A stretch of 64,000 bases of DNA from Haliotis rubra (taxonomy: Eukaryota), in assembly GCF_003918875.1 (NCBI RefSeq), contig NW_025765969.1, forward strand, positions 434,001-498,000, given 5' to 3'. Shown one piece after another: positions 1-64,000 of this stretch (positions are counted from its first letter, which is position 1; every line of letters begins with the position of its first letter). Made by a program: the position numbers and the translations under genes. The notes under the pieces are model-generated. The model was not told where the DNA came from. It worked only from the letters and a program-made list of their open reading frames with translations, and made no database searches.

Positions 1-449
1 ATTCATGTAAATATGAGGTTTCATGCCTCTACTACCATGTGGCATAAGTCTACAGTAGGAAATCCAGTAATTTCAAAAGTCTTTGCAACATATATTCAAG
101 AGAAAGGATGAAATGAACATTTTACACAATGACCTCAAGATGACCTTGACATTCAACAAGAACGCAACTGATAAGGCAGGATGTATTCAGAAACATGTAA
201 GGTTTCTACCTGTAAAGGAATAAGTGCCTCAGAAACTGAAAATGTCATAAAACTAAAACATTAATTAAATCTGAAAAAATATGACTTAAAAGTACAAAAA
301 ATATGTCACAGACCTTCTGTACAAGCAACATGTGGAACTGTTTCATTGTAGAATCAGTAGGGGAAGGATGTTTAACATGTGAGCGCAGCCTCTTGAATTT
401 TGAACATATAGTCTGATTTCCTGAAGCCAGGAATATGGAGATGAGAAAC

Positions 450-667
450 TGAGTGAGTGAGTTTAGTTTTACGCCGCACTCAGCAATATTCCAGCTATAT
501 GGTGGCGGTCTGTAAATAATCGAGTCGGGACCAGACAATTCAGTGATCAACAGCATGAGCATCGTCATTGGGAAGTCAGCAAGCCTGACCACCCGATCCC
601 GTCAGTCGCCTCTTACAACAAGCATGGGTTACTGAAGATCAATATTCTAACCCGGATCTTCACGGGT
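450..667 (-). mobile_element. SINE family B
   Basis: Core TTGTAAGAGGCGACT..CGGGATCGGGTGGTCAGGC, tail shared with family A; TSD GGAGATGAGAAAC; partial opposite copy at ~760-897. Confidence 0.8.
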
Positions 668-1100
668 AGGAGATGAGAAACACTTGGTACAGATATGTTG
701 TATAGTTTCAAGGGGGAACATTTCTGTGGTAAGGGACAGGTGGAGTGATGACACACAGAAGTCATCGGTTCCAGATTGCGCAGATCGATGCACATGTTGT
801 TGATCACTGGATTGTCTGGTCCAGACTCGATTATTTACAGACCGCCGCCATATAGCTGGAATATTGCTGAGTGCTACGTAAAACTAAACTCACTCAGATA
901 GCTATTGTCGATTACTCAAGAAAATATAATAGAAAAGATAATTATTTCATATTAGATAATACGTTCTCATAAATAGATTATAATATCTTACCTCTCATAA
1001 ATGTAAGTATCAGAAGTGAAGCATCTTCTACATGGATGTAAGTACATGTATCATCTACATAGATGACCGTATCTTCTATCTACATAATAGTATCATCTAT

Positions 1101-1368
1101 AACATGTTATATTTGGGATTACACTTTCTTAGTAAAGTACATATTCTTGTACTTTTGTTTGGTTGAGTCCCATCCAGGATTCGAACCCACACATATTAGG
1201 CAGCTGACTGTGTGCTGGCGATTAGGTGCCTGACTCTGAGGGTGTGAGTTCGAATCCCGGATGGGACTCAACCCAACAAAAGTACAAGAATCTGCACTTC
1301 ACTAAGAAAGTGTAATCCCAAATATAACATATGTTACATTTGACCACATTCTAATGGCATTGTGTATT
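1101..1368 (+). mobile_element. tRNA-related repeat with inverted duplication
   Basis: B-box GTTCGAATCCC; ~95-bp inverted arms; related copy at 61228-61600. Confidence 0.6.
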
Positions 1369-1975
1369 CATAGTATCATCTATGTTGATGATTATTTGTT
1401 CATGGACTGTGGCACTAAAAATAAAAATGGGAGTCATTGTGACTCACAATATTTATTTTGGGGAGTCATTTTCAATATTTGGGAGTCATGAAAATTTTAA
1501 TATGTTCTTTGTGTTTATCATTCTGAGTATGTAACTATGTATGTCACACCACCAAATGAAACTACAGCATTGTTCAATTCAAACAGCCAGGATTACTGTC
1601 TCCTCTGAGTTCTCTGGAACAATCTGACAGCTCTGTAAAAGTATCATCGAACAATATCATTTTTTTGCATTTCAAATTGATTTTATTAAACTGAATTGTG
1701 AGGGCCACCTATAAAACTTGCATCAAGCTTGACTCGTATGATAGTATTTTGAGAGTCATTAACAAAATTGTTGCGTCAAATACACAGGAATCACACGTCA
1801 TGTAAAACCCTGCTATATCCACATAGCTTCTGTCCAATCTGAGCATTTCCTTAAACCAGGCCTTGTTACAATGCTACCCGGACAGAATACACAAGATTGT
1901 TTCACTCGTTAAATGTGCTCATTGGTTTCTCCAACATAGTAAACATGCAAGACGTGCATCAGTTCTGGCATTCAC

Positions 1976-2486
1976 TATAGTCTGCTTGCAGTGAAAACGT
2001 ACCGATGAATTTAACTATAAACAAAAAAGTAAATCAAGTTAAGTGAAATTAAGATTGTGAATCCTCATAATTTTACCTTGCCAAATGAACATTTAAATCT
2101 CAGAATTTTTTTCAACTTAGGATAAAAGTTGTTTAACAAACGATCATAGTTTCAAATCGCTATTATTGGTTTGTATTACAAGGGGGTGAGCGCAGTAGAT
2201 GGAACAGTGAAACAAAAGCACGTGCGGTACGTGATGAGCGTTAACTTAAACCAACACTACTTGTTCTCGATGTTTCATTTAAAGTGCAAACCCCCTTGTA
2301 ATACAAACCAATAATAGCGATTTGGTTAAACAACTTGTATCCTAAGTTGAATAAAATTCTGAGATTTGAATGTTCAATTGGCAAGGTAAAGTTATGAGGA
2401 TTTGCAATCTTAATTTCACTTTATTCGATTTACCTTTTTGTTTAGAGTGAATTCATCGGTATCGTTTTCACTGCAAACAGACTATA
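1976..2486. mobile_element. Foldback MITE with ~210-bp TIRs, copy 1
   Basis: TATAGTCTG(C/T)TTGCAGTGAAAACG ... CGTTTTCACTGCAAACAGACTATA with long inverted arms. Confidence 0.85.
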
Positions 2487-2962
2487 CACGCTGTGACATA
2501 ACTGGAATGACATTCCGAACCAAATTAAACCCAGTTCACAGGCACTCCTAAAACAATGTGAGCCCTGAAATATCCTCATTAAACCACAACCTTGTTGTCT
2601 TTGCCAGTGCATTACCTAACTGAATTGTTCTGTACACTGAAGGTATGAGAGCACTGATAGCTAGTCATTAAAATTACTCTCTCTCGATCCAGGTAATGTT
2701 TGATCATAATAGGGCCGACCACATGGGCATTGTATATTCAGGTGACTGATAAACATGCTTGGGTTGGGCTAGCATGTTTTGTATACTTGTCCCAGGAAAG
2801 TGTATTGAAATATTCAACTTCCAGTATCTAAACATCAGTCAAATTATTTAGCTGACAAATAATTTGCAATCAATAATCATGGATTTGTCTCAGATTCTTA
2901 TCCAAGTTCCTCATGCAGGCAAACAGAGGCAAAACTGAAAACTTTGTTCAGTAGTGAGGTGT

Positions 2963-3760
2963 CATATGTAGCTAATTAGCAATTCTTCTTGTAGCTTAGG
3001 TGTGTAACATGTAGCTAATTAGCAATTCTTTCTGTAGCTTAGGTGTGTAACATGTAGCTAATTAGCAATTCTTCCTGTACCTTAGCAGGTGTGTAATATA
3101 TAGCTAATTAGCAATTCTTCCTTGTAGCTTAGGTGTGTAACATGTAGCTAATTAGCAATTCTTTCTGTAGCTTAGGTGTGTAACATGTAGCTAATTAGCA
3201 ATTCTTCCTGTACCTTAGTAGGTGTGTAACATGTAGCTAATTAGCAATTCTTCCTGTACCTTAGCAGGTGTGTAATATGTAGCTAATTAGCAATTCTTCC
3301 TGTACCTTAGTAGGTGTGTAACATGTAGCTAATTAGCAATTCTTTCTGTAGCTTAGGTGTGTAACATGTAGCTAATTAGCAATTCTTCCTGTACCTTAGT
3401 AGGTGTGTAACATGTAGCTAATTAGCAATTCTTCCTGTACCTTAGTAGGTGTGTAACATGTAGCTAATTAGCAATTCTTCCTGTACCTTAGTAGGTGTGT
3501 AACATGTAGCTAATTAGCAATTCTTCCTGTACCTTAGTAGGTGTGTAACATGTAGCTAATTAGCAATTCTTCCTGTACCTTAGTAGGTGTGTAACATGTA
3601 GCTAATTAGCAATTCTTCCTGTACCTTAGTAGGTGTGTAACATGTAGCTAATTAGCAATTCTTCCTGTAGCTTAGTAGGTGTGTAACATGTAGCTAATTA
3701 GCAATTCTTCCTGTACCTTAGTAGGTGTGTAACATGTAGCTAATTAGCAATTCTTCCTGT
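2963..3760. repeat. 46-bp minisatellite
   Basis: Unit GTAACATGTAGCTAATTAGCAATTCTTCCTGTACCTTAGTAGGTGT, ~17 copies. Confidence 0.95.
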
Positions 3761-4455
3761 AGCCAAGTATCCGTGTTACATGTAGCTTAGTATCTACGTT
3801 ACATGTAGCCAAGTATCCATGTTACATGTAGCTTAGTATCTACGTTACATGTAGCCAAGTATCCATGTTACATGTAGCCAAGTATCCATGTTACATGTAG
3901 CCAAGTATCCATGTTACATGTTGTCAAGTATCCATGTTACATGTAGCCAAGGATCCATGTTACATGTAGCCAAGTATCCATGTTACATGTAGCCAAGTAT
4001 CCATGTTACATGTAGCCAAGTATCCATGTTACATGTAGCCAAGTATCCATGTTACATGTAGCCAAGTATCCATGTTACATGTTGCCAAGTATCCATGTTA
4101 CATGTAGCCAAGTATCCATGTTACATGTAGCCAAGTATCCATGTTACATGTAGCTTAGTATCTACGTTACATGTAGCCAAGTATCCATGTTACATGCTGC
4201 CAAGTATCCATGTTACATGTAGCCAAGTATCCATGTTACATGTAGCCAAGTATCCATGTTACATGCAGCCAAGTATCCATGTTACATATAGCCAAGCATC
4301 CATGTTACATGTAGCCAAGTATCCATGTTACATGTAGCCAAGTATCCATGTTACATGCAGCCAAGTATCCATGTTACATATAGCCAAGCATCCATGTTAC
4401 ATGTAGCCAAGTATCCATGTTACATGTAGCCAAGTATCCATGTTACATGTTGCCG
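3761..4455. repeat. 23-bp minisatellite
   Basis: Unit GTTACATGTAGCCAAGTATCCAT, ~30 copies. Confidence 0.95.
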
Positions 4456-4796
4456 ATCAGCTATGTGTACTGTTCAGTGATATACAAATCAAGGCAGTTA
4501 TAGGTGTTCTAAAAATCACTTTTATGACCATAAACAGAATAAATTACACAAAAATTGTAAAATAATCATTATGCATACATGTATGACACATCATTAGCAA
4601 CCACTGTTAATTTTGAATATCAGGGCAATGTTGCCATCACTCATTGAACTCTACAATTACAAAGTCTCCTCACAAAAACATGAAAAAACAGATACACAGA
4701 CAGACTGGCATGTGGTCCTTGAAGTCATCCAAAATACAACAACTAAAATAACAAACTAAAAACTCCTAATGCTGAAGTTTGTGGAATGTCGCCCAC

Positions 4797-5043
4797 TATA
4801 GTCTGTTTGCATTGAAAACGTACCGATGAATTTCAATTTAAACAAAAAAGTAAATCAAATAAAGTGAAATTAAGATTGCGAATCCTCATGATTTTACCTT
4901 GCCAATTAAACTTTTAAATCTCATAATTTTATTCAACTTAGGATAAAAGTTGTTTAACAAACCATCATCGTTTCAAATCGCTATTGATTTACTTTTTTGT
5001 TTGGTGAAATTAATCGGTACGTTTTCACTGCAAACAGACTATA
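4797..5043. mobile_element. Foldback MITE, copy 2 (internally deleted)
   Basis: Same termini as 1976-2486; right arm shortened. Confidence 0.8.
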
Positions 5044-6275
5044 GATGGGACCATCATCATCATCTGATTGGCTCGGATGTGGTAAAAACCAGATTCCTGC
5101 TGTCAGATAACTTACAACCTGGTTATATAAAACATCCATTTCCTCACAGAAATCTTCAGTTTCCTGTCTGTCCATTGAGACAATTCCTACCTCACAAGAG
5201 ACACTTTTCCTGTCTGACTCGTGATACACTTCCTGTTTGACTGTCAGATATTTCCTGAGTGTCTAATAACATACTTCCTGTCCTTTGAAAATGCTTTCTT
5301 TGAACAACTAAATGATTGCTCTTCTGATCAGTACTGTCAAGTAAACACTTCCTGTCTGGCTAGTAATACATTTGCCTTTGTTGTAACTACCAAATGACTA
5401 TTTCTGATCCAAACAGATCAACATGACCCTATCTGTCCAGAACAGATTTTATATGTACTCTCCAAAAAATGAAACCCGTAAGTATTTACGATATTTTCAT
5501 AATAAATCTTGTGAAAGGATCAGGAGGGCACTGCCTCAAAACATCAGCCCAGGATCGTTTTATCGAGGGGTCGGTTAAACAAGACACTCACTGTGACTCA
5601 ATCCCTGGTTTATGTGCCCTGTCTCCTGCACAAACCAGTGACATCTATGTTGAACCTGCTGGAAACCCAGCAACAAAACCTCAAGTTGATGTTATGTTGC
5701 TTAACATCATCAACTTAAGTGGCGGTAGTGATGTTGATTATATTTTCAGTGGCTTATCCAATATTGGTGTTGTGTTTGCTTCAGTAAAGAATCCTGTCTC
5801 CCGCTTCACTGATGCTTCATTTATATGTTGTTGAACACCACATTAAGCAATTTCCCAGCTAGATGACAGTGGTCAGTGACCAATTGATTCTGGACCAGAC
5901 AATCCAATGACTGACATAATGAGCACCAGACACAGTCTTGCAGGCTTCTCGGTTCGATGGGAGGGGCATGTTGTGCAGTTATTCGGCCAATAGCAGACAC
6001 ACATAATACCAGACTTTACAACATACCAATTAACCAGCATATGCAAAGACTTCTGTTTTTATCTTTTTGTGAAAGACCACACTTTCAAAGCAATCCAAAG
6101 GTAAATGACAACAGGCTGTAAATAATGTCTTCACCAGACATACAGAGTAACCTGCATGGAGACTTCTCTGTTCATCTTCAATGTGGCACTACTTTGTAAT
6201 GTTCCAGTGTCAGTAATGCCCCAGTGCTGTAGTAGTCACAGAATGATTCTCTTGTAAACCATGAATGTTTCCTTT

Positions 6276-6801
6276 TATAGTCTGTTTGCAGTGAAAACGT
6301 ACCGATGAATTTCACTTTAAACAAAAAAGTAAATCAAATAAAGTGAAATTAAGACTGCGAGTCCTCATAATTTTGCCTTGCCAACTGAACATTTAAATAT
6401 CAGAATTGTATTCATTGTAGGACAAAAGTTGTTTAACAAACGATCATACATTCAAATCGCTGTTATTTGTTTGTATTACAAGGGGGCAAGAGCAATTGTT
6501 GGAACAGTGAAACAAATGCACGTGCGGTTCGTGATAAGCGTTAACTTAGACCAACTCTACTTGTTCTCGGTGTTTCATTTAATGTGCATACACCCTTGTA
6601 ATACAAACTAACAATAGCGATTTGAAACTATGATCGTTTGTTAAACAACTTTTATCCTAAGTTGAATAAAATTCTGAGATTTAAATGTTCAGTTGGCAAG
6701 GTAAAATTATGAGGATTCGCAATCTTAATTTCATCTTATTCGATATACTTTTTTGTTTAAACTGACATTCATCGGTACGTTTTCAATGCAAACAGACTAT
6801 A
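6276..6801. mobile_element. Foldback MITE, copy 3
   Basis: Same termini and internal spacer as 1976-2486. Confidence 0.85.
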
Positions 6802-7134
6802 GTGCAGTACAATACAGCACCCTAATACCACAACATTCTAATGCCAATATCTGGACATTACTGTAAACCATTCACATCAGACCTCAGTGACTCTTTTGCA
6901 GTCCAAACAACAGGCATCTGCAAGCGATGGACAAAGATCCTTGCACGCTGACATAAAATGGAAGATTTGTTGACTTATAGCTTGCAAGTTTCTGAACTCT
7001 TTACTTTGGAGACTTGCCTGAATACTGACATCCATTACAACCAACCCAAGATTTTAGTCTATGGCACATCCATTCGATTTTCACACTGACATATCTGCTA
7101 CATATGAATGACAAGTGTTTATGGATGAACAACT

Positions 7135-7669
7135 TCTGATATACCATACACTTCTTCCTATGAAGCCACAGACCGTTCTGACTTACAGAACTTTCTACAC
7201 CGACAGCATACCTGTCAACTCTCACGCATTTGGCGTGAGTCTCACGCTTTATTGAACAATGTCACGCTCTCACGCCTCCAAATGATAATCTCACGCATAT
7301 CTGGTAGCCAAAAATAATTTCTAAATTAATACGCATTTTCGTTCGTTTTTACGTAAAGTTGAACATTGAAAGAACGCCTGAATGAAAGAAGTACTAAAAC
7401 GATGTTTATGCGAATGATTCGGCTTATTATTATTTATTAGCATGCATCTTTTAGTGTCAAAATAATGCCACCAGAAGGCTCCAAATGCTCCTGAAAATCA
7501 CTAAACTTCATTTTTGGGGGCGGGGGTCTTCGCCCCCCAGAGACCCCCCACCAGGGCATTGCCCTCAACATGACCCCGGCTGGACCCTGGCTTATTTTTT
7601 TCAGTCTCACTCCAAACCATCTTTAGGGGTTGACAGCTCTGCGACAGTCAAATGTCCCATTATCATGAA
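7135..7669 (-). pseudogene. Degenerate tandem duplicate of the second finger of exon ZF-A, split by a MITE
   Basis: 7642-7669 plus 7135-7206 align to ZF-A 7705-7801 (IHDN.TFDCRC...NGLWLHRKKCMVYQ) once the 7207-7641 insertion is removed. Confidence 0.75.
7207..7641. mobile_element. MITE (hAT-like termini) with 6-bp TSD
   Basis: TIR CATACCTGTCAAC / GTTGACAGCTCTG; CGACAG duplicated at 7201-7206 and 7642-7647. Confidence 0.75.
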
Positions 7670-8112
7670 TTAGGGCATTTCTATTTGATTTTCAGCCAGA
7701 CATATCTGGTACACCATACACTTCTTCCTATGAAGCCACAGTCCGTTCCGAGATTTGTACGACTTTCCACAGCGGCAGTCAAACGTCACATTATCGTGAA
7801 TGGTGGCGTAGTGGTTCTGCATGGCACGCATACTGAGGAAGGACTTGTCACATAGGGGACAGGCCACTTTCTCTACAGCCCCACCCACCAAGTCCGCGAA
7901 CCCTCCAGGGCCAGACAAAGGCGTCCTGCCCTGCCCTGCTCCCATATACCTCGTAACATCAACCAGGGCAGGGAAGAAGGAGGGTTGAGTGGTGGGGTCT
8001 TTCAGCAGGGCAAAGTTCAAGGCTGAACCTCTGAGAGCCAGGTGATGTTTATTGTCATTTTGTTCATACAGAGAGCTAGCTGCCGAACTGAAGCCAACTG
8101 AACTCTGTTGAC
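7670..8112 (-). CDS. Alternative terminal exon ZF-A: C2H2 + CxC-C2HC zinc-finger pair
   Basis: Acceptor CTCTTGTTAATTTCAG|GT (phase 1), open to TAA at 7670; CPLCDKSFLSMRAMQNHYATIH-DNVTFD-CRCGKSYKSRNGLWLHRKKC. Confidence 0.85.
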
Positions 8113-8282
8113 CTGAAATTAACAAGAGTTCACGGTTGAGTCCATGTTTCATATTGGCGAGACAATTAGCATTCCAAACGGGGAAACAAAAAGCCAAAAA
8201 AGGTAACAAAAAATATTAAAATAAATGGCAGCTGTTACAAAAAAATCTTTGACATGACATTTAATAATGCATTTTGAGTTTA

Positions 8283-8605
8283 GATTGAAGGCGTAGTGAT
8301 TTTTTGCCGAATATGGGTCAAATGTGTGACCTTGACCCTGACCAACACTGAGGGACCATCAAGACCAACTCAGCTGTATTGAGTTCTGATTGAAGGTGTA
8401 ATGATTTGTTTCCGAACATGGGTCAAACATATATGGCCTTGACCTTGACCCTGACCAACACTGAGGGACCATCATGACCAACTCGGCTCTATTGAGTTCT
8501 GATTGAAGGTGTAATGATTTGTTTCTGAATATGGGTCAAACATATGTGGCCTTGACCTTGACCTTGACAAACACTGATGGACCATCAACACCAACTCAGC
8601 TTCAT
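8283..8605. repeat. ~113-bp tandem repeat, ~3 copies
   Basis: GATTGAAGGTGTAATGATTTG...GGGTCAAA...CCTTGACC recurs at ~8283, 8388 and 8501. Confidence 0.8.
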
Positions 8606-9372
8606 GAACATCTGGTGTCACTGTTGTACAATATGTAAGATTTATAACAATCTATGTTATCATGATTATTTGGAATTCTGTGGCAGACATCATCAGACAA
8701 TGGAGCTGGAATAATCACAAATCTCTCACTGTCAGATCCCCAACACAGTTTTAATCATTACTCACTCACTAAAGTAGTTTCAGGACTGATCACGAAGAAA
8801 ACACTGCGGCTTTGTTCTCCAAACATTGTATCACTGGGGATGACACGTGATGGTGAAACAGTCAACCACCAGGAAAAAATTGTCAAAGAAACTGTTATGT
8901 TACGCCTGAACCTCATGAAAAATAATCCACATAAGCTTATTTCAACACAAATAAAAGGTCTGATGTACAGGCTTTCCTGGATCAACTTATTTCAACATAA
9001 GCATCATCGTGTTATCACCTGATATGTTGAACAAGATCGATATTGTTCAACTTAAGACAATCACAGCTAACGTTTTCCCAAGTCAATAACTTGAAGGTTG
9101 AAACTATGGGTGACAATAAATGTCATCTGTACTATTGTAGTACTGGGAGAGCCAAGAACCTTATTGCGATACCATTGCAATATACCACATTAACTGTAAT
9201 AAGCGCTCTAGACACTTAAAATACTGAAAAGGGGAGTAAAGGGAGTGAATAATAAAACCGCATACAAGTTATCTGTAAATCTGTTTTTGAAGATTGAGTG
9301 GTAATAAAAAACTTCATTTAAATGTTAATAAAACTAAAACCTTTCCAAAAGAGTATATTAAATATTACTTAT

Positions 9373-9613
9373 CAGGGGTGGAAATAACCCAATGCCCGAC
9401 GTCCGAGTCCAGTGTTTTTTTCTGTCGGGCAAGCAAATTTGTATATCACACTGTACCGGTGTCCAGTTGACTTTCCAATGTTAATTATGTTGCTTATTTA
9501 ACAAAATCAACAAGAAAACGGCCGGTATTGAGGAAAAATTATCAGGGCAAGTGATTTTACATGTGCCACTGTACCGGAGTACACTAGCAATTTTAAAGTT
9601 ATTTCCACCCCTG
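9373..9613. mobile_element. MITE with 5-bp TSD, copy 1
   Basis: TIR CAGGGGTGGAAATAA / TTATTTCCACCCCTG; TSD CTTAT; near-identical copy at 57307. Confidence 0.8.
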
Positions 9614-10079
9614 CTTATGTGCTGCTGTTTTCTGTAAAACATCTGTGATGTACAATAGGACAAACAGCAGTCATGTAACTTATCAGTCTTGTAGGGTATC
9701 ATTATAAAGATGGTCATACAGATTGGTCTGGAAGGTGGTCGGGGGTGCTTAATAGGGTTAATATGGTATCTCTAGGGCTGCAATGAATACACTATGGGGC
9801 AAATAGGATACAGATCATAAATATTGGGTAAATATGAGTTGCTGGTAAAGAATACACTTACAAGTCAGTAGCTTATTTATTATTCATTATATTCAGTGAA
9901 ACAAAATTCTCTGACATGTTTTGTCCTTGTCGACAGTGTTGATTTATCGTGACAATAACAGACATGAGAACGGCAAAGCACAAAAAATACTGAAAATTTA
10001 GCCGGGGGTTTAGGGCGTCTCTACTGCAGATTTACATCGATCTCAAAATACGTTCAAACTGAAACAAAAATCCTGGAGG

Positions 10080-10365
10080 TGAGGTGAGGTGAAATTGGGT
10101 TTTACGTCGTGCTTGAGAATATTTGGCACCTTATGACGGCGTAAATATTCCAAAATGTGTATGTAATCATTATATACTAGCCCAGACTTATGGTTTTATA
10201 GTGCTAGCCCACTGAGATACCATGCCGCAGTGAAGCATGAATACCCCACTCAGACACAGTATACTGACTCCGAGCCAACCAGTCCTTGTTGTGCCCATTA
10301 ATGCCGAGCGCCAGGCAGGGACCAACAAGTACCATATTTTAACGTCTTTTGGTTTGATGCGGTCA
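10080..10365 (-). mobile_element. SINE remnant with a Meta-like central domain
   Basis: CTGACTCCGAGCCAACCAGTC...CAAGTACCATATTTT...TTTGGTTTGA motif recalled from molluscan MetaSINEs (not verified by search); (GAGGT)n tail. Confidence 0.45.
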
Positions 10366-10730
10366 AAAATCCTGGAAATCCAAGGATCTGCGGAAAGTTC
10401 TCATGTCTGCAATAACCAGTGACAACATAACTGTCAAATAGATATAAGAATGTTGCCTGTTATCTGCATGGCTTCGATATATTCCATGTTACATATCTTG
10501 CTTTGATAAACAACACCAAATTTCTAGTAAAAATACTCTAAATTCACAGGTATTTGAATTAAGTGACTGCGAATATTGACTTGAATTCATGAAGGATACA
10601 GTTCGAGTAAACGAATATGTGAGTGGATCATAACAGCCCTAGTAGATACAGCTACGACTAGTGTACCGCAACAATGTCTCTCCTTCCTACAATATTTACT
10701 AGGTAGATTCCCCTTCTTCATTTCTCATGA

Positions 10731-10894
10731 GGGGCAGTGGGCTAGCCTAGTGGTTAAAGTGTTCGCTCGTCACACAGAAGACCCGAGTTCGATTCCCCAC
10801 ATGGGTACAATGTGTGAAGACCATTTCTGGTGTCCCCCGCTGTGATATTGTTGGAATATTGCTGATAGCGATGTAAAACTAAACTCACTCACTC
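10731..10894 (+). mobile_element. tRNA-headed SINE family A
   Basis: A-box TAGCCTAGTGG, B-box GTTCGATTCC, tail GGAATATTGCT..GTAAAACTAAACTCACTCA; TSD CATTTC(T/C)CATGA. Confidence 0.85.
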
Positions 10895-11748
10895 ATTTCC
10901 CATGAAGACAAAGTTATGTATCCACTGAGATTCAGCAGACTGCTTAGGGAGGTATATGCAACAGCTGGTGACATATTTCCCTTACTTATACTTGCAAGCA
11001 GCTGGTGACATATACTTGCAAGTTTGGCTTCTGACATCATCAAATACAAAAGTAGAGTAATGAAAGAGAAAACAGTTTTTTAATCACTAAATGAAAATCT
11101 AAGCAGAAGCAAGCGAATTATCCGAGACGACTTTACCATATTTTGGTAGTAATTATCTTAAGTCATAACTAAGTCCTGTTGAAATGTTACAAAAATGCTT
11201 CCTGAAAACCCCTGATAAAACAAGGAGCATAAAAGTAAATGATTAACATTATTTTTAATCTTATTACGTGTATACAAGAAAACATTAGCTGTTGATGTGT
11301 TAACTAGTATCAGGCTATGGACACTGGACATACATCATACCTCTAACAACGTGGCTGACTCCAACATGCACTGGACTCTGAATAACATGTCTTCCTGATT
11401 TCAGGAGCCAGTATTAGAAACAGACCATGAAAGGGAAGAGGTCCTTGTTGTAACCCTATTCTTGAATGATAGAGATTGAAGTGATAACTAAATTGAAATT
11501 AAACTAAAGATGATGCCAAGGGCCACATAATACTGTAGGTTAATTGACAAACATTAACATCAGCATTCACAAAAATCTTTGTTCTCTTTTTCAACAGAAA
11601 AACCTTCATATTCTATAAATGTATAATGATATTCTATTTTGCTGAACAGAACATAAAATGGCTTTGTTCCAAACAGGGGTCAAGTTTGTAGAATAAGACA
11701 GGTTCGTATAACCTTACATGGTACAAAGGAGAGTTGTATTTTAGTAGT

Positions 11749-12765
11749 AGTCAACAACTGTCCTTCTTCCACAGAGGACACCGAAGTCTGTGATACTTCA
11801 AGCCAGATGGGTACATGTACCCCTTGCCACACAGAGAGTAGATCACGTTATCAGGCCACCGTTAACAGTCAACAACTATCCTTCTTCCACAGAGGACACC
11901 GAAGTCTATGATACTTCAAGCCAGATGGGTACATGTACCCCTTGCCACACAGAGAGTGGATCACATTATCAGGCCACCGTTAGCAGTCAACAATTATCCT
12001 TCTTCCACAGAGGACACCGAAGTCTGTGATACTTCAAGTCAGATGGGTACATGTACACCTTGCCACACAGAGAGAAGATCACGTTATCAGGCCACCGTTA
12101 TCAGGCCACCGTTAACAGTCAACAACTATCCTTCTTCCACAGAGGACACTGAAGTCTGTGATACTTCAAGTCAGATGGGTACATGAACACCTTGCCACAC
12201 AGAGAGTGGATCACATTATCAGGCCACCGTTAGCAGTCAACAATTATCCTTCTTCCACAGAGGACACTGAAGTCTGTGATACTTCAAGCCAGATGGGTAC
12301 ATGTACCCCTTGCCACACAGAGAGTAGATCACGTTATCAGGCCACCGTTAACAGTCAACAACTATCCTTCTTCCACAGAGGACACCGAAGTCTGTGATAC
12401 TTCAAGCCAGATGGGTACATGTACCCCTTGCCACACAGAGAGTAGATCACGTTATCAGGCCACCGTTAACAGTCAACAACTATCCTTCTTCCACAGAGGA
12501 CACCGAAGTCTATGATACTTCAAGCCAGATGGGTACTAGATCACGTTATCAGGCCACCGTTAACAGTCAACAACTATCCTTCTTCCACAGAGGACACCGA
12601 AGTCTATGATACTTCAAGCCAGATGGGTACATGTACCCCTTGCCACACAGAGAGTAGATCACGTAATCAGGCCACCGTTAACAGTCAACAACTGTCCTTC
12701 TTCCACAGAGGACACCGAAGTCTGTGATACTTCAAGCCAGATGGGTACATGTACACCTTGCCACA
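11749..12765. repeat. 118-bp tandem repeat derived from the 3' end of exon ZF-B
   Basis: ~8.5 copies; the last unit is the coding CGKVYMYPSGLKYHRLRCPLWKKDSC-stop. Confidence 0.92.
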
Positions 12766-13004
12766 AACACAGGAGTAAGTCACTTTATCATGGACAGCAG
12801 TCTTGTGATACAAAAATGCCCGTCTGCTGAAGAACATTTTCCCACATTGTGGACACGTGACATCTTTGGATCCCTGTGAAGGGTCCATGTACTGGTCCTG
12901 CTGAAACTGACCATACATGAAGCTGGATTCATCACGATCAGGATCACAAGGTCCAGACAAAGTTTCTGCGTGAGACTGACTGAACCTGAGTGACCTTCCG
13001 GCAT
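12685..13004 (-). CDS. Alternative terminal exon ZF-B: zinc-finger pair
   Basis: Acceptor TTTTTGTTATTTTCAG|AT (phase 1); CPQCGKMFFSRRAFLYHKTAVH-DKVTYS-CVCGKVYMYPSGLKYHRLRC. Confidence 0.85.
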
Positions 13005-13357
13005 CTGAAAATAACAAAAAGATCTGGTTTCAGTCAGTCCCAGCAACGCTTCAGAATTCCGTTTATTTCTAAACATCAGTCTGCCATAAGCATGGACAAC
13101 ATAGCTGATTTGGGAATTAGAGCATCTGTTGATGAACTTTGGTGAAACAAATGTTTTTATCACGATTCTGACAGCAGGGGATTCAAAGAAGACGTGGCTG
13201 TAACTGTCAGTCGTCTTGCTTCCATCAGTTTCAAGAACAAGATCAGGGTTTCACAGCATTGTGTAAGAAGACACTATGTTTTCAGTATAATAAACTCACA
13301 ATAATTTGACTGTTGACTTGTACTGCCATTTGAATATTGCATCCATCAGTAATAAGA

Positions 13358-13515
13358 GGGGCGGTGGGGTAGCCTAGTGGTTAAAGCGTTCACTCGTTAC
13401 GCTGAAGATCCGGGTTTGATTCCCTACATGGGTACAATGTGTGAAGCCCATTTCTGGTGTCCCGATATGATATTGCTGATTGCTAAAAGCGGCATAAAAC
13501 ATAACTCACTCACTC
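13358..13515 (+). mobile_element. SINE family A
   Basis: Full-length copy; TSD CAGTAAT(A/G)AGA. Confidence 0.85.
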
Positions 13516-13879
13516 AGTAATGAGACCTCAAAGAGGAATTCACAAATGTATGATGAAAACATATTCTTTAAGAAAATGAAAGCATCAAATTCACCAACAA
13601 AAGCCATGTCTGTTGCTTGCAAGGAAGTAATAGAGTTTCTACGCACAGGAACTCACAAATATGTCGGATGAGACTTAGAGGAACAACAAGATGAAAACAA
13701 AAACAGTTTCCGAAATTGGACGTCAGAAAGTTTGAGAACTATATATGTCCATCAGGGATCACATACATTTCTGTGAATGTTATCAAGTGTACACCATCAT
13801 ACCATACAGGCCCAAGTTGTATCCTTCAATATATTGTGTAAATGTCTGAGGCAAGATCTCCTGACAATGAACTGACCAA

Positions 13880-14229
13880 TCACTGAGGTTGCTGTTGCTG
13901 CAGCAACTGCAGCTTCGCACACATCCTCTTATGTTTCCGAAGACTGGGTTTGTATTTGTATGCCTTCCCACAGATACAGGAGTGGGTGATGTTGTCATGC
14001 ACAGCATATTTGTGGTCCAGCAGCGTGCTGTACGCAGTGAACACCTTCCCACAGTCACGACATACAACGCCTCCTTCGGACCGGTAACACCCCTGAGATG
14101 ACCTTGAGGTCACAACACTACCTAGAGAAGAAGCTATTGGCAGCACTTGCATTGTATGATCAAAGCCCACTGGCTTGAATAATGTACTGTCAGCCATGGG
14201 ATGTCTGTACATGACTGAACTTCCTGCAC
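13880..14229 (-). CDS. Alternative terminal exon ZF-C: zinc-finger pair with Gln-rich tail
   Basis: Acceptor TTTTTGTTGCTTTCAG|GT (phase 1); CRDCGKVFTAYSTLLDHKYAVH-DNITHS-CICGKAYKYKPSLRKHKRMC, ends LQQQQPQ. Confidence 0.85.
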
Positions 14230-14366
14230 CTGAAAGCAACAAAAAGTTCAGTCAGTTGTCATGGCAACCATTTCATGACAACCATCATCCATGCTTATGC
14301 TCATATCAAACTGTGGAATTGCGCCGGCGCCATTTGATGAACACTTGGTTTCAATGTCCCTCACAT

Positions 14367-14731
14367 CAGTGTGCGAAATAGTTTCCAAATTTTGCTAGCC
14401 AGTCAGGCTGGCTATGCCTGAAAGTTGCTAGCCCGAAATTTGAATGTAGAAACTAAGCAAAAGATCGTAAAAAATAGATGACAATAAATATTGTCAGCAT
14501 GACACGGGTTTCATCATTAAGCTGCTAATATGATGAACAGTTTTATCAAGCCATAATCCTGCATGATATAAAATGTGTATTATAACCTAAAAAATCGGAG
14601 AGAGTGATGTATTTACAAAATGACCCGATGAAAATTCACCAGTCGGTCAGGCCATTGACTGGAGATTTACTGGCCCGACTGGATTTTTTACTAGCCATGG
14701 GCTAGTGGGCCAGTGGCTATTTCACACACTG
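14367..14731. mobile_element. hAT-like MITE
   Basis: TIR CAGTGTGCGAAATAG / CTATTTCACACACTG; 8-bp TSD (C/A)CTCACAT. Confidence 0.7.
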
Positions 14732-14895
14732 ACTCACATGTAACATAACAGTCAGGGTAGGCTGAAAATGTGGACTATATTTCCAGAAACAAAACCCAGT
14801 TTTTGACATTCTATATATGACTGTAGATAAGCTGTGGTCCCATATTGTTTATTCAAATGGTATTCTGGTACATAAGCCAGACCACCAATCTAGGT

Positions 14896-15057
14896 AGTGA
14901 GTCGTTGAGTATGATGTTACGCCGCTTTTAGCAATATTCCAGCAATATGACGGCGGGGGACATCAGAAATGGGCTTCACACATTGTACCCATGTGCAGAA
15001 TAGAACCCAGGCCTTTAGTGTCATGAGTGGATGCTTTAACCATTAGGCTACCTCCCA
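14896..15057 (-). mobile_element. SINE family A
   Basis: Reverse-complement match to the family A consensus. Confidence 0.8.
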
Positions 15058-15417
15058 CAACCTAGGTACATCTTGATCAGTCCTAGGAAATAGAATATCA
15101 ACAAAGCCACACTGAATTACAATTACTGTTGTTTCCCATTATAAAACATGTTCCTTGTATATCTGGATTTATATTTCTAATAGGGATTAATAATTATATT
15201 CAAAATGTCATTCAAATATGTTTACATTCATTACAGCAAGATTGTGTGCCTGTTAATATTTACAACTTGATTTGGTCACTGCAGTGCTAAACAATAACTT
15301 GGTTTCGGTTTTTACTAATGTCATTGTTCTGTGCACGTGTTCTGCTGCAGATGTTAATTTTAAGAACAAAGTTACCAAGAACACACAACTATTTTAAAGC
15401 CTTTGTGAAAAGTTTCA

Positions 15418-15582
15418 GGGCGGTGGGGTAGCCTAGTGGTTAAAGCGTTGGCTCGTCATGCCGAAGACCCGGGTTCGAATCCCCACATGGGTACAATGTG
15501 TGAAGCCCATTTCTGGTGTTCCCCCACCGTGCTGTTGCTGGAATATAGCTAAAAGCGGCATAAAACCAAACTCAGTTAGTCA
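15418..15582 (+). mobile_element. SINE family A
   Basis: Full-length copy; TSD GTGAAAAGTTTCA. Confidence 0.85.
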
Positions 15583-15989
15583 GTGAAAAGTTTCATTGAA
15601 TATCTGGACTTATATTGATAAAATAGTTTATTAATCTTATTCAGAATGTCATTCAAATATGTTTACATTAATTCAGTGAAATCATGTGTCACTCTGATAT
15701 TTGACTTGACAACTGCAATGCAGAAAACTAACTTTGTCTCCCTTGTTGACTGGTGTCACTGTTCGAACAGTTTACAAAGGGCAATAATGTTGAAAAAACC
15801 AAGACTGAAATGCTCCAAATGAACTCAAATACAGAATAATGGAGACCGAGTCCCTGAAAAATATATCAGAAGAAAGTCATCCTGCTGTTTGCTTGTTGTT
15901 AATTACATCCAGTCCATTCCATGATGGACATGGTCAGGCTGACCATATCATGTCAGTAGGATGTCGCCCAAAAGGGTTGAAAAGTTTGT

Positions 15990-16345
15990 TTGTTCGTTAA
16001 ACGCTGTACCCAGCAATGTTCCACCTTTTTGTCTGTTAATAGTCGAGTCTGGACCAGACAAGCCAGTGACTGATATCATGAGCATCGATCTACACAACTG
16101 GGATACAATGACACGTGTCTACTAAGTCAGCGAGCCTGACCACCCAATCACTTCTCATGACAAGCATGGGTTGCTGAGTGAGTGAGTGAGTTTGGTTTTA
16201 CGCCGCTTTTAGCAATATTCCAGCAATGTATTGTACCCATGTAGGGAATCGAACCCGGGTCTTCAGCTTGACGTGCGGACGCTTTAACCATTAGGCGACC
16301 CCACCGCTCCCATGGGTTGCTGAAGACCAGGTCTAACCCCTATCT
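15990..16345 (-). mobile_element. SINE family B (hosts a family A copy)
   Basis: GAGTCTGGACCAGACAA..GATCTACACAACTGGGATAC..GCCTGACCACCC. Confidence 0.7.
16177..16310 (-). mobile_element. SINE family A nested in a family B copy
   Basis: TSD CATGGGTTGCTGA duplicated from the host SINE. Confidence 0.8.
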
Positions 16346-19079
16346 TCATGGCTAATGTTTGAAAGATCAAGTTTAATAATAACATGTCCATATTTACATA
16401 TTTTCTTTTTCTTAATTCTCAATACTGACTGATCAATCAAAGTGAAATGAGTCCCATTGATATCACATGCTATCACATCATTTGACTGTCTGGATTGTTC
16501 CAATGCTGCAGTTTCATCATGCACATCTGGCAACAAACTCTTATTTTCTTTATGCAAACTGTGTGAGCGGCAAATACTACTGTTAGGGCAGGACGTACTA
16601 ACCTTTTTGAAAACACCTGCTAAGATGATTAATTATCAGCGATCTAGTCATATAACTTTGCCATTTACGCCAAATGGAATCTGTTTTCAGATAAATTATA
16701 AACACCAGTTATTCTCTAGCACTAACAGTATATATTCAGTGTGGAGAACAATGAATTGTACATGACTTCACAGATCGATTACAGTTCGTAATCTAGACAA
16801 TAGTCTCAATTCGGTGATCAATACGTCATTACGCAAAATCACAGAAACATCGGAAATACGCCACATCACCACGGCTCGAGTTGAAGAAATCATCAAATCA
16901 GTTGATTCAGGAAGTAGAATCAACAGATGGAGTGATTAGTCCATTACAGAACTTTAATTTTCAGATCATCTGTCCATCGCGATTGAATGCTGATGGTATC
17001 CCAGCAAAGGATGGAGCTCAGAGCATCATTTACTCAGAAGCATTAATCCATAATTTCTTGCAGCGTGTTAGTCCGGTCTAATTGTGTCATGGCTGTAGAG
17101 TAAGATATCCTTAATTGGACAAAACAACTTCAAAGCCATTCAATATCAAGAAATTCTCTTTATTTAGCTTTCATTTTACAACGACAACATGAACCGCTTG
17201 CCTCCAATAATGGTGAGGTGATTCAACAGGCATCACCATGACAACCCAGTTGTATCCAAGTAACCGTGCAGTGTTCTACGCCATCTCATTTTAAAAAACA
17301 GCGCTACATCTGGTCCATCTCAACCAAATTGCCTTCATAAGCTACAAATTATTCATTTCCAATGGATCTGACCAAGATATTTTCTGAAGAATTGAAGGCT
17401 TGTTTGGACGAGTTCATACAAAAGAGAATGATTTTAAAGTGGTTGTTAATCTGTCAACCTCAGAGCTTGTGATACTTTCATAAGCAACAAATGTTTCATT
17501 TCCAAAGGGTCAGATGAAGAAATTTTCTTAAGAATTGAGTTCATCAAAGAGGGAATGATTCAAAAGTGTTGGTTAAACTGTGCCAATCTCAGAGCTTGTG
17601 ATGCTTACGATACTTTCATACTTTAAATAATGAAACTTGTCTTCGAAGGTTTATTGTCCTTCGGAGCATCAAAGAAGGGTACTCCCCGTGCCATTTTGCT
17701 TACTGAATGTACCACGACCAAAATTATAGTCAGGAAATAACACCAGAGTCTTTAGAAAGTCGGTGTAACTGATCCCTTTTGCTGATCGCCAGTTTTACAA
17801 ACAATGCAAAAAGAATCAATCATGGCTGAACATCTTGAAGTGGAAATCATACATTCTAAATCCTATTGATAACGACACCTTCACATGCCAATTACTCATT
17901 CGAGTGTATAACAATTGAAATGAAAACCTAATTCATGTCCTCACTGAACTGCTGCATAACTGTCAGTTCAATAGCAGTGTAGGAAATAAGCCAAAAACCC
18001 AGCAAAATGGCTTTAATCAGATCAGACACCAAGATATGCTGAATTTACTCAGATGTATGGAACATGTAAAGTTTTTACCAGACCATCGTGCTGGCTGGCT
18101 GTAAATTTAGACTGTCCGTCAGAAATCTAGCCCGTCTCAGGCCATTGGACGGGCCGTAAATCAAACAGTAACTCGATTATAGTATTTTTTTGGGTTTAGA
18201 AATACTTCATGCAATATATTGCAATACATATCGCAATACATGCTTTCACATCGCAATATATCGCAATATGAATATTCTCTGCAATACCCACCCCTACTCT
18301 CAGGAACACACACCGCTTTTCATCAACAAGTTTTCATTTGGGCTGTCACTGCCACAACTTACTTCCACAACGGCAGAGAATATTGAGATAAGGATTTTTT
18401 AATCATTTTATGTCGGACTGAAAAGTTAGGGACATGGGAAACCAAATGAAATACGGACACTTAAAATGTGTCCATCTCATTGCCAGTTAACGTCTGCTTG
18501 TTTCTTCTACAACAGTCTCTCAGTCACATTCACACAAATATGGAAGCCTTACCATCCTTGTGAATAGCATGCTTTTGTCTTCTCAGACACTGTGTCACAA
18601 CATCGACACAAATCCAGGGACCCGCTGCACAAAGAGATGGTAGCTCTAAGATGATCATAAGCCTTAGAGTTACATTGACCATAGTGCTAAGATCACTTTG
18701 GGCAACGACACCCAGGACAATACTGACAATAGTCTGTCATATCATGTCTGGCAAGAAATCCCATGCAAGTCTAGAACATGTGGCAAGTCTAGATTTCCAC
18801 AGCTTCATGAATAAAGTGTCAGGGCTCCTTTTCAATATATTTTATTTTTTCACTTTGAGCTTTTTTCTGTAAAATATGTTCATTTCAGAGACTAGTTGTT
18901 AGGCTACCAGGACAATAACAGCTCCAACCATATTACCCCAGAAGAAAAGTCTGCATGTGTCTTTCATAAGCTCTCACTACAGTTTCTCAGTCATAAAGAC
19001 AACATCAATTTACTTTCTGTCTATTATGTTAGGCACACTGCATGTGTTGTCACTGAATCTATCTCTGATACTAAATGTC

Positions 19080-21020
19080 AGTTTCTCCATCCTAATGTCA
19101 TGACAGTCTTTCAGACACCTACACCAAGGTATTCTCAGACTCATAAACAACTTCTCCATCCTAATGACTAGACAATTCTGCTTGTGATTTCTAAACAGTC
19201 TTTCAAACTCTCACATTGTGCCAGTTCCAACCACTAGGTTCTCCATCCCAATGACCGGACAAAACTGGTTGTGGTTTCTAGGACAACCTCTCTGACAGTC
19301 ACACCAAGTAATTCTCAGACATTAAGACAAGTTCTCCATACTAATGACTGGACAGGTCTGCTTTGATTTTGTCTAGGACAGACTCTCACAACATGTTCAT
19401 CTCAAACACGAAGACAACTTCTCCATCCTAATGACTAGACACGTCTGCTTGTGATTTCTAAACAGTCTTTCAAACTCTCACATTGTGCCAGTTCCAACCA
19501 CTAGGTTCTCCATCCCAATGACCGGACAAAACTGGTTGTGGTTTCTAGGACAACCTCTCTGACAGACACACCAAGTAATTCTCAGACATTAAGACAACTT
19601 CTCCATACTAATGACTGGACAGGTCTGCTTTGTTTTTGTCTAGGACAGCCTCTCACAACATGTTCATCTCAGACATTAAGACAAGTTCTCCATACTTATG
19701 ACTGGACACGTCTGCTTTGTTTTTGTCTAGGACAGCCTCTCACAACATGTTCATCTCAGACATTAAGACAAGTTCTCCATACTAATGACTGGACAGGTCT
19801 GCTTTGATTTTGTCTAGGACAGCCTCTCACAACATGTTCATCTCAGACATTAAGACAAGTTCTCCATACTTATGACTGGACACGTCTGCTTTGTTTTTGT
19901 CTAGGACAGCCTCTCACAACATGTTCATCTCAGACATTAAGACAAGTTCTCCATACTAATGACTGGACACGTCTGCTTTGTTTTTGTCTAGGACAGCCTC
20001 TCACAACATGTTCATCTCAGACATTAAGACAAGTTCTCCATACTAATGACTGGACAGGTCTGCTTTGATTTTGTCTAGGACAGCCTCTCACAACATGTTC
20101 ATCTCAGACATTAAGACAACTTCTCCATACTTATGACTGGACACGTCAGCTTTGTTTTTGTCTAGGACAGCCTCTCACAACATGTTCATCTCAGACATTA
20201 AGACAAGTTCTCCATACTTATGACTGGACCGCGTCTGCTTTGTTTTGTCTAGGACAGCCTCTCACAACATGTTCATCTCAGACATTAAGACAACTTCTCC
20301 ATACTAATGACTGGACATGTCTGCTTTGTTTTTGTCTAGGACAGCCTCTCACAACATGTTCATCTCAGACATTAAGACAACTTCTCCATAGTAATGACTG
20401 GACACGTCTGCTTTGTTTTTGTCTAGGACAGCCTCTCACAACATGTTCATCTCAGACATTAAGACAAGTTCTCCATACTTATGACTGGACACGTCTGCTT
20501 TGTTTTTGTCTAGGACAGCCTCTCACAACATGTTCATCTCAGACATTAAGACAACTTCTCCATACTAATGACTGGACACGTCTGCTTTGTTTTTGTCTAG
20601 GACAGCCTCTCACAACATGTTCATCTCAGACATTAAGACAAGTTCTCCATAGTAATGACTGGACAGGTCTGCTTTGTTTTTGTCTAGGACAGCCTCTCAC
20701 AACATGTTCATCTCAGACATTAAGACAACTTCTCCATACTTATGACTGGACACGTCTGCTTTGTTTTTGTCTAGGACAGCCTCTCACAACATGTTCATCT
20801 CAGACATTAAGACAAGTTCTCCATACTTATGACTGGACACGTCTGCTTTGTTTTTGTCTAGGACAGCCTCTCACAACATGTTCATCTCAGACATTAAGAC
20901 AAGTTCTCCATAGTAATGACTGGACAGGTCTGCTTTGTTTTTGTCTAGGACAGCCTCTCACAACATGTTCATCTCAGACATTAAGACAACTTCTCCATCC
21001 TAATGACTGGACACGTCTGC
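19080..21020. repeat. 87-bp tandem repeat derived from the 3' end of exon ZF-D
   Basis: Unit TTAAGACAAGTTCTCCATACTTATGACTGGACACGTCTGCTTTG..., ~20 copies; overlaps the ZF-D stop. Confidence 0.92.
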
Positions 21021-21303
21021 TTGTGTCTTCTCAGACCAGGTTTGTACTTGTATGTCTTGCCACAGACACACACATAAGACACTTTATCATGTATGGCTGC
21101 CTTGTGATCCAGCATGGATCCATGGGCAGAGAAGACCTTGCCACAAATTGGACACGCCACACCACTTGACCTGTCTGTCCGAGGTGTAGAGTACATGCCT
21201 AAACCTACAGGTCTTGTTTCAGGATAGTTTAAGTCCACTGGCCAGACATGTCTGACCACTGATCCGTCCACAGACAGACTGAAACCGACTGAACCCCTCT
21301 CAC
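20981..21303 (-). CDS. Alternative terminal exon ZF-D: zinc-finger pair
   Basis: Acceptor TTTTTGTTGCTTTCAG|GT (phase 1); CPICGKVFSAHGSMLDHKAAIH-DKVSYV-CVCGKTYKYKPGLRRHKQTC. Confidence 0.85.
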
Positions 21304-22523
21304 CTGAAAGCAACAAAAAGTTCAGTCTAGTTTCAAGCTGTCTCTGGTTGAATACATAAAGAATACAGTGGTCAAACATTCTTGTATCAGACAAAAAAGA
21401 CAGTTAAAATCAGTTCCCAGAGCTGAAGTTCTTGAACATCTCATATATGGACATTTTGTCACTTGGGACATGAGAAGGTTGAGGCATCTGAAGACAGAAT
21501 CTTGGTAAACAATTTGACAGTCATCACATTTTGCAACTCCTTTAAACGCGTCCTACACAAAAACACAGAGTTTTACATTGTTCCATTATTGATAAGGTTA
21601 TTTTTCACATGATATGCATAACTGATTCCTATAATAAGTCGAGTGTAATTTTCAGAAAATGACATATCAGAATATCCTTATAAAAAATTGAGAGGTATAC
21701 ATCACAAATCGGTCAAAATAACCCAGAGCAAGCAAATATGGTTTTATGCCAGTTTTAGCAATATTCCAGCAATATCATGGTGAGGAACACCCGAAATGGA
21801 CTTTGAACATTTAAAATATGTGTTGAATCAAACCCAGGATTTCAGGAGGACGAGTGAACGCTTTAACAACTCAGCTACCTCACTGACCAAATAACACATG
21901 ATGCCCACATTTATCAGTGAACAGTAATCAGAAAAGAAATACTTAATACAATCTGAACAGGAAACATAGAACCAACATAAAGATAACCATTATTGCTGTT
22001 GAGACCATGTTCAAATCCTGCTTGAAACATCTGAATCTTAATGAAAACAATTCCAACTCAATAGGTCTCAGGACATTGCCAATGTTTGCCATAGAAGGCA
22101 TTTGATGCTAACATTTACTGGCATAAAACCACTAAAAAGGCTATACTTTTCTTAACCCTACGGACACTTCATTACACCAACTGATTCAGGCAAGCAGGCT
22201 AGAACCAATTTGCATTCATGTTTGTGTAATTTCTACCCTATTTCAAACCCTGGTACAGTAAGCTATTGATAAAACGAATTCAATGGTCATTAGTTGTGGT
22301 TCATTTTAGCAGTAATCGGTTATACATTTTTCAACTAAATATAACAAGGGGCCAGGAATGAAAAAACAACAGTTCATTAAATCTGTTGGTATGTGGTCAG
22401 TGTGTTCATTATTAACATGGTCTAATGCATCCTGTACACCATTTTCTAACTTATTATGAGATCAGACCCCAAAAGTACTCAGTTGTAATTACGACTACAG
22501 GTAACGAAATAAGACATTACCAG

Positions 22524-22974
22524 TAGTGTTGGGAATTGGTGTAAATCTCATAATTGATGATTGGTTCGTTACAACCGATCAATCATCAAAAATAATTGGT
22601 TAGCGTCATTTATCAATTTTCCTGGTTATGTTTGTTAATGCACAAAAAAATAAAGAAAAAACATGTAGTTCTTTCGGGTTGTTTTTACAAATTGCACAAA
22701 ATGCATTTGCAAATTTCACATCTTTAAAGGATGACTAGTGTGTTAGGAACATACATTTCCTGGAGTTGTTAAGATAAACTTAATCATGAATTGGAATGAG
22801 CTTGTAGTGCTTATGCAATGTTGAGACAAAATCAACCTTTTGAAAAATATTGTTATTGCAAACAAGTGGTCCAAAATTGTTTGTGTTCGATTATGAGAAA
22901 ACATGATCGATTGCTTGGTCGTTTTGTCATTGCGACCAATCTTCGATTATTTCAATTAATCGGACCAACCACTA
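22524..22974. mobile_element. hAT-like MITE
   Basis: Termini TAGTGTTGG / CCAACCACTA; 8-bp TSD ATTACCAG; related copy at ~34400-35378. Confidence 0.75.
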
Positions 22975-22995
22975 ATTACCAGTACTAATTAAAAC

Positions 22996-23240
22996 ATCAC
23001 TAGTAAATAGTGAAGACATCACCAGTAAATAGTGAAGACATCACCAGTAAATAGTGAAGTGAAGACATCACCAGTAAATAGTGAAGACATCACCAGTAAA
23101 TAGTGAAGACATCACCAGTAAATAGTGAAGACATTACTAGTAAATAGTGAAGACATCACCAGTAAATAGTGAAGACATCACCAGTAAATAGTGAAGACAT
23201 CACCAGTAAATAGTAAAGACATTACTAGTAAATAGTAAAC
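22996..23240. repeat. 22-bp minisatellite
   Basis: Unit AGTAAATAGTGAAGACATCACC, ~11 copies. Confidence 0.9.
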
Positions 23241-23523
23241 AGAATATACAGAGATACATATTAACTCAGTGCCAAAGTGAGATATTTCTAGCCAAACACA
23301 AGGAAGAAGTGGGGTTTGGCTCCTTTCTCATGTGCAACAGCCTTGGGTCATCAAGATACTATTTCCTGCACAACTGTATATGGATAGTTGACATGATGAG
23401 GACTTCAGTTGAAAACATCATAGTGTGATGGCAGTCAAACCACAGATTTACGGCAATGATTCAGCCTGGTTTATACATCTGTAGAAATTGCTGAATCTCA
23501 AACAGTATGTTTTTTGTTTTGGG

Positions 23524-23885
23524 TCAGGTCAGAGTGTTCATCAACTCATTCAGCTGAGTCTTCAACACCTGACATGAACGTTTGTGTCGGAGTAGACCCG
23601 GCCTATACTTGTAGCTGTTGCCACACACACAGATATAGGCCACCTTGTCATGGATTGCTGCCTTGTGGTCCATCATGGAGGTGTGAGTCGTAAACTCACG
23701 GCCACAGTCAGGGCACGTTGTGCCATCTGGTCTCTGGACATGCCCTGAGTTGGTGCCCAGGTTGAAGCATGTGTCCAGAGATTTTGAGAAAATGTGCCCA
23801 TAAGGATGTGCCATGTCTGTCATCTGTCCAATTATCAAGCCTGGGTAAGCTGACGACTGACTGAAACTTGCTGAACTTTGTATAC
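23524..23885 (-). CDS. Alternative terminal exon ZF-E: zinc-finger pair
   Basis: Acceptor TTTTTGTTACTTTCAG|GT (phase 1); CPDCGREFTTHTSMMDHKAAIH-DKVAYI-CVCGNSYKYRPGLLRHKRSC. Confidence 0.85.
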
Positions 23886-24586
23886 CTGAAAGTAACAAAA
23901 AGTTCATTCTAGTTTCAGTCAGTTTTAGTCACCTAACGCTGGAGTGAGTGAGTGAGTGAGTGAGTTTGATTAACGCTTTCTTGAGAATAAGGCAGTTCTT
24001 CCCAAGATAAGATAATCACTTTAAGTTATTCCATAACTATATTAATGATGACCAGGAGTGAGTGAGTGAGTGAGTGAGAGTGAGCGAGCGAGCGAGCGAG
24101 CGAGCGAGAGCATTTAAACGCTGCTTTGAGACTAATGTCAGTTCAAGCACTGCATGTCAGCTTCAGCTTGAGGTGGTGATATTCATAGCATCGGTGAAAC
24201 ACATGAACAGATGTATGTATTATAAGCCAAAACTATAGCTGGAGAAAATATATTTATTCGACCTACAGCTTTTGTACAACGAGTAATAGCACTTCTGACT
24301 TTGCTAAAGATGCTGCCTCACCATCATAGGTGAAGTGAACTGCAGTTGAGGTAATGGTCACATCAAATTGTCCAACATCACTTAATGTGAGTCAGCTTTG
24401 TCGGAAAGTCCAAAGTGATGAAGCCTGTGTTCAGGGAAACCCATGAGTAAAGGTAATGTGATAAGAATGACTATTGTATAAGTATTGTTAACACTTGTCC
24501 AGACATATAGTATTGACTCTATTGGGTAGATATTAGTTACTCAATATCCCACAGGTTATTTAGCAAAATTAGAGGTTATATCAGTC

Positions 24587-25100
24587 CTGAATCAAGAATT
24601 GAGTCCAACAATTGGGCAGTATCTTTCTTCTGAATCAAGAATTGAGTCCTACGATTGGGCAGTATCTTTCTTCTGAATCAAGAATTGGGTCCTACAATTG
24701 GGCAGTATCTTTCTTCTGAATCAAGAATTGAGTCCTAAGATTGGGCAGTATCTTTCTTCTGAATCAAGAATTGAGTCCTACGACTGGGCAGTATCTTTCT
24801 TCTGAATCAAGAATTGAGTCCTAAGATTGGGCAGTATCTTTCTTCTGAATCAAGAATTGAGTCCTACGACTGGGCAGTATCTTTCTTCTGAATCAAGAAT
24901 TGAGTCCTAAGATTGGGCAGTATCTTTCTTCTGAATCAAAACTTTGGTGGTGCAAGTGGGCAGTGATTTTATTCCTGAATGGACACTAAAGTCATGCAAC
25001 TAGGGAGGACCTAAGTCCTGAATCAAGACTCGGGCCCTCAAATGGGTAGTAATCTTACTCCTGAATCAAGACTTCAAGACAAATGGGCAGTTTTCCTTGT
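24587..25100. repeat. 43-bp tandem repeat related to the 3' end of exon ZF-F
   Basis: Unit CTGAATCAAGAATTGAGTCCTACGATTGGGCAGTATCTTTCTT versus exon end CTGAATCAAGACTTCAAGACAAATGGGCAGTTTTCCTT. Confidence 0.85.
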
Positions 25101-25376
25101 GGCGTCGGAGCCCTGTCCTATACTTGTACTCCTTCCCACAAACACATGAATATGTACGCTTATCATGCTCAGCCTCTTTATGGTTCTGTCGGGACGTCGA
25201 GTCCAAGAACACTTTGCCACAAACAACACAAGGGAACGGACCCTTCCGCTTAAACAGACTGCCTTCCATATCAGTGTTGGAGGCCCCATCAACTCTAGAG
25301 GCAAGTGCATCTAAAGCCAAGTTGCCTTGCATTAAAGAATGTTCATGCTGCCTAAACGGGACAGTGATTCCATAAT
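25066..25376 (-). CDS. Alternative terminal exon ZF-F: zinc-finger pair
   Basis: Acceptor TTTTGTTTGCTTTCAG|AT (phase 1); CVVCGKVFLDSTSRQNHKEAEH-DKRTYS-CVCGKEYKYRTGLRRHKENC. Confidence 0.85.
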
Positions 25377-26624
25377 CTGAAAGCAAACAAAAGAATCAAT
25401 GTAGTTACGCGTAACCAAGGAATGGCGGCCTTACTTTCAGGCAGTTATGAAGGCACTAAATTCCAAATCCATTGTAACCGACTGGTACACACAAACGCCA
25501 TGTGTTTAACACCAGGGATTGACCTGACACTATAATTTGCGTATTTGACACAATCTGTGTCTGAAATACTCAGGTTGACTTTTCTGTTGGGCTGATTTAA
25601 CGTACTAGCAAGTCAACCCATTCTCATGATAAGAAACATTAACTATGAAACTGTGACACACTGACACTTGGACTCCTTACATATGTATATGATTCCCCAG
25701 AGATGGAGTCAAGCTGACTTCCATATTCAGGATAATCCCATCACCTTTGTTTGAGTCAAGTCTTAACTTCACTGTGGTAGCAGAGCTACAGATAACTTTT
25801 TGGGTCATTGAGTTATGTACGCGCTTGTGTTCATCTCCATTGGGTATCCTAATTTTCCTTTTAGTAACCAAATAAATTGTACTCACCTCACTCAAACTCA
25901 ATTGGGTATTTTGACATTTTCTATTATTTGTGAAAATAGAATAAAGTTTAAATGTTGGTTTACGTGTGTGTTATTCATATTTGATCTGTAATATGAGAAA
26001 AGATAAGAAAGACTGCAAGCTGCTAAGTTCATGTGCTGAAATAGAACCTCACAATATACCTCAGTTATTTATCTATCCTCAGTAACCTCCATCTGTAGCA
26101 CATGGGTCTGCTCACTTCAAATTCTGGTAGGTCTGCTGAATGTTACAGTACACATTTTGAGATTCGACATTTTTGTGTGTACGCATGTTAGATCAAATTT
26201 ATTGAGTATTTACACAATTTCAAGCGTACTTGTACGCAATAGACTTGAAAGGAATTGAGTTTTCACATAAATGTTTTCGTAATTTACGTAGATACGCAGC
26301 TTATGTGTACCTCTGGGTAGCTTGCACTATATACAAATTGTGAATGGAACAGGTTGGAAGTGCATGAACACGAAATACTTGTGACAGCCTTGACCTGATT
26401 CTTCGCATAATTATTCTCACTTGTGAATGCATTGCGTGTTGGTTGTGTACCCCTGGCCAGTAATGGGGTACGGTCAGGGTTTTAAGCATATTGGTAGTAT
26501 GATGACCGTCATATCATACTTAACATAGTGGGAGTGAGGATGGTTTTTCCCCACTTTTACCAATAGTCTGGCAATATCACAGTGGGGGACACCATCATAC
26601 ATTGTACACATGTGGAACTTTGTG

Positions 26625-26805
26625 AGAGCACATAGTGGGGCACATATTCTGGCATAACATATTCCAGTATGCTTTGTGGGGCACATATTATGGCAAAACA
26701 TATTCCAGGATACTTTGTGGGGCACATATTCTGGCATAACATATTCTGGCATATATTCTGGGGCACATATTCTGGAATACTTTGTAGGGCACATATTCTG
26801 ACACA
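26625..26805. repeat. Short degenerate minisatellite
   Basis: GGGCACATATTCTGGCATAACATATTC repeated. Confidence 0.75.
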
Positions 26806-27617
26806 CAAAGTGAATGTGACACGGCACAGTAGATTATTGTGGCTTCGACACAACCACAGGTGACCCTCAATAATGATGGTCAGTCTAGCTAAGACACAAG
26901 AGCCAACTGGTCAATCTCTGCCTTTATTCAGGTCATAGTAACAGTTTCCTTGTCTCCACATTTACAGCAATACAATAACAAAACGAGACAAACAAATCAC
27001 TGGATTATGATAATAATAATAATATATATATTTTTATAATGCATTAAACTCAACACCAAAGTGTGCTCAAACTGCTGACAGAGTTCCACAGTTCATCATT
27101 ACTGCGGATCACCCAAGCTGCCTGTGAGACAATAGACGGTTATAGGCACATGACATCCCACCAGGTACGCATTTTCTGCTATTATCGAGAAAACTTCAAA
27201 GATTAACAGTTCTTTGAGATTTGTGTCATTCATGAAATAAGGTTTAATGATGCATTCAAGATTATTGTGCATATACAGCAGTACGCATGCAAGACAATTT
27301 GTAGTTTTAATGCCACGCACCAAGAGAGAGTAAGATGGGTTTTACGCTGAGTTCAGCAATATTCCAGCAACATTTTGGTGGATGACACGTGAAATAGGCT
27401 CTATACATTTTAACCGTGTCATGAATTGAACCCTTGTCCCAGGGATGACGAGTGAACACTTCAACAACCACGCTACCACACCGCAATCAAGAACCATTAT
27501 GGGTAACAAGTACCTTCAAGGTGCTTCAGGAACCTACCACATGTGGATCAGCTTAATTTAAATGCCAACCTTTTTGTCCGACATTAGAAGCAAGTGTTGC
27601 CTGACACAAGACAACTT

Positions 27618-27857
27618 GACCCATGAAGATCAGGGTTAGGACTGGTCTTCAGTAACCCATACTTGTCCTAAGAGGCGAATAACGGGATGTGGTCAGGCTC
27701 GCTGACTTGGTTGACACATGGCATCATATCACAATTGCTTAGATCGTTGCTCATGCTGTTGATCACTGGATTTTCTGGTCCAGATTTGATTAATTGCAGA
27801 CCGCCGCCATATAGCTGGAATACTGCTGAGTGTGACGTTAAACAACTACAACCAACC
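27618..27857 (+). mobile_element. SINE family B
   Basis: Full-length match to the family B consensus. Confidence 0.8.
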
Positions 27858-28065
27858 ATGATGAATCAGGATGTCAGGCATGGTGATTGCTGACACGCCC
27901 CGATGACATAGGACAATGCTGACATTATCTAACCATGGTTTGTCTGGCACATATTTGATACAACTCGATGTGCGTAAAGTAACTTGAGAATACTCCAAAT
28001 ATGAAAACTGAAAGTTTTCTCAGCAATGAGAATAAACACCAACCAAAGACCACACAAAAATTCAT

Positions 28066-28427
28066 CTATCCCTGAGAAGCTGAGAAGATTTTACAAATCT
28101 TCTGGTGCGACAATAAGGTTTTCTTCAAGGTGTAGATCTTGCCACACACACAGGAGTAACGGACTTTGTCGTGAACAGACTCCTTATGCAACTTCCTTGT
28201 ATTAGGGTGGGTGAACACCTTCCCACACTGGGGGCAGGGCCAGTAGTTTCCACCGCCTCCCCACCTGTCCTTCCTTGAGGCGACAGATTGACTCAAGGTT
28301 CGGGTCAGGGAGATCCCAGGCATGGTAAAGTCCGAATGAAGTCCTCTGTCCTCTGTTTCAACTCCATGATACTGAAGATGAGCCTGACTGGCCAAAGTTG
28401 AGAAATAATCGTTTGTGCCATCAGGAT
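28066..28427 (-). CDS. Alternative terminal exon ZF-G: zinc-finger pair
   Basis: Acceptor CCCTTCTTCCTTGCAG|AT (phase 1); CPQCGKVFTHPNTRKLHKESVH-DKVRYS-CVCGKIYTLKKTLLSHQKIC. Confidence 0.85.
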
Positions 28428-28939
28428 CTGCAAGGAAGAAGGGTTCAAGCTCTAGATTGTGTAGGTCCAGGGTTCCATTCCATGTAACAGAAGTATTCAA
28501 AGGCTGCAGTTTCAGATATCAGTCTCAATATTTCACTTTAACATTGACATAGGCAAGATCAGTTGTCCTTCATTTACTACTCAACAGAGACTATAGCAAC
28601 AAGTCTGAAGCCAGAATCACGTAGCTCAGCTATTACTAGTCCATAAACTGACTGACTGAGTTTGGTTTCGTTTTACGCCGCTTTTAGCAATATTCCAGCA
28701 ACATCACGGCGGGGGACTCCAGAAATGGGCTTCACACATTGTACCCATGTGGGAGTCCATAAACAATCAAACCTACGGATTATGACAGATCAAAGCTGGG
28801 ACTCATAAACAGTAACGACTTTTGCACAGATTGTCGTGTGCTTTCACAAAGTACCCCAACACAATATGCAAAACTAAAAATGCAGTAGAGAGGAATTTAC
28901 AAAGGATGGTGATAGATATGTGCATTATGTATAGTTTAA

Positions 28940-29108
28940 TGAGTGAGTGAGTGAGTTTAGTTTTATGCTGCTTTTATCAATATTCCAGCAATATTGTGAT
29001 ATTGGACACCAGAAACGGGCTTCACATATTGTACCCAGGTGGGGAATCGAACCCGGGTCCTCGGCTTGACGAGTGAACGCTCTAACCACTAGGCTACCCC
29101 ATCGCCCC
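28940..29108 (-). mobile_element. SINE family A
   Basis: Full-length reverse copy; a truncated copy lies at ~28628-28753. Confidence 0.8.
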
Positions 29109-29331
29109 TATATTTTAATGAAGGGAACATTTGTCTTCCACTGTAGACAGTCAAGGTCTTCTCCTTGTAAGATCTCCTTATCAAGCAGTTATATAGAGAT
29201 TATGCTTCATATGTCTAGTAGGTCAGACATTGGGATATTTTCACTGCAGTGAAGATATAAAATTTCTGTTAGTGCAGTGAACACATCACTTTCCACAAAC
29301 TCAGAAATCTCAGTCTCTTACACTTATGAAT

Positions 29332-32300
29332 CATTCTCTTCCCACAGAGGTTACTTGTCATTTCTTCCTACGAACCTCTGTTCTAATACTGTCATATTTC
29401 CCGGTTCTCGTAAAATCCCCTAGCGGCATAAAATCACAACACGAATTATCTCCCTTCTTTCTGTCCAATCAGAACACGTGTTACATCAACTTGACTAATA
29501 CAAGCAAATGTTGGGTCACAAATATCCCTCCTCTGCCAGGAACGTGTGTTGATGTGACACACAAGACATTTAATGGCTAGCTTGTCCGTTGTCAACGAGG
29601 GCGATGGAGACGCCTTTGATCCGCCATTTACATGACTGAGTTTTGTCTATAAGAAACGTTTGCGCATCGCGCAGGGAAAGAGGTTCTAGTTTTCCCGAAG
29701 CATACGGAAATAACCGAGGCCTTGCAAATGATCACTTTTGAAACAACGTCGCTGATTGCCCCAGCAGCTAAGCTGTCCACATCTGGCAGACACTCAGGTG
29801 GCGTGTGTGTATGTGTGAGACAGGACATTGCAAACAAATGTGTTGAACTGAAGACTGAAATCAACAATTTTGTGTGTTTGAAATTCCATAGATTTGTATT
29901 TAATCTACCAAATGACTTATTTCTTGTTTGTATATATGTTCCCCCTGTGAATTCTACATTTTACGACCGAAGTACTGATACAAGATGTCTCATTGAAAGA
30001 CTGGAGTCGTTTTTATTAGACAACTGGTCTGATATGTCTACTTCGCATGTACTGCTATGTGGCGATTTTAATGCTTTCGTACTAGTAATAATGAAAATAA
30101 TCCTATTTGCGAAGATCGGGATGAATTTGGTAATGATGATATCTATACAGATGTAGATAATGCTCCTGTTGACCAGCGTGTGTCACATGACAGTATCGTT
30201 AACAAATTTAAGTGTACTACTGAATCTGTGTTATGTGTGTAAACTTGTTCATAATGAACGGTAGAGTAGAAGGAGACAGAGGTGGAGAGTTTACATTTGT
30301 TGGAGCAAATGGCTCAAGTGTCGTTGATTATTTTCTTGCATCTGCTGATTTGTTTGAGTTCGTAGAAAAGTTAAATGTTGGCGATAGACCTGATTCTGAC
30401 CATCTTCCTCTGGAGTTGTCGTTCAGGTTTCCTTGTACATACCGGTCTAACCGACAGTTGATTGTGCTAAGACTCCTAGTTTTAGTAAATTTGTATGGGA
30501 TGCTTCTAAGCAGAATGAATTTATAAGTTCTCTCAAAGCAAGTTTGGATGCCAATAATGAGTCAATATTTAGTAAATTGGAGACTTCTCTTGAAGAGGGC
30601 ATAGACAATTTCATAAAGTGTATATTAGATTCAGCATCTTGTATGAGGAGACAGTTTAGACAAGGTGATCTAAATCGTAAACTTAAATTTAACAAGGAGT
30701 GTAATGTAGCTAGATCGAATCAAGGAAGGCTCTTAGGCGGTTTAGGCGCTGTCGCACTGAGCAGAATCAAGAGGAGCTATTGTAAAATTAGAAATAAGTA
30801 TAAGAGTTCCTGTAGAGAGCTTTTAAGCTGTGGAGTGCAAAACTCAAGGCTATGTCGACTAAATAGTACCCTCCACAGTCCTAGGCTGTTTTGGCAAAAT
30901 ATTCGCACCCTACAAAGAGGCTCCCCACCGTATCAAGTATATCACAAACAGAATGGTTTGCCACTTCAGGGACTTGTTGTCTAAGGACGATATTATCTAT
31001 GATGTACATGATGACACAATAGATACAGATAATGGATGTGACGAGTTTAGTGATGTTGATAAGTTTCTACTTGAGTCTCCTATTACAGAATTAGAAATAG
31101 TTGATGCTGTATCTCGCCTTAAAGTTGGAAAGTCTGCTGGTGTGGATGGTGTTATTTCAGAGATGATCAAAACTGCCTTGCCTGAGATAATGCCGTTTCT
31201 AGTTAAAAGCTTTAATCGGATATTTGATTCTAGATGTTTTCCGGGCTAAATCAATAATTGTTCCATTATTTAAGAATGGAAACATAAATAACCCTAACAA
31301 TTATCGGGGCATATCTCTGACAAGTGTTGTTGGTAAAACATTTGTATCTATTATCAACAATAGGCTAACACAGTGGTCAAATATGAGGGACTTGATCCCA
31401 GATTCACAAGCTGGATTTAGAAAGGAATACTCAACCTTTGATCATATTTTTACTGTATACTCAGTAATTGAGCTGATGTTTAGCTTTTAGTAAAAGAAAA
31501 TTGTATGTAGCCTTTGTTGATTTTAGAAAGGCTTTTGATTCTGTTGACAGAGATAAAATGTGGAAATGTCTTAGAAATAGGGGTCTTAAAGGGAAAATGT
31601 TTGATATTATCAGGTCAATGTATTCAAATGTAAAGTCTTGTGTTCGATGTGATGATGCTTTCAGTGACTATTTTGATTGTCCTACTGGTGTACGACAAGG
31701 CTGTGTTCTAAGCCCCCATACTTTTCTCATTCTTTATCAACGAACTATATTTTTGACGTTATACAATCTGGCAGACATGGCATCCAATTATTTCCTGATC
31801 TTGTTGAACTTTTATTTTACTTTTTGCCTAATTTATGTGATCCTTATGTCAAGTACTGTTATTGGCCTTCAGAGACAAATTGATACACTTTCATCTTATT
31901 CAGATAACTGGTGACTTGATGTTAATCTTGAAAAGACCAAAATTGTTGTTTTTCGTAAGGGTATCAACGGCAGCTACAGAAAAGTGGTACTTTTAAATGT
32001 GAGCGTTATGACTGTTGTTAACGAATATAAATATCTAGGGATACTGTTTACACATACACTAAATCTGAACAAATCCATTATTAATTTGGCAATTAGAGGG
32101 AAAAGGGCCCAGCACTTCAATTGCTCTCTGTTATACCAAAAGTTGGGGGTTGTTGGTCCCAATATATTTTCAAATTGTTTGATTCCCAAGTACAGCCTAT
32201 TCTTCTTTATGGGTCTGAAATTTGGGGCAATAAGAATTTTATGCCATTGAAAAGGTTCACCTTCTTGCATGTAAAGGTTTTTAAATGTTGGGATGTCTAC

Positions 32301-33219
32301 CCCTAATAATATGGTGTCACGGTGAATGTGGGAGATTTCCTTTGTACATAATTTCTTACTCTCGCTGTTTAAAGTACTGGTGTAAAGTAATAAATATGCC
32401 AGAACATCGCCTGCCCAAAAACCTACAATATGATTGTCCATCTTGATAATATTGGTAAAAATACTTGGGCAACCCGTGATTCAGATTCTTTTGTTTAGAT
32501 ACGGCTTTGGATTTGTTTGGCTATCCCAAACCCTGGGCGACGTTAATGCATTTATCAAACTCTTTCGTACCAGGGCTATTGATATCTTTAAACAAGACTG
32601 GCATTCATCTTTATATGAAAGTTCAAGATATGATTGCTATCGTGAGTTTAAATCTTTACTTGAACCTGAGTCGATTATCTATACAACTTCACGTAGTAAA
32701 AGCTTCGTAGTGTTTTCATGCGCCTGAGACTTGGCCTAAATGATTTATATATCAATCAAGGAAGATATTCATCTATTATAAAATCACAAAGGTTCTGTCC
32801 ATTTTGTAATACTGTAGAGAATGAATTACACTTTCTATTTCTTTGTCCTGCATATAATGATTTAAGGCAACTGTATTTTCCTCAATGGCTACAATCAAAT
32901 ATTAATGCTACAAAACTGTATTCAATACTTTCATGTAAAGCATCCCTATTACAATATAAGGTAGCTCTATTTATTTATCACGCGCTTATATTGAGAAGAG
33001 ATTCAATGTAACGTGTGTGTCGCATGTTGTATATGTTGTATATATCATACATATTTATTCTGTATATGGGCCTCTGGCCTTCATGCAATAAACTGATACT
33101 ACACAACTAAATCTGATTGCAACCAATCACGAATCCTGAACACTCGCACCATGAAAGGGCCGTATTAGAACAGAGGTTCGTAGGAAGATATGACAAGTAA
33201 CCTCTGTGGGAAGAGAATG
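29332..33219. mobile_element. TIR element (MITE) hosting the LINE
   Basis: ~58-bp terminal inverted repeats CATTCTCTTCCCACAGAGGTTACTTGTCAT... at 29332-29389 and the reverse complement at 33162-33219. Confidence 0.8.
29620..33105 (+). mobile_element. Decayed non-LTR retrotransposon (LINE ORF2: APE endonuclease + RT + C-terminal Zn knuckle), CR1/L2 group
   Basis: Frameshifted ORFs with FCL*ETF, GRHSGGV, IYVPP, GDFNA, SVVDYF, DSDHLPL (APE); KSAGVDG, NYRGISL, QAGFR, FVDFRKAFDSV, GVRQGCVLSP, YKYLGI (RT); RFCPFC..ENELHFLFLCPAY; AATAAA at ~33088. Confidence 0.9.
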
Positions 33220-33724
33220 TGAACACATCACTTTCCACAAACTCAGAAATCTCAGTCCCTTATGAATATAATAAACCACAAACAGCAGCAAACAGGGCAT
33301 GTGTTCAACACATCTTTATTTGGAACATGTTTTTTCAGATCTAATGAAAAATGGTCAAGTGATTTACAATGTTCTAAAATACAAACCCTTGGTCAAACCG
33401 CCAAGAAACACATTCTCATACTCAACGGTACTTATAAACGAATGCATTACCATGAGGGAAGTAATATCACTAAAGCCAATCACTGCTGCACAATTGTTTA
33501 GAAGCTGTAATGACCTGACCTCCAAAAGTCAGATCTTCTACACTTGATCTGATACCTCTCTACATCATGATTTGATACATCCGACAGAGGAGATCCCATC
33601 AGTAGTCCTGAAAGAACGAGTGGTTCCTCAGCCAATCAGATGTCAGCACTTGCCTCCATTTTCTGATATCAGTTCAGACATTTCAACACCCAGAAACAAA
33701 AACCATCACAAACATACCCTCGAC

Positions 33725-34068
33725 ATGAGTGAGTGAGTTTAGTTTTACGCCACACTCAGCAATATTCCAGCTATATGGCGGCAGTCTGTAAATAATCCAG
33801 TCTGGACCAGACAATCCAGTGATCAACAGCATGAGCTTTTCTTTGATTGGCATTTTAGAAGTTGAGTTGATGAAGAATAATGGCAATTATTATGGATATA
33901 CAACTTCTTTTATTCTGTGGCGTCGACGTTTCGACATAGATTCTAATGTCGTTGTCACTTGCTTCACAGAATAAAAGAAGTTATATATCCATAATAATTG
34001 TCATTATTCTTCAGCATGAGCATTGATCTACACCATTGGGATACGATGACACGTGTCAACCAAGTCCA
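33725..34068 (-). mobile_element. SINE family B interrupted by a Penelope-like hairpin
   Basis: 33725-33836 and 34011-34068 are contiguous in the consensus. Confidence 0.75.
33837..34010. mobile_element. Penelope-like inverted terminal remnant, copy 1
   Basis: Inverted arms GATATACAACTTCTTTTATT / AATAAAAGAAGTTATATATC around CGACGTTTCG; inserted in a SINE with TSD CAGCATGAGC. Confidence 0.5.
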
Positions 34069-34399
34069 ATGCCAGCATGACATTCAGAAATAACAAGGTA
34101 TGTAGAATATTCAAATTAACATAACTGTGTGTGCTTTATTATTTTTCATTTGGAACTGCCAGGTAATATCAGTTTTCGCGAAAGACAAATCACAAATGCA
34201 CTCAAACGAAGGACTTCAACATCAGAGAGCAACAAAAAAAATAATAGCTTCATGTTTCACGTAAACAAAACCCTTTTATCACGTGGTACCAAACAAAACC
34301 TCTTATTCATATTTTACTAAAACACAAACCTTGGTCACTTTGTACCAAACAAAAATTCTCATTCATGTTTCAGAAAAGCACAACACTTGATCACTTTGG

Positions 34400-35378
34400 T
34401 TAATTGGTTAAAATCTCATAATTGGTGATTGGTTCATTACAACCGATCAATCATCGGAAATAATTGGTTAGCATCATTTATCAAATTTCCGTGTAATGTT
34501 TCTTAATGCGCAAAAAAATAAGAAAAAACGTAATTCTTCAGGGATGTTTTTTGCAAATTGCACAATATGCATCTGCAAATTTCACATCTTTAAAGGATGA
34601 CTAGTATGTTAGGAACATATATTTTCTGGAGTCTTTCAGATAAATTCAATCATGACCTGGAACCAGTCTAAGTAAACTTAGGCTCAGTATTATTCGTTAC
34701 AAAGCTATAATGAGTCTAACAAAACCTAGTAGAAGGTCGCGCCTGCTAACCTTTGAGTGACCTATGACCATCCAATCAAACGCGAGACGGACAGACAGAT
34801 TTAATTAATCAGAGAACGACTATTTGTTGGGGTTAGAATGACTACTTGTTAGGGTTCGGTGGGACTTACAAAACGGTTTTTGGATTTTCTCTTCCCTGGT
34901 CGCTGACACTGATCTATCAACAAACGAAAATCTGCATAAAACACAGATATTTGACCTGCAGTATATACGCTTATGGGTTTCTAATGACATGGTTACTGTT
35001 TGCTTATATTTTCTAAAGATGACATCCTTGAATATTGACAAAAACGCTATTTTCAGTGACTGTTTACTTATTGCGTGTATCACTCGGAAGCGATCGTGCG
35101 GAAAATAGCATTCGGAATCGTTCAAGTGTTTTAGGTAAAGGTTCAAACGGTATGTATAATAGATAATACTGAGCCTAAGTTTACTTCGATCGGACCTGGA
35201 ACGTATTTGTAGTGCATATGAAATGTAAATTTAATGACAAACAAAACCAACCTTGTGAAAAATATTGTTAATGCAAACAAATATTCCAAAATTGTTCGTG
35301 TTCGATTATGAGAAAATTGCTAGGTCGTTTAGTCACTGTGACCAATCTTCGATTATTTCAATTAATCAGACCACCACT
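34400..35378. mobile_element. Second copy of the 22524 hAT-like MITE, interrupted by a nested element
   Basis: 34400-34663 and 35193-35378 align with 22535-22974. Confidence 0.7.
34664..35192. mobile_element. Mutator-like MITE (10-bp TSD) nested in a hAT-like MITE
   Basis: TIR core AAGTAAACTTAGGCTCAGTATTAT at both ends; GACCTGGAAC duplicated at 34654-34663 and 35193-35202. Confidence 0.75.
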
Positions 35379-35658
35379 ATGGCAAACACCACGTATGTTT
35401 TTTCCAGAACGTCACAACACATCTTCCTGAGAAAGAAATCTCACCACAGCCTTAAAACCAGTTCTTCAGAAAGGTTTGAAGCAATTGTGAAACATATCCC
35501 TACAGGCTGAAGTGATCAGTATTATTGTTACAAGTGATGGACAGAATATGTTCTTGTAAAATGTTTCCAAAGATTTGCCACACACAGAACCTTTATAACT
35601 TTTTTTGTTCTAAAGACTGAGGATGTAAATCAACTTCGCTAACAATTAAACTAATGAA

Positions 35659-36041
35659 TCAAGGCCCTGCATTTGCTACAACAGGACAATTCTTCCTGTG
35701 AGCCAACAAGCCTGTATTGTAAGCATAGGATTTCCCACACACACAATTATAGGTTTTCTTATTGTGTACAGCTGCCACGTGATTGCACCGAGCTCCCGTA
35801 CTGGCAAACACTTTGCCACACTCTGGACATGGGTAACAGCCCCCGGAGAGTTCAGAACCTGCTCGAGAACCACCAACTTGACTAGAACTGATCATTCCTG
35901 GGTTGGGAATATTAAACTGGACAAAATTCTTGTCAAATGAAAGTGAGTTTTCGTTCCTTTTTCTGATTTTTGCACCATACCACTGGTTGACATTGCGATT
36001 GGGCTGAAGGCTTCTCGAAAAGTTGCCACAACCTTGAAAAT
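35659..36041 (-). CDS. Alternative terminal exon ZF-H: zinc-finger pair
   Basis: Acceptor TCTTTTGTTTCTTTCAG|AT (phase 1); CPECGKVFASTGARCNHVAAVH-NKKTYN-CVCGKSYAYNTGLLAHRKNC. Confidence 0.85.
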
Positions 36042-37179
36042 CTGAAAGAAACAAAAGATTTGTTCTAGATCATGTTAGAGAGGATTTTCTATGTTCTAAA
36101 ACCAGGGAAATGCTTCAGCCAGAGAGACAGAAGAGTCCTATATATCTCATCCAATACTCTATGACAGATAAGGAATCCACAGTAATTTTCTCCTTTTCAA
36201 AACTTTTTTTGGGATTTACCACAGTGTTCTGAGGAATAGATGTGTATTCAATAATAATTCAACAATATGCCAGATTTCAACAATACCAAGTTCTGAAACA
36301 CTCTTTATCATGAATACCAGTCATGTCATTCAGTGCATGCCCTTAATCACTTCCTTATTTTCCACTTATTACTCACATGCTTGAAACACTAACAACCCAG
36401 CTGAAAGAGGTGCATTCACATTGATTTATTCAAAACTGATTATTAGTAAACCAAAGAAAGGTTAACTGAGTCTGTAGAATTTCAACAATCTTCCAACCTA
36501 AACACAATGTCAACACTTTCCATAAAACAATGTGTGAAGTGTTCCTAACCGTGTAGAACACAAATCTTTCTGACTACAAAACTGTTTTTTCTTAAAAGGC
36601 CCAAAGGACATTAAGATATTTATCCTCCTTGATAAAACGTGTGTGGGGAGACAAATGTCAAAGGACATGAAAGAATTCTGGTAGCTGAACACTTTTCACT
36701 AAATGATAAATGATCACTCTCCTAGAGACACCAAATAGCCCATAAATTATTCCCCTCACTGAAGCTTAAAGTTCTCCCAATCGAACCCTTCTATGTATGA
36801 TATGTCTAGTTATCATAAACACATGCTAAGGCAAGTCAATCATTCACCTGAAATATCACTGGGACAAATGGTAAGAGTAAAAATAGGGAATAGCATGGGC
36901 CATGTTTTTCACTGAAGTGTCCAATTTGACAATGCCCTCCAGATGTTCACCCTAAAGTTATACACCATGCTTGTAAGAAGGGCAGAGTGTGCAAGGAGTA
37001 TGTCAAAAATCTACCTGAGACCATGATTGTTTATTGTCCTGTCACATCAGAACGTGTAGACTTGTGTCAATAGTACGTTCCCAGAAATAACCTGAAGTAC
37101 AGAGCAATGCCCTTAAGAATTACAATGTTACCGAGTCCAAACTCAAACACTTGATATTTGCAGAAGCTGTTTAGCTGAA

Positions 37180-37510
37180 ACACAGAGGACTGTGATCTTC
37201 CCCTGGACATGAAGAGCATGTGCCTTGATCTCTTCACTAAAAACAGGAGATTGTGACCCATGTAGGAACATGAACAGAATGAGACATGATCCTAAAGTCT
37301 ATGGCTGAAACAATGGGATCATGGTCTTCCAAAGGACATGAACAGGATGTTACTTGATCCCAGAGTCTATGGTTGAAACACTTGGATCATGACCTTCTCA
37401 AGGACATGAACAAGATGTGTCTTGATCCCAGAATCTGTGGCTGAAACACTGGGATCGTGACCTTCCAAAGGACATGAACAGGATGTGCCTTCATTCCAGA
37501 GTCTATGATC
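37180..37510. repeat. 68-bp degenerate tandem repeat just downstream of exon ZF-I
   Basis: GGACATGAACA recurs at 37334, 37402 and 37470. Confidence 0.75.
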
Positions 37511-37554
37511 ACCAAATATTTATTCAATGGAACAACAAATCCACACATTCCATC

Positions 37555-37877
37555 TCAGGTGCAAAATGGACAAGTCTTTCTGTGTCTGATAAGCCCAGGT
37601 TGGTAGCTGTAAACCTTCCCACAAACACACGGGAAGGTCACCTTCCCATGAACAGACACAATATGGTTCCTCCTGGAGCCCTGACTGGTGAACGCCTTGT
37701 CACAATGCGGGCAGTAATATAGTCCGCCGATTGGTTCAGGTAAATTCCTTGTGGACACGGACTGATCTGGATCCATGGAGGACTGGTCTGATTCCACTGG
37801 AAGCGTCTGATCAGACAGCCCTCGCCAGGACTTATAGGTTGAACAAGCTTCGTAATAACTGCCATAACCGCGAAGCC
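37555..37877 (-). CDS. Alternative terminal exon ZF-I: zinc-finger pair
   Basis: Acceptor TGTTCTTCCTTTCAG|GG (phase 1); CPHCDKAFTSQGSRRNHIVSVH-GKVTFP-CVCGKVYSYQPGLIRHRKTC. Confidence 0.85.
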
Positions 37878-38154
37878 CTGAAAGGAAGAACATCTTGCAT
37901 TGGTACAAGTCTTCTCCATCATCAGTAGGTGCAGAAATCATTCATGCGTTCACAGGAAACCGACAATCCATCATTTACAACATCAATGTGTCCTAAAATT
38001 GTCAAAAGCCAGATATGTACCAGTGTAATTAGTATAGCTACAACTTCAGTCTGTGACTTTAGCCACTAGTCTTTAGCCCCAGTGTGGTAAAATTGTCTGG
38101 CCGAGTGAGCTCAGCTATCGAAAGTCCACAAATACACTAAATTCTAATCCAAAT

Positions 38155-38520
38155 ACTAATAGTAATAGTAATAGTCCGCTTATATGGTGCTCATATCCAG
38201 GCACATTGCCTGCTCACGGCACTACATACATTACTATCCCCGGTCATAGTACACCATCGTACATTCCGATACCTTTTCAACTCCCTGGGGATCATACAGC
38301 CATGCTGTCTGTTAGGCGCAATCAACTAACACTCACATTACCAGCACATCCTCACAGTTACCAATTTTACAGCTGGGTGAACTGAGACAATGTGGATCTA
38401 AGTATCTTGTCCAAGGATACTACGCAAATGTGCCCACCTCGGGTCCTGAACCTAGGTGCCTCCACCAGGGATCGAACCTGGGCCTTCAGCACGACAGGCC
38501 ATACCACTGCACTACTGTGC
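38155..38520 (-). mobile_element. CORE-domain (MIR-like) tRNA-derived SINE
   Basis: Minus strand: B-box GGTTCGATCCC, core CCTTGGACAAGATACTTAGATCCACATTGTCTCAGTTCACCCAGCTGTAAAATTGG, (ACTATT)n tail. Confidence 0.65.
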
Positions 38521-38949
38521 CCCAAGTTCTGGCTCGTAGTCTCAGAATGTTTGGCACAGATTGCCTTTTTCAAAAATTGTGAGTGGAAAGCTCTATCAGA
38601 AGAGCAGGATGTGTTGATCTGAACACATGGTGTCATCACTGGTTTTCCCTGATCTTTTTACATATATTTTTTTATCACTATGTTGCCTAATCACTCAAAG
38701 GAATTTGTTTCAGTAGATTATCAACATATCTAAACCAACAAAACCAAATCCAAACCTAAAAGAGAAAGATCCCGTAACTCTATTTCATGATCACAAACTC
38801 CTTACCAATGGGTAAACGAACAAAACAAAGAACATCGATTAGGCTGAAAGGGACATCGTCTACATGAGGCAGATCACATGAAACTTTTGTTCATATTTCT
38901 GTGTTTGGAAATTGGATGAATGTTAGACCGAATTGATAGTTTCTAAATT

Positions 38950-39280
38950 TCATTTGAAGCCGAACGCGTAGCGTGACAGTGCTGGCCTAACACAATGATT
39001 TGTGTACATGCGACTAACTTGGGATTCCTTGGAAATTGTTTTCATCATTTGGGACTGGATTGTGGCTATTGTCAAAGTGTACAAACATAGATCACCAGCA
39101 GGGACAGCCTTGCGGGAAGCTGACAGAGAGCAGAATTCTGGTGGTTCAGTTTTTGGCATGTATTTTTTTAACGATGCATCGGGACATGATGGAGTATGAG
39201 TGGCATAAATTTGGTGTCGCCTGACCATTATCTTGCAAATTTCCCTTTCTATACGGAAACAAATACACCATTTACCAGGT
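38950..39280 (-). mobile_element. Crypton-like (DUF3504-type) tyrosine recombinase remnant
   Basis: CPDASLKKY and MMKTISKESQVSRMYTNHCVR match the Crypton/KCTD1-type YR motif (MMK.IS..A.LS..YTNHC.R); truncated, and bordered by a MITE. Confidence 0.6.
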
Positions 39281-39282
39281 AG

Positions 39283-39598
39283 CAGGGCTCGATTTAAGGG
39301 ATGTTTACCTACTTGCACCAGGTGCAACCAAAGATAAAAACCTACCTAGCTGCACCAGCCAAATTCCAGTTGCACTGCTTTTATTGCAATATGTAATGGC
39401 AGAAATATGCTATTGAATTATTCAAAGTTTAGAAGAAAAATGAGCTGACATAATTATGTTTATAATGTCAGATTTATTGTTGATTTATTTCTCAAAAATG
39501 GACTTGCACCTGGTGCAATTTAGACAAATAATTAGGTTGCACTGTGTATAATATTGGGTTGCACCGGTGCAAGTAACAAATCACTAAATCAAGCCCTG
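39283..39598. mobile_element. MITE (CAGGGCT termini)
   Basis: CAGGGCTCGATTTA / TAAATCAAGCCCTG with subterminal TTGCACC(A/G)GGTGCAA repeats. Confidence 0.65.
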
Positions 39599-39976
39599 AG
39601 TAGGCATATGCTTACTAAAGTTTTTCTGCAAATTTTGTATAAATAGGGATGTATTTTGACAAGGCTTTCTGATTTATAAGTCAGATATTGTTTGTCTATG
39701 TTTGGGGCTGAGCATTGTAATTGAGTTTAATATTTTTATAATACAAAGTAATGGGTTAGGGAGGTTCCCTAATAATTGTGGAGGAAAAATCATAAAATTT
39801 AATAAATGTTTTAGAAGCATTTCCATCACGTCTGTTGTGTTGATATTAGCCATGTTGGTGGTGAAACAAAGTAGTAAAATGTTGTATACTTGAAGCGGTT
39901 GAAATCAGACACATTTTCAATCCAGGATTGATAGTGTCTAATTTTATTGATTGTCCAATCAAATTCAAGTATTTCA

Positions 39977-40143
39977 GGGCGGTGGGGTAGCCTAGTGGTT
40001 AAAGCGTTGGCTTGTCACGCCAAAGACCCAGGTTTGAATCCACACATGGGTACAATGTGTGAAGCCCATTTCTGGTGTCCCGCGCCATGATGTTGCTGGA
40101 ATATTGCTAAAAGTGGCGTAAAACCAAACTCAGTCAGTCAGTC
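39977..40143 (+). mobile_element. SINE family A
   Basis: Full-length copy; TSD AGTATTTCA. Confidence 0.85.
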
Positions 40144-40517
40144 GAGTATTTCACGCTGTCAGTGTAGAATTCTTAGTAAGTAGGCCTGTTACAATTCACT
40201 TGGATATTCAGTGAATCAAACCATATCCCTTCATCAATTCATTTCACTATTTGTAATGACTAGAAATGAATAGTCATTAATTTTTTAAAAAGCTGTGTTT
40301 TTAGTTGAATATATTCAAGCCAGGCATAATCATAATAGTCAGCATTCTTGTATGATTGATGTGGCAGTAATGAGGTCGCTGGTCATGGTAGATTAACACG
40401 GCTAACCTGTCAAACATATATTTGGTTGTATCCCTGGATGTAATGCATAATACATCAACTGATGTTTTGTGACTGTAGTTGTTACCAAATGTCTGTGATA
40501 TGATACATTGCAGCCCT

Positions 40518-40890
40518 AGTGAGCGAGTTTACATTTACTCTGCTTTTAGCAACATTCCAGCAATATCACAGCGGGGGGCACCAGAAATGGGTTTCACACA
40601 TAGTACCCATGTTGGGATTCGAACCCGGGTCTTCGGCGTGACGAGCCAACGCTTTAACCACTAGGCTACCCCACAGCCCCTGCAGTCTTAATAATCAGAC
40701 ACTGGTATTGCAGACATGTGCATGACATGTTCATCATCTCATTCGTGAGTGTTTGACCCTGCTTTTAGCAATATTCCAGCTACATCACGGCGGTGGACAC
40801 CAGAAATGGGCTTCACACATTGTACCAATGTGGGGAAAAGAACCCAGGTCTTTGGCATGATGAGCAAATGCTTTGACCACTAGGCTACCT
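40518..40890 (-). mobile_element. Two adjacent SINE family A copies
   Basis: Reverse copies at ~40518-40680 and ~40745-40890. Confidence 0.8.
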
Positions 40891-40985
40891 CTGTACGACA
40901 CAGAGAAGGTTGCTAGCCTTTGAGGATGTACACATTGTTTCAAGCGATTAACACTTGAGCCATGTGTAAGTTGTTATTACAACAG

Positions 40986-42260
40986 GAGCCAATCAACAGC
41001 TGGCCATGTTTTCATGCAGAGCCAATCAACAGTTTACAATGTTTTCCTTGTGAGCCAATCAACAGCTTACAAGGTTTTCCTTCTGAGCCAATCAACAGTT
41101 TACAATGATTTCCTTGTGAGCCAATCAACAGTTTACAATGTTTTCCTTGTGAGCCATCAACAGCTGGCCATGTTTTCATGCAGAGCCAATCAACAGTTTA
41201 TAATGTTTTCCTTGTGAGCCAATCAACAGTTTACAACGTTTTCCTTGTGAGCCATCAACAGCTGGCCATGTTTTCATGCAGAGCCAATCAACAGTTTACA
41301 ATGTTTTCCTTGTGAGCCAATCAACAGCTTGCCATGTTTTCATGCAGAGCCAATCAACAGTTTACAATGTTTTCCTTGTGAGCCAATCAACAGTTTACAA
41401 CAGTTTACTGTTTTCCTTGTGAGCCAATCAACAGTTTACAACGTTTTCCTTGTGAGCCAATCAACAGTTTACGATGTTTTCCTTGTGAGCCAATCAACAG
41501 TTTACAATGTTTTCCTTGTGAGCCAATCAACAGCTGGCCATGTTTTCATGCAGAGCCAATCAACAGTTTACAACGTTTTCCTTGTGAGCCAATCAACAGT
41601 TTACAACGTTTTTCCTTGTGACAGCTTGTGAGCCATCAACAGCTGGCCATGTTTTCATGCAGAGCCAATCAACAGTTTACAATGTTTTCCTTGTGAGCCA
41701 ATCAACAGTTTACAACGTTTTCCTTGTGAGCCAATCAACAGCTGGCCATGTTTTCATGCAGAGCCAATCAACAGTTTACAATGTTTTCCTTTAGTGAGCC
41801 AATCAACAGCTTGCCATGTTTTCATGCAGAGCCAATCAACAGCTTACAAGGTTTTCCTTGTGAGCCAATCAAGTTTTTCCTAGAGCCAATCAACAGCTTG
41901 CCATGTTTTCATGCAGAGCCAATCAACAGTTTACAATGTTTTCCTTGTGAGCCAATCAACAGTTTACAACGTTTTCCTTGTGAGCCAATCAACAGCTGGC
42001 CATGTTTTCATGCAGAGCCAATCAACAGTTTACAATGTTTTCCTTGTGAGCCAATCAACAGCTTGCCATGTTTTCATGCAGAGCCAATCAACAGTTTACA
42101 ATGTTTTCCTTGTGAGCCAATCAACAGCTGGCCATGTTTTCATGCAGAGCCAATCAACAGTTTACAATGTTTTCCTTGTGAGCCAATCAACAGCTGGCCA
42201 TGTTTTCATGCAGAGCCAATCAACAGTTTACAATGTTTTCATGCAAAGCCAATCAACAGG
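40986..42260. repeat. 33-bp minisatellite with two interspersed unit types, each with a CCAAT motif
   Basis: GAGCCAATCAACAGTTTACAATGTTTTCCTTGT and GAGCCAATCAACAGCTGGCCATGTTTTCATGCA, ~38 units. Confidence 0.92.
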
Positions 42261-42716
42261 TGGCAGCTGCTCATAGTTGATTGGTTGCTGAGAATCCATG
42301 AGGTGTTTTCTACATCCTTAAAGTTCAATACATGAAACATCTCCTGACCTTGAACATGTACTTTAGGCAACACTTGTTTCCTGTTCAACCAACTGAATGA
42401 AAAGACACCATCAGGAAATGAAAAATAAATTAAATTTCAGTTTCATTTGCCTGGCCATCAAACAACAATGATCCACCACATTGTAAGTAGGTTATGTAAG
42501 ATATGGTAAACAGCATTAGCTTCTCAGCAATAAAAAAACAGACCCAAACAACTTTAAGCCAAATATAACTAAAATACATGCATTTATTCTGATCAATATT
42601 CTCATTGGTTGGCAAAAATTCAAAACAAAATACATGTACCAAAAATGTGTGGTCTTGAGCCATGCCTAGCAAGGACATGTCATGGGGAATAAATGAGTGA
42701 GTGAGTGAGTTTAATT

Positions 42717-43625
42717 TAGTTTCTAAGATGCCTAGCGGTTAGAACAATCGAAAAATAAATACATTATGAGACAATAAAGGTATAGTTTTTTGATGACGTA
42801 ACAATTGAATGACGTTTTCCCGTCACTGCGCCATTCTAGTGTGCCCCCTCGTAATCGAATTATTTTACATTACGTCACAATGTAAGTGACGTCACGATGC
42901 ATGTCAGTTGTCATCGCCTCGTACAGTAAACTACTCCGTTGCATCCCGTTTCTTGGTTTGCAGTTGCTTCACGCAGCTAACATCACTGGTGGAAACATTA
43001 CGTTTATGTTTTACGACGGTTAAAATGTGTCAATTCGACTCACAAGTTTTCAGCGACACGGTTACGCTCGCAATGTTTACATTCCCACAATGCAATCGTG
43101 GAATGTCGCTTTGACTACTCAGCTTCATCTGATGTACTGATCTAAACTTACGCTGGTAGTAGAAATGCGACGCTCATATTGCCCCATATGGTTTACGCTT
43201 AATGACAGATGTAATTAAAATAATTCAGAGAAGATATTTAATCCCAACGTAAACCGGCCATCAAACTGTTATCATTTGTTTTTTCTGGTAACGCTCGCCT
43301 TAACGTAGGGGCAGCCACATCAATAGAACAGCGCACCAGTTAGCCCTGTGCGCAGGATTCTTAATTTAGGTCACCGACAATCGCCATTTGTTTTCTGCCT
43401 TAAATTAATTGTAATTATCCTTAGAAAGTATTAAATTTAGCATCTTAGAAAGATAAAGTTTATCTTTGTTTCAATAGCTTAATAGTATTAGTATAGTTTT
43501 GCCCTGAACTATTATAATATCAAAGCACTCGGACTACCGTCCTCGTGCTTTAATTATAATAGTTCAGGGCAAAACTATACTTTATTACAAAACACATTGG
43601 GGTAGAGCGAACTTTATTTCCTAAT
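42717..43625. mobile_element. Unclassified non-autonomous DNA element inserted in a SINE tail
   Basis: Splits the (GAGT)n-TTTAGTTTTACGC SINE tail; imperfect inverted TTTCTAAGATGC / GCATCTTAGAAA; strong hairpin at 43490-43581. Confidence 0.55.
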
Positions 43626-43852
43626 TAGTTTTACGCAGCACTAAGCATTATTCTAGCTATATGGCTGTGATCTGTAAATAATCAAGTCTGGACAAGACAA
43701 TCCAGTGATCAACAGCATGAACATCAATCTATGCAATTGGGATACGATGACATGTGTCAACCAGGTCAGACAGCCTGACCACCCGATCCCGTTAGTCGCC
43801 TCTTACAAGCATGGTTTAGTGAAGACCAATTCTAACCCGGATCCTCAAGGGT
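43625..43852 (-). mobile_element. SINE family B
   Basis: Reverse copy; its (GAGT)n tail is displaced to ~42695-42716 by an insertion. Confidence 0.75.
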
Positions 43853-44542
43853 GGGAATAAGTGACGGACAAGTATTGACACATACAGCTTTTATTAATAA
43901 ACTGAATCCTTTTCTACACAGTGGGTCAAAGATGCAGCTTCTGCCATGTATAAAAATACAAAAACAAAATGAACTGAAACATCTGTGAACACATTTGATG
44001 AACTTCTGGCATAATGGTGTCAGTCTCTTATAATCATTACAATGACACATACATCCTTTTCAACAATGAATCTATTATGATGATTCTCAACAAAGAAACT
44101 ATTATGATGATTCTAAACAATGGAACTCTAATGTTGATGTCATTCTATTGTTGTTGAGAATTTCCTGATTGTGCAATTTGTGCATGCAAAACTATTCCTT
44201 TTAGTTTATTATGCAATTTTTACAGAAAAATAAAGAACTGTTACTATTCATTTGCATATTTGGTAAATCAAACCATATCCATACATGAATTCAATTCGTT
44301 ATTAGTGGTCACCAGAATAAAATAATCATGATTTTTATGAGATACACAAAATGGAATTTATGTAAACCAGGCAAGATAATAACCAACAGTCTTATATTTT
44401 CAATTTGACAGTAATGTGACCACACTGGCTTATGAAATTAACCCTCTCTTCATGGTCAAACCATGTCAAATATTTACCTTGCTATTGTTTCACTCACATA
44501 TTAAATAATACATCTACTGCTGACATGTTACTGTATTCATTA

Positions 44543-44874
44543 GGGACCGTTCATAATTTATGGCTGGGGGGGTGATGATGATTTTTATTGAGAAGCATGT
44601 GAAATGTGAATGCCCCCCCCCAAAAAAAAAAAAAAATTATGTACAAAATAAGTGACCCCCCATGCATGTCATGTACAATATCAATGCCCCCCACCCCCCA
44701 TAATTTCTAAGCATAATTTTAAACATATTTTATGTAAAAATTGCTGACCCCTTAGAACGCCAAGTGTGTAAAAATTGCTGACCCCCAGCTCCCTAGAACA
44801 AAATGGGTGACCCCCCCTTAAAATCATCATCATATCACACACGCACGCACCAGCCATAAATTATGAACGGTCCC
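44543..44874. mobile_element. PIF/Harbinger-like MITE
   Basis: TIR GGGACCGTTCATAATTTATGGCTGG at both ends; TTA TSD. Confidence 0.75.
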
Positions 44875-45561
44875 TTACATAATATTTGTATTTGTTACCA
44901 ATATTCGCGATATGTATCATGTTTGCCTCAAAGTAGATTCATGCAGCCATGGTAACGACACATAATAAAAACAAGTAAGCAACTTAAAGTTTAAATACAT
45001 GAAAAAGACATTAACAGTAAATATTTACCTGCATGACAAAGTATAAGTGTGTGACAAAATGACCTTGTTCAATTTGATCATCTGATGCCTAAATACACAG
45101 AACAATCTATTTCTGAAGCCATTTTGTCAAATAACACAAAAAAGCTGACCACGCATTTTCAGAGTATTTCAGTACAAAGCAATCATAACATGGTTTCATT
45201 AAAAGAATTTGTTCATATTTATTAATTTACCAAGATTTGTCCATAACATAGCTGTATCTAACATAACATACCTGAATAACACAAAACTCACAAATCTGAA
45301 CGTAATTAGTTCAAATTAACTCACAGTTACATGATTTGGACTTGATAGCAGTTGCAGTGAATATGGTTTTACACAGCTTTTGGCAATATTCCAGCAATAT
45401 CACAGTGGGTGACCCCAGAAATGGGCTTCACACAGAACCAATGTGAGGAATCGAAACCGGTCTTCAGCGTGATGACTGAACACATTAACCACAAGGCAGG
45501 TGAAAGACAGGGTAGCAACCAGCATCCCTTTTGTATAATGTTCTATTCACTAGAAGTTACA

Positions 45562-45838
45562 GTGAGTGAGTGAGTGCGAGAGTGAGTGCGAGAGTGAGTG
45601 AGTGAGTTTAGTTTTACGCCGCACTCAGCAATATTCCAGCTATATGTCTGCGGTCTGTAAATAACCGAGTCTGGACCAGACAATCCAGGAATCAACAGCA
45701 TGAACATCGATCTATGCAATTGGGAACCTATGACATGTGTCAACCAAGTCAGCGAGCCTGACCACCCTATCCTGTTAGTTGCCTCTTACGACAAGCATGG
45801 GTTACTGAAGGTCAATTCTAACCCAGATCTTCACAGGT
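45562..45838 (-). mobile_element. SINE family B
   Basis: Full-length reverse copy with expanded (GAGT)n tail. Confidence 0.8.
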
Positions 45839-46027
45839 TCTGTGAGTTGCAGTGTGCCAGATAACAGTCATTAAGAATTTACTCACATTATAATTCCCGT
45901 TTGACACTGATATTCCTTGGGAATTCAATATATTCTTACTCCCCTGGGACAATACTATTTCATACTTTTGTGAGGAGCAAAGTTAAAAACTATACTTCTG
46001 CTTAATATGATGGTTCAAGTGATTGTA

Positions 46028-46192
46028 GGGGTGTTGGGGTAGCCTAGTGGTTAAAGACCTCTCTCGTCACGCTGAAGACCCGGGTTCGATTCCCCACATG
46101 GGTACAAGGTGTGAAGCCCATTTCTGGTGTTACCCACTGTGATATTGCTGGAATATTGCTAAAAGCGGCATACAACTAAATTCACTTACTCA
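46028..46192 (+). mobile_element. SINE family A
   Basis: Full-length copy; TSD TCAAGTGAT. Confidence 0.85.
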
Positions 46193-47264
46193 AGTGATCT
46201 GTGGAACTAGGAGACAAACAACCTCTCAATGAAAACTTGACATTATTACACAGGTTTTCACAGATTTTCTGCATGTGTGATGCAATAATTTCCTGAAATA
46301 CCCACAAAAGTATTTCTTTGTACAACTTTAAACTGATGCGATAAATTAGCTTTAAGGAAACATTAATTCATACTGAGTAATTACCGTAGCTTATTCAAAA
46401 TACTGTCTGCTACTCAACTAGTTGTATAAATGACAAAAATCTTAAACATTCCAAAATTAAATGAGACTGCAATAAAGGTTTAAATGTCAGACCTGTACAA
46501 TCTACTTTGTCTTTAGCAGATGTTACTTACTGGTGAGGAAAGGGTTTAGTTGCTTTTGTTTTAAGATTATATTTTTTGTGTATTTGTAGACAGTTGTCCA
46601 AATGCATAACTTGAATGAGTGCAAACCAGCCTATCAGCTGCTAGTATTTATGTCCAATGCTTACTAGCATTATAGTGTATTAGGCAGACAACAAAGGCTC
46701 AATCGGTCCAAAAGCAGTATGAATAAATTAACATAATTAAAAAATTATTAAAAGCCATTATGACTCCAATTTTTACGTGGCCATGTTAAACTGAATCTGC
46801 ATTTGATCATGAAATGTAGATCTGTAAAGAAATGTTATCTGGCAAGCTGAAAGGCTTCATTAACACCATCTCAGTTTTATACTGAAGGGTCTTACAATGT
46901 TGATGTACTTCAATACTCAAGCAACTCAGAATTAATTTACCATTGGTTCCCTATTTTTGGCATTGTACGCAAATAAACATTATGTGGAGCTCAGTGAATC
47001 CACTGCTGAAGTCAATTCAGTCGTTAGGAACACAGCCCTCCATCGTTCAATACCACCAACCAGAACTATCCTGTACATTGTGTGGAATCGAACCCAGGTC
47101 TTCAGCGTGACGAGTGAACACCTTAACCATAAGGCCGCAATTCCTGCACCGTGACAAAGCAGCAGTTGTGTAGTAGCACCTTGGTCGAACCAATGACAGC
47201 TGGACTCTGGCATTAGCTTGTTCATCAACACTAAATAGCAGCTTGCCCGAGACAACAGCCTGGT

Positions 47265-47512
47265 AAGTGAGTGAGTGAGTTTAGTTTTACACCGCACTTT
47301 GCAATATTCCAGCTATATGGCGGCGGTCTGTAAATAATCCAGTCTGGACCAGACAATCCAGTGATCATGACAGCATGAGCATGGATCTACGCAATTGGGA
47401 GCCGATGATATGTGTCAACCAAGTCAGTGAGCCTGATCACCCGATCCCTTTAGTCGCCTCTTAACAAGCATGGGTTACTGAAGATCAATATTCTAACCCA
47501 CACCTTCACGCG
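47265..47512 (-). mobile_element. SINE family B
   Basis: Full-length reverse copy; TSD-like ACAGCCTG(G/A)TAA. Confidence 0.8.
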
Positions 47513-48078
47513 TCACAGCCTGATAACGTCCACTAACATTTTCCCTTTTTGTCCAACAAACATTATTTGCACACAATCTGTTCTGTTCCAACCTTGATAA
47601 TGTCAAACACATTATATACTTCAAGAAATATTTCAAAATGACATTATTCTGTTAAAAATGATGGTTAAATAGAAACAGAACAAATGACTAATATCCAACA
47701 ATTCCACAACAGATTTTCATGCAACACTGCTTGATTCGAGGAGCAAAAGTCCTGCTGACTCACACGGATTGGGATGTGTTTTTGTCACCTCATGTCACGC
47801 AGCAGTGGCTGCTCACTCGGCCTATTCAGGCCTGAACCGGGAGATAAAAGGTAGTTTTAACAATGCTTTCCACCCTATTTCACTAAACAAGAGATGTCGG
47901 CTGCATAGGTACGCAAGTCTGTGAAGTGAAGTATGTGTTAGGTGTTTATCACTTCAGTGAACACACAAACAAGGGTAGGATCACAGGTTACTGACACGTC
48001 AAAGGGAGGCCACTCTGCAGTGTGAGTTGCTGTACCTTACATGATTGTCACCTGTGCCCTTGGTACTGACAGCACTTC

Positions 48079-48830
48079 TTACTTGTCATTTTCTGTTTTG
48101 ACATCCTTGGATTCCGTGTCACTTAGAGCTGATGGTGAACCTGTGACATTTGGGGCCGACTGAGAATCCATTAGATGTGAAGCTGAGGAAGAAGACCCAA
48201 GATTTGAGGCTGATTGAGAACCCCCAACATTTGCCGCCAATTGGGAACCAACAAGATTTGAGGCTGATTGAGAACCCCCAACATTTGCCGCCAATTGGGA
48301 ACCAACAAGATTTGAGGCTGATTGAGAACCCCCAACATTTGCCGCTAATTGGGAACCAACAAGATTTGAGGCTGATTGAGAACCCACAACATTTGCCACC
48401 AATTGGGAACCAACAAGATTTGAAGCAGACTGAGATTCCATGAGATGAAGTGCCCACGAGGAGCAAATCTTTTTATGTCGCTGCAGTCCCCCACTGTACT
48501 GATACACCTTGCCACAAACACAGGAATGAGACACCTTGTTGTGGATGGCATGGATGTGATTCCATCGGGACCCTTTCCCAGCAAACATCTTGTCACAGTA
48601 AGGGCAAGCGTGGCTGCCTGATACGTCCACCCCAGTGCCAGCACTCAGACTAAACCCAGAAAACGGCATGGACACGGACCCAGGTTTGCTCCGTCCCCTG
48701 GAAGCATGAAGGAAACGGTCTCCTGTTAATGAAGAGATGGAGATTGGGGTGTTCAACTGCTTGCCGAATCCGTGAAGAAAATCATTCTGTGGGTGATCAA
48801 CTCCAACAAAGCCTCCATTACTAGACAGAT
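48079..48830 (-). CDS. Alternative terminal exon ZF-J: zinc-finger pair plus in-frame 18-aa repeat tail
   Basis: Acceptor CCTTTTCTTACTTTCAG|AT at 48830 (phase 1, in frame with the listed ORF, adding LSSNGGFVGVDHPQNDFLHGFGKQ); CPYCDKMFAGKGSRWNHIHAIH-NKVSHS-CVCGKVYQYSGGLQRHKKIC, then ~4x SQSASNLVGSQLAANVGG. Confidence 0.82.
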
Positions 48831-49466
48831 CTGAAAGTAAGAAAAGGATGCTCTAGTTTCGGATCACAAATCCTCTGAAAATCATAGTATATATTGAAAG
48901 ATGTTTGTGACGAGATAGTTTGGGTTGAAGATACTTTACAATAATTTGTGTTTAGTTCAATGGCAAATCCATTCTTAAAAGTATGGGTGTTTCAGAGAGT
49001 CATCTGAGAGGACAATGTATGGACCCTGTTCACCTGGAAAACCTGTTTCCCGATGATTTCTTACTGGAGACTTCACTGTGTCATGCAGGTGTTGCGACTT
49101 TACATTCAAGCATATTTTAAGCACTTTTCAGGGAGGAACATTTGCTTACAAGAATACTTCTATCATCAAAAGAATATCCGGAATGCACAATAGCACACAT
49201 GCAGGTATGTTTGGCATTAGAAAAATAGTTTTAACAATACGATCTTAACACCAATGCAAAGTAATGTAGGTAACTTTAGGTGGTGATTCTGTCAAATCTG
49301 ACTATCCATGAATACTTATGCAGGTGATTTCCCTGGGAACATTGCCATGGCAACAGTGACAGTGTTTCATTGTCTGCTTTGGTTCATCTAACTCTTGGAT
49401 CAGTTGGTGTTAAGACTGCATGTGGGTGTCTGTTTACTGGTGATAACCACACTTTCATCATTAAAG

Positions 49467-49692
49467 ACCCCATGAAGAGCTACCCATGCTTGTCATAAGA
49501 GGCGACTATCAGAATCAGGCGGTCAGGCTTGCTGACTTGGTTGACACATGTCATTGTATCCCAATTGTGTAGATCGATGCTCATGCTGTTGATTACTGGA
49601 TTGTCTGGTCCAGATTCCATTATTTGCAGACCGCCATCATATAGCTGGAAAATTTCTTCTGAGTGCGGCGAAAAAATATACCCACTCACTCA
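49467..49692 (+). mobile_element. SINE family B
   Basis: Forward copy ending CCCACTCACTCA. Confidence 0.75.
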
Positions 49693-50307
49693 TCACTAAA
49701 GCATATCTTGTACTGGGAGTTCCAAACGTTGCTGATCCCTGGGACAGGAATTCATTTTGTTGAAAAACATATGTTTAAACCTGCCTTAATATTTTCATAA
49801 AATAATGACACGTATTATAAGAAAAAAAGAAAACAAACCACCATATGTGTCACCTTTCATTAAAAACATAGCAAGTACTGTTTGTAACAGGTCATAATTT
49901 GTTGTCTCACTCAAAAGTTTCTTTTATTTGGATAATATACTCTTGGTACTTTTAGTCAACTGGTTTGCAAATATATTGCATATGCAAGTTAAATGACATG
50001 GCTATCTGGGCAGACTTACAAATGTTTATGCATAAAATACAGCAATCATTGTTTTTAAAAAAGGAAATTAATGCAGTTACAACGTAAAAAAAAAAAAAAA
50101 AATGAATAAAAATGATAATTCAGGCAACTTGTGATTGCAAAGATAACATTGGAATCGTAATACTCTGTCAGTCAAGTTCCATAGCTCATTTCTCGCTCTC
50201 AAACACAAAGAAGTCTTAACAATGGACAGGTCTCCTTATATCACAAGGCAACTTGCAATGGCAAGGATTCAAATGGAATCCTGATACTCTGAAGTTCCAA
50301 AAGTCCA

Positions 50308-50757
50308 TTTCTAGTTAACTTAACAAGCTCAAGGACTGACAACACCAGACAGGCCTTCTTATGTCGAATCAGACCCTGCTTGTAGGCATACTGCTTGCCA
50401 CACACACAGGTGAACTGTATCTAATTCTAGCTAAGCTCAAGGACTGAGCAACACCGGACAGGTCTTCTTATGTCGGATCAAACCTTGCATGTAGGCATAC
50501 TGCTTGCCACATGCACAGGTGAACTGTATCTAATTCTAGCTAAGCTCAAGGACTGAGCAACACCGGACAGGTCTTCTTATGTCGGATCAGACCCTGCTTG
50601 TAAGCATACTGCTTGCCACACACACTGGTGAACTGTATCTCTTTCCAGTTAACTTAACAAAGCTCAAGGACTGAGCAACACCAGACAGGCCTTCTTATGT
50701 CGGATCAGACCCTGCTTGTAAGCATACTGCTTGCCACACACACAGGTGAACTGTATT
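50308..50757. repeat. ~109-bp tandem repeat of the second finger and stop of exon ZF-K
   Basis: Three extra copies of IQFTCVCGKQYAYKQGLIRHKKACLVLLSP-stop DNA at ~50325, 50433 and 50542. Confidence 0.9.
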
Positions 50758-50911
50758 TTGTGGTGGACAGATGCTACATGGTTATGTCTAGCCCCGGCAC
50801 TGGAGAACTCACGGTGACACTCTGGGCACGGGTACCTGCCCAATCTGCCCCCTGGCACAACGGTCCAGGAGCTGTATTGCTCATCATTTGGGCTCCCATA
50901 ACCATGATCAC
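50664..50911 (-). CDS. Alternative terminal exon ZF-K: zinc-finger pair
   Basis: Acceptor CTTTTTGTTACTTTCAG|GT (phase 1); CPECHREFSSAGARHNHVASVH-HKIQFT-CVCGKQYAYKQGLIRHKKAC. The upstream part of the listed ORF is SINE sequence. Confidence 0.85.
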
Positions 50912-50974
50912 CTGAAAGTAACAAAAAGCCAGATCCAGTCTTTCTTGCTTTGGACTGATTTCGGTCAGTTTCAA

Positions 50975-51123
50975 TGAGTGAGTGAGTGAGTGAGTTTAGT
51001 TTTACGCCGCTTTTAGCATTATTCCACCAGAAATGGGCTTGACACATTGTACCCATGTGGGGAATAGGACCCAGGTCTTTGGCGTGACGAGCGAATGCTT
51101 TAACCACTAGTCTACCCCATCGT
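50975..51123 (-). mobile_element. SINE family A
   Basis: Reverse copy ~65 nt upstream of the ZF-K acceptor; TSD TTTCAATGA; another copy at ~51271-51425. Confidence 0.8.
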
Positions 51124-52091
51124 CCAAATTTCAATGAACAACAGCCAGATGTCTTTCTATTTCTGGTTTAGATTTTCATAGTGAAAAGTTGGGTCGGTAG
51201 ATTGAAACAAAAATTGTTTTGGATCAATGGGCGATACAAAACACATATGTTGGCCTGGTTTGGATCCTAATGACTGAGTGAGTCAGTTTAGTTGCTTTTA
51301 GCAATATTCCAGCAATATCACGGCAGGGGACACTAGAAATGAGCTTCACACATTGTATCCATGTGGGGAATCGAACCTGGTTCTTCGGCATGACGCCCGA
51401 ACACTTTAACTATTTGGCTACCCCTCTGATCCTTATGAATAGTAAATATATATAAAAGGTAACATGTGATAGCGACATTGGAAAAGTTTGTTTTCGTCAC
51501 ATAAAAATCTGTAGGTTTATGTTCTCTGGCAAAGAAATTGTTATTTTGAAATTTGAATGCATTTTTTCTGAATCTAATATTGTTACAGTCAGTGAATCGA
51601 AAACAAAACCAAAGCACAAAAAATTGAAAGGCCTAACAAAGTTTTTTGTTTTTTTCCGGTACTGATTTGTTAGTATCAATAGACTTGTTTTGGGCAAATG
51701 TTTCCAATATGTACATCGTTCTTGATTAAGTTCATTCCCTGCCCTTGTCATATAATAATCCCTAATTAAACCATCATAGCTATTTCATCATTATCCAATA
51801 TTATCTTCTTAAAAACTTCAAAAGTATCTCATCCAAGAAAATAATTAAAAAACATAAAAACTGTTACTTATATATTGAAATACATTGTTATTTTCCATGT
51901 TTGCGGACTTCATAAACTAACAAAAACAATTAAACACCTCATAAGTGAGCGAGTAATTTGGGTTTCACAATGCCTTTAGTAATAGTATCACATTATAAGC
52001 AGGAGTCTTCGTAATAACAGACGTAATCCCATGTTATGCCTCTGACGCCATACTCAGCTAGCACACTGGATTCAACTGGAAATATTTTCAG

Positions 52092-52262
52092 ACTGACTGA
52101 CTGACTGAGTTTAGTTTTACGCCGCTTTTAGCAATATTCCAGCAATATCACGTCGGGGGACACCAGATATGGGCTTAACACAGTGTGCCCATGTGGGGAA
52201 TCGAACCCGGGTCTTCGGCGTGACGAATCAACGCTTTAACCACTAGGCTACCCCACCGCCCC
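52092..52262 (-). mobile_element. SINE family A
   Basis: Full-length copy; TSD AAATAT(T/C)TTCAGA; oppositely oriented copy at ~52335-52491. Confidence 0.85.
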
Positions 52263-53024
52263 AAATATCTTCAGAAGTTTGTATATTAATTGTTATACTT
52301 CACATTATACTGTTATATCCATTCTGTATTCTGTGGGAGAGCCAAGTGGTTAAACCGTTTGCTTGTCATGCCAAAGACCTGGGTTCGAATTCCACAGAAC
52401 AATGTGCGAAGCCTATTTCTGGCGTCCCCCACCGTGATATTGCTGGAGTATTGCTTAAAGAGGCTTAAATCCACACTCACTCACTCACTCACCATCTGTA
52501 TAACCATGACTGTATAACATATACAAAACTCGAATCGCAGTAAAAGACATTTGTTTCCGTTGCCTCAAGTCAAGGAAAACAAAGACAAGAATCAGATGTG
52601 TTTATTTCTTGTATATAAATAAATATAAACTACAACCTTTCCACAACGGTAATCATCAGGAAAACAAACTGGTTTTGTGGAATGTATTTAAATGAACATG
52701 AATATAAATTACAGCTCACTGCCATGATAAAATACAAACTTCACAAAACTATTACTCATAACCCTTCAGGGTTACTATGAAACAAACTGAACTGTTATGG
52801 AAACAAGTTTTGATATTTCCAACAAACGGCCACAAAAAGAAACTGAATATCTGTTTTGACTGAATAAAGGAACATGTTTTTAGGTCAATGTTTTGATACA
52901 TGTGAAATCCCCAGACACTGAATATCAACTAAAGAAATATTTTTGGATGAGTGTCTGAATTGTGTTTAATCAAACTGATATACATTGACACTATACTCTT
53001 GAATGGTTAATTGTTCGAGTAGTG

Positions 53025-53340
53025 AGAACTGGATATGTAGACGTGTGGACATGGAGAGTTGGGTGTGTCGAACTGGATGTGGGCGTGTGGATATGGAGAG
53101 TCGGGTGTGTCGAACTGGATATGTGGACGTGTGGACATGGAGAGTCGGGTGTGTCGAACTGGATATGTGGACGTGTGGACATGGAGAGTTGGGTGTGTCG
53201 AACTGGATGTGGGTGTGTGGATATGGCGAGTTGGGTGTGTCGAACTGGATATGTGGACGTGTGGACATGGAGAGTTGGGTGTGTCGAACTGGATATGTGG
53301 ACGTGTGGACATGGAGAGTTGGGTGTGTCAAACTGGACCT
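53025..53340. repeat. 42-44-bp minisatellite
   Basis: Unit GAACTGGATATGTGGACGTGTGGACATGGAGAGTTGGGTGTGTC, ~7 copies. Confidence 0.9.
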
Positions 53341-53682
53341 GACAGGAAAAACAAAAGTATTTCTGCTGCCATGGTTAAAAAATGTCATCTTTAGAAATGT
53401 AGTCTGTAATACAACAGTTTAGTCTCTACCCTCTGTGAAGTTTACAGCTTGGCCAAGCTGATTCATGTTAACTTTGAACCCTGGCTGGGCTATCCATGTG
53501 TGCAGTGAGTGTGGAGTCAAACCTGGACATGTTTTGAAAAGTAAACACATTAATGTGTTCAGGTCCTAATTATGGCAATATTCAAGTGTGACATTGCTGC
53601 TTGAACATCCTCAAGACTTGACCTGGGAAACAAGTGACACACACCGATCGACACCACCACAATATCTCACAAAGAAACCACA

Positions 53683-54011
53683 TTACTGCTTCAACATGGA
53701 CTGATACAGGTAGCACTTCTTCTGGTGGTTGTTCAGACTGGGCCTATACTTGTAGGCCTTGCCGCACACACACGGAAAGGTGACATTGTCATGCACAGCC
53801 TGCTTGTGGTAGTACAGGCCGGAATCGTCAGTAAACTCCTTATCACACTGGGGACATTTTTTCTTTCCCCAGTTCCTGTCAGTGAGCCCACCGTACCCGG
53901 TCTGAGTGCTCCCCCCACCCAGGTCATGGTACCCCACACAGGCATACCTGCTTCCCCTGTATGCTGTGTCACACTGATAGGAGGAGGAGGAGGGGCCATT
54001 ATTGCCATAAC
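53683..54011 (-). CDS. Alternative terminal exon ZF-L: zinc-finger pair
   Basis: Acceptor CTTTTGTTCCTTTCAG|GT (phase 1); CPQCDKEFTDDSGLYYHKQAVH-DNVTFP-CVCGKAYKYRPSLNNHQKKC. Confidence 0.85.
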
Positions 54012-54604
54012 CTGAAAGGAACAAAAGTCAGCTGGAGTTTGGGTCGTTGAAGGAAACAAAATCACTGCTAAAGATCTTTGTTGGATTATGGTCTAACACT
54101 GCACTCGTGTGCCAAAACCTCTTAGCATCATTTTCACACCCTAATGAAATTGTATGAACAATTGCATGCCAAGTTCACTTGACCAAACTGAATCTTACTA
54201 GACTCTGACTTCAGACAAGTGGCTAAAGTAACTCACTGCACTTCGAAATATTCCAGCTGTACGACAGCAGCTGGTATACAACTGAGTCCGAAACGGTCTG
54301 CACAGTGATTGTCTTTGCCAAACACTTTTGAATTCGCTGGCCAAAACATGCATCTTAGCACCATTTATTAATGACCAATAGTCAACTAATTGGGACTGAT
54401 CTATTCAACTGGGTGTGGTGAATTACCTAGACTGGTTGCATTCAGCAACAATTGCAACAAACCAATCTCCAGTCAAGAAATCAGCATACTTTATTTTTTC
54501 GTCAAGATTTCTTGGAACAACCATCACTGAGTGTGTGTGTACCCACATACGTGTGCATGCATGTATTTATGTGTTGTTTAACTACACACCAATCTATATT
54601 GTAG

Positions 54605-54995
54605 TGAACAATGGGGAGAGTTCTACAGATATACAACTTCTTTATTTTTAATATGAGCGACGTTTTGGTGTAGCTACTAACACTGTTGATAATGATAATG
54701 ATAATGGTGTTAGTAGCTCCACTGAAACGTCCCTCATATTAATAATAAAGAAGTTGTATATCTGTAGAACTCTCCTCATTGTTCAGGAGGTGGGGTAGCC
54801 TAGTGGTTAAAGCGTTGGCTCGTCACGCCGAAGACCCGGGTTCGAATCCCCACATGGGTACATTGTGTGAAGCCCATTTCTGGTGTCCCCCGCCGTGATG
54901 TTGCTGGAATATTGCTAAAAGCTGAGACTAAAAACTCTCAGTCAGTCAGTCAGTCATTGTTCAAAACACTGACTTCTAAATGCCACTCAAAGAAG
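54605..54995. mobile_element. Penelope-like inverted terminal remnant, copy 2 (itself interrupted by a SINE)
   Basis: Arms GATATACAACTTCTTTATT / AATAAAGAAGTTGTATATC, CGACGTTTT / GAAACGTC, and the tail ACTTCTAAATGCCACTCAAAG shared with copy 1. Confidence 0.5.
54786..54955 (+). mobile_element. SINE family A
   Basis: Full-length copy; TSD TCATTGTTCA. Confidence 0.85.
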
Positions 54996-55260
54996 TGGCC
55001 TGTAAATAATTATCTCTGGACCTGACAATCCAGTGATGAATGTATCAATGATACCAAGACAGAGACTGACCACCTGATCCACAAAGCCACCACTCACAAC
55101 CTGCTGAAGACAATTTCTAAACTAGAATACCCACAGGGGAAACATCCGAGTCAACTAATCAAGACTATAAAGGTATAAACATAAGGTTTATTTCAACATT
55201 CCCACACAATTTCCACACGGTGATGAGGTCCGAACAAACACTTAAACAGTCTTGTCAGCA

Positions 55261-55610
55261 TCAGAAGCATTTTCTTCCAGCTTCGACAGATACTGCCTGC
55301 AATTTTTTTCGGTGGAAAACAAAGTTTGGTCTGTACTTAAATACAAACCCACATACACATTCATATGTGACTTTGTCATGGATTGCCTTCTTGTGGTAGT
55401 ACAGACCACTCCTGTCCCCGAACACCTTCTCACATTGAGGACATTTATGCACCTTGTGGGGCTTAGAGGCATAGTTCTGTCTTAAACCAGCCTGTCTAAC
55501 GTAAGCACTGTTAAAACTCAAGTCTGACGGGACTGGGGCCAGTCCTGCCGAGGCCACGTGGCAATAATCCATGAAGGATTGCAATCCTGATTGTCCGTAA
55601 TCATGTAAAC
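55261..55610 (-). CDS. Alternative terminal exon ZF-M: zinc-finger pair with an apparent 1-nt frameshift before the last Cys
   Basis: Acceptor TTTTTGTTGATTTCAG|GT (phase 1); CPQCEKVFGDRSGLYYHKKAIH-DKVTYE-CVCGFVFKYRPNFVFHRKK. Removing one base from the 7-nt homopolymer at 55303-55309 restores HRKNC and moves the stop to 55242. Confidence 0.78.
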
Positions 55611-55686
55611 CTGAAATCAACAAAAATCCAATTTCAGGTACAGAAAATAGAACGTGAGCCAAGTATCCTTCAGTTTCACACGTCAT

Positions 55687-56033
55687 CTACAAAAACACAT
55701 TTCCTCGCAAATTTCCGTGGGGGCCAGAGAAACAAACAATACATGATGTGTCTCCTGCGTCAAATGGTGCAAATTCCAAGGGGACTGTGGTCGTGTTGTA
55801 TGTTTTCCCATCTGCAATAGCACAATTGTACCGATAGAACAACTGTCTATGGGCATGACATATTCTCTGAGGGTGGACACCATTGACATCTTGGGTGATA
55901 TCAATATTAAACAACTGCCACAGTTCCTTTTGACATTTTCGCGTGGAACATCCACTTCCTGTGTTCTTGCCACATATCCGACACACTTTCCGCAATCGCA
56001 TGATATGGAAGTCGAAACTATGCTGCCCGGCAA
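55687..56033 (-). CDS. Putative alternative terminal exon encoding a RAG1 N-terminal / Chapaev-transposase-like zinc-binding domain
   Basis: Acceptor GACTGACAATGGTTCTCCATTGTTCTTCAG|TT (phase 1, branch-point-like CTGAC), open for 115 codons to TAG; motifs HIMRLRKVCRICG, ELWQLFNIDITQDVNGVHPQRICHAH, EFAPFDAGDTSCIVC. Confidence 0.7.
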
Positions 56034-56290
56034 CTGAAGAACAATGGAGAACCATTGTCAGTCATAGGTCCACAAAGGTGTGATAATAGTTGTAAGGAAG
56101 ACAGTACAGAACATTTAAACATCTTTAAAGCAGCCCAGTTAACATGAAAATCAAAGACATCTCATCACAAAATTCTGGAGAAATTCAGGGATTCAAAACT
56201 GCAGGATCCCTCTACATTCTCATGATGCACTGCAAGATCTGTATTGTACTAACGATTAGGTAACACTGTGTGAGTCATTGACACAGAGAT

Positions 56291-56461
56291 TGAGTGAGTA
56301 AATGAGTATGGTTTTACACCACCTTTTTAGCAATATTCCAGCAATATCATGGCGGGGAACACCAGAAATATCCTTCTCACATTGTACCCATGTTGGGAAT
56401 CGAACCCAGGTCTTCGACGTGAAGAGCAAACACTTTAACCACTAGGCTACCTCACTATCCC
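56291..56461 (-). mobile_element. SINE family A
   Basis: Reverse copy; further copies at ~21730, ~27325, ~45356, ~56783 and ~58762. Confidence 0.8.
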
Positions 56462-56523
56462 ATTAACACAGAAGGGAATTAAACTAAAATGGTCTTCAAA
56501 GTCAGCTTAACATAATTATGACC

Positions 56524-56660
56524 TAGGGCCTTGGCATCTAATTTTAGATTGCCAACATAGGGCCTTGGCATCTAATTTTAGATTGCCAACATAGGGCCTT
56601 GGCATCTAATTTTAGATTGCCAACATAGGGCCTTGGCATCTAATTTTAGATTGCCAACAT
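56524..56660. repeat. 34-bp perfect tandem repeat with an internal hairpin, 4 copies
   Basis: TAGGGCCTTGGCATCTAATTTTAGATTGCCAACA. Confidence 0.9.
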
Positions 56661-57306
56661 ATGTACTGTATCTGACAAAACCTATTAGACTCTAACTGCT
56701 CACAACTAGATTAATCTAGTTTGAATCATGACTGCAGTGGTATGCAGATTCCCTCCCATTCAACAAAGTGACCACAGCAGAAAGTGAGTGAGTGAGCGAT
56801 CGAGTTTAGTTTTACACCGCTTTTAGCAATATTCCAGCAATATCATGGGGGGAAAAACTAGAAATGGGCTTCACACAATGTTGAGGAATCAAACCCGGAC
56901 CTTTGGCATGAATGAGCGAACACTTTAACCACTAGGCTACCCCAACACCCCCATAGCAATAAGATGATCAAGGCTCTAATACTTTAACTTACAACAGTCG
57001 TAGTGCTACAACCACTTTGTGGAATGGCTCCCCTGCCTGAAGAAAGGGGAAAATTCCACCCCTCTGACCAATTATTCGTATTTGTCACTCTGATTAGGGA
57101 GGAAAGTGGAAACTAATGCAGGTCTCAGATATTTACCACCAATAGGAAACAGACAAGTACAGGCTGCCTTTACACTTGTCTTGAAACACAATGGAAACAA
57201 ACTGGGATTTGAACCCACAATATCCGATTTCTGGTCAGAACAAGGGAGGCAACTGTGCACAGCAAATCGCACCAGATGCATGGGACACTCAATCAGCAAG
57301 GATGTT

Positions 57307-57545
57307 CAGGGGTGGAAATAACCCATTGCCCGACGTCCGAGTCCAGTGTTTTTTTCTGTCAGGCAAGCAAATTTGAATATCACACTGTACCGGTGTCCAG
57401 TTGACTTTCCAATGTTAATTATGTTGTTTATTTAAAAAATCAGCAAGAAAATGGTCGGTATAGTGGAAAAATTATCAGGGCAAGTGACTTTACATGTGCC
57501 ACTGTACCGGAGTACACTATCAATTTTAAAAGTTTTCCACCCCTG
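57307..57545. mobile_element. MITE with 5-bp TSD, copy 2
   Basis: Same family as 9373-9613; TSD ATGTT. Confidence 0.8.
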
Positions 57546-57856
57546 ATGTTGTCTAATAAATAGCAACACAAAGAAAAGGTTCATTGTAATCATACTCGTT
57601 ATGAAACTCAGATAACATGGTTTATACGAATCAGTGATGGCTGATATGATACTAGTATTACTAACTGTTTGGAGTGTTTTTACACAATTTGTAGTTATCA
57701 GGTTTCAAGTGATAACCAAAGACGGCAGACATCGGGACCAACCAACAGTATCAACTTACACAACCTGTCCCAGTCATCCATTTTAACCAATATGATAGTC
57801 CACTGTTTATCTATCACAACAGGATAACAAGAATAATTAGTAAACAAATCCATGGT

Positions 57857-58188
57857 CAGGGCTCCAGATAATTTTTCAACATCAGGAGTATGTACTCCTT
57901 ATTTTTTCAATATAGGAGTACTGGAAAATCTTAAGAGTACTGAATGGAATTTAATGGCGTATCAGTAACCTTGTGTTTCGTGTCATATATGCACCACAAC
58001 GTTGCTAGTCTTGTGTAAACAGGTCAATAAACAATAAAACAATACTTTTTCAGATACATACATCTGTAAATGATTCTAGGACCATTGTCGTCGTGTGTAT
58101 CTGCTACGTTTTCCAAATTGTTTCCTACCGTATCGTCCATATTTTTTTATCCATACATACGCCAATACGGACCTTATCTGGAGCCCCG
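57857..58188. mobile_element. MITE with 6-bp TSD
   Basis: TIR CAGGGCTCCAGATAA / TTATCTGGAGCCCCG; TSD CATGGT; truncated second copy at ~61652-61890. Confidence 0.7.
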
Positions 58189-59214
58189 CATGGTGTTTTC
58201 AATGCTAATTTATCTGTATACTTGAACACATTAACTTGAACCTGGATGAACAGTCGAAAGTTGAAATGAAGTTTGATCTTATGCATAATTATTTCAGAAT
58301 ACCCTTTAGCAATGATGAAGATAGCATACAACACTGTGTTTACAGCAATGAAAGTGTGACTGACTGAACAAAGTTAAAAATATTCACACATTATTAATAA
58401 AATTAGCCATTTCAATCAGAGGTAGTCGTTGCTATTTGAAGCCTCAAATTCAAGGCCTAATCTCTCATTAGCCAGGTCCATTGAACACGGAAGAGAACAT
58501 CTTCTTTCCCTGATGGATTTTTGTGAAAATGTGTGCTATCATACATAGTTCAACATAAGCAGCAAGTTGAAAGGGATCCATACATAGCAAGTGTAATATA
58601 CCCAACAGTGAGTGAGTGAGTGTGCTTGGTTTAACGCCTCTTTCACATTTCAGTTTCAACAAGCATGTCAGCTTGATGTGGGACAAAAGCCTTAAATGAT
58701 GCAGATCTGAGGCCTTAAACACGTTGGTGTAAGCTCGAGCAAGGGTATTGACTTGACAATAAGTGAGTGAGTTTAGTTTTATGCCGCTTTTAGCCATATT
58801 CCAGCCATATCACAGCAGAAGGCACCAGAAACGGGCTTCACATATTAAACCTATGTGGAGAATCGAACCCGGGTCTTCAGAGTGATGAGCGAACGCTTAA
58901 CCACTAGGCTACCCCAAAGTGCAGAAGAAAGGTACCCTACTGGGTAACATACACAATACACAGACATTATCACCATACAGTGATGTCTAATTGACACTTT
59001 TCAGTTGGAAAAACCCAGGATAGTAACTGGACCTTCACACGTTATACTTATCCAAATCAATATTCAAAATGTCCTTTGCAGTCTCAAAATGAGCTCAGTG
59101 CACATGCTGATTCCAGATTCGAGAAACAACACCATGAGGTCTTTTCAAACAAGATGTAATAATTATGCTCTTCAATAATGAGCCACCTCCTGTCAGTATG
59201 TTCCAATGTTTACA

Positions 59215-61205
59215 TCTGCTTAGGTAAGCACAAAACACATCATCAGTGCTCTTAAGGGCAAAAACCACATAATTGTTAATGCTTAGGTAAGCATGAATCA
59301 CATTTTTAGCGCTCTAAAACAAGCAAAAACCACACAATCTTTTACTGCTTAGGTAAGCACAACACACATCATCAGTGCTCTTAAATTGTTACAGGTAAGC
59401 ATGAATCACATTTTAAAAACAAGCAAAAACCACACAATCTTTTACTGCTTAGGTAAGCACAAAACACATCATCAGTGCTCTTAAGGGCAAAAACCACATA
59501 ATTGTTAATGCTTAGGTAAGCATGAATCACATTTTTAGCGCTCTAAAACAAGCAAAAACCACACAATCTTTTACTGCTTAGGTAAGCACAACACACATCA
59601 TCAGTGCTCTAAGACACGCAAAAACCACACAATCTTTTACTGCTTAGGTAAGCACAACACACATCATCAGTGCTCTAAGACAAGCAAAAACCACACAATC
59701 TTTTACTGCTTAGGTAAGCACAACACACATCATCAGTGCTCTAAGACACGCAAAACCACACAATTTTGCTTAGGTGCTTCATCAGTGCTCTAAGACAAGC
59801 AAAACCACACAATCTTTTACTGCTAAGGTAAGCAATAACACACATCATCAGTGCTTTAAGACAAGCAAAACCACACAATCTTTTACTGCTTAGGTAAGCA
59901 CAACACACATCATCAGTGCTCTAAGACACGCCAAAACCACACAATCTTTTTACTGCTTAGGTAAGCACAACACACATCATCAGTGCTCTAAGACAAGCAA
60001 AAAACCACACAATCTTTTACTGCTTAGGTAAGCACAACACACATCATCAGTGCTCTAAGACAAGCAAAACCACACACAATCTTTTACTGCTTAGGTAAGC
60101 ACAACACACATCATCAGTGCTCTAAGACAAGCAAAACCACACAATCTTTTACTGCTTAGGTAAGCACAACACATCATCAGTGCTCTAAGACAAGCAAAAC
60201 CACACAATCTTTTACTGCTTAGGTAAGCACAACACACATCATCAGTGCTCTAAGACAAGCAAAACCACACAATCTTTTTACTGCTTAGGTAAGCACAACA
60301 CACATCATCAGTGCTCTAAGACAAGCAAAACCACACAATCTTTTACTGCTTAGGTAAGCACAACACACATCATCAGTGCTCTAAGACAAGCAAAACCACA
60401 CAATCTTTTACTGTTTAGGTAAGCACAACACACATCATCAGTGCTCTAAGACAAGCAAAACCACACAATCTTTTACTGCTTAGGTAAGCACAACACACAT
60501 CATCAGTGCTCTAAGACAAGCAAAAACCACACAATCTTTTACTGCTTAGGTAAGCACAACACACATCATCAGTGCTCTAAGACAAGCAAAACCACACAAT
60601 CTTTTACTGCTTAGGTAAGCTGTACACACATCATCAGTGCTCTAAGACAAGCAAAAACCACACAATCTTTTACTGCTTAGGTAAGCACAACACACATCAT
60701 CAGTGCTCTAAGACAAGCAAAAACCACACAATCTTTTACTGCTTAGGTAAGCACAACACACATCATCAGTGCTCTAAGACAAGCAAAAACCACACAATCT
60801 TTTACTGCTTAGGTAAGCACAACACACATCATCAGTGCTCTAAGACAAGCAAAAACCACACAATCTTTTACTGCTTAGGTAAGCACAACACACATCATCA
60901 GTGCTCTAAGACAAGCAAAAACCACACAATCTTTTACTGCTTAGGTAAGCACAACACACATCATCAGTGCTCTAAGACAAGCAAAAACCACACAATCTTT
61001 TACTGCTTAGGTAAGCACAACACACATCATCAGTGCTCTAAGACAAGCAAAACCACACAATCTTTTACTGCTTCATCAGGTAAGACAAGCAAAACACATC
61101 TTTTACTGCTTAGGTAAGCACAACACACATCATCAGTGCTCTAAGACAAGCAAAAACCATACAATCTTTTACTGCTTAGGTAAGCACAACACACATCATC
61201 AGTTC
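59215..61205. repeat. ~65-bp minisatellite
   Basis: Unit TACTGCTTAGGTAAGCACAACACACATCATCAGTGCTCTAAGACAAGCAAAACCACACAATCTTT, ~30 copies. Confidence 0.95.
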
Positions 61206-61227
61206 CCTAAAGAGCAAGCACAACTTT

Positions 61228-61600
61228 AACATGTTATATTTGGGATTACACTTTCTTAGTAAAGCACAGCAGGGTGAACTGAGACAAGGTGGATATAAGT
61301 ATCTTGTCCAAGGATACTACGCAAATGTTCCCACCTCGGGTCCCGAACCTAGGTGCCTCCACCGTGGATCAAACCTGGGACTTCAGCATGATAGGCACAC
61401 GCCTTATCACAGCACTGAGCGGTCTAGGCGTCTGACTTTGTGTGCTGGCGATTAGGTGCCTGACTCTGAGAGTGTGGGTTCGAATCCCGGATGGGACTCA
61501 ACCCAAAAAGTACTAGAATCTGTGCTTTACTAAGAAAGTGTAATCCCAAATATAACATATTGTTACATTTGACCACTTTCTAAAATGGCATTGTGTATTT
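61228..61600 (+). mobile_element. Second copy of the tRNA-related inverted repeat, chimeric with a CORE-SINE fragment
   Basis: Shares ATGTTATATTTGGGATTACACTTTCTTAGTAAAG and its inverse with 1101-1368; 61271-61405 matches 38375-38500. Confidence 0.6.
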
Positions 61601-61914
61601 CACAAGAACAACTTTATTATTTACTGCTTAGGTAGGCACAAATCACATCTCCAGGGCTCCAGATAAATATTTCATGATCAGGAGTATGTACTCCTTACTT
61701 TTTTCAATATAGGAGTACTGGAAAACAGTAAGAGTACATTTAGAGTACTGAATGGAATTTAATGGAGTATCAGTAATCTTGTGTTTCGTTTCATATATGC
61801 ACCACAACATTGCTACTCTTGTATAAACAGGTCAATAAACAATAAAACAATACTTTTTTCAGATAAATATGTCGGTAAATGATTCTAAGACCGTACACCA
61901 TTGCTGTGGTGCGT

Positions 61915-63487
61915 CAATATACCCGTCATCAGGCTACCTATAACATCAGGCAAAGCGTCAATTAACCCCCATAGTGGTAACACAAGTACAATATACCAGT
62001 CATCTGGCTACCCATAACATCAGGCAAAGCGTCAGTTAACCCCGGTAGTGGTAACACAAGTACAATATACCAGTCATCTGGCTACCCATTACATCAGGCA
62101 AAGCGTCAGTTAACCCCAGCTGTGGTAACACAAGTTCAATATACCCGTCATCAGGCTACCTGTTACATCAGGCAAAGCATCAGTTAACCCCTGCTGTGGT
62201 AACACAAGTTCAATATACCCGTCATCAGGCTACCTGTTACATCAGGCAAAGCGTCAATTAACCCCAGTAGTGGTAACACAAGTACAATATACCATCATCA
62301 GGCTACCTGTTACATCAGGCAAAGCGTCAATTAACCACAGTAGTGGTAACACAAGTACAATATACCGTCATCAGGCTACCTGTTACATCAGGCAAAGCGT
62401 CAATTAACCCCAGTAGTGGTAACACAAGTACAATATACCCGTCATCAGGCAAAGCGTCAATTAACCCCTGCTGTGGTAACACAAGTACAATATACCAGTT
62501 AGCTGGCTACCCATAACATCAGGCAAAGCGTCAGTTAACCCCAGTAGTGGTAACATCAGGCAAAGCGTCAGTTAACCCCTGCTGTGGTAACACAAGTTCA
62601 ATATACCCGTCATCAGGCTACCTGTTACATCAGGCAAAGCGTCAGTTAACCCCTGCTGTGGTAACACAAGTTCAATATACCTGTCATCAGGCTACCTGTT
62701 ACATCAGGCAAAGCTTAACCCCTGCTGTGGTAACACAAGTTCAATATACCCGCATCAGGCTACCTGTTACAGTTAAAGTGTCAGTTAACCCCTGCTGTGG
62801 TAACACAAGTTCAATATACCCGCCATCAGGCTACCTGTTACATCAGGCAAAGCAATTAACCCCTGCTGTGGTAACACAAGTTCAATATACCACCAGTCAT
62901 CCCTACCTGTTACATCAGGCAAAGCGTCAGTTAACCCCTGCTGTGGTAACACAAGTTCAATATACAAAGCGTCATCAGGCTTCAATATACCTGTCATCAG
63001 GCTACCTGTTACATCAGGCAAAGCGTCAGTTAACCCCTGCTGTGGTAACACAAGTTCAATATACCCGTCATCAGGCTACCTGTTACATCAGGCAAAGTGT
63101 CAATTAACCCCACAAGTTCAATATACCTGTCATCAGGCTACCTGTTACATCAGGCAAAGTGTCAGTTAACCCCGGTAGTGGTAACACAAGTTCAATATAC
63201 CTGTCATCAGGCTACCTGTTACATCAGGCAAAGCGTCAATTAACCCCAGTAGTGGTAACACAAGTTCAATATACCTGTCATCAGGCTACCTATTACATCA
63301 GGCAAAGCGTANCAGTTAACCCCTGTAGTGGTAACACAAGTTCAATATACCTGTCATCAGGCTACCTGTTACATCAGGCAAAGTCCAGTTAACCCCACAA
63401 GTTCAATATACCTGTCATCAGGCTACCTGTTACATCAGGCAAAGTGTCAGTTAACCCCAGGTAGTGGTAACACAAGTTCAACATACC
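61915..63487. repeat. 74-bp minisatellite
   Basis: Unit CAATATACCCGTCATCAGGCTACCTGTTACATCAGGCAAAGCGTCAGTTAACCCCTGCTGTGGTAACACAAGTT, ~21 copies; one N at 63312. Confidence 0.92.
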
Positions 63488-64000
63488 TCCAGCTAGGTAG
63501 AGTCATTCTCTCCCAGCCCTATAACTGTACCATTCAACAACGCACCTGCTAAACAGGCCCAAGTTAGTAAAACAAACCTGTCTATTGTAGGTGTGGTGTA
63601 TGTACTGCAGTGTTTGAAATTAAGCAAGGCAGTAGGTCCTTGTAATAATCCCAAGGTTAAAAGCTTTAGAGTGAAGCTTCCCTTCCCTTCGATTCAATAC
63701 ATTCACAGCCCCTCTGGCCCCGAATTTCAAACACTGTACAAGGGGAAGAAAACAATGGTAAAATCTGCTTCACAAGTTCAGTTGTTACCTGGGTAGACGG
63801 CACCAGTTTATTCCGAGGGACAATTTATATCAGACATGTGAATGATAAAACATCACTTCAGTTCGGACACAACCACAAATTTGTGTATCAGGAATCTTAG
63901 CCATGAAGACAACGGGTAACCATGTCTGGCGCTGACCATGTTTTGAGAAAATGGTTACAAAGCAGAGCTTGTCACAATGATACCAAATTTACCTCACTGT

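What the first reader, a model, noticed from the sequence alone, without database searches (positions are those of the whole stretch)
7670..56033. Cassette of 14 same-phase alternative terminal exons: a lola/mod(mdg4)-style DNA-binding-domain swapping locus in a probable mollusc
Seen: 14 short coding islands, all on the minus strand, each starting at a polypyrimidine-CAG acceptor in phase 1 and ending in its own stop. None has a conserved start codon, and no intervening shared coding exon was found. Thirteen carry a homologous zinc-finger pair. All but one are intact despite dense transposon insertion around them, which suggests purifying selection. Identical phase in 14 of 14 is what splicing to one common upstream donor requires. 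Established: Drosophila lola, broad, fruitless, tramtrack and mod(mdg4) join constant BTB exons to mutually exclusive 3' exons with different zinc fingers, and lola and mod(mdg4) do so partly by trans-splicing. Inference: this is one transcription-factor gene producing at least 14 isoforms with different C-terminal binding modules; I do not know of such a system described in molluscs. The constant N-terminus (BTB or other) lies beyond 64000 and cannot be identified here.
Basis: partly seen in the sequence, partly recalled or inferred. Interest (0 to 1): 0.95.

Follow-up and report, generated by a model that had tools for sequence, protein, structure and literature searches.

The report
Swappable zinc-finger exon array, abalone
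A 48-kb stretch of an abalone-type genome holds 13 alternative last exons, each coding for a different two-finger DNA-binding module, plus one RAG1-type zinc-domain exon; public gene models in abalone species join orthologues of three of the finger exons, one at a time, to a shared N-terminal half that is not a BTB domain, which makes this a mollusc counterpart of the fly lola/mod(mdg4) genes that I found in no paper.

Summary
Exactly 13 C2H2+C2HC zinc-finger-pair coding islands lie on the minus strand and none on the plus strand. Each starts at a homologous polypyrimidine-CAG acceptor in phase 1 and ends in its own stop. A 14th phase-1 island encodes a RAG1 N-terminal zinc domain (NZD/Chapa type).

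RefSeq isoforms from Haliotis rufescens (LOC124128061), H. cracherodii and H. asinina join one constant 269-residue N-terminus to single orthologues of window islands 14229, 23885 and 55610. The junctions fall exactly at the predicted acceptors, with a split codon G|NN. The constant part has no match in the window, so it lies outside it. It has no BTB or other Pfam match.

A paralogous gene has isoforms numbered up to X36–X42. H. cracherodii carries further same-strand arrays. Against a second Haliotis genome the exons show dN/dS of about 0.2.

Cis-splicing versus trans-splicing is unresolved, and I examined no transcript reads. I found no paper describing the system, although RefSeq annotates the isoforms automatically. 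This scan noted similar twin loci about 0.8 Mb away on the same sequence.

Verdict: a real new variant of a known kind.

The parts
7670..8112 (-). Alternative terminal exon 1 (146 codons + stop), C2H2+C2HC finger pair
   Evidence: Pfam zf-C2H2 family hits
12685..13004 (-). Terminal exon (105 codons), finger pair. A hairpin spans its 3' splice site (about 12966-13046).
13880..14229 (-). Terminal exon (115 codons), finger pair. Orthologue of the C-terminus of H. rufescens LOC124128061 isoform X6. Hairpin at about 14213-14253.
   Evidence: (87% identity, alignment starts at 14227)
20981..21303 (-). Terminal exon (106 codons), finger pair. Strongest hairpin across a 3' splice site (about 21272-21343). 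An 87-bp satellite abuts its 3' end.
   Evidence: (z -6.0)
23524..23885 (-). Terminal exon (119 codons), finger pair. Orthologue of H. cracherodii isoform X4 and H. rufescens isoform X8. Hairpin at about 23856-23923.
   Evidence: 82% identity, starts at 23886; dN/dS 0.19 against L003
25066..25376 (-). Terminal exon (102 codons), finger pair
28066..28427 (-). Terminal exon (119 codons), finger pair
35659..36041 (-). Terminal exon (126 codons), finger pair
37555..37877 (-). Terminal exon (106 codons), finger pair
48079..48830 (-). Longest terminal exon (249 codons): finger pair followed by a Ser/Gln-rich tail built from a 54-nt coding repeat (48198-48435)
50664..50911 (-). Shortest terminal exon (81 codons), finger pair. 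Its 3' half is tandemly repeated downstream (50325-50756).
53683..54011 (-). Terminal exon (108 codons), finger pair
55242..55610 (-). Terminal exon, finger pair. Orthologue of H. rufescens isoform X5, H. cracherodii X3 and H. asinina X2. In this assembly one extra A in an A-run near 55300 shifts the frame, giving an apparent stop at 55261; the orthologous stop is at 55242-55244.
   Evidence: (dN/dS 0.20)
55687..56033 (-). Phase-1 exon (114 codons + stop) encoding a RAG1 N-terminal zinc domain (NZD/Chapa type). Probable 14th alternative terminal exon with an acceptor of separate origin. An in-frame ATG lies at 56055.
   Evidence: Pfam PF12560, 36.8 bits; PDB 21wb_A, E 4e-7; 92.5% nucleotide identity and dN/dS 0.18 against L004; the 45 nt before the AG are 100% conserved
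11749..12765 (-). 118-bp minisatellite made of copies of the second-finger half of exon 13004, running from inside the exon into its downstream flank

Best explanation
The window holds the variable 3' part of one transcription-factor gene of an abalone (Haliotis-type) genome, the orthologue of H. rufescens LOC124128061.

Shown, in RefSeq models of other Haliotis species:
- Constant 5' exons lie outside the window. They encode about 269 residues: a conserved 86-residue N-terminal domain of unknown fold, then an acidic and Ser-rich linker.
- The constant part ends in a phase-1 donor whose last base is G.
- That donor is joined to one of the acceptors in the window.

Inferred:
- Each variable exon supplies the last two bases of the junction codon, a variable spacer, a two-finger DNA-binding module (a classical C2H2 finger followed by a C-x-C...H-x4-C finger), its own stop and probably its own 3' end.
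- The gene therefore yields 13 proteins with the same N-terminal half and different DNA-binding ends.
- It probably yields a 14th whose end is a domesticated transposase-type RAG1 NZD zinc domain.
- The most likely mechanism is ordinary cis-splicing of a long primary transcript, coupled to the choice of 3' end.
- Local hairpins that enclose the 3' splice site of four exons may modulate that choice.
For: Finger pairs: 13 complete pairs, all on the minus strand and none on the plus strand.

Splice sites: homologous acceptors in phase 1, with frames closed just upstream.

RefSeq isoforms P0158/P0171, P0159 and P0160/P0161/P0172 consist of an identical N-terminus plus one island. They align to the window from residue 270/271 onward, at 23886, 14227 and 55611, with 81-89% identity. 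The next-best island scores at most 64%. Residues 1-269 find nothing in the window.

Junction codon: in the isoforms the junction residue is G or D. This fits a donor G followed by the exon's first two bases, which are GT, AT or GG in the 13 finger exons.

Scale: the paralogous gene LOC124129002 has isoforms numbered up to X36 (H. rufescens) and X42 (H. asinina). An ESM Atlas cluster of 105 mollusc proteins shares the N-terminal domain.

Selection: dN/dS is 0.18-0.20 for three exons against a second Haliotis genome. Exons are 88-92% identical, against 68-85% for flanks. The 32-45 nt before each AG are perfectly conserved.

Other arrays: the same acceptor, phase and finger architecture recurs 27 times on one strand in two H. 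cracherodii loci.

DNA binding: the finger profile aligns as a two-finger unit to solved DNA-binding zinc-finger proteins.

From my knowledge of NCBI's annotation pipeline: numbered alternative isoforms are normally issued only when transcript alignments support the variant introns.
Against: I examined no RNA reads. RefSeq XP models are computational and I could not inspect their support.

Only 3 of the 14 islands were matched to a retrieved isoform, because the search returns few hits.

I never saw the constant exons and their donor as DNA, and their distance is unknown. It is at least 8 kb; the only constant-type exons noted by this scan lie about 0.8 Mb away, and that is unchecked.

Three finger exons (21303, 23885, 48830) have no AATAAA or ATTAAA within 1.5 kb downstream, and the 77 nt between the RAG1-like exon's stop and the next acceptor hold none either.

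Exon 55610 is frameshifted in this assembly.

The two Logan contigs that cover these exons are unspliced.
Confidence: 0.82

Rival explanations
1. The exon array is the same, but the join is made in trans. Each variable exon, or group of exons, is transcribed from its own promoter, and its acceptor is spliced to the donor of a separately made, early-terminated constant transcript, as at Drosophila mod(mdg4) and partly at lola.
For: The constant exons are not within 8 kb upstream of the first island.

H. cracherodii carries large same-family arrays (L001 and L002, about 0.4 Mb apart). Gnomon could not attach these to any constant exons and chained them into artificial multi-finger proteins.

Unchecked scan notes report a conserved block at the last constant donor and a poly(A) site just after it in the twin loci about 0.83 Mb away.

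Two unspliced contigs begin upstream of acceptors.
Against: All 13+1 exons here, and all 27 found in the two H. cracherodii loci, are on one strand, so nothing requires trans-splicing.

Conservation against a second species starts only about 65-100 nt upstream of the acceptors, which leaves little room for conserved promoters.

The unspliced contigs may simply be genomic DNA or pre-mRNA.
Confidence: 0.13
2. A tandem family of small independent zinc-finger genes, each with its own promoter and first exon.
For: Tandem duplication clearly made the array. Four islands have an in-frame ATG shortly upstream of the acceptor.
Against: No repeated N-terminal exon lies between the islands, and some gaps are only 77-1500 nt. 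The ATGs are not conserved in position. Frames close 5-85 codons upstream. The splice-acceptor blocks are conserved. Orthologous isoform models join three of the islands to one shared N-terminus.
Confidence: 0.03
3. A partly relic array: only a few islands are still used as exons, and the rest are unselected leftovers that happen to remain open.
For: Only three islands have a matching isoform among those retrieved. Exon 55610 is frameshifted here. Half-exon debris and exon-derived satellites show ongoing decay around the exons.
Against: All 13 finger pairs keep every zinc ligand and an open frame from acceptor to stop, although island identities are only 24-40%, so the duplications are old. 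The exons that could be tested have dN/dS of about 0.2. The only frameshift is a one-base change in a homopolymer run and may be an assembly error.
Confidence: 0.08

Closest known systems
Drosophila longitudinals lacking (lola)
   Same: Constant 5' exons are joined to about 20 mutually exclusive 3' exons, 17 of which carry different C-terminal zinc fingers (as stated in PMC11426971 and PMC6237743). Each isoform has one short finger module, typically a pair that includes a C2HC finger (the finger detail is from my own knowledge).
   Different: Lola's constant part carries a TTK-type BTB domain, which is arthropod-specific (PMC11426971). Here the constant part has no BTB or any other Pfam match. 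The finger order here is C2H2 then C2HC. Lola is partly trans-spliced; here that is unknown.
Drosophila mod(mdg4)
   Same: At least 31 alternative 3' terminal exons are joined to common exons (PMC6237743), with DNA-binding ends of transposase-related type (FLYWCH). Here a RAG1-NZD/Chapa-type exon sits in the array.
   Different: mod(mdg4) has a BTB constant part. Its joining is obligate trans-splicing from independent promoters, with some variable exons on the opposite strand (PMC6237743, PMC4387717). Here every exon is on one strand and most ends are C2H2-type fingers.
RefSeq models Haliotis rufescens LOC124128061 and LOC124129002, and their H. cracherodii, H. asinina and H. rubra counterparts
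   Same: Direct orthologue (LOC124128061) and paralogue (LOC124129002) of the gene in the window. They have the same constant N-terminus plus one finger exon per isoform.
   Different: They are automatic annotations under misleading names ('zinc finger protein 526-like', 'hydrogen peroxide stress regulator 1-like'). I found no published description. The window comes from a different Haliotis-type genome (82-89% protein identity).
[quoted passage not shown]
   Same: Island 55687-56033 matches Pfam RAG1_imp_bd above its cutoff. It matches the solved mouse RAG1 NZD chain over both halves, with no counterpart of the stretch between them. The preprint reports that invertebrate RAG1L and Chapa domains lack helix H2, but I did not map that helix onto the gap (preprint 10.64898/2026.01.24.700457).
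   Different: No transposase or recombinase core follows. The domain stands alone as a 114-codon exon with a stop, is conserved under purifying selection, and is embedded in a zinc-finger exon array.

Membership tests
lola / mod(mdg4)-type BTB loci (TTK-group BTB transcription factors) | Constant exons encode an N-terminal TTK-type BTB domain | tested here: not met
   The constant 269-300 residues of the orthologous and paralogous isoforms have no Pfam family at E up to 10. A PDB profile search found nothing. The AF2 model is beta-rich but of low confidence.
lola / mod(mdg4)-type BTB loci (TTK-group BTB transcription factors) | Many mutually exclusive 3' terminal exons, each with its own DNA-binding module and stop, joined to one common donor | tested here: met
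   There are 13+1 phase-1 exons with their own stops. Orthologous isoforms join a common N-terminus to single exons at the predicted acceptors. This rests on gene models, not on reads.
lola / mod(mdg4)-type BTB loci (TTK-group BTB transcription factors) | Trans-splicing between separately transcribed constant and variable RNAs | not testable with these tools
   This needs allele-phased or hybrid RNA data.
lola / mod(mdg4)-type BTB loci (TTK-group BTB transcription factors) | Some variable exons on the opposite strand (mod(mdg4)) | tested here: not met
   0 of 13 finger pairs lie on the plus strand, and all islands in L001 and L002 are on one strand.
Tandem cluster of independent C2H2 zinc-finger genes | Each unit has its own start codon or 5' exon and promoter | tested here: not met
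   There is no conserved ATG. Frames are closed upstream of the acceptors. There is no repeated 5' exon and no Pfam-bearing ORF between islands. Isoform models share one N-terminus.
Classical two-finger C2H2 DNA-binding module | C-x2-C...H-x3-5-H ligands and similarity to solved DNA-binding fingers | tested here: met
   Finger 1 reaches the Pfam zf-C2H2 / zf-C2H2_4 cutoffs in 5 of the 7 finger islands scanned. All ligands are invariant. The profile aligns as a two-finger unit to ZNF568, PRDM9, SALL4 and others. Finger 2 is atypical (C-x-C, with a terminal Cys in place of His).
RAG1 NZD / Chapaev 'Chapa' domain (island 55687-56033) | Sequence similarity across both zinc modules (ZFa with CRICG, and ZFb) | tested here: met
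   Pfam PF12560 scores 36.8 bits against a cutoff of 23.3. PDB 21wb_A gives E 4.3e-7, with query residues 8-29 and 38-106 aligned to chain residues 15-36 and 69-133.
RAG1 NZD / Chapaev 'Chapa' domain (island 55687-56033) | Adopts the NZD fold | tested here: inconclusive
   AF2 with a two-sequence alignment gave pLDDT 38.7, which is unusable.
RAG1 NZD / Chapaev 'Chapa' domain (island 55687-56033) | Attached to a DDE transposase or recombinase core | tested here: not met
   A stop follows 114 codons, and the next 77 nt lead into the acceptor of finger exon 55610. There is no transposase ORF nearby.

The most novel reading that the evidence does not exclude
Abalone carry a family of giant exon-swapping transcription-factor loci built on a new N-terminal domain that is not BTB. 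Only two constant-region copies (the twin genes) would serve hundreds of variable DNA-binding exons spread over hundreds of kilobases, including this window, possibly about 0.8 Mb from the constant donors. The exons would be joined by trans-splicing or by extremely long-range cis-splicing. The arrays would repeatedly capture transposase DNA-binding domains (RAG1-NZD here; a pogo HTH exon has been reported elsewhere in this genome) as new ends. This would be an independent invention of the mod(mdg4) principle outside arthropods, on a larger scale.
Probability: 0.12. Interest if true: 0.92.

Novelty: new variant of a known kind. Interest (0 to 1): 0.68.

Why it matters
Loci that build many transcription factors by swapping the DNA-binding end on a common protein-interaction half are known essentially from arthropod BTB genes (lola, mod(mdg4), fru, br, ttk).

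A mollusc gene family does the same with an unrelated, uncharacterised N-terminal domain. It has 13-14 variable ends at this locus, isoform numbers up to 36-42 in the sister gene, and further arrays spread over at least 0.4 Mb. This would show that the architecture evolved convergently.

It also gives a second, independent system for asking:
- how one acceptor among dozens is chosen;
- whether trans-splicing is an intrinsic feature of such loci;
- what property the constant domain must have;
- how transposase DNA-binding domains are recruited as new transcription-factor ends.

On the practical side, it flags systematic mis-annotation: arrays are chained into artificial poly-zinc-finger proteins, and isoforms are named after unrelated human ZNFs.

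Tried and rejected
Homologue searches: a single 106-residue island found nothing, and a region search with P0011 found only itself, because of the word-index and length limits. The unrestricted profile search was swamped by multi-finger proteins, but it did reveal the H. cracherodii chained models.

Fetching the orthologous locus with its constant exons failed. Only the longest isoform of a gene is indexed. L001 and L002 turned out to be other arrays without constant exons.

The fold of the constant N-terminal domain could not be assigned:
- AF2 gave pLDDT 52.8.
- There was no credible match in the AFDB clusters (best probability 0.82, TM 0.37) or in the PDB (best Z 4.5).
- The Atlas search returned only the family itself.
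- Pfam, NCBIfam, PDB sequence and profile searches and the Atlas feature search were all blank.
- A weak AFDB hit to the N-terminus of an entry named only 'uncharacterized protein LOC106150702 isoform X5' (no organism shown; TM 0.24) was not pursued.

AF2 of the RAG1-like island failed, with pLDDT 38.7.

Poly(A) signals were uninformative in this AT-rich DNA.

I considered a general structure across the 3' splice site for all exons and rejected it. Only one subfamily has it: 4 exons here and 1 in L002. Covariation is weak, with 4 pairs, and the orthologue carries 2 mismatches.

I looked for further hidden exons using the acceptor matrix and Pfam scans of all long minus-strand ORFs, and found none.

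Seven literature searches found no description of such a locus in molluscs or other Spiralia.

Full report
**Observation**

A six-frame regular-expression scan and an HMM built from the finger core find exactly 13 complete C2H2+C2HC finger pairs in the 64-kb window. All are on the minus strand (E 1e-25 to 1e-28). No significant match lies on the plus strand.

The only other matches are fragments:
- tandem copies of the second-finger half of an exon at 11754-12677;
- similar copies at 50244-50653;
- a scrap at 7004-7261.

The exon then begins with the last two bases of a codon, which is phase 1. In that frame the islands are open for 81-249 codons and each ends in its own stop. The same frames are closed by a stop 5-85 codons upstream of the acceptor. 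No start codon is conserved.

The 13 finger acceptors are homologous, with consensus CTTTTTGTTnCTTTCAG and often a CTGAC-type branch motif. A matrix built from them finds only one other minus-strand site and two plus-strand sites at 12 bits or more. Because these acceptors share descent, their identical phase follows from duplication and is not an independent coincidence. The conserved splice signals are still meaningful.

**What the exons encode**

Finger 1 reaches the Pfam C2H2 cutoffs in 5 of the 7 finger islands scanned. All zinc ligands are invariant across the 13 islands, although overall identity is only 24-40%. Finger 2 has an unusual C-x-C...H-x4-C pattern. The profile aligns as a two-finger unit to solved DNA-binding zinc-finger proteins.

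The 14th island (55687-56033) is different. It matches Pfam RAG1_imp_bd at 36.8 bits, against a cutoff of 23.3. [quoted passage not shown] A 2026 preprint (10.64898/2026.01.24.700457) defines this domain (NZD) and its 'Chapa' relatives in Chapaev transposases. No transposase core follows the exon here.

**Whose genome**

The window shares a SINE family of about 170 bp at roughly 90% identity with Haliotis cracherodii. Its exons have 81-89% identical orthologues in H. rufescens, H. cracherodii and H. asinina proteins. The 'probable mollusc' is therefore an abalone or a very close relative.

**The decisive evidence**

I searched with a profile of the 13 islands, using the 249-residue island as first sequence so that longer proteins were admitted. 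This returned RefSeq isoforms of 386-414 residues from four Haliotis species.

The sequences consist of one constant N-terminus followed by exactly one finger island. tblastn against the window gave:
- H. cracherodii 'zinc finger protein 526-like isoform X4' and H. rufescens LOC124128061 isoform X8 align from residue 270 at 23886-23527.
- LOC124128061 isoform X6 aligns from residue 271 at 14227.
- Isoform X5, with H. cracherodii X3 and H. asinina X2, aligns from residue 270 at 55611.

The next-best island in each case is at most 64% identical, so these are one-to-one orthologues.

Residues 1-269 match nothing in the window, so the constant exons lie outside it.

In the isoforms the junction residue is G or D. 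This is what a donor ending in G gives when followed by the GT, AT or GG that open the finger exons.

A second, paralogous gene (H. rufescens LOC124129002) has a constant part whose first 86 residues are about 87% identical to those of the first gene. Its isoforms are numbered up to X36 in H. rufescens, X42 in H. asinina and X23 in H. rubra. An ESM Atlas cluster of 105 mollusc proteins, auto-named 'uncharacterized protein isoform X29', shares the N-terminal domain.

To my knowledge NCBI's pipeline issues numbered alternative isoforms only when transcript alignments support them. I could not inspect that evidence.

**Selection**

Two Logan contigs from another Haliotis sample (DRR299178; L003 and L004) are colinear with the window.

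Nucleotide identity by segment:

| Segment | Identity |
|---|---|
| RAG1-like exon | 92.5% |
| Finger exons 55610 and 23885 | 88.5% and 88.7% |
| Spacer, upstream intron and downstream flanks | 68-85% |
| Short block just upstream of acceptor 23885 | 91% |

dN/dS is 0.18, 0.20 and 0.19 for the three exons.

The 45 nt before the AG of the RAG1-like exon and the 32 nt before the AG of exon 55610 are 100% identical between the two genomes, while sequence further upstream diverges. That is the signature of working 3' splice sites.

It is the main argument that the RAG1-like island is a used exon in the phase-1 frame. However, I retrieved no isoform model containing it. It also has an in-frame ATG 22 nt upstream, so an independent small ORF is not excluded.

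The one 'broken' island, 55610, differs from its orthologue by an A7 run instead of A6. The shifted frame continues with the orthologous tail, including the last zinc-binding Cys. This may be an assembly error.

**Wider picture**

The unrestricted profile search was dominated by multi-finger proteins. It did reveal two H. cracherodii models, 'zinc finger protein 11-like' and 'zinc finger protein 16-like'. Their sequences are chains of truncated finger-pair exons.

Their loci (L001 and L002) lie about 0.4 Mb apart on the chromosome that also carries both isoform genes. They hold 27 further islands with the same acceptor, phase 1 and a finger pair, all on one strand. They contain no constant exons and are not the orthologue of this window. 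Abalone genomes therefore hold several such arrays, some of which automatic annotation cannot attach to a constant part.

Unchecked first-stage notes of this scan place 'twin' constant regions with arrays about 0.80-0.87 Mb beyond the end of this window. They also report a conserved block at the last constant donor and a poly(A) site just after it. I could not test these notes. They bear on how far this array lies from its donor.

**The constant part**

It is not BTB. The results were:
- no Pfam or NCBIfam hit at E up to 10;
- nothing in the PDB by sequence or by profile;
- a low-confidence AF2 model (pLDDT 52.8; predicted order strand-helix-strand-strand-strand-strand);
- no credible structural match to that model.

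Its role as an oligomerisation or cofactor-binding domain, by analogy with BTB, is conjecture.

**Mechanism**

Shown in orthologues' gene models: one common phase-1 donor is joined to one of many terminal exons.

Inferred: the same holds for all 13 finger exons here, and probably for the NZD exon. Each isoform would then be a transcription factor with the same N-terminal half and a different DNA-binding end.

Cis-splicing versus trans-splicing is open.
- Nothing requires trans-splicing. All exons are on one strand, and conserved sequence begins only 65-100 nt upstream of the acceptors.
- Against a simple cis picture stand the unknown distance to the constant exons and the existence of orphan arrays.

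Poly(A) hexamers are uninformative in this AT-rich DNA.

**A side observation that may bear on exon choice**

In four neighbouring exons (13004, 14229, 21303, 23885) an intronic arm pairs with the first 25 nt or so of the exon, so that the polypyrimidine tract and the AG sit inside a hairpin. The z-scores are -2.6 to -6.9.

The related exon L002:49275 in H. cracherodii has the same hairpin (z -5.7). The other 35 exons tested do not. Covariation is weak, with 4 pairs changed on both sides, and the orthologue L003 carries two mismatches. I treat this as a lead only.

**Comparison with known systems**

The closest systems are Drosophila lola and mod(mdg4).
- lola has 20 alternative 3' exons, 17 of them with fingers.
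- mod(mdg4) has at least 31 alternative 3' exons, mostly FLYWCH, and is obligately trans-spliced, with some exons on the other strand (PMC11426971, PMC6237743, PMC4387717).

This locus works like them. It fails the membership test on the defining BTB domain, which in its TTK form is arthropod-specific (PMC11426971). It also fails on the opposite-strand feature. It is therefore an analogue that probably arose independently.

Seven literature searches found no description of such a locus in molluscs or Spiralia. The isoforms do exist in RefSeq under uninformative automatic names.

**Verdict**

It is a new variant of a known kind. My confidence in the alternative-terminal-exon architecture is about 0.8.

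Noticed in passing
window 12966-13046, 14213-14253, 21272-21343, 23856-23923 (minus strand); L002:49220-49319: Local RNA hairpins pair an intronic arm (about ACTGAAACTAGACTGAAC) with the first 25 nt or so of the exon, enclosing the polypyrimidine tract and the AG of the 3' splice site. The z-scores are -2.6 to -6.9. The hairpins occur only in this exon subfamily. Covariation is weak and the orthologue has 2 mismatches.
   Followed up: partly
window 11749-12765 and 50325-50756: Minisatellites (118-bp and 109-bp units, about 8 and 4 copies) are built from the second-finger half of the adjacent terminal exon. They start inside the exon and run downstream. Another note of this scan describes a satellite born from a dead zinc-finger exon elsewhere in the genome.
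   Followed up: partly
window about 55296-55305: An A7 run, where another Haliotis has A6, shifts the frame of exon 55610 and removes the last zinc ligand. The alternative frame restores the orthologous tail. It is either an assembly homopolymer error or a real lineage-specific lesion.
   Followed up: partly
window 19313-21022: An 87-bp satellite (19.6 copies, 90% match) overlaps the last 40 nt or so of the coding sequence of exon 21303 and fills its downstream flank. No AATAAA or ATTAAA lies within 1.5 kb of that stop.
   Followed up: no
window 48198-48435: A coding 54-nt tandem repeat (4.4 copies, 96% match) makes a Ser/Gln/Gly-rich tail after the finger pair of the longest exon (48830).
   Followed up: no
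window 29700-33000, plus strand: A decayed non-LTR retrotransposon (APE endonuclease and RVT_1 pieces in several frames) lies antisense inside the array.
   Followed up: partly
window e.g. 10175-10357, 15406-15592, 39977-40140, 45611-45798, 52090-52262, 54780-54963, 56283-56455: There are more than 12 copies of a SINE-like element of about 170-190 bp, shared at 86-95% identity with H. cracherodii loci. This is useful for placing the genome among abalone.
   Followed up: no
L001 (JAJLRC010000007.1 23.504-23.535 Mb) and L002 (23.893-23.945 Mb), H. cracherodii: RefSeq models XP_071086389 and XP_071086392 ('zinc finger protein 16-like' and '11-like') look like artefacts that chain truncated alternative terminal exons of such arrays into multi-finger proteins. 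The arrays hold 27 phase-1 finger exons and no constant exons.
   Followed up: partly
window 7004-7261, minus strand: A fragment duplicating the tail of exon 8112 (...GLWLHRKKCMVYQ...) lies 400 nt downstream of that exon.
   Followed up: no
window 59216-61177 and 61915-63488: Two large satellites (66/132-bp and 74/139-bp units) fill most of the stretch between the first exon of the array and the window end. No coding exon was found there.
   Followed up: no

What the first reader, a model, noticed from the sequence alone, without database searches (positions are those of the whole stretch)
55687..56033. A RAG1-N-terminal / Chapaev transposase-like zinc domain captured as one of the alternative exons
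Seen: an intact 115-codon frame with a phase-1 acceptor and branch-point-like CTGAC, on the same strand as the array, ending ~75 nt before the ZF-M acceptor, with no transposase core or TIRs visible nearby. Its motifs HIMRLRKVCRICG / ELWQLFNIDITQDVNGVHPQRICHAH / EFAPFDAGDTSCIVC parallel the RAG1 non-core N-terminal region as I recall it (HQANLRHLCRICG / [27 protein letters not shown] / EWHPHTPSCDIC). Established: that domain also occurs in Chapaev transposases and in the molluscan N-RAG-TP elements. Two putative ligands differ here (CxxC to CHAH; WxPH to FAPF). Inference: a transposase-derived module was domesticated into the exon cassette, analogous to the FLYWCH/BED exons of mod(mdg4).
Basis: partly seen in the sequence, partly recalled or inferred. 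Interest (0 to 1): 0.88.

Follow-up and report, generated by a model that had tools for sequence, protein, structure and literature searches.

The report
RAG1-type zinc finger as abalone exon
In abalone, one alternative last exon of a many-isoform zinc-finger gene encodes the unusual double zinc finger otherwise known only from the start of RAG1 and related transposases; the exon is spliced, single-copy and conserved, so a transposase module has been put to work in a host gene.

Summary
On the minus strand, 55690-56033 is an open 115-residue frame with a phase-1 acceptor, and its stop codon lies 76 nt before the next zinc-finger exon. [quoted passage not shown]

The window is Haliotis rubra. 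RefSeq models in H. rufescens and H. asinina join a 269-residue common region to exactly this exon. An RNA contig from another species label stops matching at the acceptor.

Against H. rufescens the exon is 92.7% identical without indels, while the introns are under 66%. dN/dS is 0.165, similar to the neighbouring finger exons. DNA depth is single-copy, and no transposase core or terminal repeats lie nearby.

This is therefore a functional alternative terminal exon, the first in the array, and not a transposon fossil. The His-to-Phe change is unique to abalone, so the second zinc site is rewired or weakened.

The donor lineage, the 3' end of the transcript and the biochemical function (most likely a DNA or chromatin targeting module) remain inferred.

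The parts
56034..56078 (-). Intron end before the exon: branch-point-like CTGAC (56061-56057), pyrimidine tract, AG (56035-56034)
   Evidence: These 45 nt are 100% identical between H. rubra and H. rufescens, while the intron further upstream falls to 45-66% identity. Coordinates checked.
55690..56033 (-). Coding part of the NZD/Chapa-type alternative terminal exon (phase 1; 115 residues counting the split first codon)
   Evidence: Pfam PF12560 E 3e-9. PDB RAG1 NZD E 4e-7. AF2 pLDDT 87 and Foldseek to RAG1 91-223, TM 0.55-0.62. 92.7% identity with no gaps to H. rufescens and dN/dS 0.165. An RNA contig covers 55663-56034 and then runs on for 40 letters unlike the intron; DNA depth is single-copy.
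55687..55689 (-). Stop codon TAG of the NZD isoform
   Evidence: Conserved in H. rufescens. The RefSeq proteins of H. rufescens and H. asinina end here.
55611..55686 (-). 76-nt spacer between the NZD stop and the ZF-M acceptor; no poly(A) signal
   Evidence: 81% identity to H. rufescens, with the last ~30 nt (acceptor region) identical. No AATAAA or ATTAAA here.
55261..55610 (-). Next alternative terminal exon (ZF-M): a C2H2 plus C2HC finger pair, same phase-1 acceptor
   Evidence: Pfam zf-C2H2. 89% identity to H. rufescens. RNA contigs in three runs, one ending at 55611 with 40 further unlike letters. Finger core dN/dS 0.05.
55187..55192 (-). AATAAA poly(A) signal after ZF-M, the only one downstream of the NZD stop within 500 nt
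   Evidence: Conserved in H. rufescens. The RNA contig of run X3 ends at 55172.

Best explanation
The stretch is a genuine, conserved, alternatively spliced last coding exon of an abalone gene: Haliotis rubra LOC124274985, orthologue of H. rufescens LOC124128061. The gene is built like lola or mod(mdg4). One large common exon (about 270 residues, lying about 3 kb beyond the window's end) has a phase-1 donor that is joined to one of about 15 alternative terminal exons. Fourteen or fifteen of these encode a C2H2 plus C2HC finger pair. The first in line, this one, instead encodes a 115-residue double zinc finger of the RAG1 NZD / Chapa type. The product is a 384-residue protein that carries this module at its C-terminus. 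Everywhere else the module sits at the N-terminus of RAG1/RAG1-like, Chapaev-like and other transposases, so the exon most likely arose when a transposase fragment landed in the first array intron and was exonised (inferred). The capture happened before the sampled Haliotis species diverged. Because the module occupies the slot otherwise filled by sequence-specific finger pairs, and is basic (13 K/R against 8 D/E), I infer that it acts as an alternative targeting module for DNA or chromatin, possibly recognising transposon-derived sequences. Shown: domain identity, splicing at the acceptor, single copy, purifying selection. Inferred: transposon origin, zinc occupancy of the second site, DNA binding, and use of the ZF-M poly(A) site.
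For: Domain identity.

Gene context: the window is 100% identical to H. rubra QXJH01000197.1. P0001 (H. asinina XP_067669401) and P0102 (H. rufescens XP_046347475) consist of the common 269 residues followed by this exon, joined exactly at 56033. The H. rubra model X1 uses the same exon.

RNA: the run X3 contig matches 55663-56034 and then has 40 letters unlike the intron. The ZF-M acceptor shows the same pattern.

Selection: 25 differences to H. rufescens, 15 of them synonymous; dN 0.038, dS 0.233, omega 0.165; binomial P 4e-5. The two other frames give omega 1-3. Finger cores have dN 0-0.07.

Copy number: DNA depth is 18-23 across the exon, as in unique flanks, against 1e5-1e7 in the SINEs. 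There is one copy per locus.

No transposase remains.

Transposase contexts of relatives: RAG1 core (P0060), DUF6589 (P0007, P0012, P0047), RING plus DUF1280 (P0055), TNP-like RNase H (P0096).

Uniqueness: this is the only non-C2H2 module among 115 isoforms of four paralogous genes. A paralogous locus with at least 46 finger exons has no NZD.
Against: One nearly invariant zinc ligand (RAG1 H206) is Phe in all three abalone sequences, so the second zinc site may be lost.

Expression looks low in the H. rubra RNA runs, with depth under 1 over the exon.

The RNA contig ends 24 nt after the stop and does not connect to ZF-M. No poly(A) signal lies in the spacer, so the 3' end is unknown.

The 40 letters beyond the acceptor were not printed, so their identity with the common exon is inferred.

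The tree gives no supported sister group, so the donor is unknown and the direction of transfer rests on distribution only.

No DNA-binding data exist for any NZD or Chapa domain (bioRxiv 10.64898/2026.01.24.700457).
Confidence: 0.8

Rival explanations
1. A dead fragment of a Chapaev-like or N-RAG-TP-like transposon lying in the first intron of the array gene, swept into gene models by chance and without function.
For: The domain is otherwise found in transposases. One conserved zinc ligand is lost. RNA depth is low in H. rubra.
Against: 344 nt carry no indel or stop at dS 0.23. Omega is 0.165 (P 4e-5) in this frame only. The 45 nt of splice signal are perfectly conserved while the intron decays. 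The exon is single-copy. There is no transposase core or TIR. It is spliced in an RNA contig and in the gene models of three species.
Confidence: 0.04
2. The exon is real and conserved, but the module works as a protein-protein interaction or regulatory scaffold (as proposed for the RAG1 NZD, or by analogy with the ZAD dimerisation domain), or as a dominant-negative isoform that lacks a DNA-binding finger pair. On this reading it is not a DNA-targeting module.
For: Hong et al. 2026 propose a regulatory scaffold role for the NZD. Its first zinc module resembles ZAD, and ZAD structures are the best PDB fold matches here (E 0.1-0.2, TM 0.3-0.47). If isoforms associate through the invariant N-terminal 88 residues, a fingerless isoform could modulate the others.
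Against: The NZD is a monomer in solution (same preprint). The domain is basic. It sits in the slot of sequence-specific fingers and at the position where transposases usually carry their end-binding domain (established knowledge). None of this is decisive.
Confidence: 0.3
3. A regulatory 'poison' upstream acceptor. Using 56033 instead of 55610 puts a stop codon ahead of ZF-M, so the exon matters for controlling ZF-M output and not for its protein product.
For: The exon has no poly(A) signal of its own before ZF-M. The two acceptors are only 423 nt apart.
Against: Purifying selection acts on the amino-acid sequence. Seven of eight family ligand positions and the fold are retained. A purely regulatory exon would not keep omega at 0.165 over 114 codons.
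Confidence: 0.05

Closest known systems
[quoted passage not shown] 2026, bioRxiv 10.64898/2026.01.24.700457)
   Same: Significant sequence match and fold match to RAG1 91-223. Ligand positions H102, C110, C113, C175, C210 and C213 are conserved.
   Different: It lacks helix H2, as invertebrate forms do. C178 is His. H206 is Phe. It sits at the C-terminus of a 384-residue non-recombinase protein, encoded by an alternatively spliced exon.
Chapa domain of Chapaev/Chapaev3/TransibSU (RAG1-like) transposases, and the Aplysia N-RAG-TP element (PMC4411706; PMC8355894)
   Same: Same domain family. The best non-abalone hits (27-41% identity) are N-terminal domains of 500-1300-residue proteins with RAG1 core, DUF6589, RING or TNP-like RNase H parts. 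It shares their H1-H3-H4 layout without H2.
   Different: No transposase core, no TIRs, single copy, under purifying selection, spliced to a host exon. It sits on a long isolated branch with no supported sister. I could not confirm that the DUF6589 proteins are Chapaev elements.
lola / mod(mdg4)-type genes of insects: one common 5' part joined to many alternative C-terminal exons encoding zinc-finger or FLYWCH modules (established knowledge, not tested here)
   Same: One common donor with an array of mutually exclusive terminal exons in one phase, most encoding a two-finger module. One slot is filled by a transposase-type zinc domain.
   Different: No BTB domain. The common region's invariant 88 residues match no Pfam family. 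Trans-splicing was not examined. The family has four paralogous genes on one abalone chromosome.
ZAD (zf-AD, PF07776) of insect zinc-finger proteins
   Same: Best solved-structure fold matches are ZAD domains, and they cover the first zinc module. Some family members also hit zf-AD weakly.
   Different: The abalone peptide gives no zf-AD hit in Pfam even at E 10. It also carries the N- and C-terminal elements of the second zinc module (H10, C98, C101).

Membership tests
RAG1 NZD / Chapa domain (Pfam PF12560 region ~90-230) | Profile match above the curated threshold | tested here: met
   37.3 bits against a 23.3-bit cut-off, E 3e-9. phmmer to PDB 21wb gives E 4.3e-7.
RAG1 NZD / Chapa domain (Pfam PF12560 region ~90-230) | Fold: helices H1, H3 and H4 around two interlocked zinc modules | tested here: met
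   AF2 pLDDT 87.1, pTM 0.78, helices at 7-14, 31-42 and 60-74. The top 8 Swiss-Prot fold hits are all RAG1 residues ~91-223, probability 1.0, TM by query 0.55-0.62. The solved NZD was not in the Foldseek PDB copy.
RAG1 NZD / Chapa domain (Pfam PF12560 region ~90-230) | First zinc site (ZFa): four ligands at mouse C110, C113, C175, C178 | tested here: met
   C18, C21, C59 and H62. His at the fourth position occurs in 26 of 65 family members.
RAG1 NZD / Chapa domain (Pfam PF12560 region ~90-230) | Second zinc site (ZFb): ligands at mouse H102, H206, C210, C213 | tested here: not met
   H10, C98 and C101 are present. The H206 position is Phe in all three abalone sequences and His in the other 62. 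Possible substitutes are H5, D92 and H105/106, which are conserved or nearly so in abalone. Only structure or metal analysis can decide.
RAG1 NZD / Chapa domain (Pfam PF12560 region ~90-230) | Binds two zinc ions | not testable with these tools
   Needs ICP-MS or ICP-OES on recombinant protein.
Chapaev / RAG1-like / N-RAG-TP transposable element | Transposase catalytic core next to the domain | tested here: not met
   tblastn of 24 long homologues against the window, L001 and L002 matches only the NZD part.
Chapaev / RAG1-like / N-RAG-TP transposable element | Terminal inverted repeats and multiple dispersed copies | tested here: not met
   The only flanking inverted pair is an abundant SINE that is absent at the H. 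rufescens orthologous site. DNA depth is 18-23, equal to unique flanks.
Alternative terminal exon of the abalone zinc-finger array gene | Acceptor in the same phase as the other array exons and matching the common donor | tested here: met
   Phase 1 at 56033 and at 55610. The H. rufescens common exon ends GAT G|GTAATT, which is phase 1.
Alternative terminal exon of the abalone zinc-finger array gene | Transcripts joining the common exon to this exon | tested here: met
   RefSeq isoforms in H. rufescens, H. asinina and (misframed) H. rubra. An RNA contig breaks from the genome exactly at the acceptor. The clipped letters were not shown, so identity with the common exon is inferred.
Alternative terminal exon of the abalone zinc-finger array gene | Purifying selection on the reading frame | tested here: met
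   Omega 0.165, P 4e-5, no indels. This rests on one species pair plus a third protein sequence.
lola / mod(mdg4) family proper | N-terminal BTB/POZ domain in the common part | tested here: not met
   No Pfam family at E up to 10 in residues 1-120 of four paralogues. AF2 of that part failed, pLDDT 49.

The most novel reading that the evidence does not exclude
This would be an independent domestication of the RAG1-type NZD/Chapa zinc finger in molluscs, the only one known besides RAG1 itself. The domain is used as a free-standing, interchangeable targeting module in the slot of sequence-specific finger pairs. That would imply the NZD is an autonomous nucleic-acid or chromatin reader, perhaps still recognising the ends of the transposon family it came from. 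The abalone isoform could then be a transposon-sensing or transposon-repressing factor, and a natural handle on the still unknown function of the RAG1 N-terminus.
Probability: 0.25. Interest if true: 0.78.

Novelty: new variant of a known kind. Interest (0 to 1): 0.6.

Why it matters
[quoted passage not shown] Here the same fold has been kept under selection for the whole history of the sampled abalone species. It sits in a host protein that is not a recombinase, at the place where its sister isoforms carry DNA-reading fingers.

That gives a second, independent case of host use of this domain. It suggests the domain can work on its own, and it offers a small, tractable protein for testing what the fold binds. 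It also shows that lola-like exon arrays outside insects can take up transposase modules. The proteins are already in RefSeq as 'uncharacterized', with the Pfam hit precomputed, and I found no paper that mentions them.

Tried and rejected
- Placing the exon in a tree of 65 family members: the abalone clade sits on a long stem (1.69) in an unresolved polytomy, so no donor lineage can be named.
- Foldseek against PDB: the solved NZD is not in that copy, and only weak ZAD and nuclear-receptor matches came back.
- Folding the common N-terminal domain from 12 near-identical paralogues: pLDDT 49, unusable. Pfam and Atlas gave no family for it.
- Exact look-ups of P0001, P0126 and P0158 found no record. 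The H. asinina locus was too long to fetch. As a result dN/dS rests on one DNA pair.
- A word-indexed search with the NZD part alone found only the abalone cluster.
- Transposase core near the exon: none. The flanking inverted repeat as TIRs: rejected, because it is a SINE with 22-41 copies per locus.
- The second open frame over the same exon (55683-56033): rejected as coding. Its omega is 3.2, it has a stop in H. rufescens, and it is read only because of a 2-nt discrepancy in the H. rubra assembly.
- A donor inside the exon that would fuse the NZD to ZF-M: I saw no conserved phase-matched donor when reading the sequence and no such joint is listed. This was checked by eye only.
- Earlier scan notes near this place: none.

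Full report
**What is in the sequence**

The frame lies on the minus strand. After a pyrimidine tract and an AG at 56035-56034, the exon starts at 56033. It has two bases of a split codon followed by 114 codons, and ends with TAG at 55689-55687. CTGAC sits at 56061-56057. The next exon (ZF-M) starts at 55610 in the same phase 1 and encodes a C2H2 plus C2HC finger pair. On this strand the window holds at least 13 such finger exons.

**Identity of the domain**

- Pfam gives RAG1_imp_bd (PF12560) at E 3e-9, 37.3 bits against a cut-off of 23.3.
- phmmer against all PDB chains finds the isolated RAG1 N-terminal domain (21wb, E 4.3e-7) and full-length mouse RAG1 (E 7e-5).
- That alignment pairs the peptide's H10, C18, C21, C59, C98 and C101 with mouse H102, C110, C113, C175, C210 and C213.
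- A January 2026 preprint (bioRxiv 10.64898/2026.01.24.700457) solved this domain. It names it NZD and shows two interlocked zinc sites: ZFa (C110, C113, C175, C178) and ZFb (H102, H206, C210, C213). It finds the domain consistently only in RAG1, RAG1-like proteins and, as the 'Chapa domain', in Chapaev transposases. Invertebrate forms lack helix H2.
- An exhaustive HMMER search of 1.84 billion representatives gave 97 hits.
- Aligning 65 of them shows C18, C59 and C98 invariant, and H10, C21, C101 and the H206 column at 90% or more.
- With that alignment AlphaFold2 gives pLDDT 87.1 and pTM 0.78, with helices at 7-14, 31-42 and 60-74, which is the H1-H3-H4 layout without H2.
- The eight best Swiss-Prot fold matches are all RAG1 residues ~91-223, probability 1.0, TM 0.55-0.62.
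- In the PDB copy, which lacks the new NZD entry, the best weak matches are ZAD domains, as the preprint also reports.

**The ligand changes**

- The position of mouse C178 is His here (CHAH). His occurs there in 26 of 65 family members, so this is an ordinary variant.
- The position of mouse H206 is Phe in all three abalone sequences and His in all 62 others.
- The second zinc site has therefore lost one canonical ligand.
- Abalone-specific candidates to replace it are H5, D92 and a His at 105/106. This cannot be settled here.

**What gene it belongs to**

- The best hit, P0001 (94% identity), is a 384-residue RefSeq protein of Haliotis asinina. H. rufescens has the same isoform (P0102).
- Both consist of a 269-residue common region joined to this exon exactly at the predicted acceptor.
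- The common region is shared by many isoforms of four paralogous genes on one chromosome, most ending in C2H2 fingers.
- Fetching the loci showed that the window is 100% identical to H. rubra QXJH01000197.1 (L002). The common exon lies about 3 kb beyond the window's end.
- In H. rufescens (L001) the gene is collinear with the window. The NZD exon is the first alternative exon, 8.3 kb after the common exon, followed by about 15 finger exons.
- Among 115 isoforms of the four paralogues, this is the only one with a non-C2H2 domain family.
- A paralogous locus with at least 46 finger exons has no trace of the NZD.

**Is it used and kept?**

- Against H. rufescens the exon is 92.7% identical over 344 nt with no gap. 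The 45 nt before the acceptor are identical, while the intron beyond drops to 45-66% and then becomes unalignable.
- Of 25 differences, 15 are synonymous: dN 0.038, dS 0.233, omega 0.165. The chance of such a synonymous excess under neutrality is 4e-5. The other two frames give omega 1.0 and 3.2.
- The finger cores of eleven neighbouring exons have dN 0-0.07 and omega 0-0.13, so the NZD exon is constrained about as much as they are.
- In public runs, an RNA contig of a second species label matches 55663-56034 with 15 differences and no gap. It then carries 40 further letters that do not match the intron.
- The ZF-M contig shows the same break at 55611. The clipped letters were not printed, so that they are the common exon is an inference.
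- In the RNA runs with the window's own species label, coverage of the NZD exon is under 1, while ZF-M is covered at 3-5.
- A DNA contig spans 54937-56325 at depth 18, equal to unique flanks. The SINEs beside it reach 1e5-1e7. The exon is therefore single-copy at 88% likeness or more.

**Not a transposon copy**

- None of 24 long family members (500-1290 residues) matches the window or the two orthologous loci outside the NZD part.
- The inverted pair 54790-54920 / 56325-56455 consists of copies of a tRNA-derived SINE with 22-41 copies per locus. It is not at the orthologous place in H. rufescens.

**Relatives and origin**

- Relatives carry the domain at the N-terminus of proteins with a RAG1 core (P0060), DUF6589 (P0007, P0012, P0047), RING plus DUF1280 (P0055) or a TNP-like RNase H domain (P0096). 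Some carry it in tandem copies.
- This broad transposase-linked distribution, against a single host-gene context in abalone, favours capture from a mobile element.
- The tree does not resolve a sister group, and a word-based search found no near relative.
- I could not verify that the DUF6589 proteins are Chapaev elements.

**How it most likely works**

*Shown:* the common donor (phase 1; GAT G|GTAATT in H. rufescens) is joined to 56033, giving a protein that ends in an NZD-type domain in place of a finger pair.

*Inferred:*
- The domain folds with at least one full zinc site and a modified second one.
- It is basic (13 K/R, 8 D/E).
- It takes the place of sequence-specific fingers, and it descends from the part of transposases that usually binds element ends.
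- For these reasons I favour a DNA or chromatin targeting role, at about 0.45.
- The alternative is a protein-interaction or dominant-negative role, at about 0.3.

*Open:* the 3' end.
- The spacer has no poly(A) signal.
- The only AATAAA lies after ZF-M, at 55187-55192.
- The RNA contig stops 24 nt after the stop codon without linking to ZF-M.

**Comparison with the known**

- The domain is a member of the NZD/Chapa family with one defining ligand not met.
- The locus is not a member of any transposon family.
- The gene works like lola/mod(mdg4) in layout but has no BTB domain.
- I found no paper that describes this exon or any host use of the Chapa/NZD domain outside RAG1.
- The RefSeq entries are unnamed, although the Pfam hit is precomputed.

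Note s1-349488 reports a pogo-type HTH exon in another zinc-finger array of this genome. It is an untested lead that such arrays may take up transposase modules repeatedly.

**Verdict**

- This is a real, conserved exaptation of a RAG1-type zinc finger as an alternative exon.
- It is a new variant of a known kind of event.
- It is of moderate to good interest, because it offers an independent window on a domain whose function is unknown.

Noticed in passing
L002:10780-10835 (H. rubra common exon end, about 3 kb beyond window position 64000): The H. rubra assembly has two extra bases (GC) relative to H. rufescens just before the common donor. As a result every RefSeq isoform of LOC124274985 is read out of frame after 'NDNSA'. 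Isoform X1 (P0115) is the NZD exon translated in the wrong frame, and the other isoforms have nonsense tails. All downstream exons are intact in phase 1, so this is probably an assembly error or a very recent change.
   Followed up: partly
window 55303-55309 (minus strand A-run in exon ZF-M): The run is A7 here and A6 in H. rufescens. This shifts the frame and removes the last Cys of the second (C2HC) finger (HRKKLQ... instead of HRKNC...). RNA contigs with the window's species label over 55231-55481 have no mismatch but one gap, which points to a homopolymer error in the assembly.
   Followed up: partly
window 55683-56033 (minus strand, other frame): A second frame over the same exon is open for 116 codons. 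It is not conserved as coding: omega is 3.2 and it has a stop in H. rufescens.
   Followed up: yes
window 54790-54920, 56325-56455, 56785-56958: Copies of a very abundant tRNA-derived SINE, two of them inverted at 88% around the NZD and ZF-M block. There are 22-41 copies per ~100 kb locus, and summed word depth reaches 1e7 in DNA and RNA runs.
   Followed up: yes
P0115:1-88 and paralogues (common exon, outside window): The first 88 residues are almost invariant across four paralogous array genes that are otherwise 57-64% identical. They match no Pfam family, and AlphaFold2 gives no confident model. Language-model neighbours are unnamed mollusc and annelid proteins.
   Followed up: partly
L003 (H. 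cracherodii, paralogous gene): A paralogue carries at least 46 finger exons in 97 kb, against 14-15 in the gene of this window.
   Followed up: no
window 48079-48756 (minus strand): One terminal exon continues after its finger pair into a long serine-rich tandem repeat (SQSASNLVGSQLAANVGG...). It probably corresponds to the 472-473-residue longest isoforms.
   Followed up: no
window 29700-33000 (plus strand): A string of ORFs with a retroelement look, lying in an array intron on the opposite strand. I judged this by eye from the translations and ran no family search on them.
   Followed up: no
window 56521-56690; 59216-61224; 61911-63492; 19100-21020; 40986-42264: Tandem repeat blocks within the array introns: a 34-nt unit at 56521-56690, and longer satellites elsewhere. 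Some are shared with H. rufescens at 72-78% identity.
   Followed up: no
window 55964: The assembly's T (Asn23 of the domain) is C (Ser) in the DNA contig of run X16, in the RNA contig of X3, and in H. rufescens and H. asinina. The reference therefore carries a minority allele or an error.
   Followed up: partly
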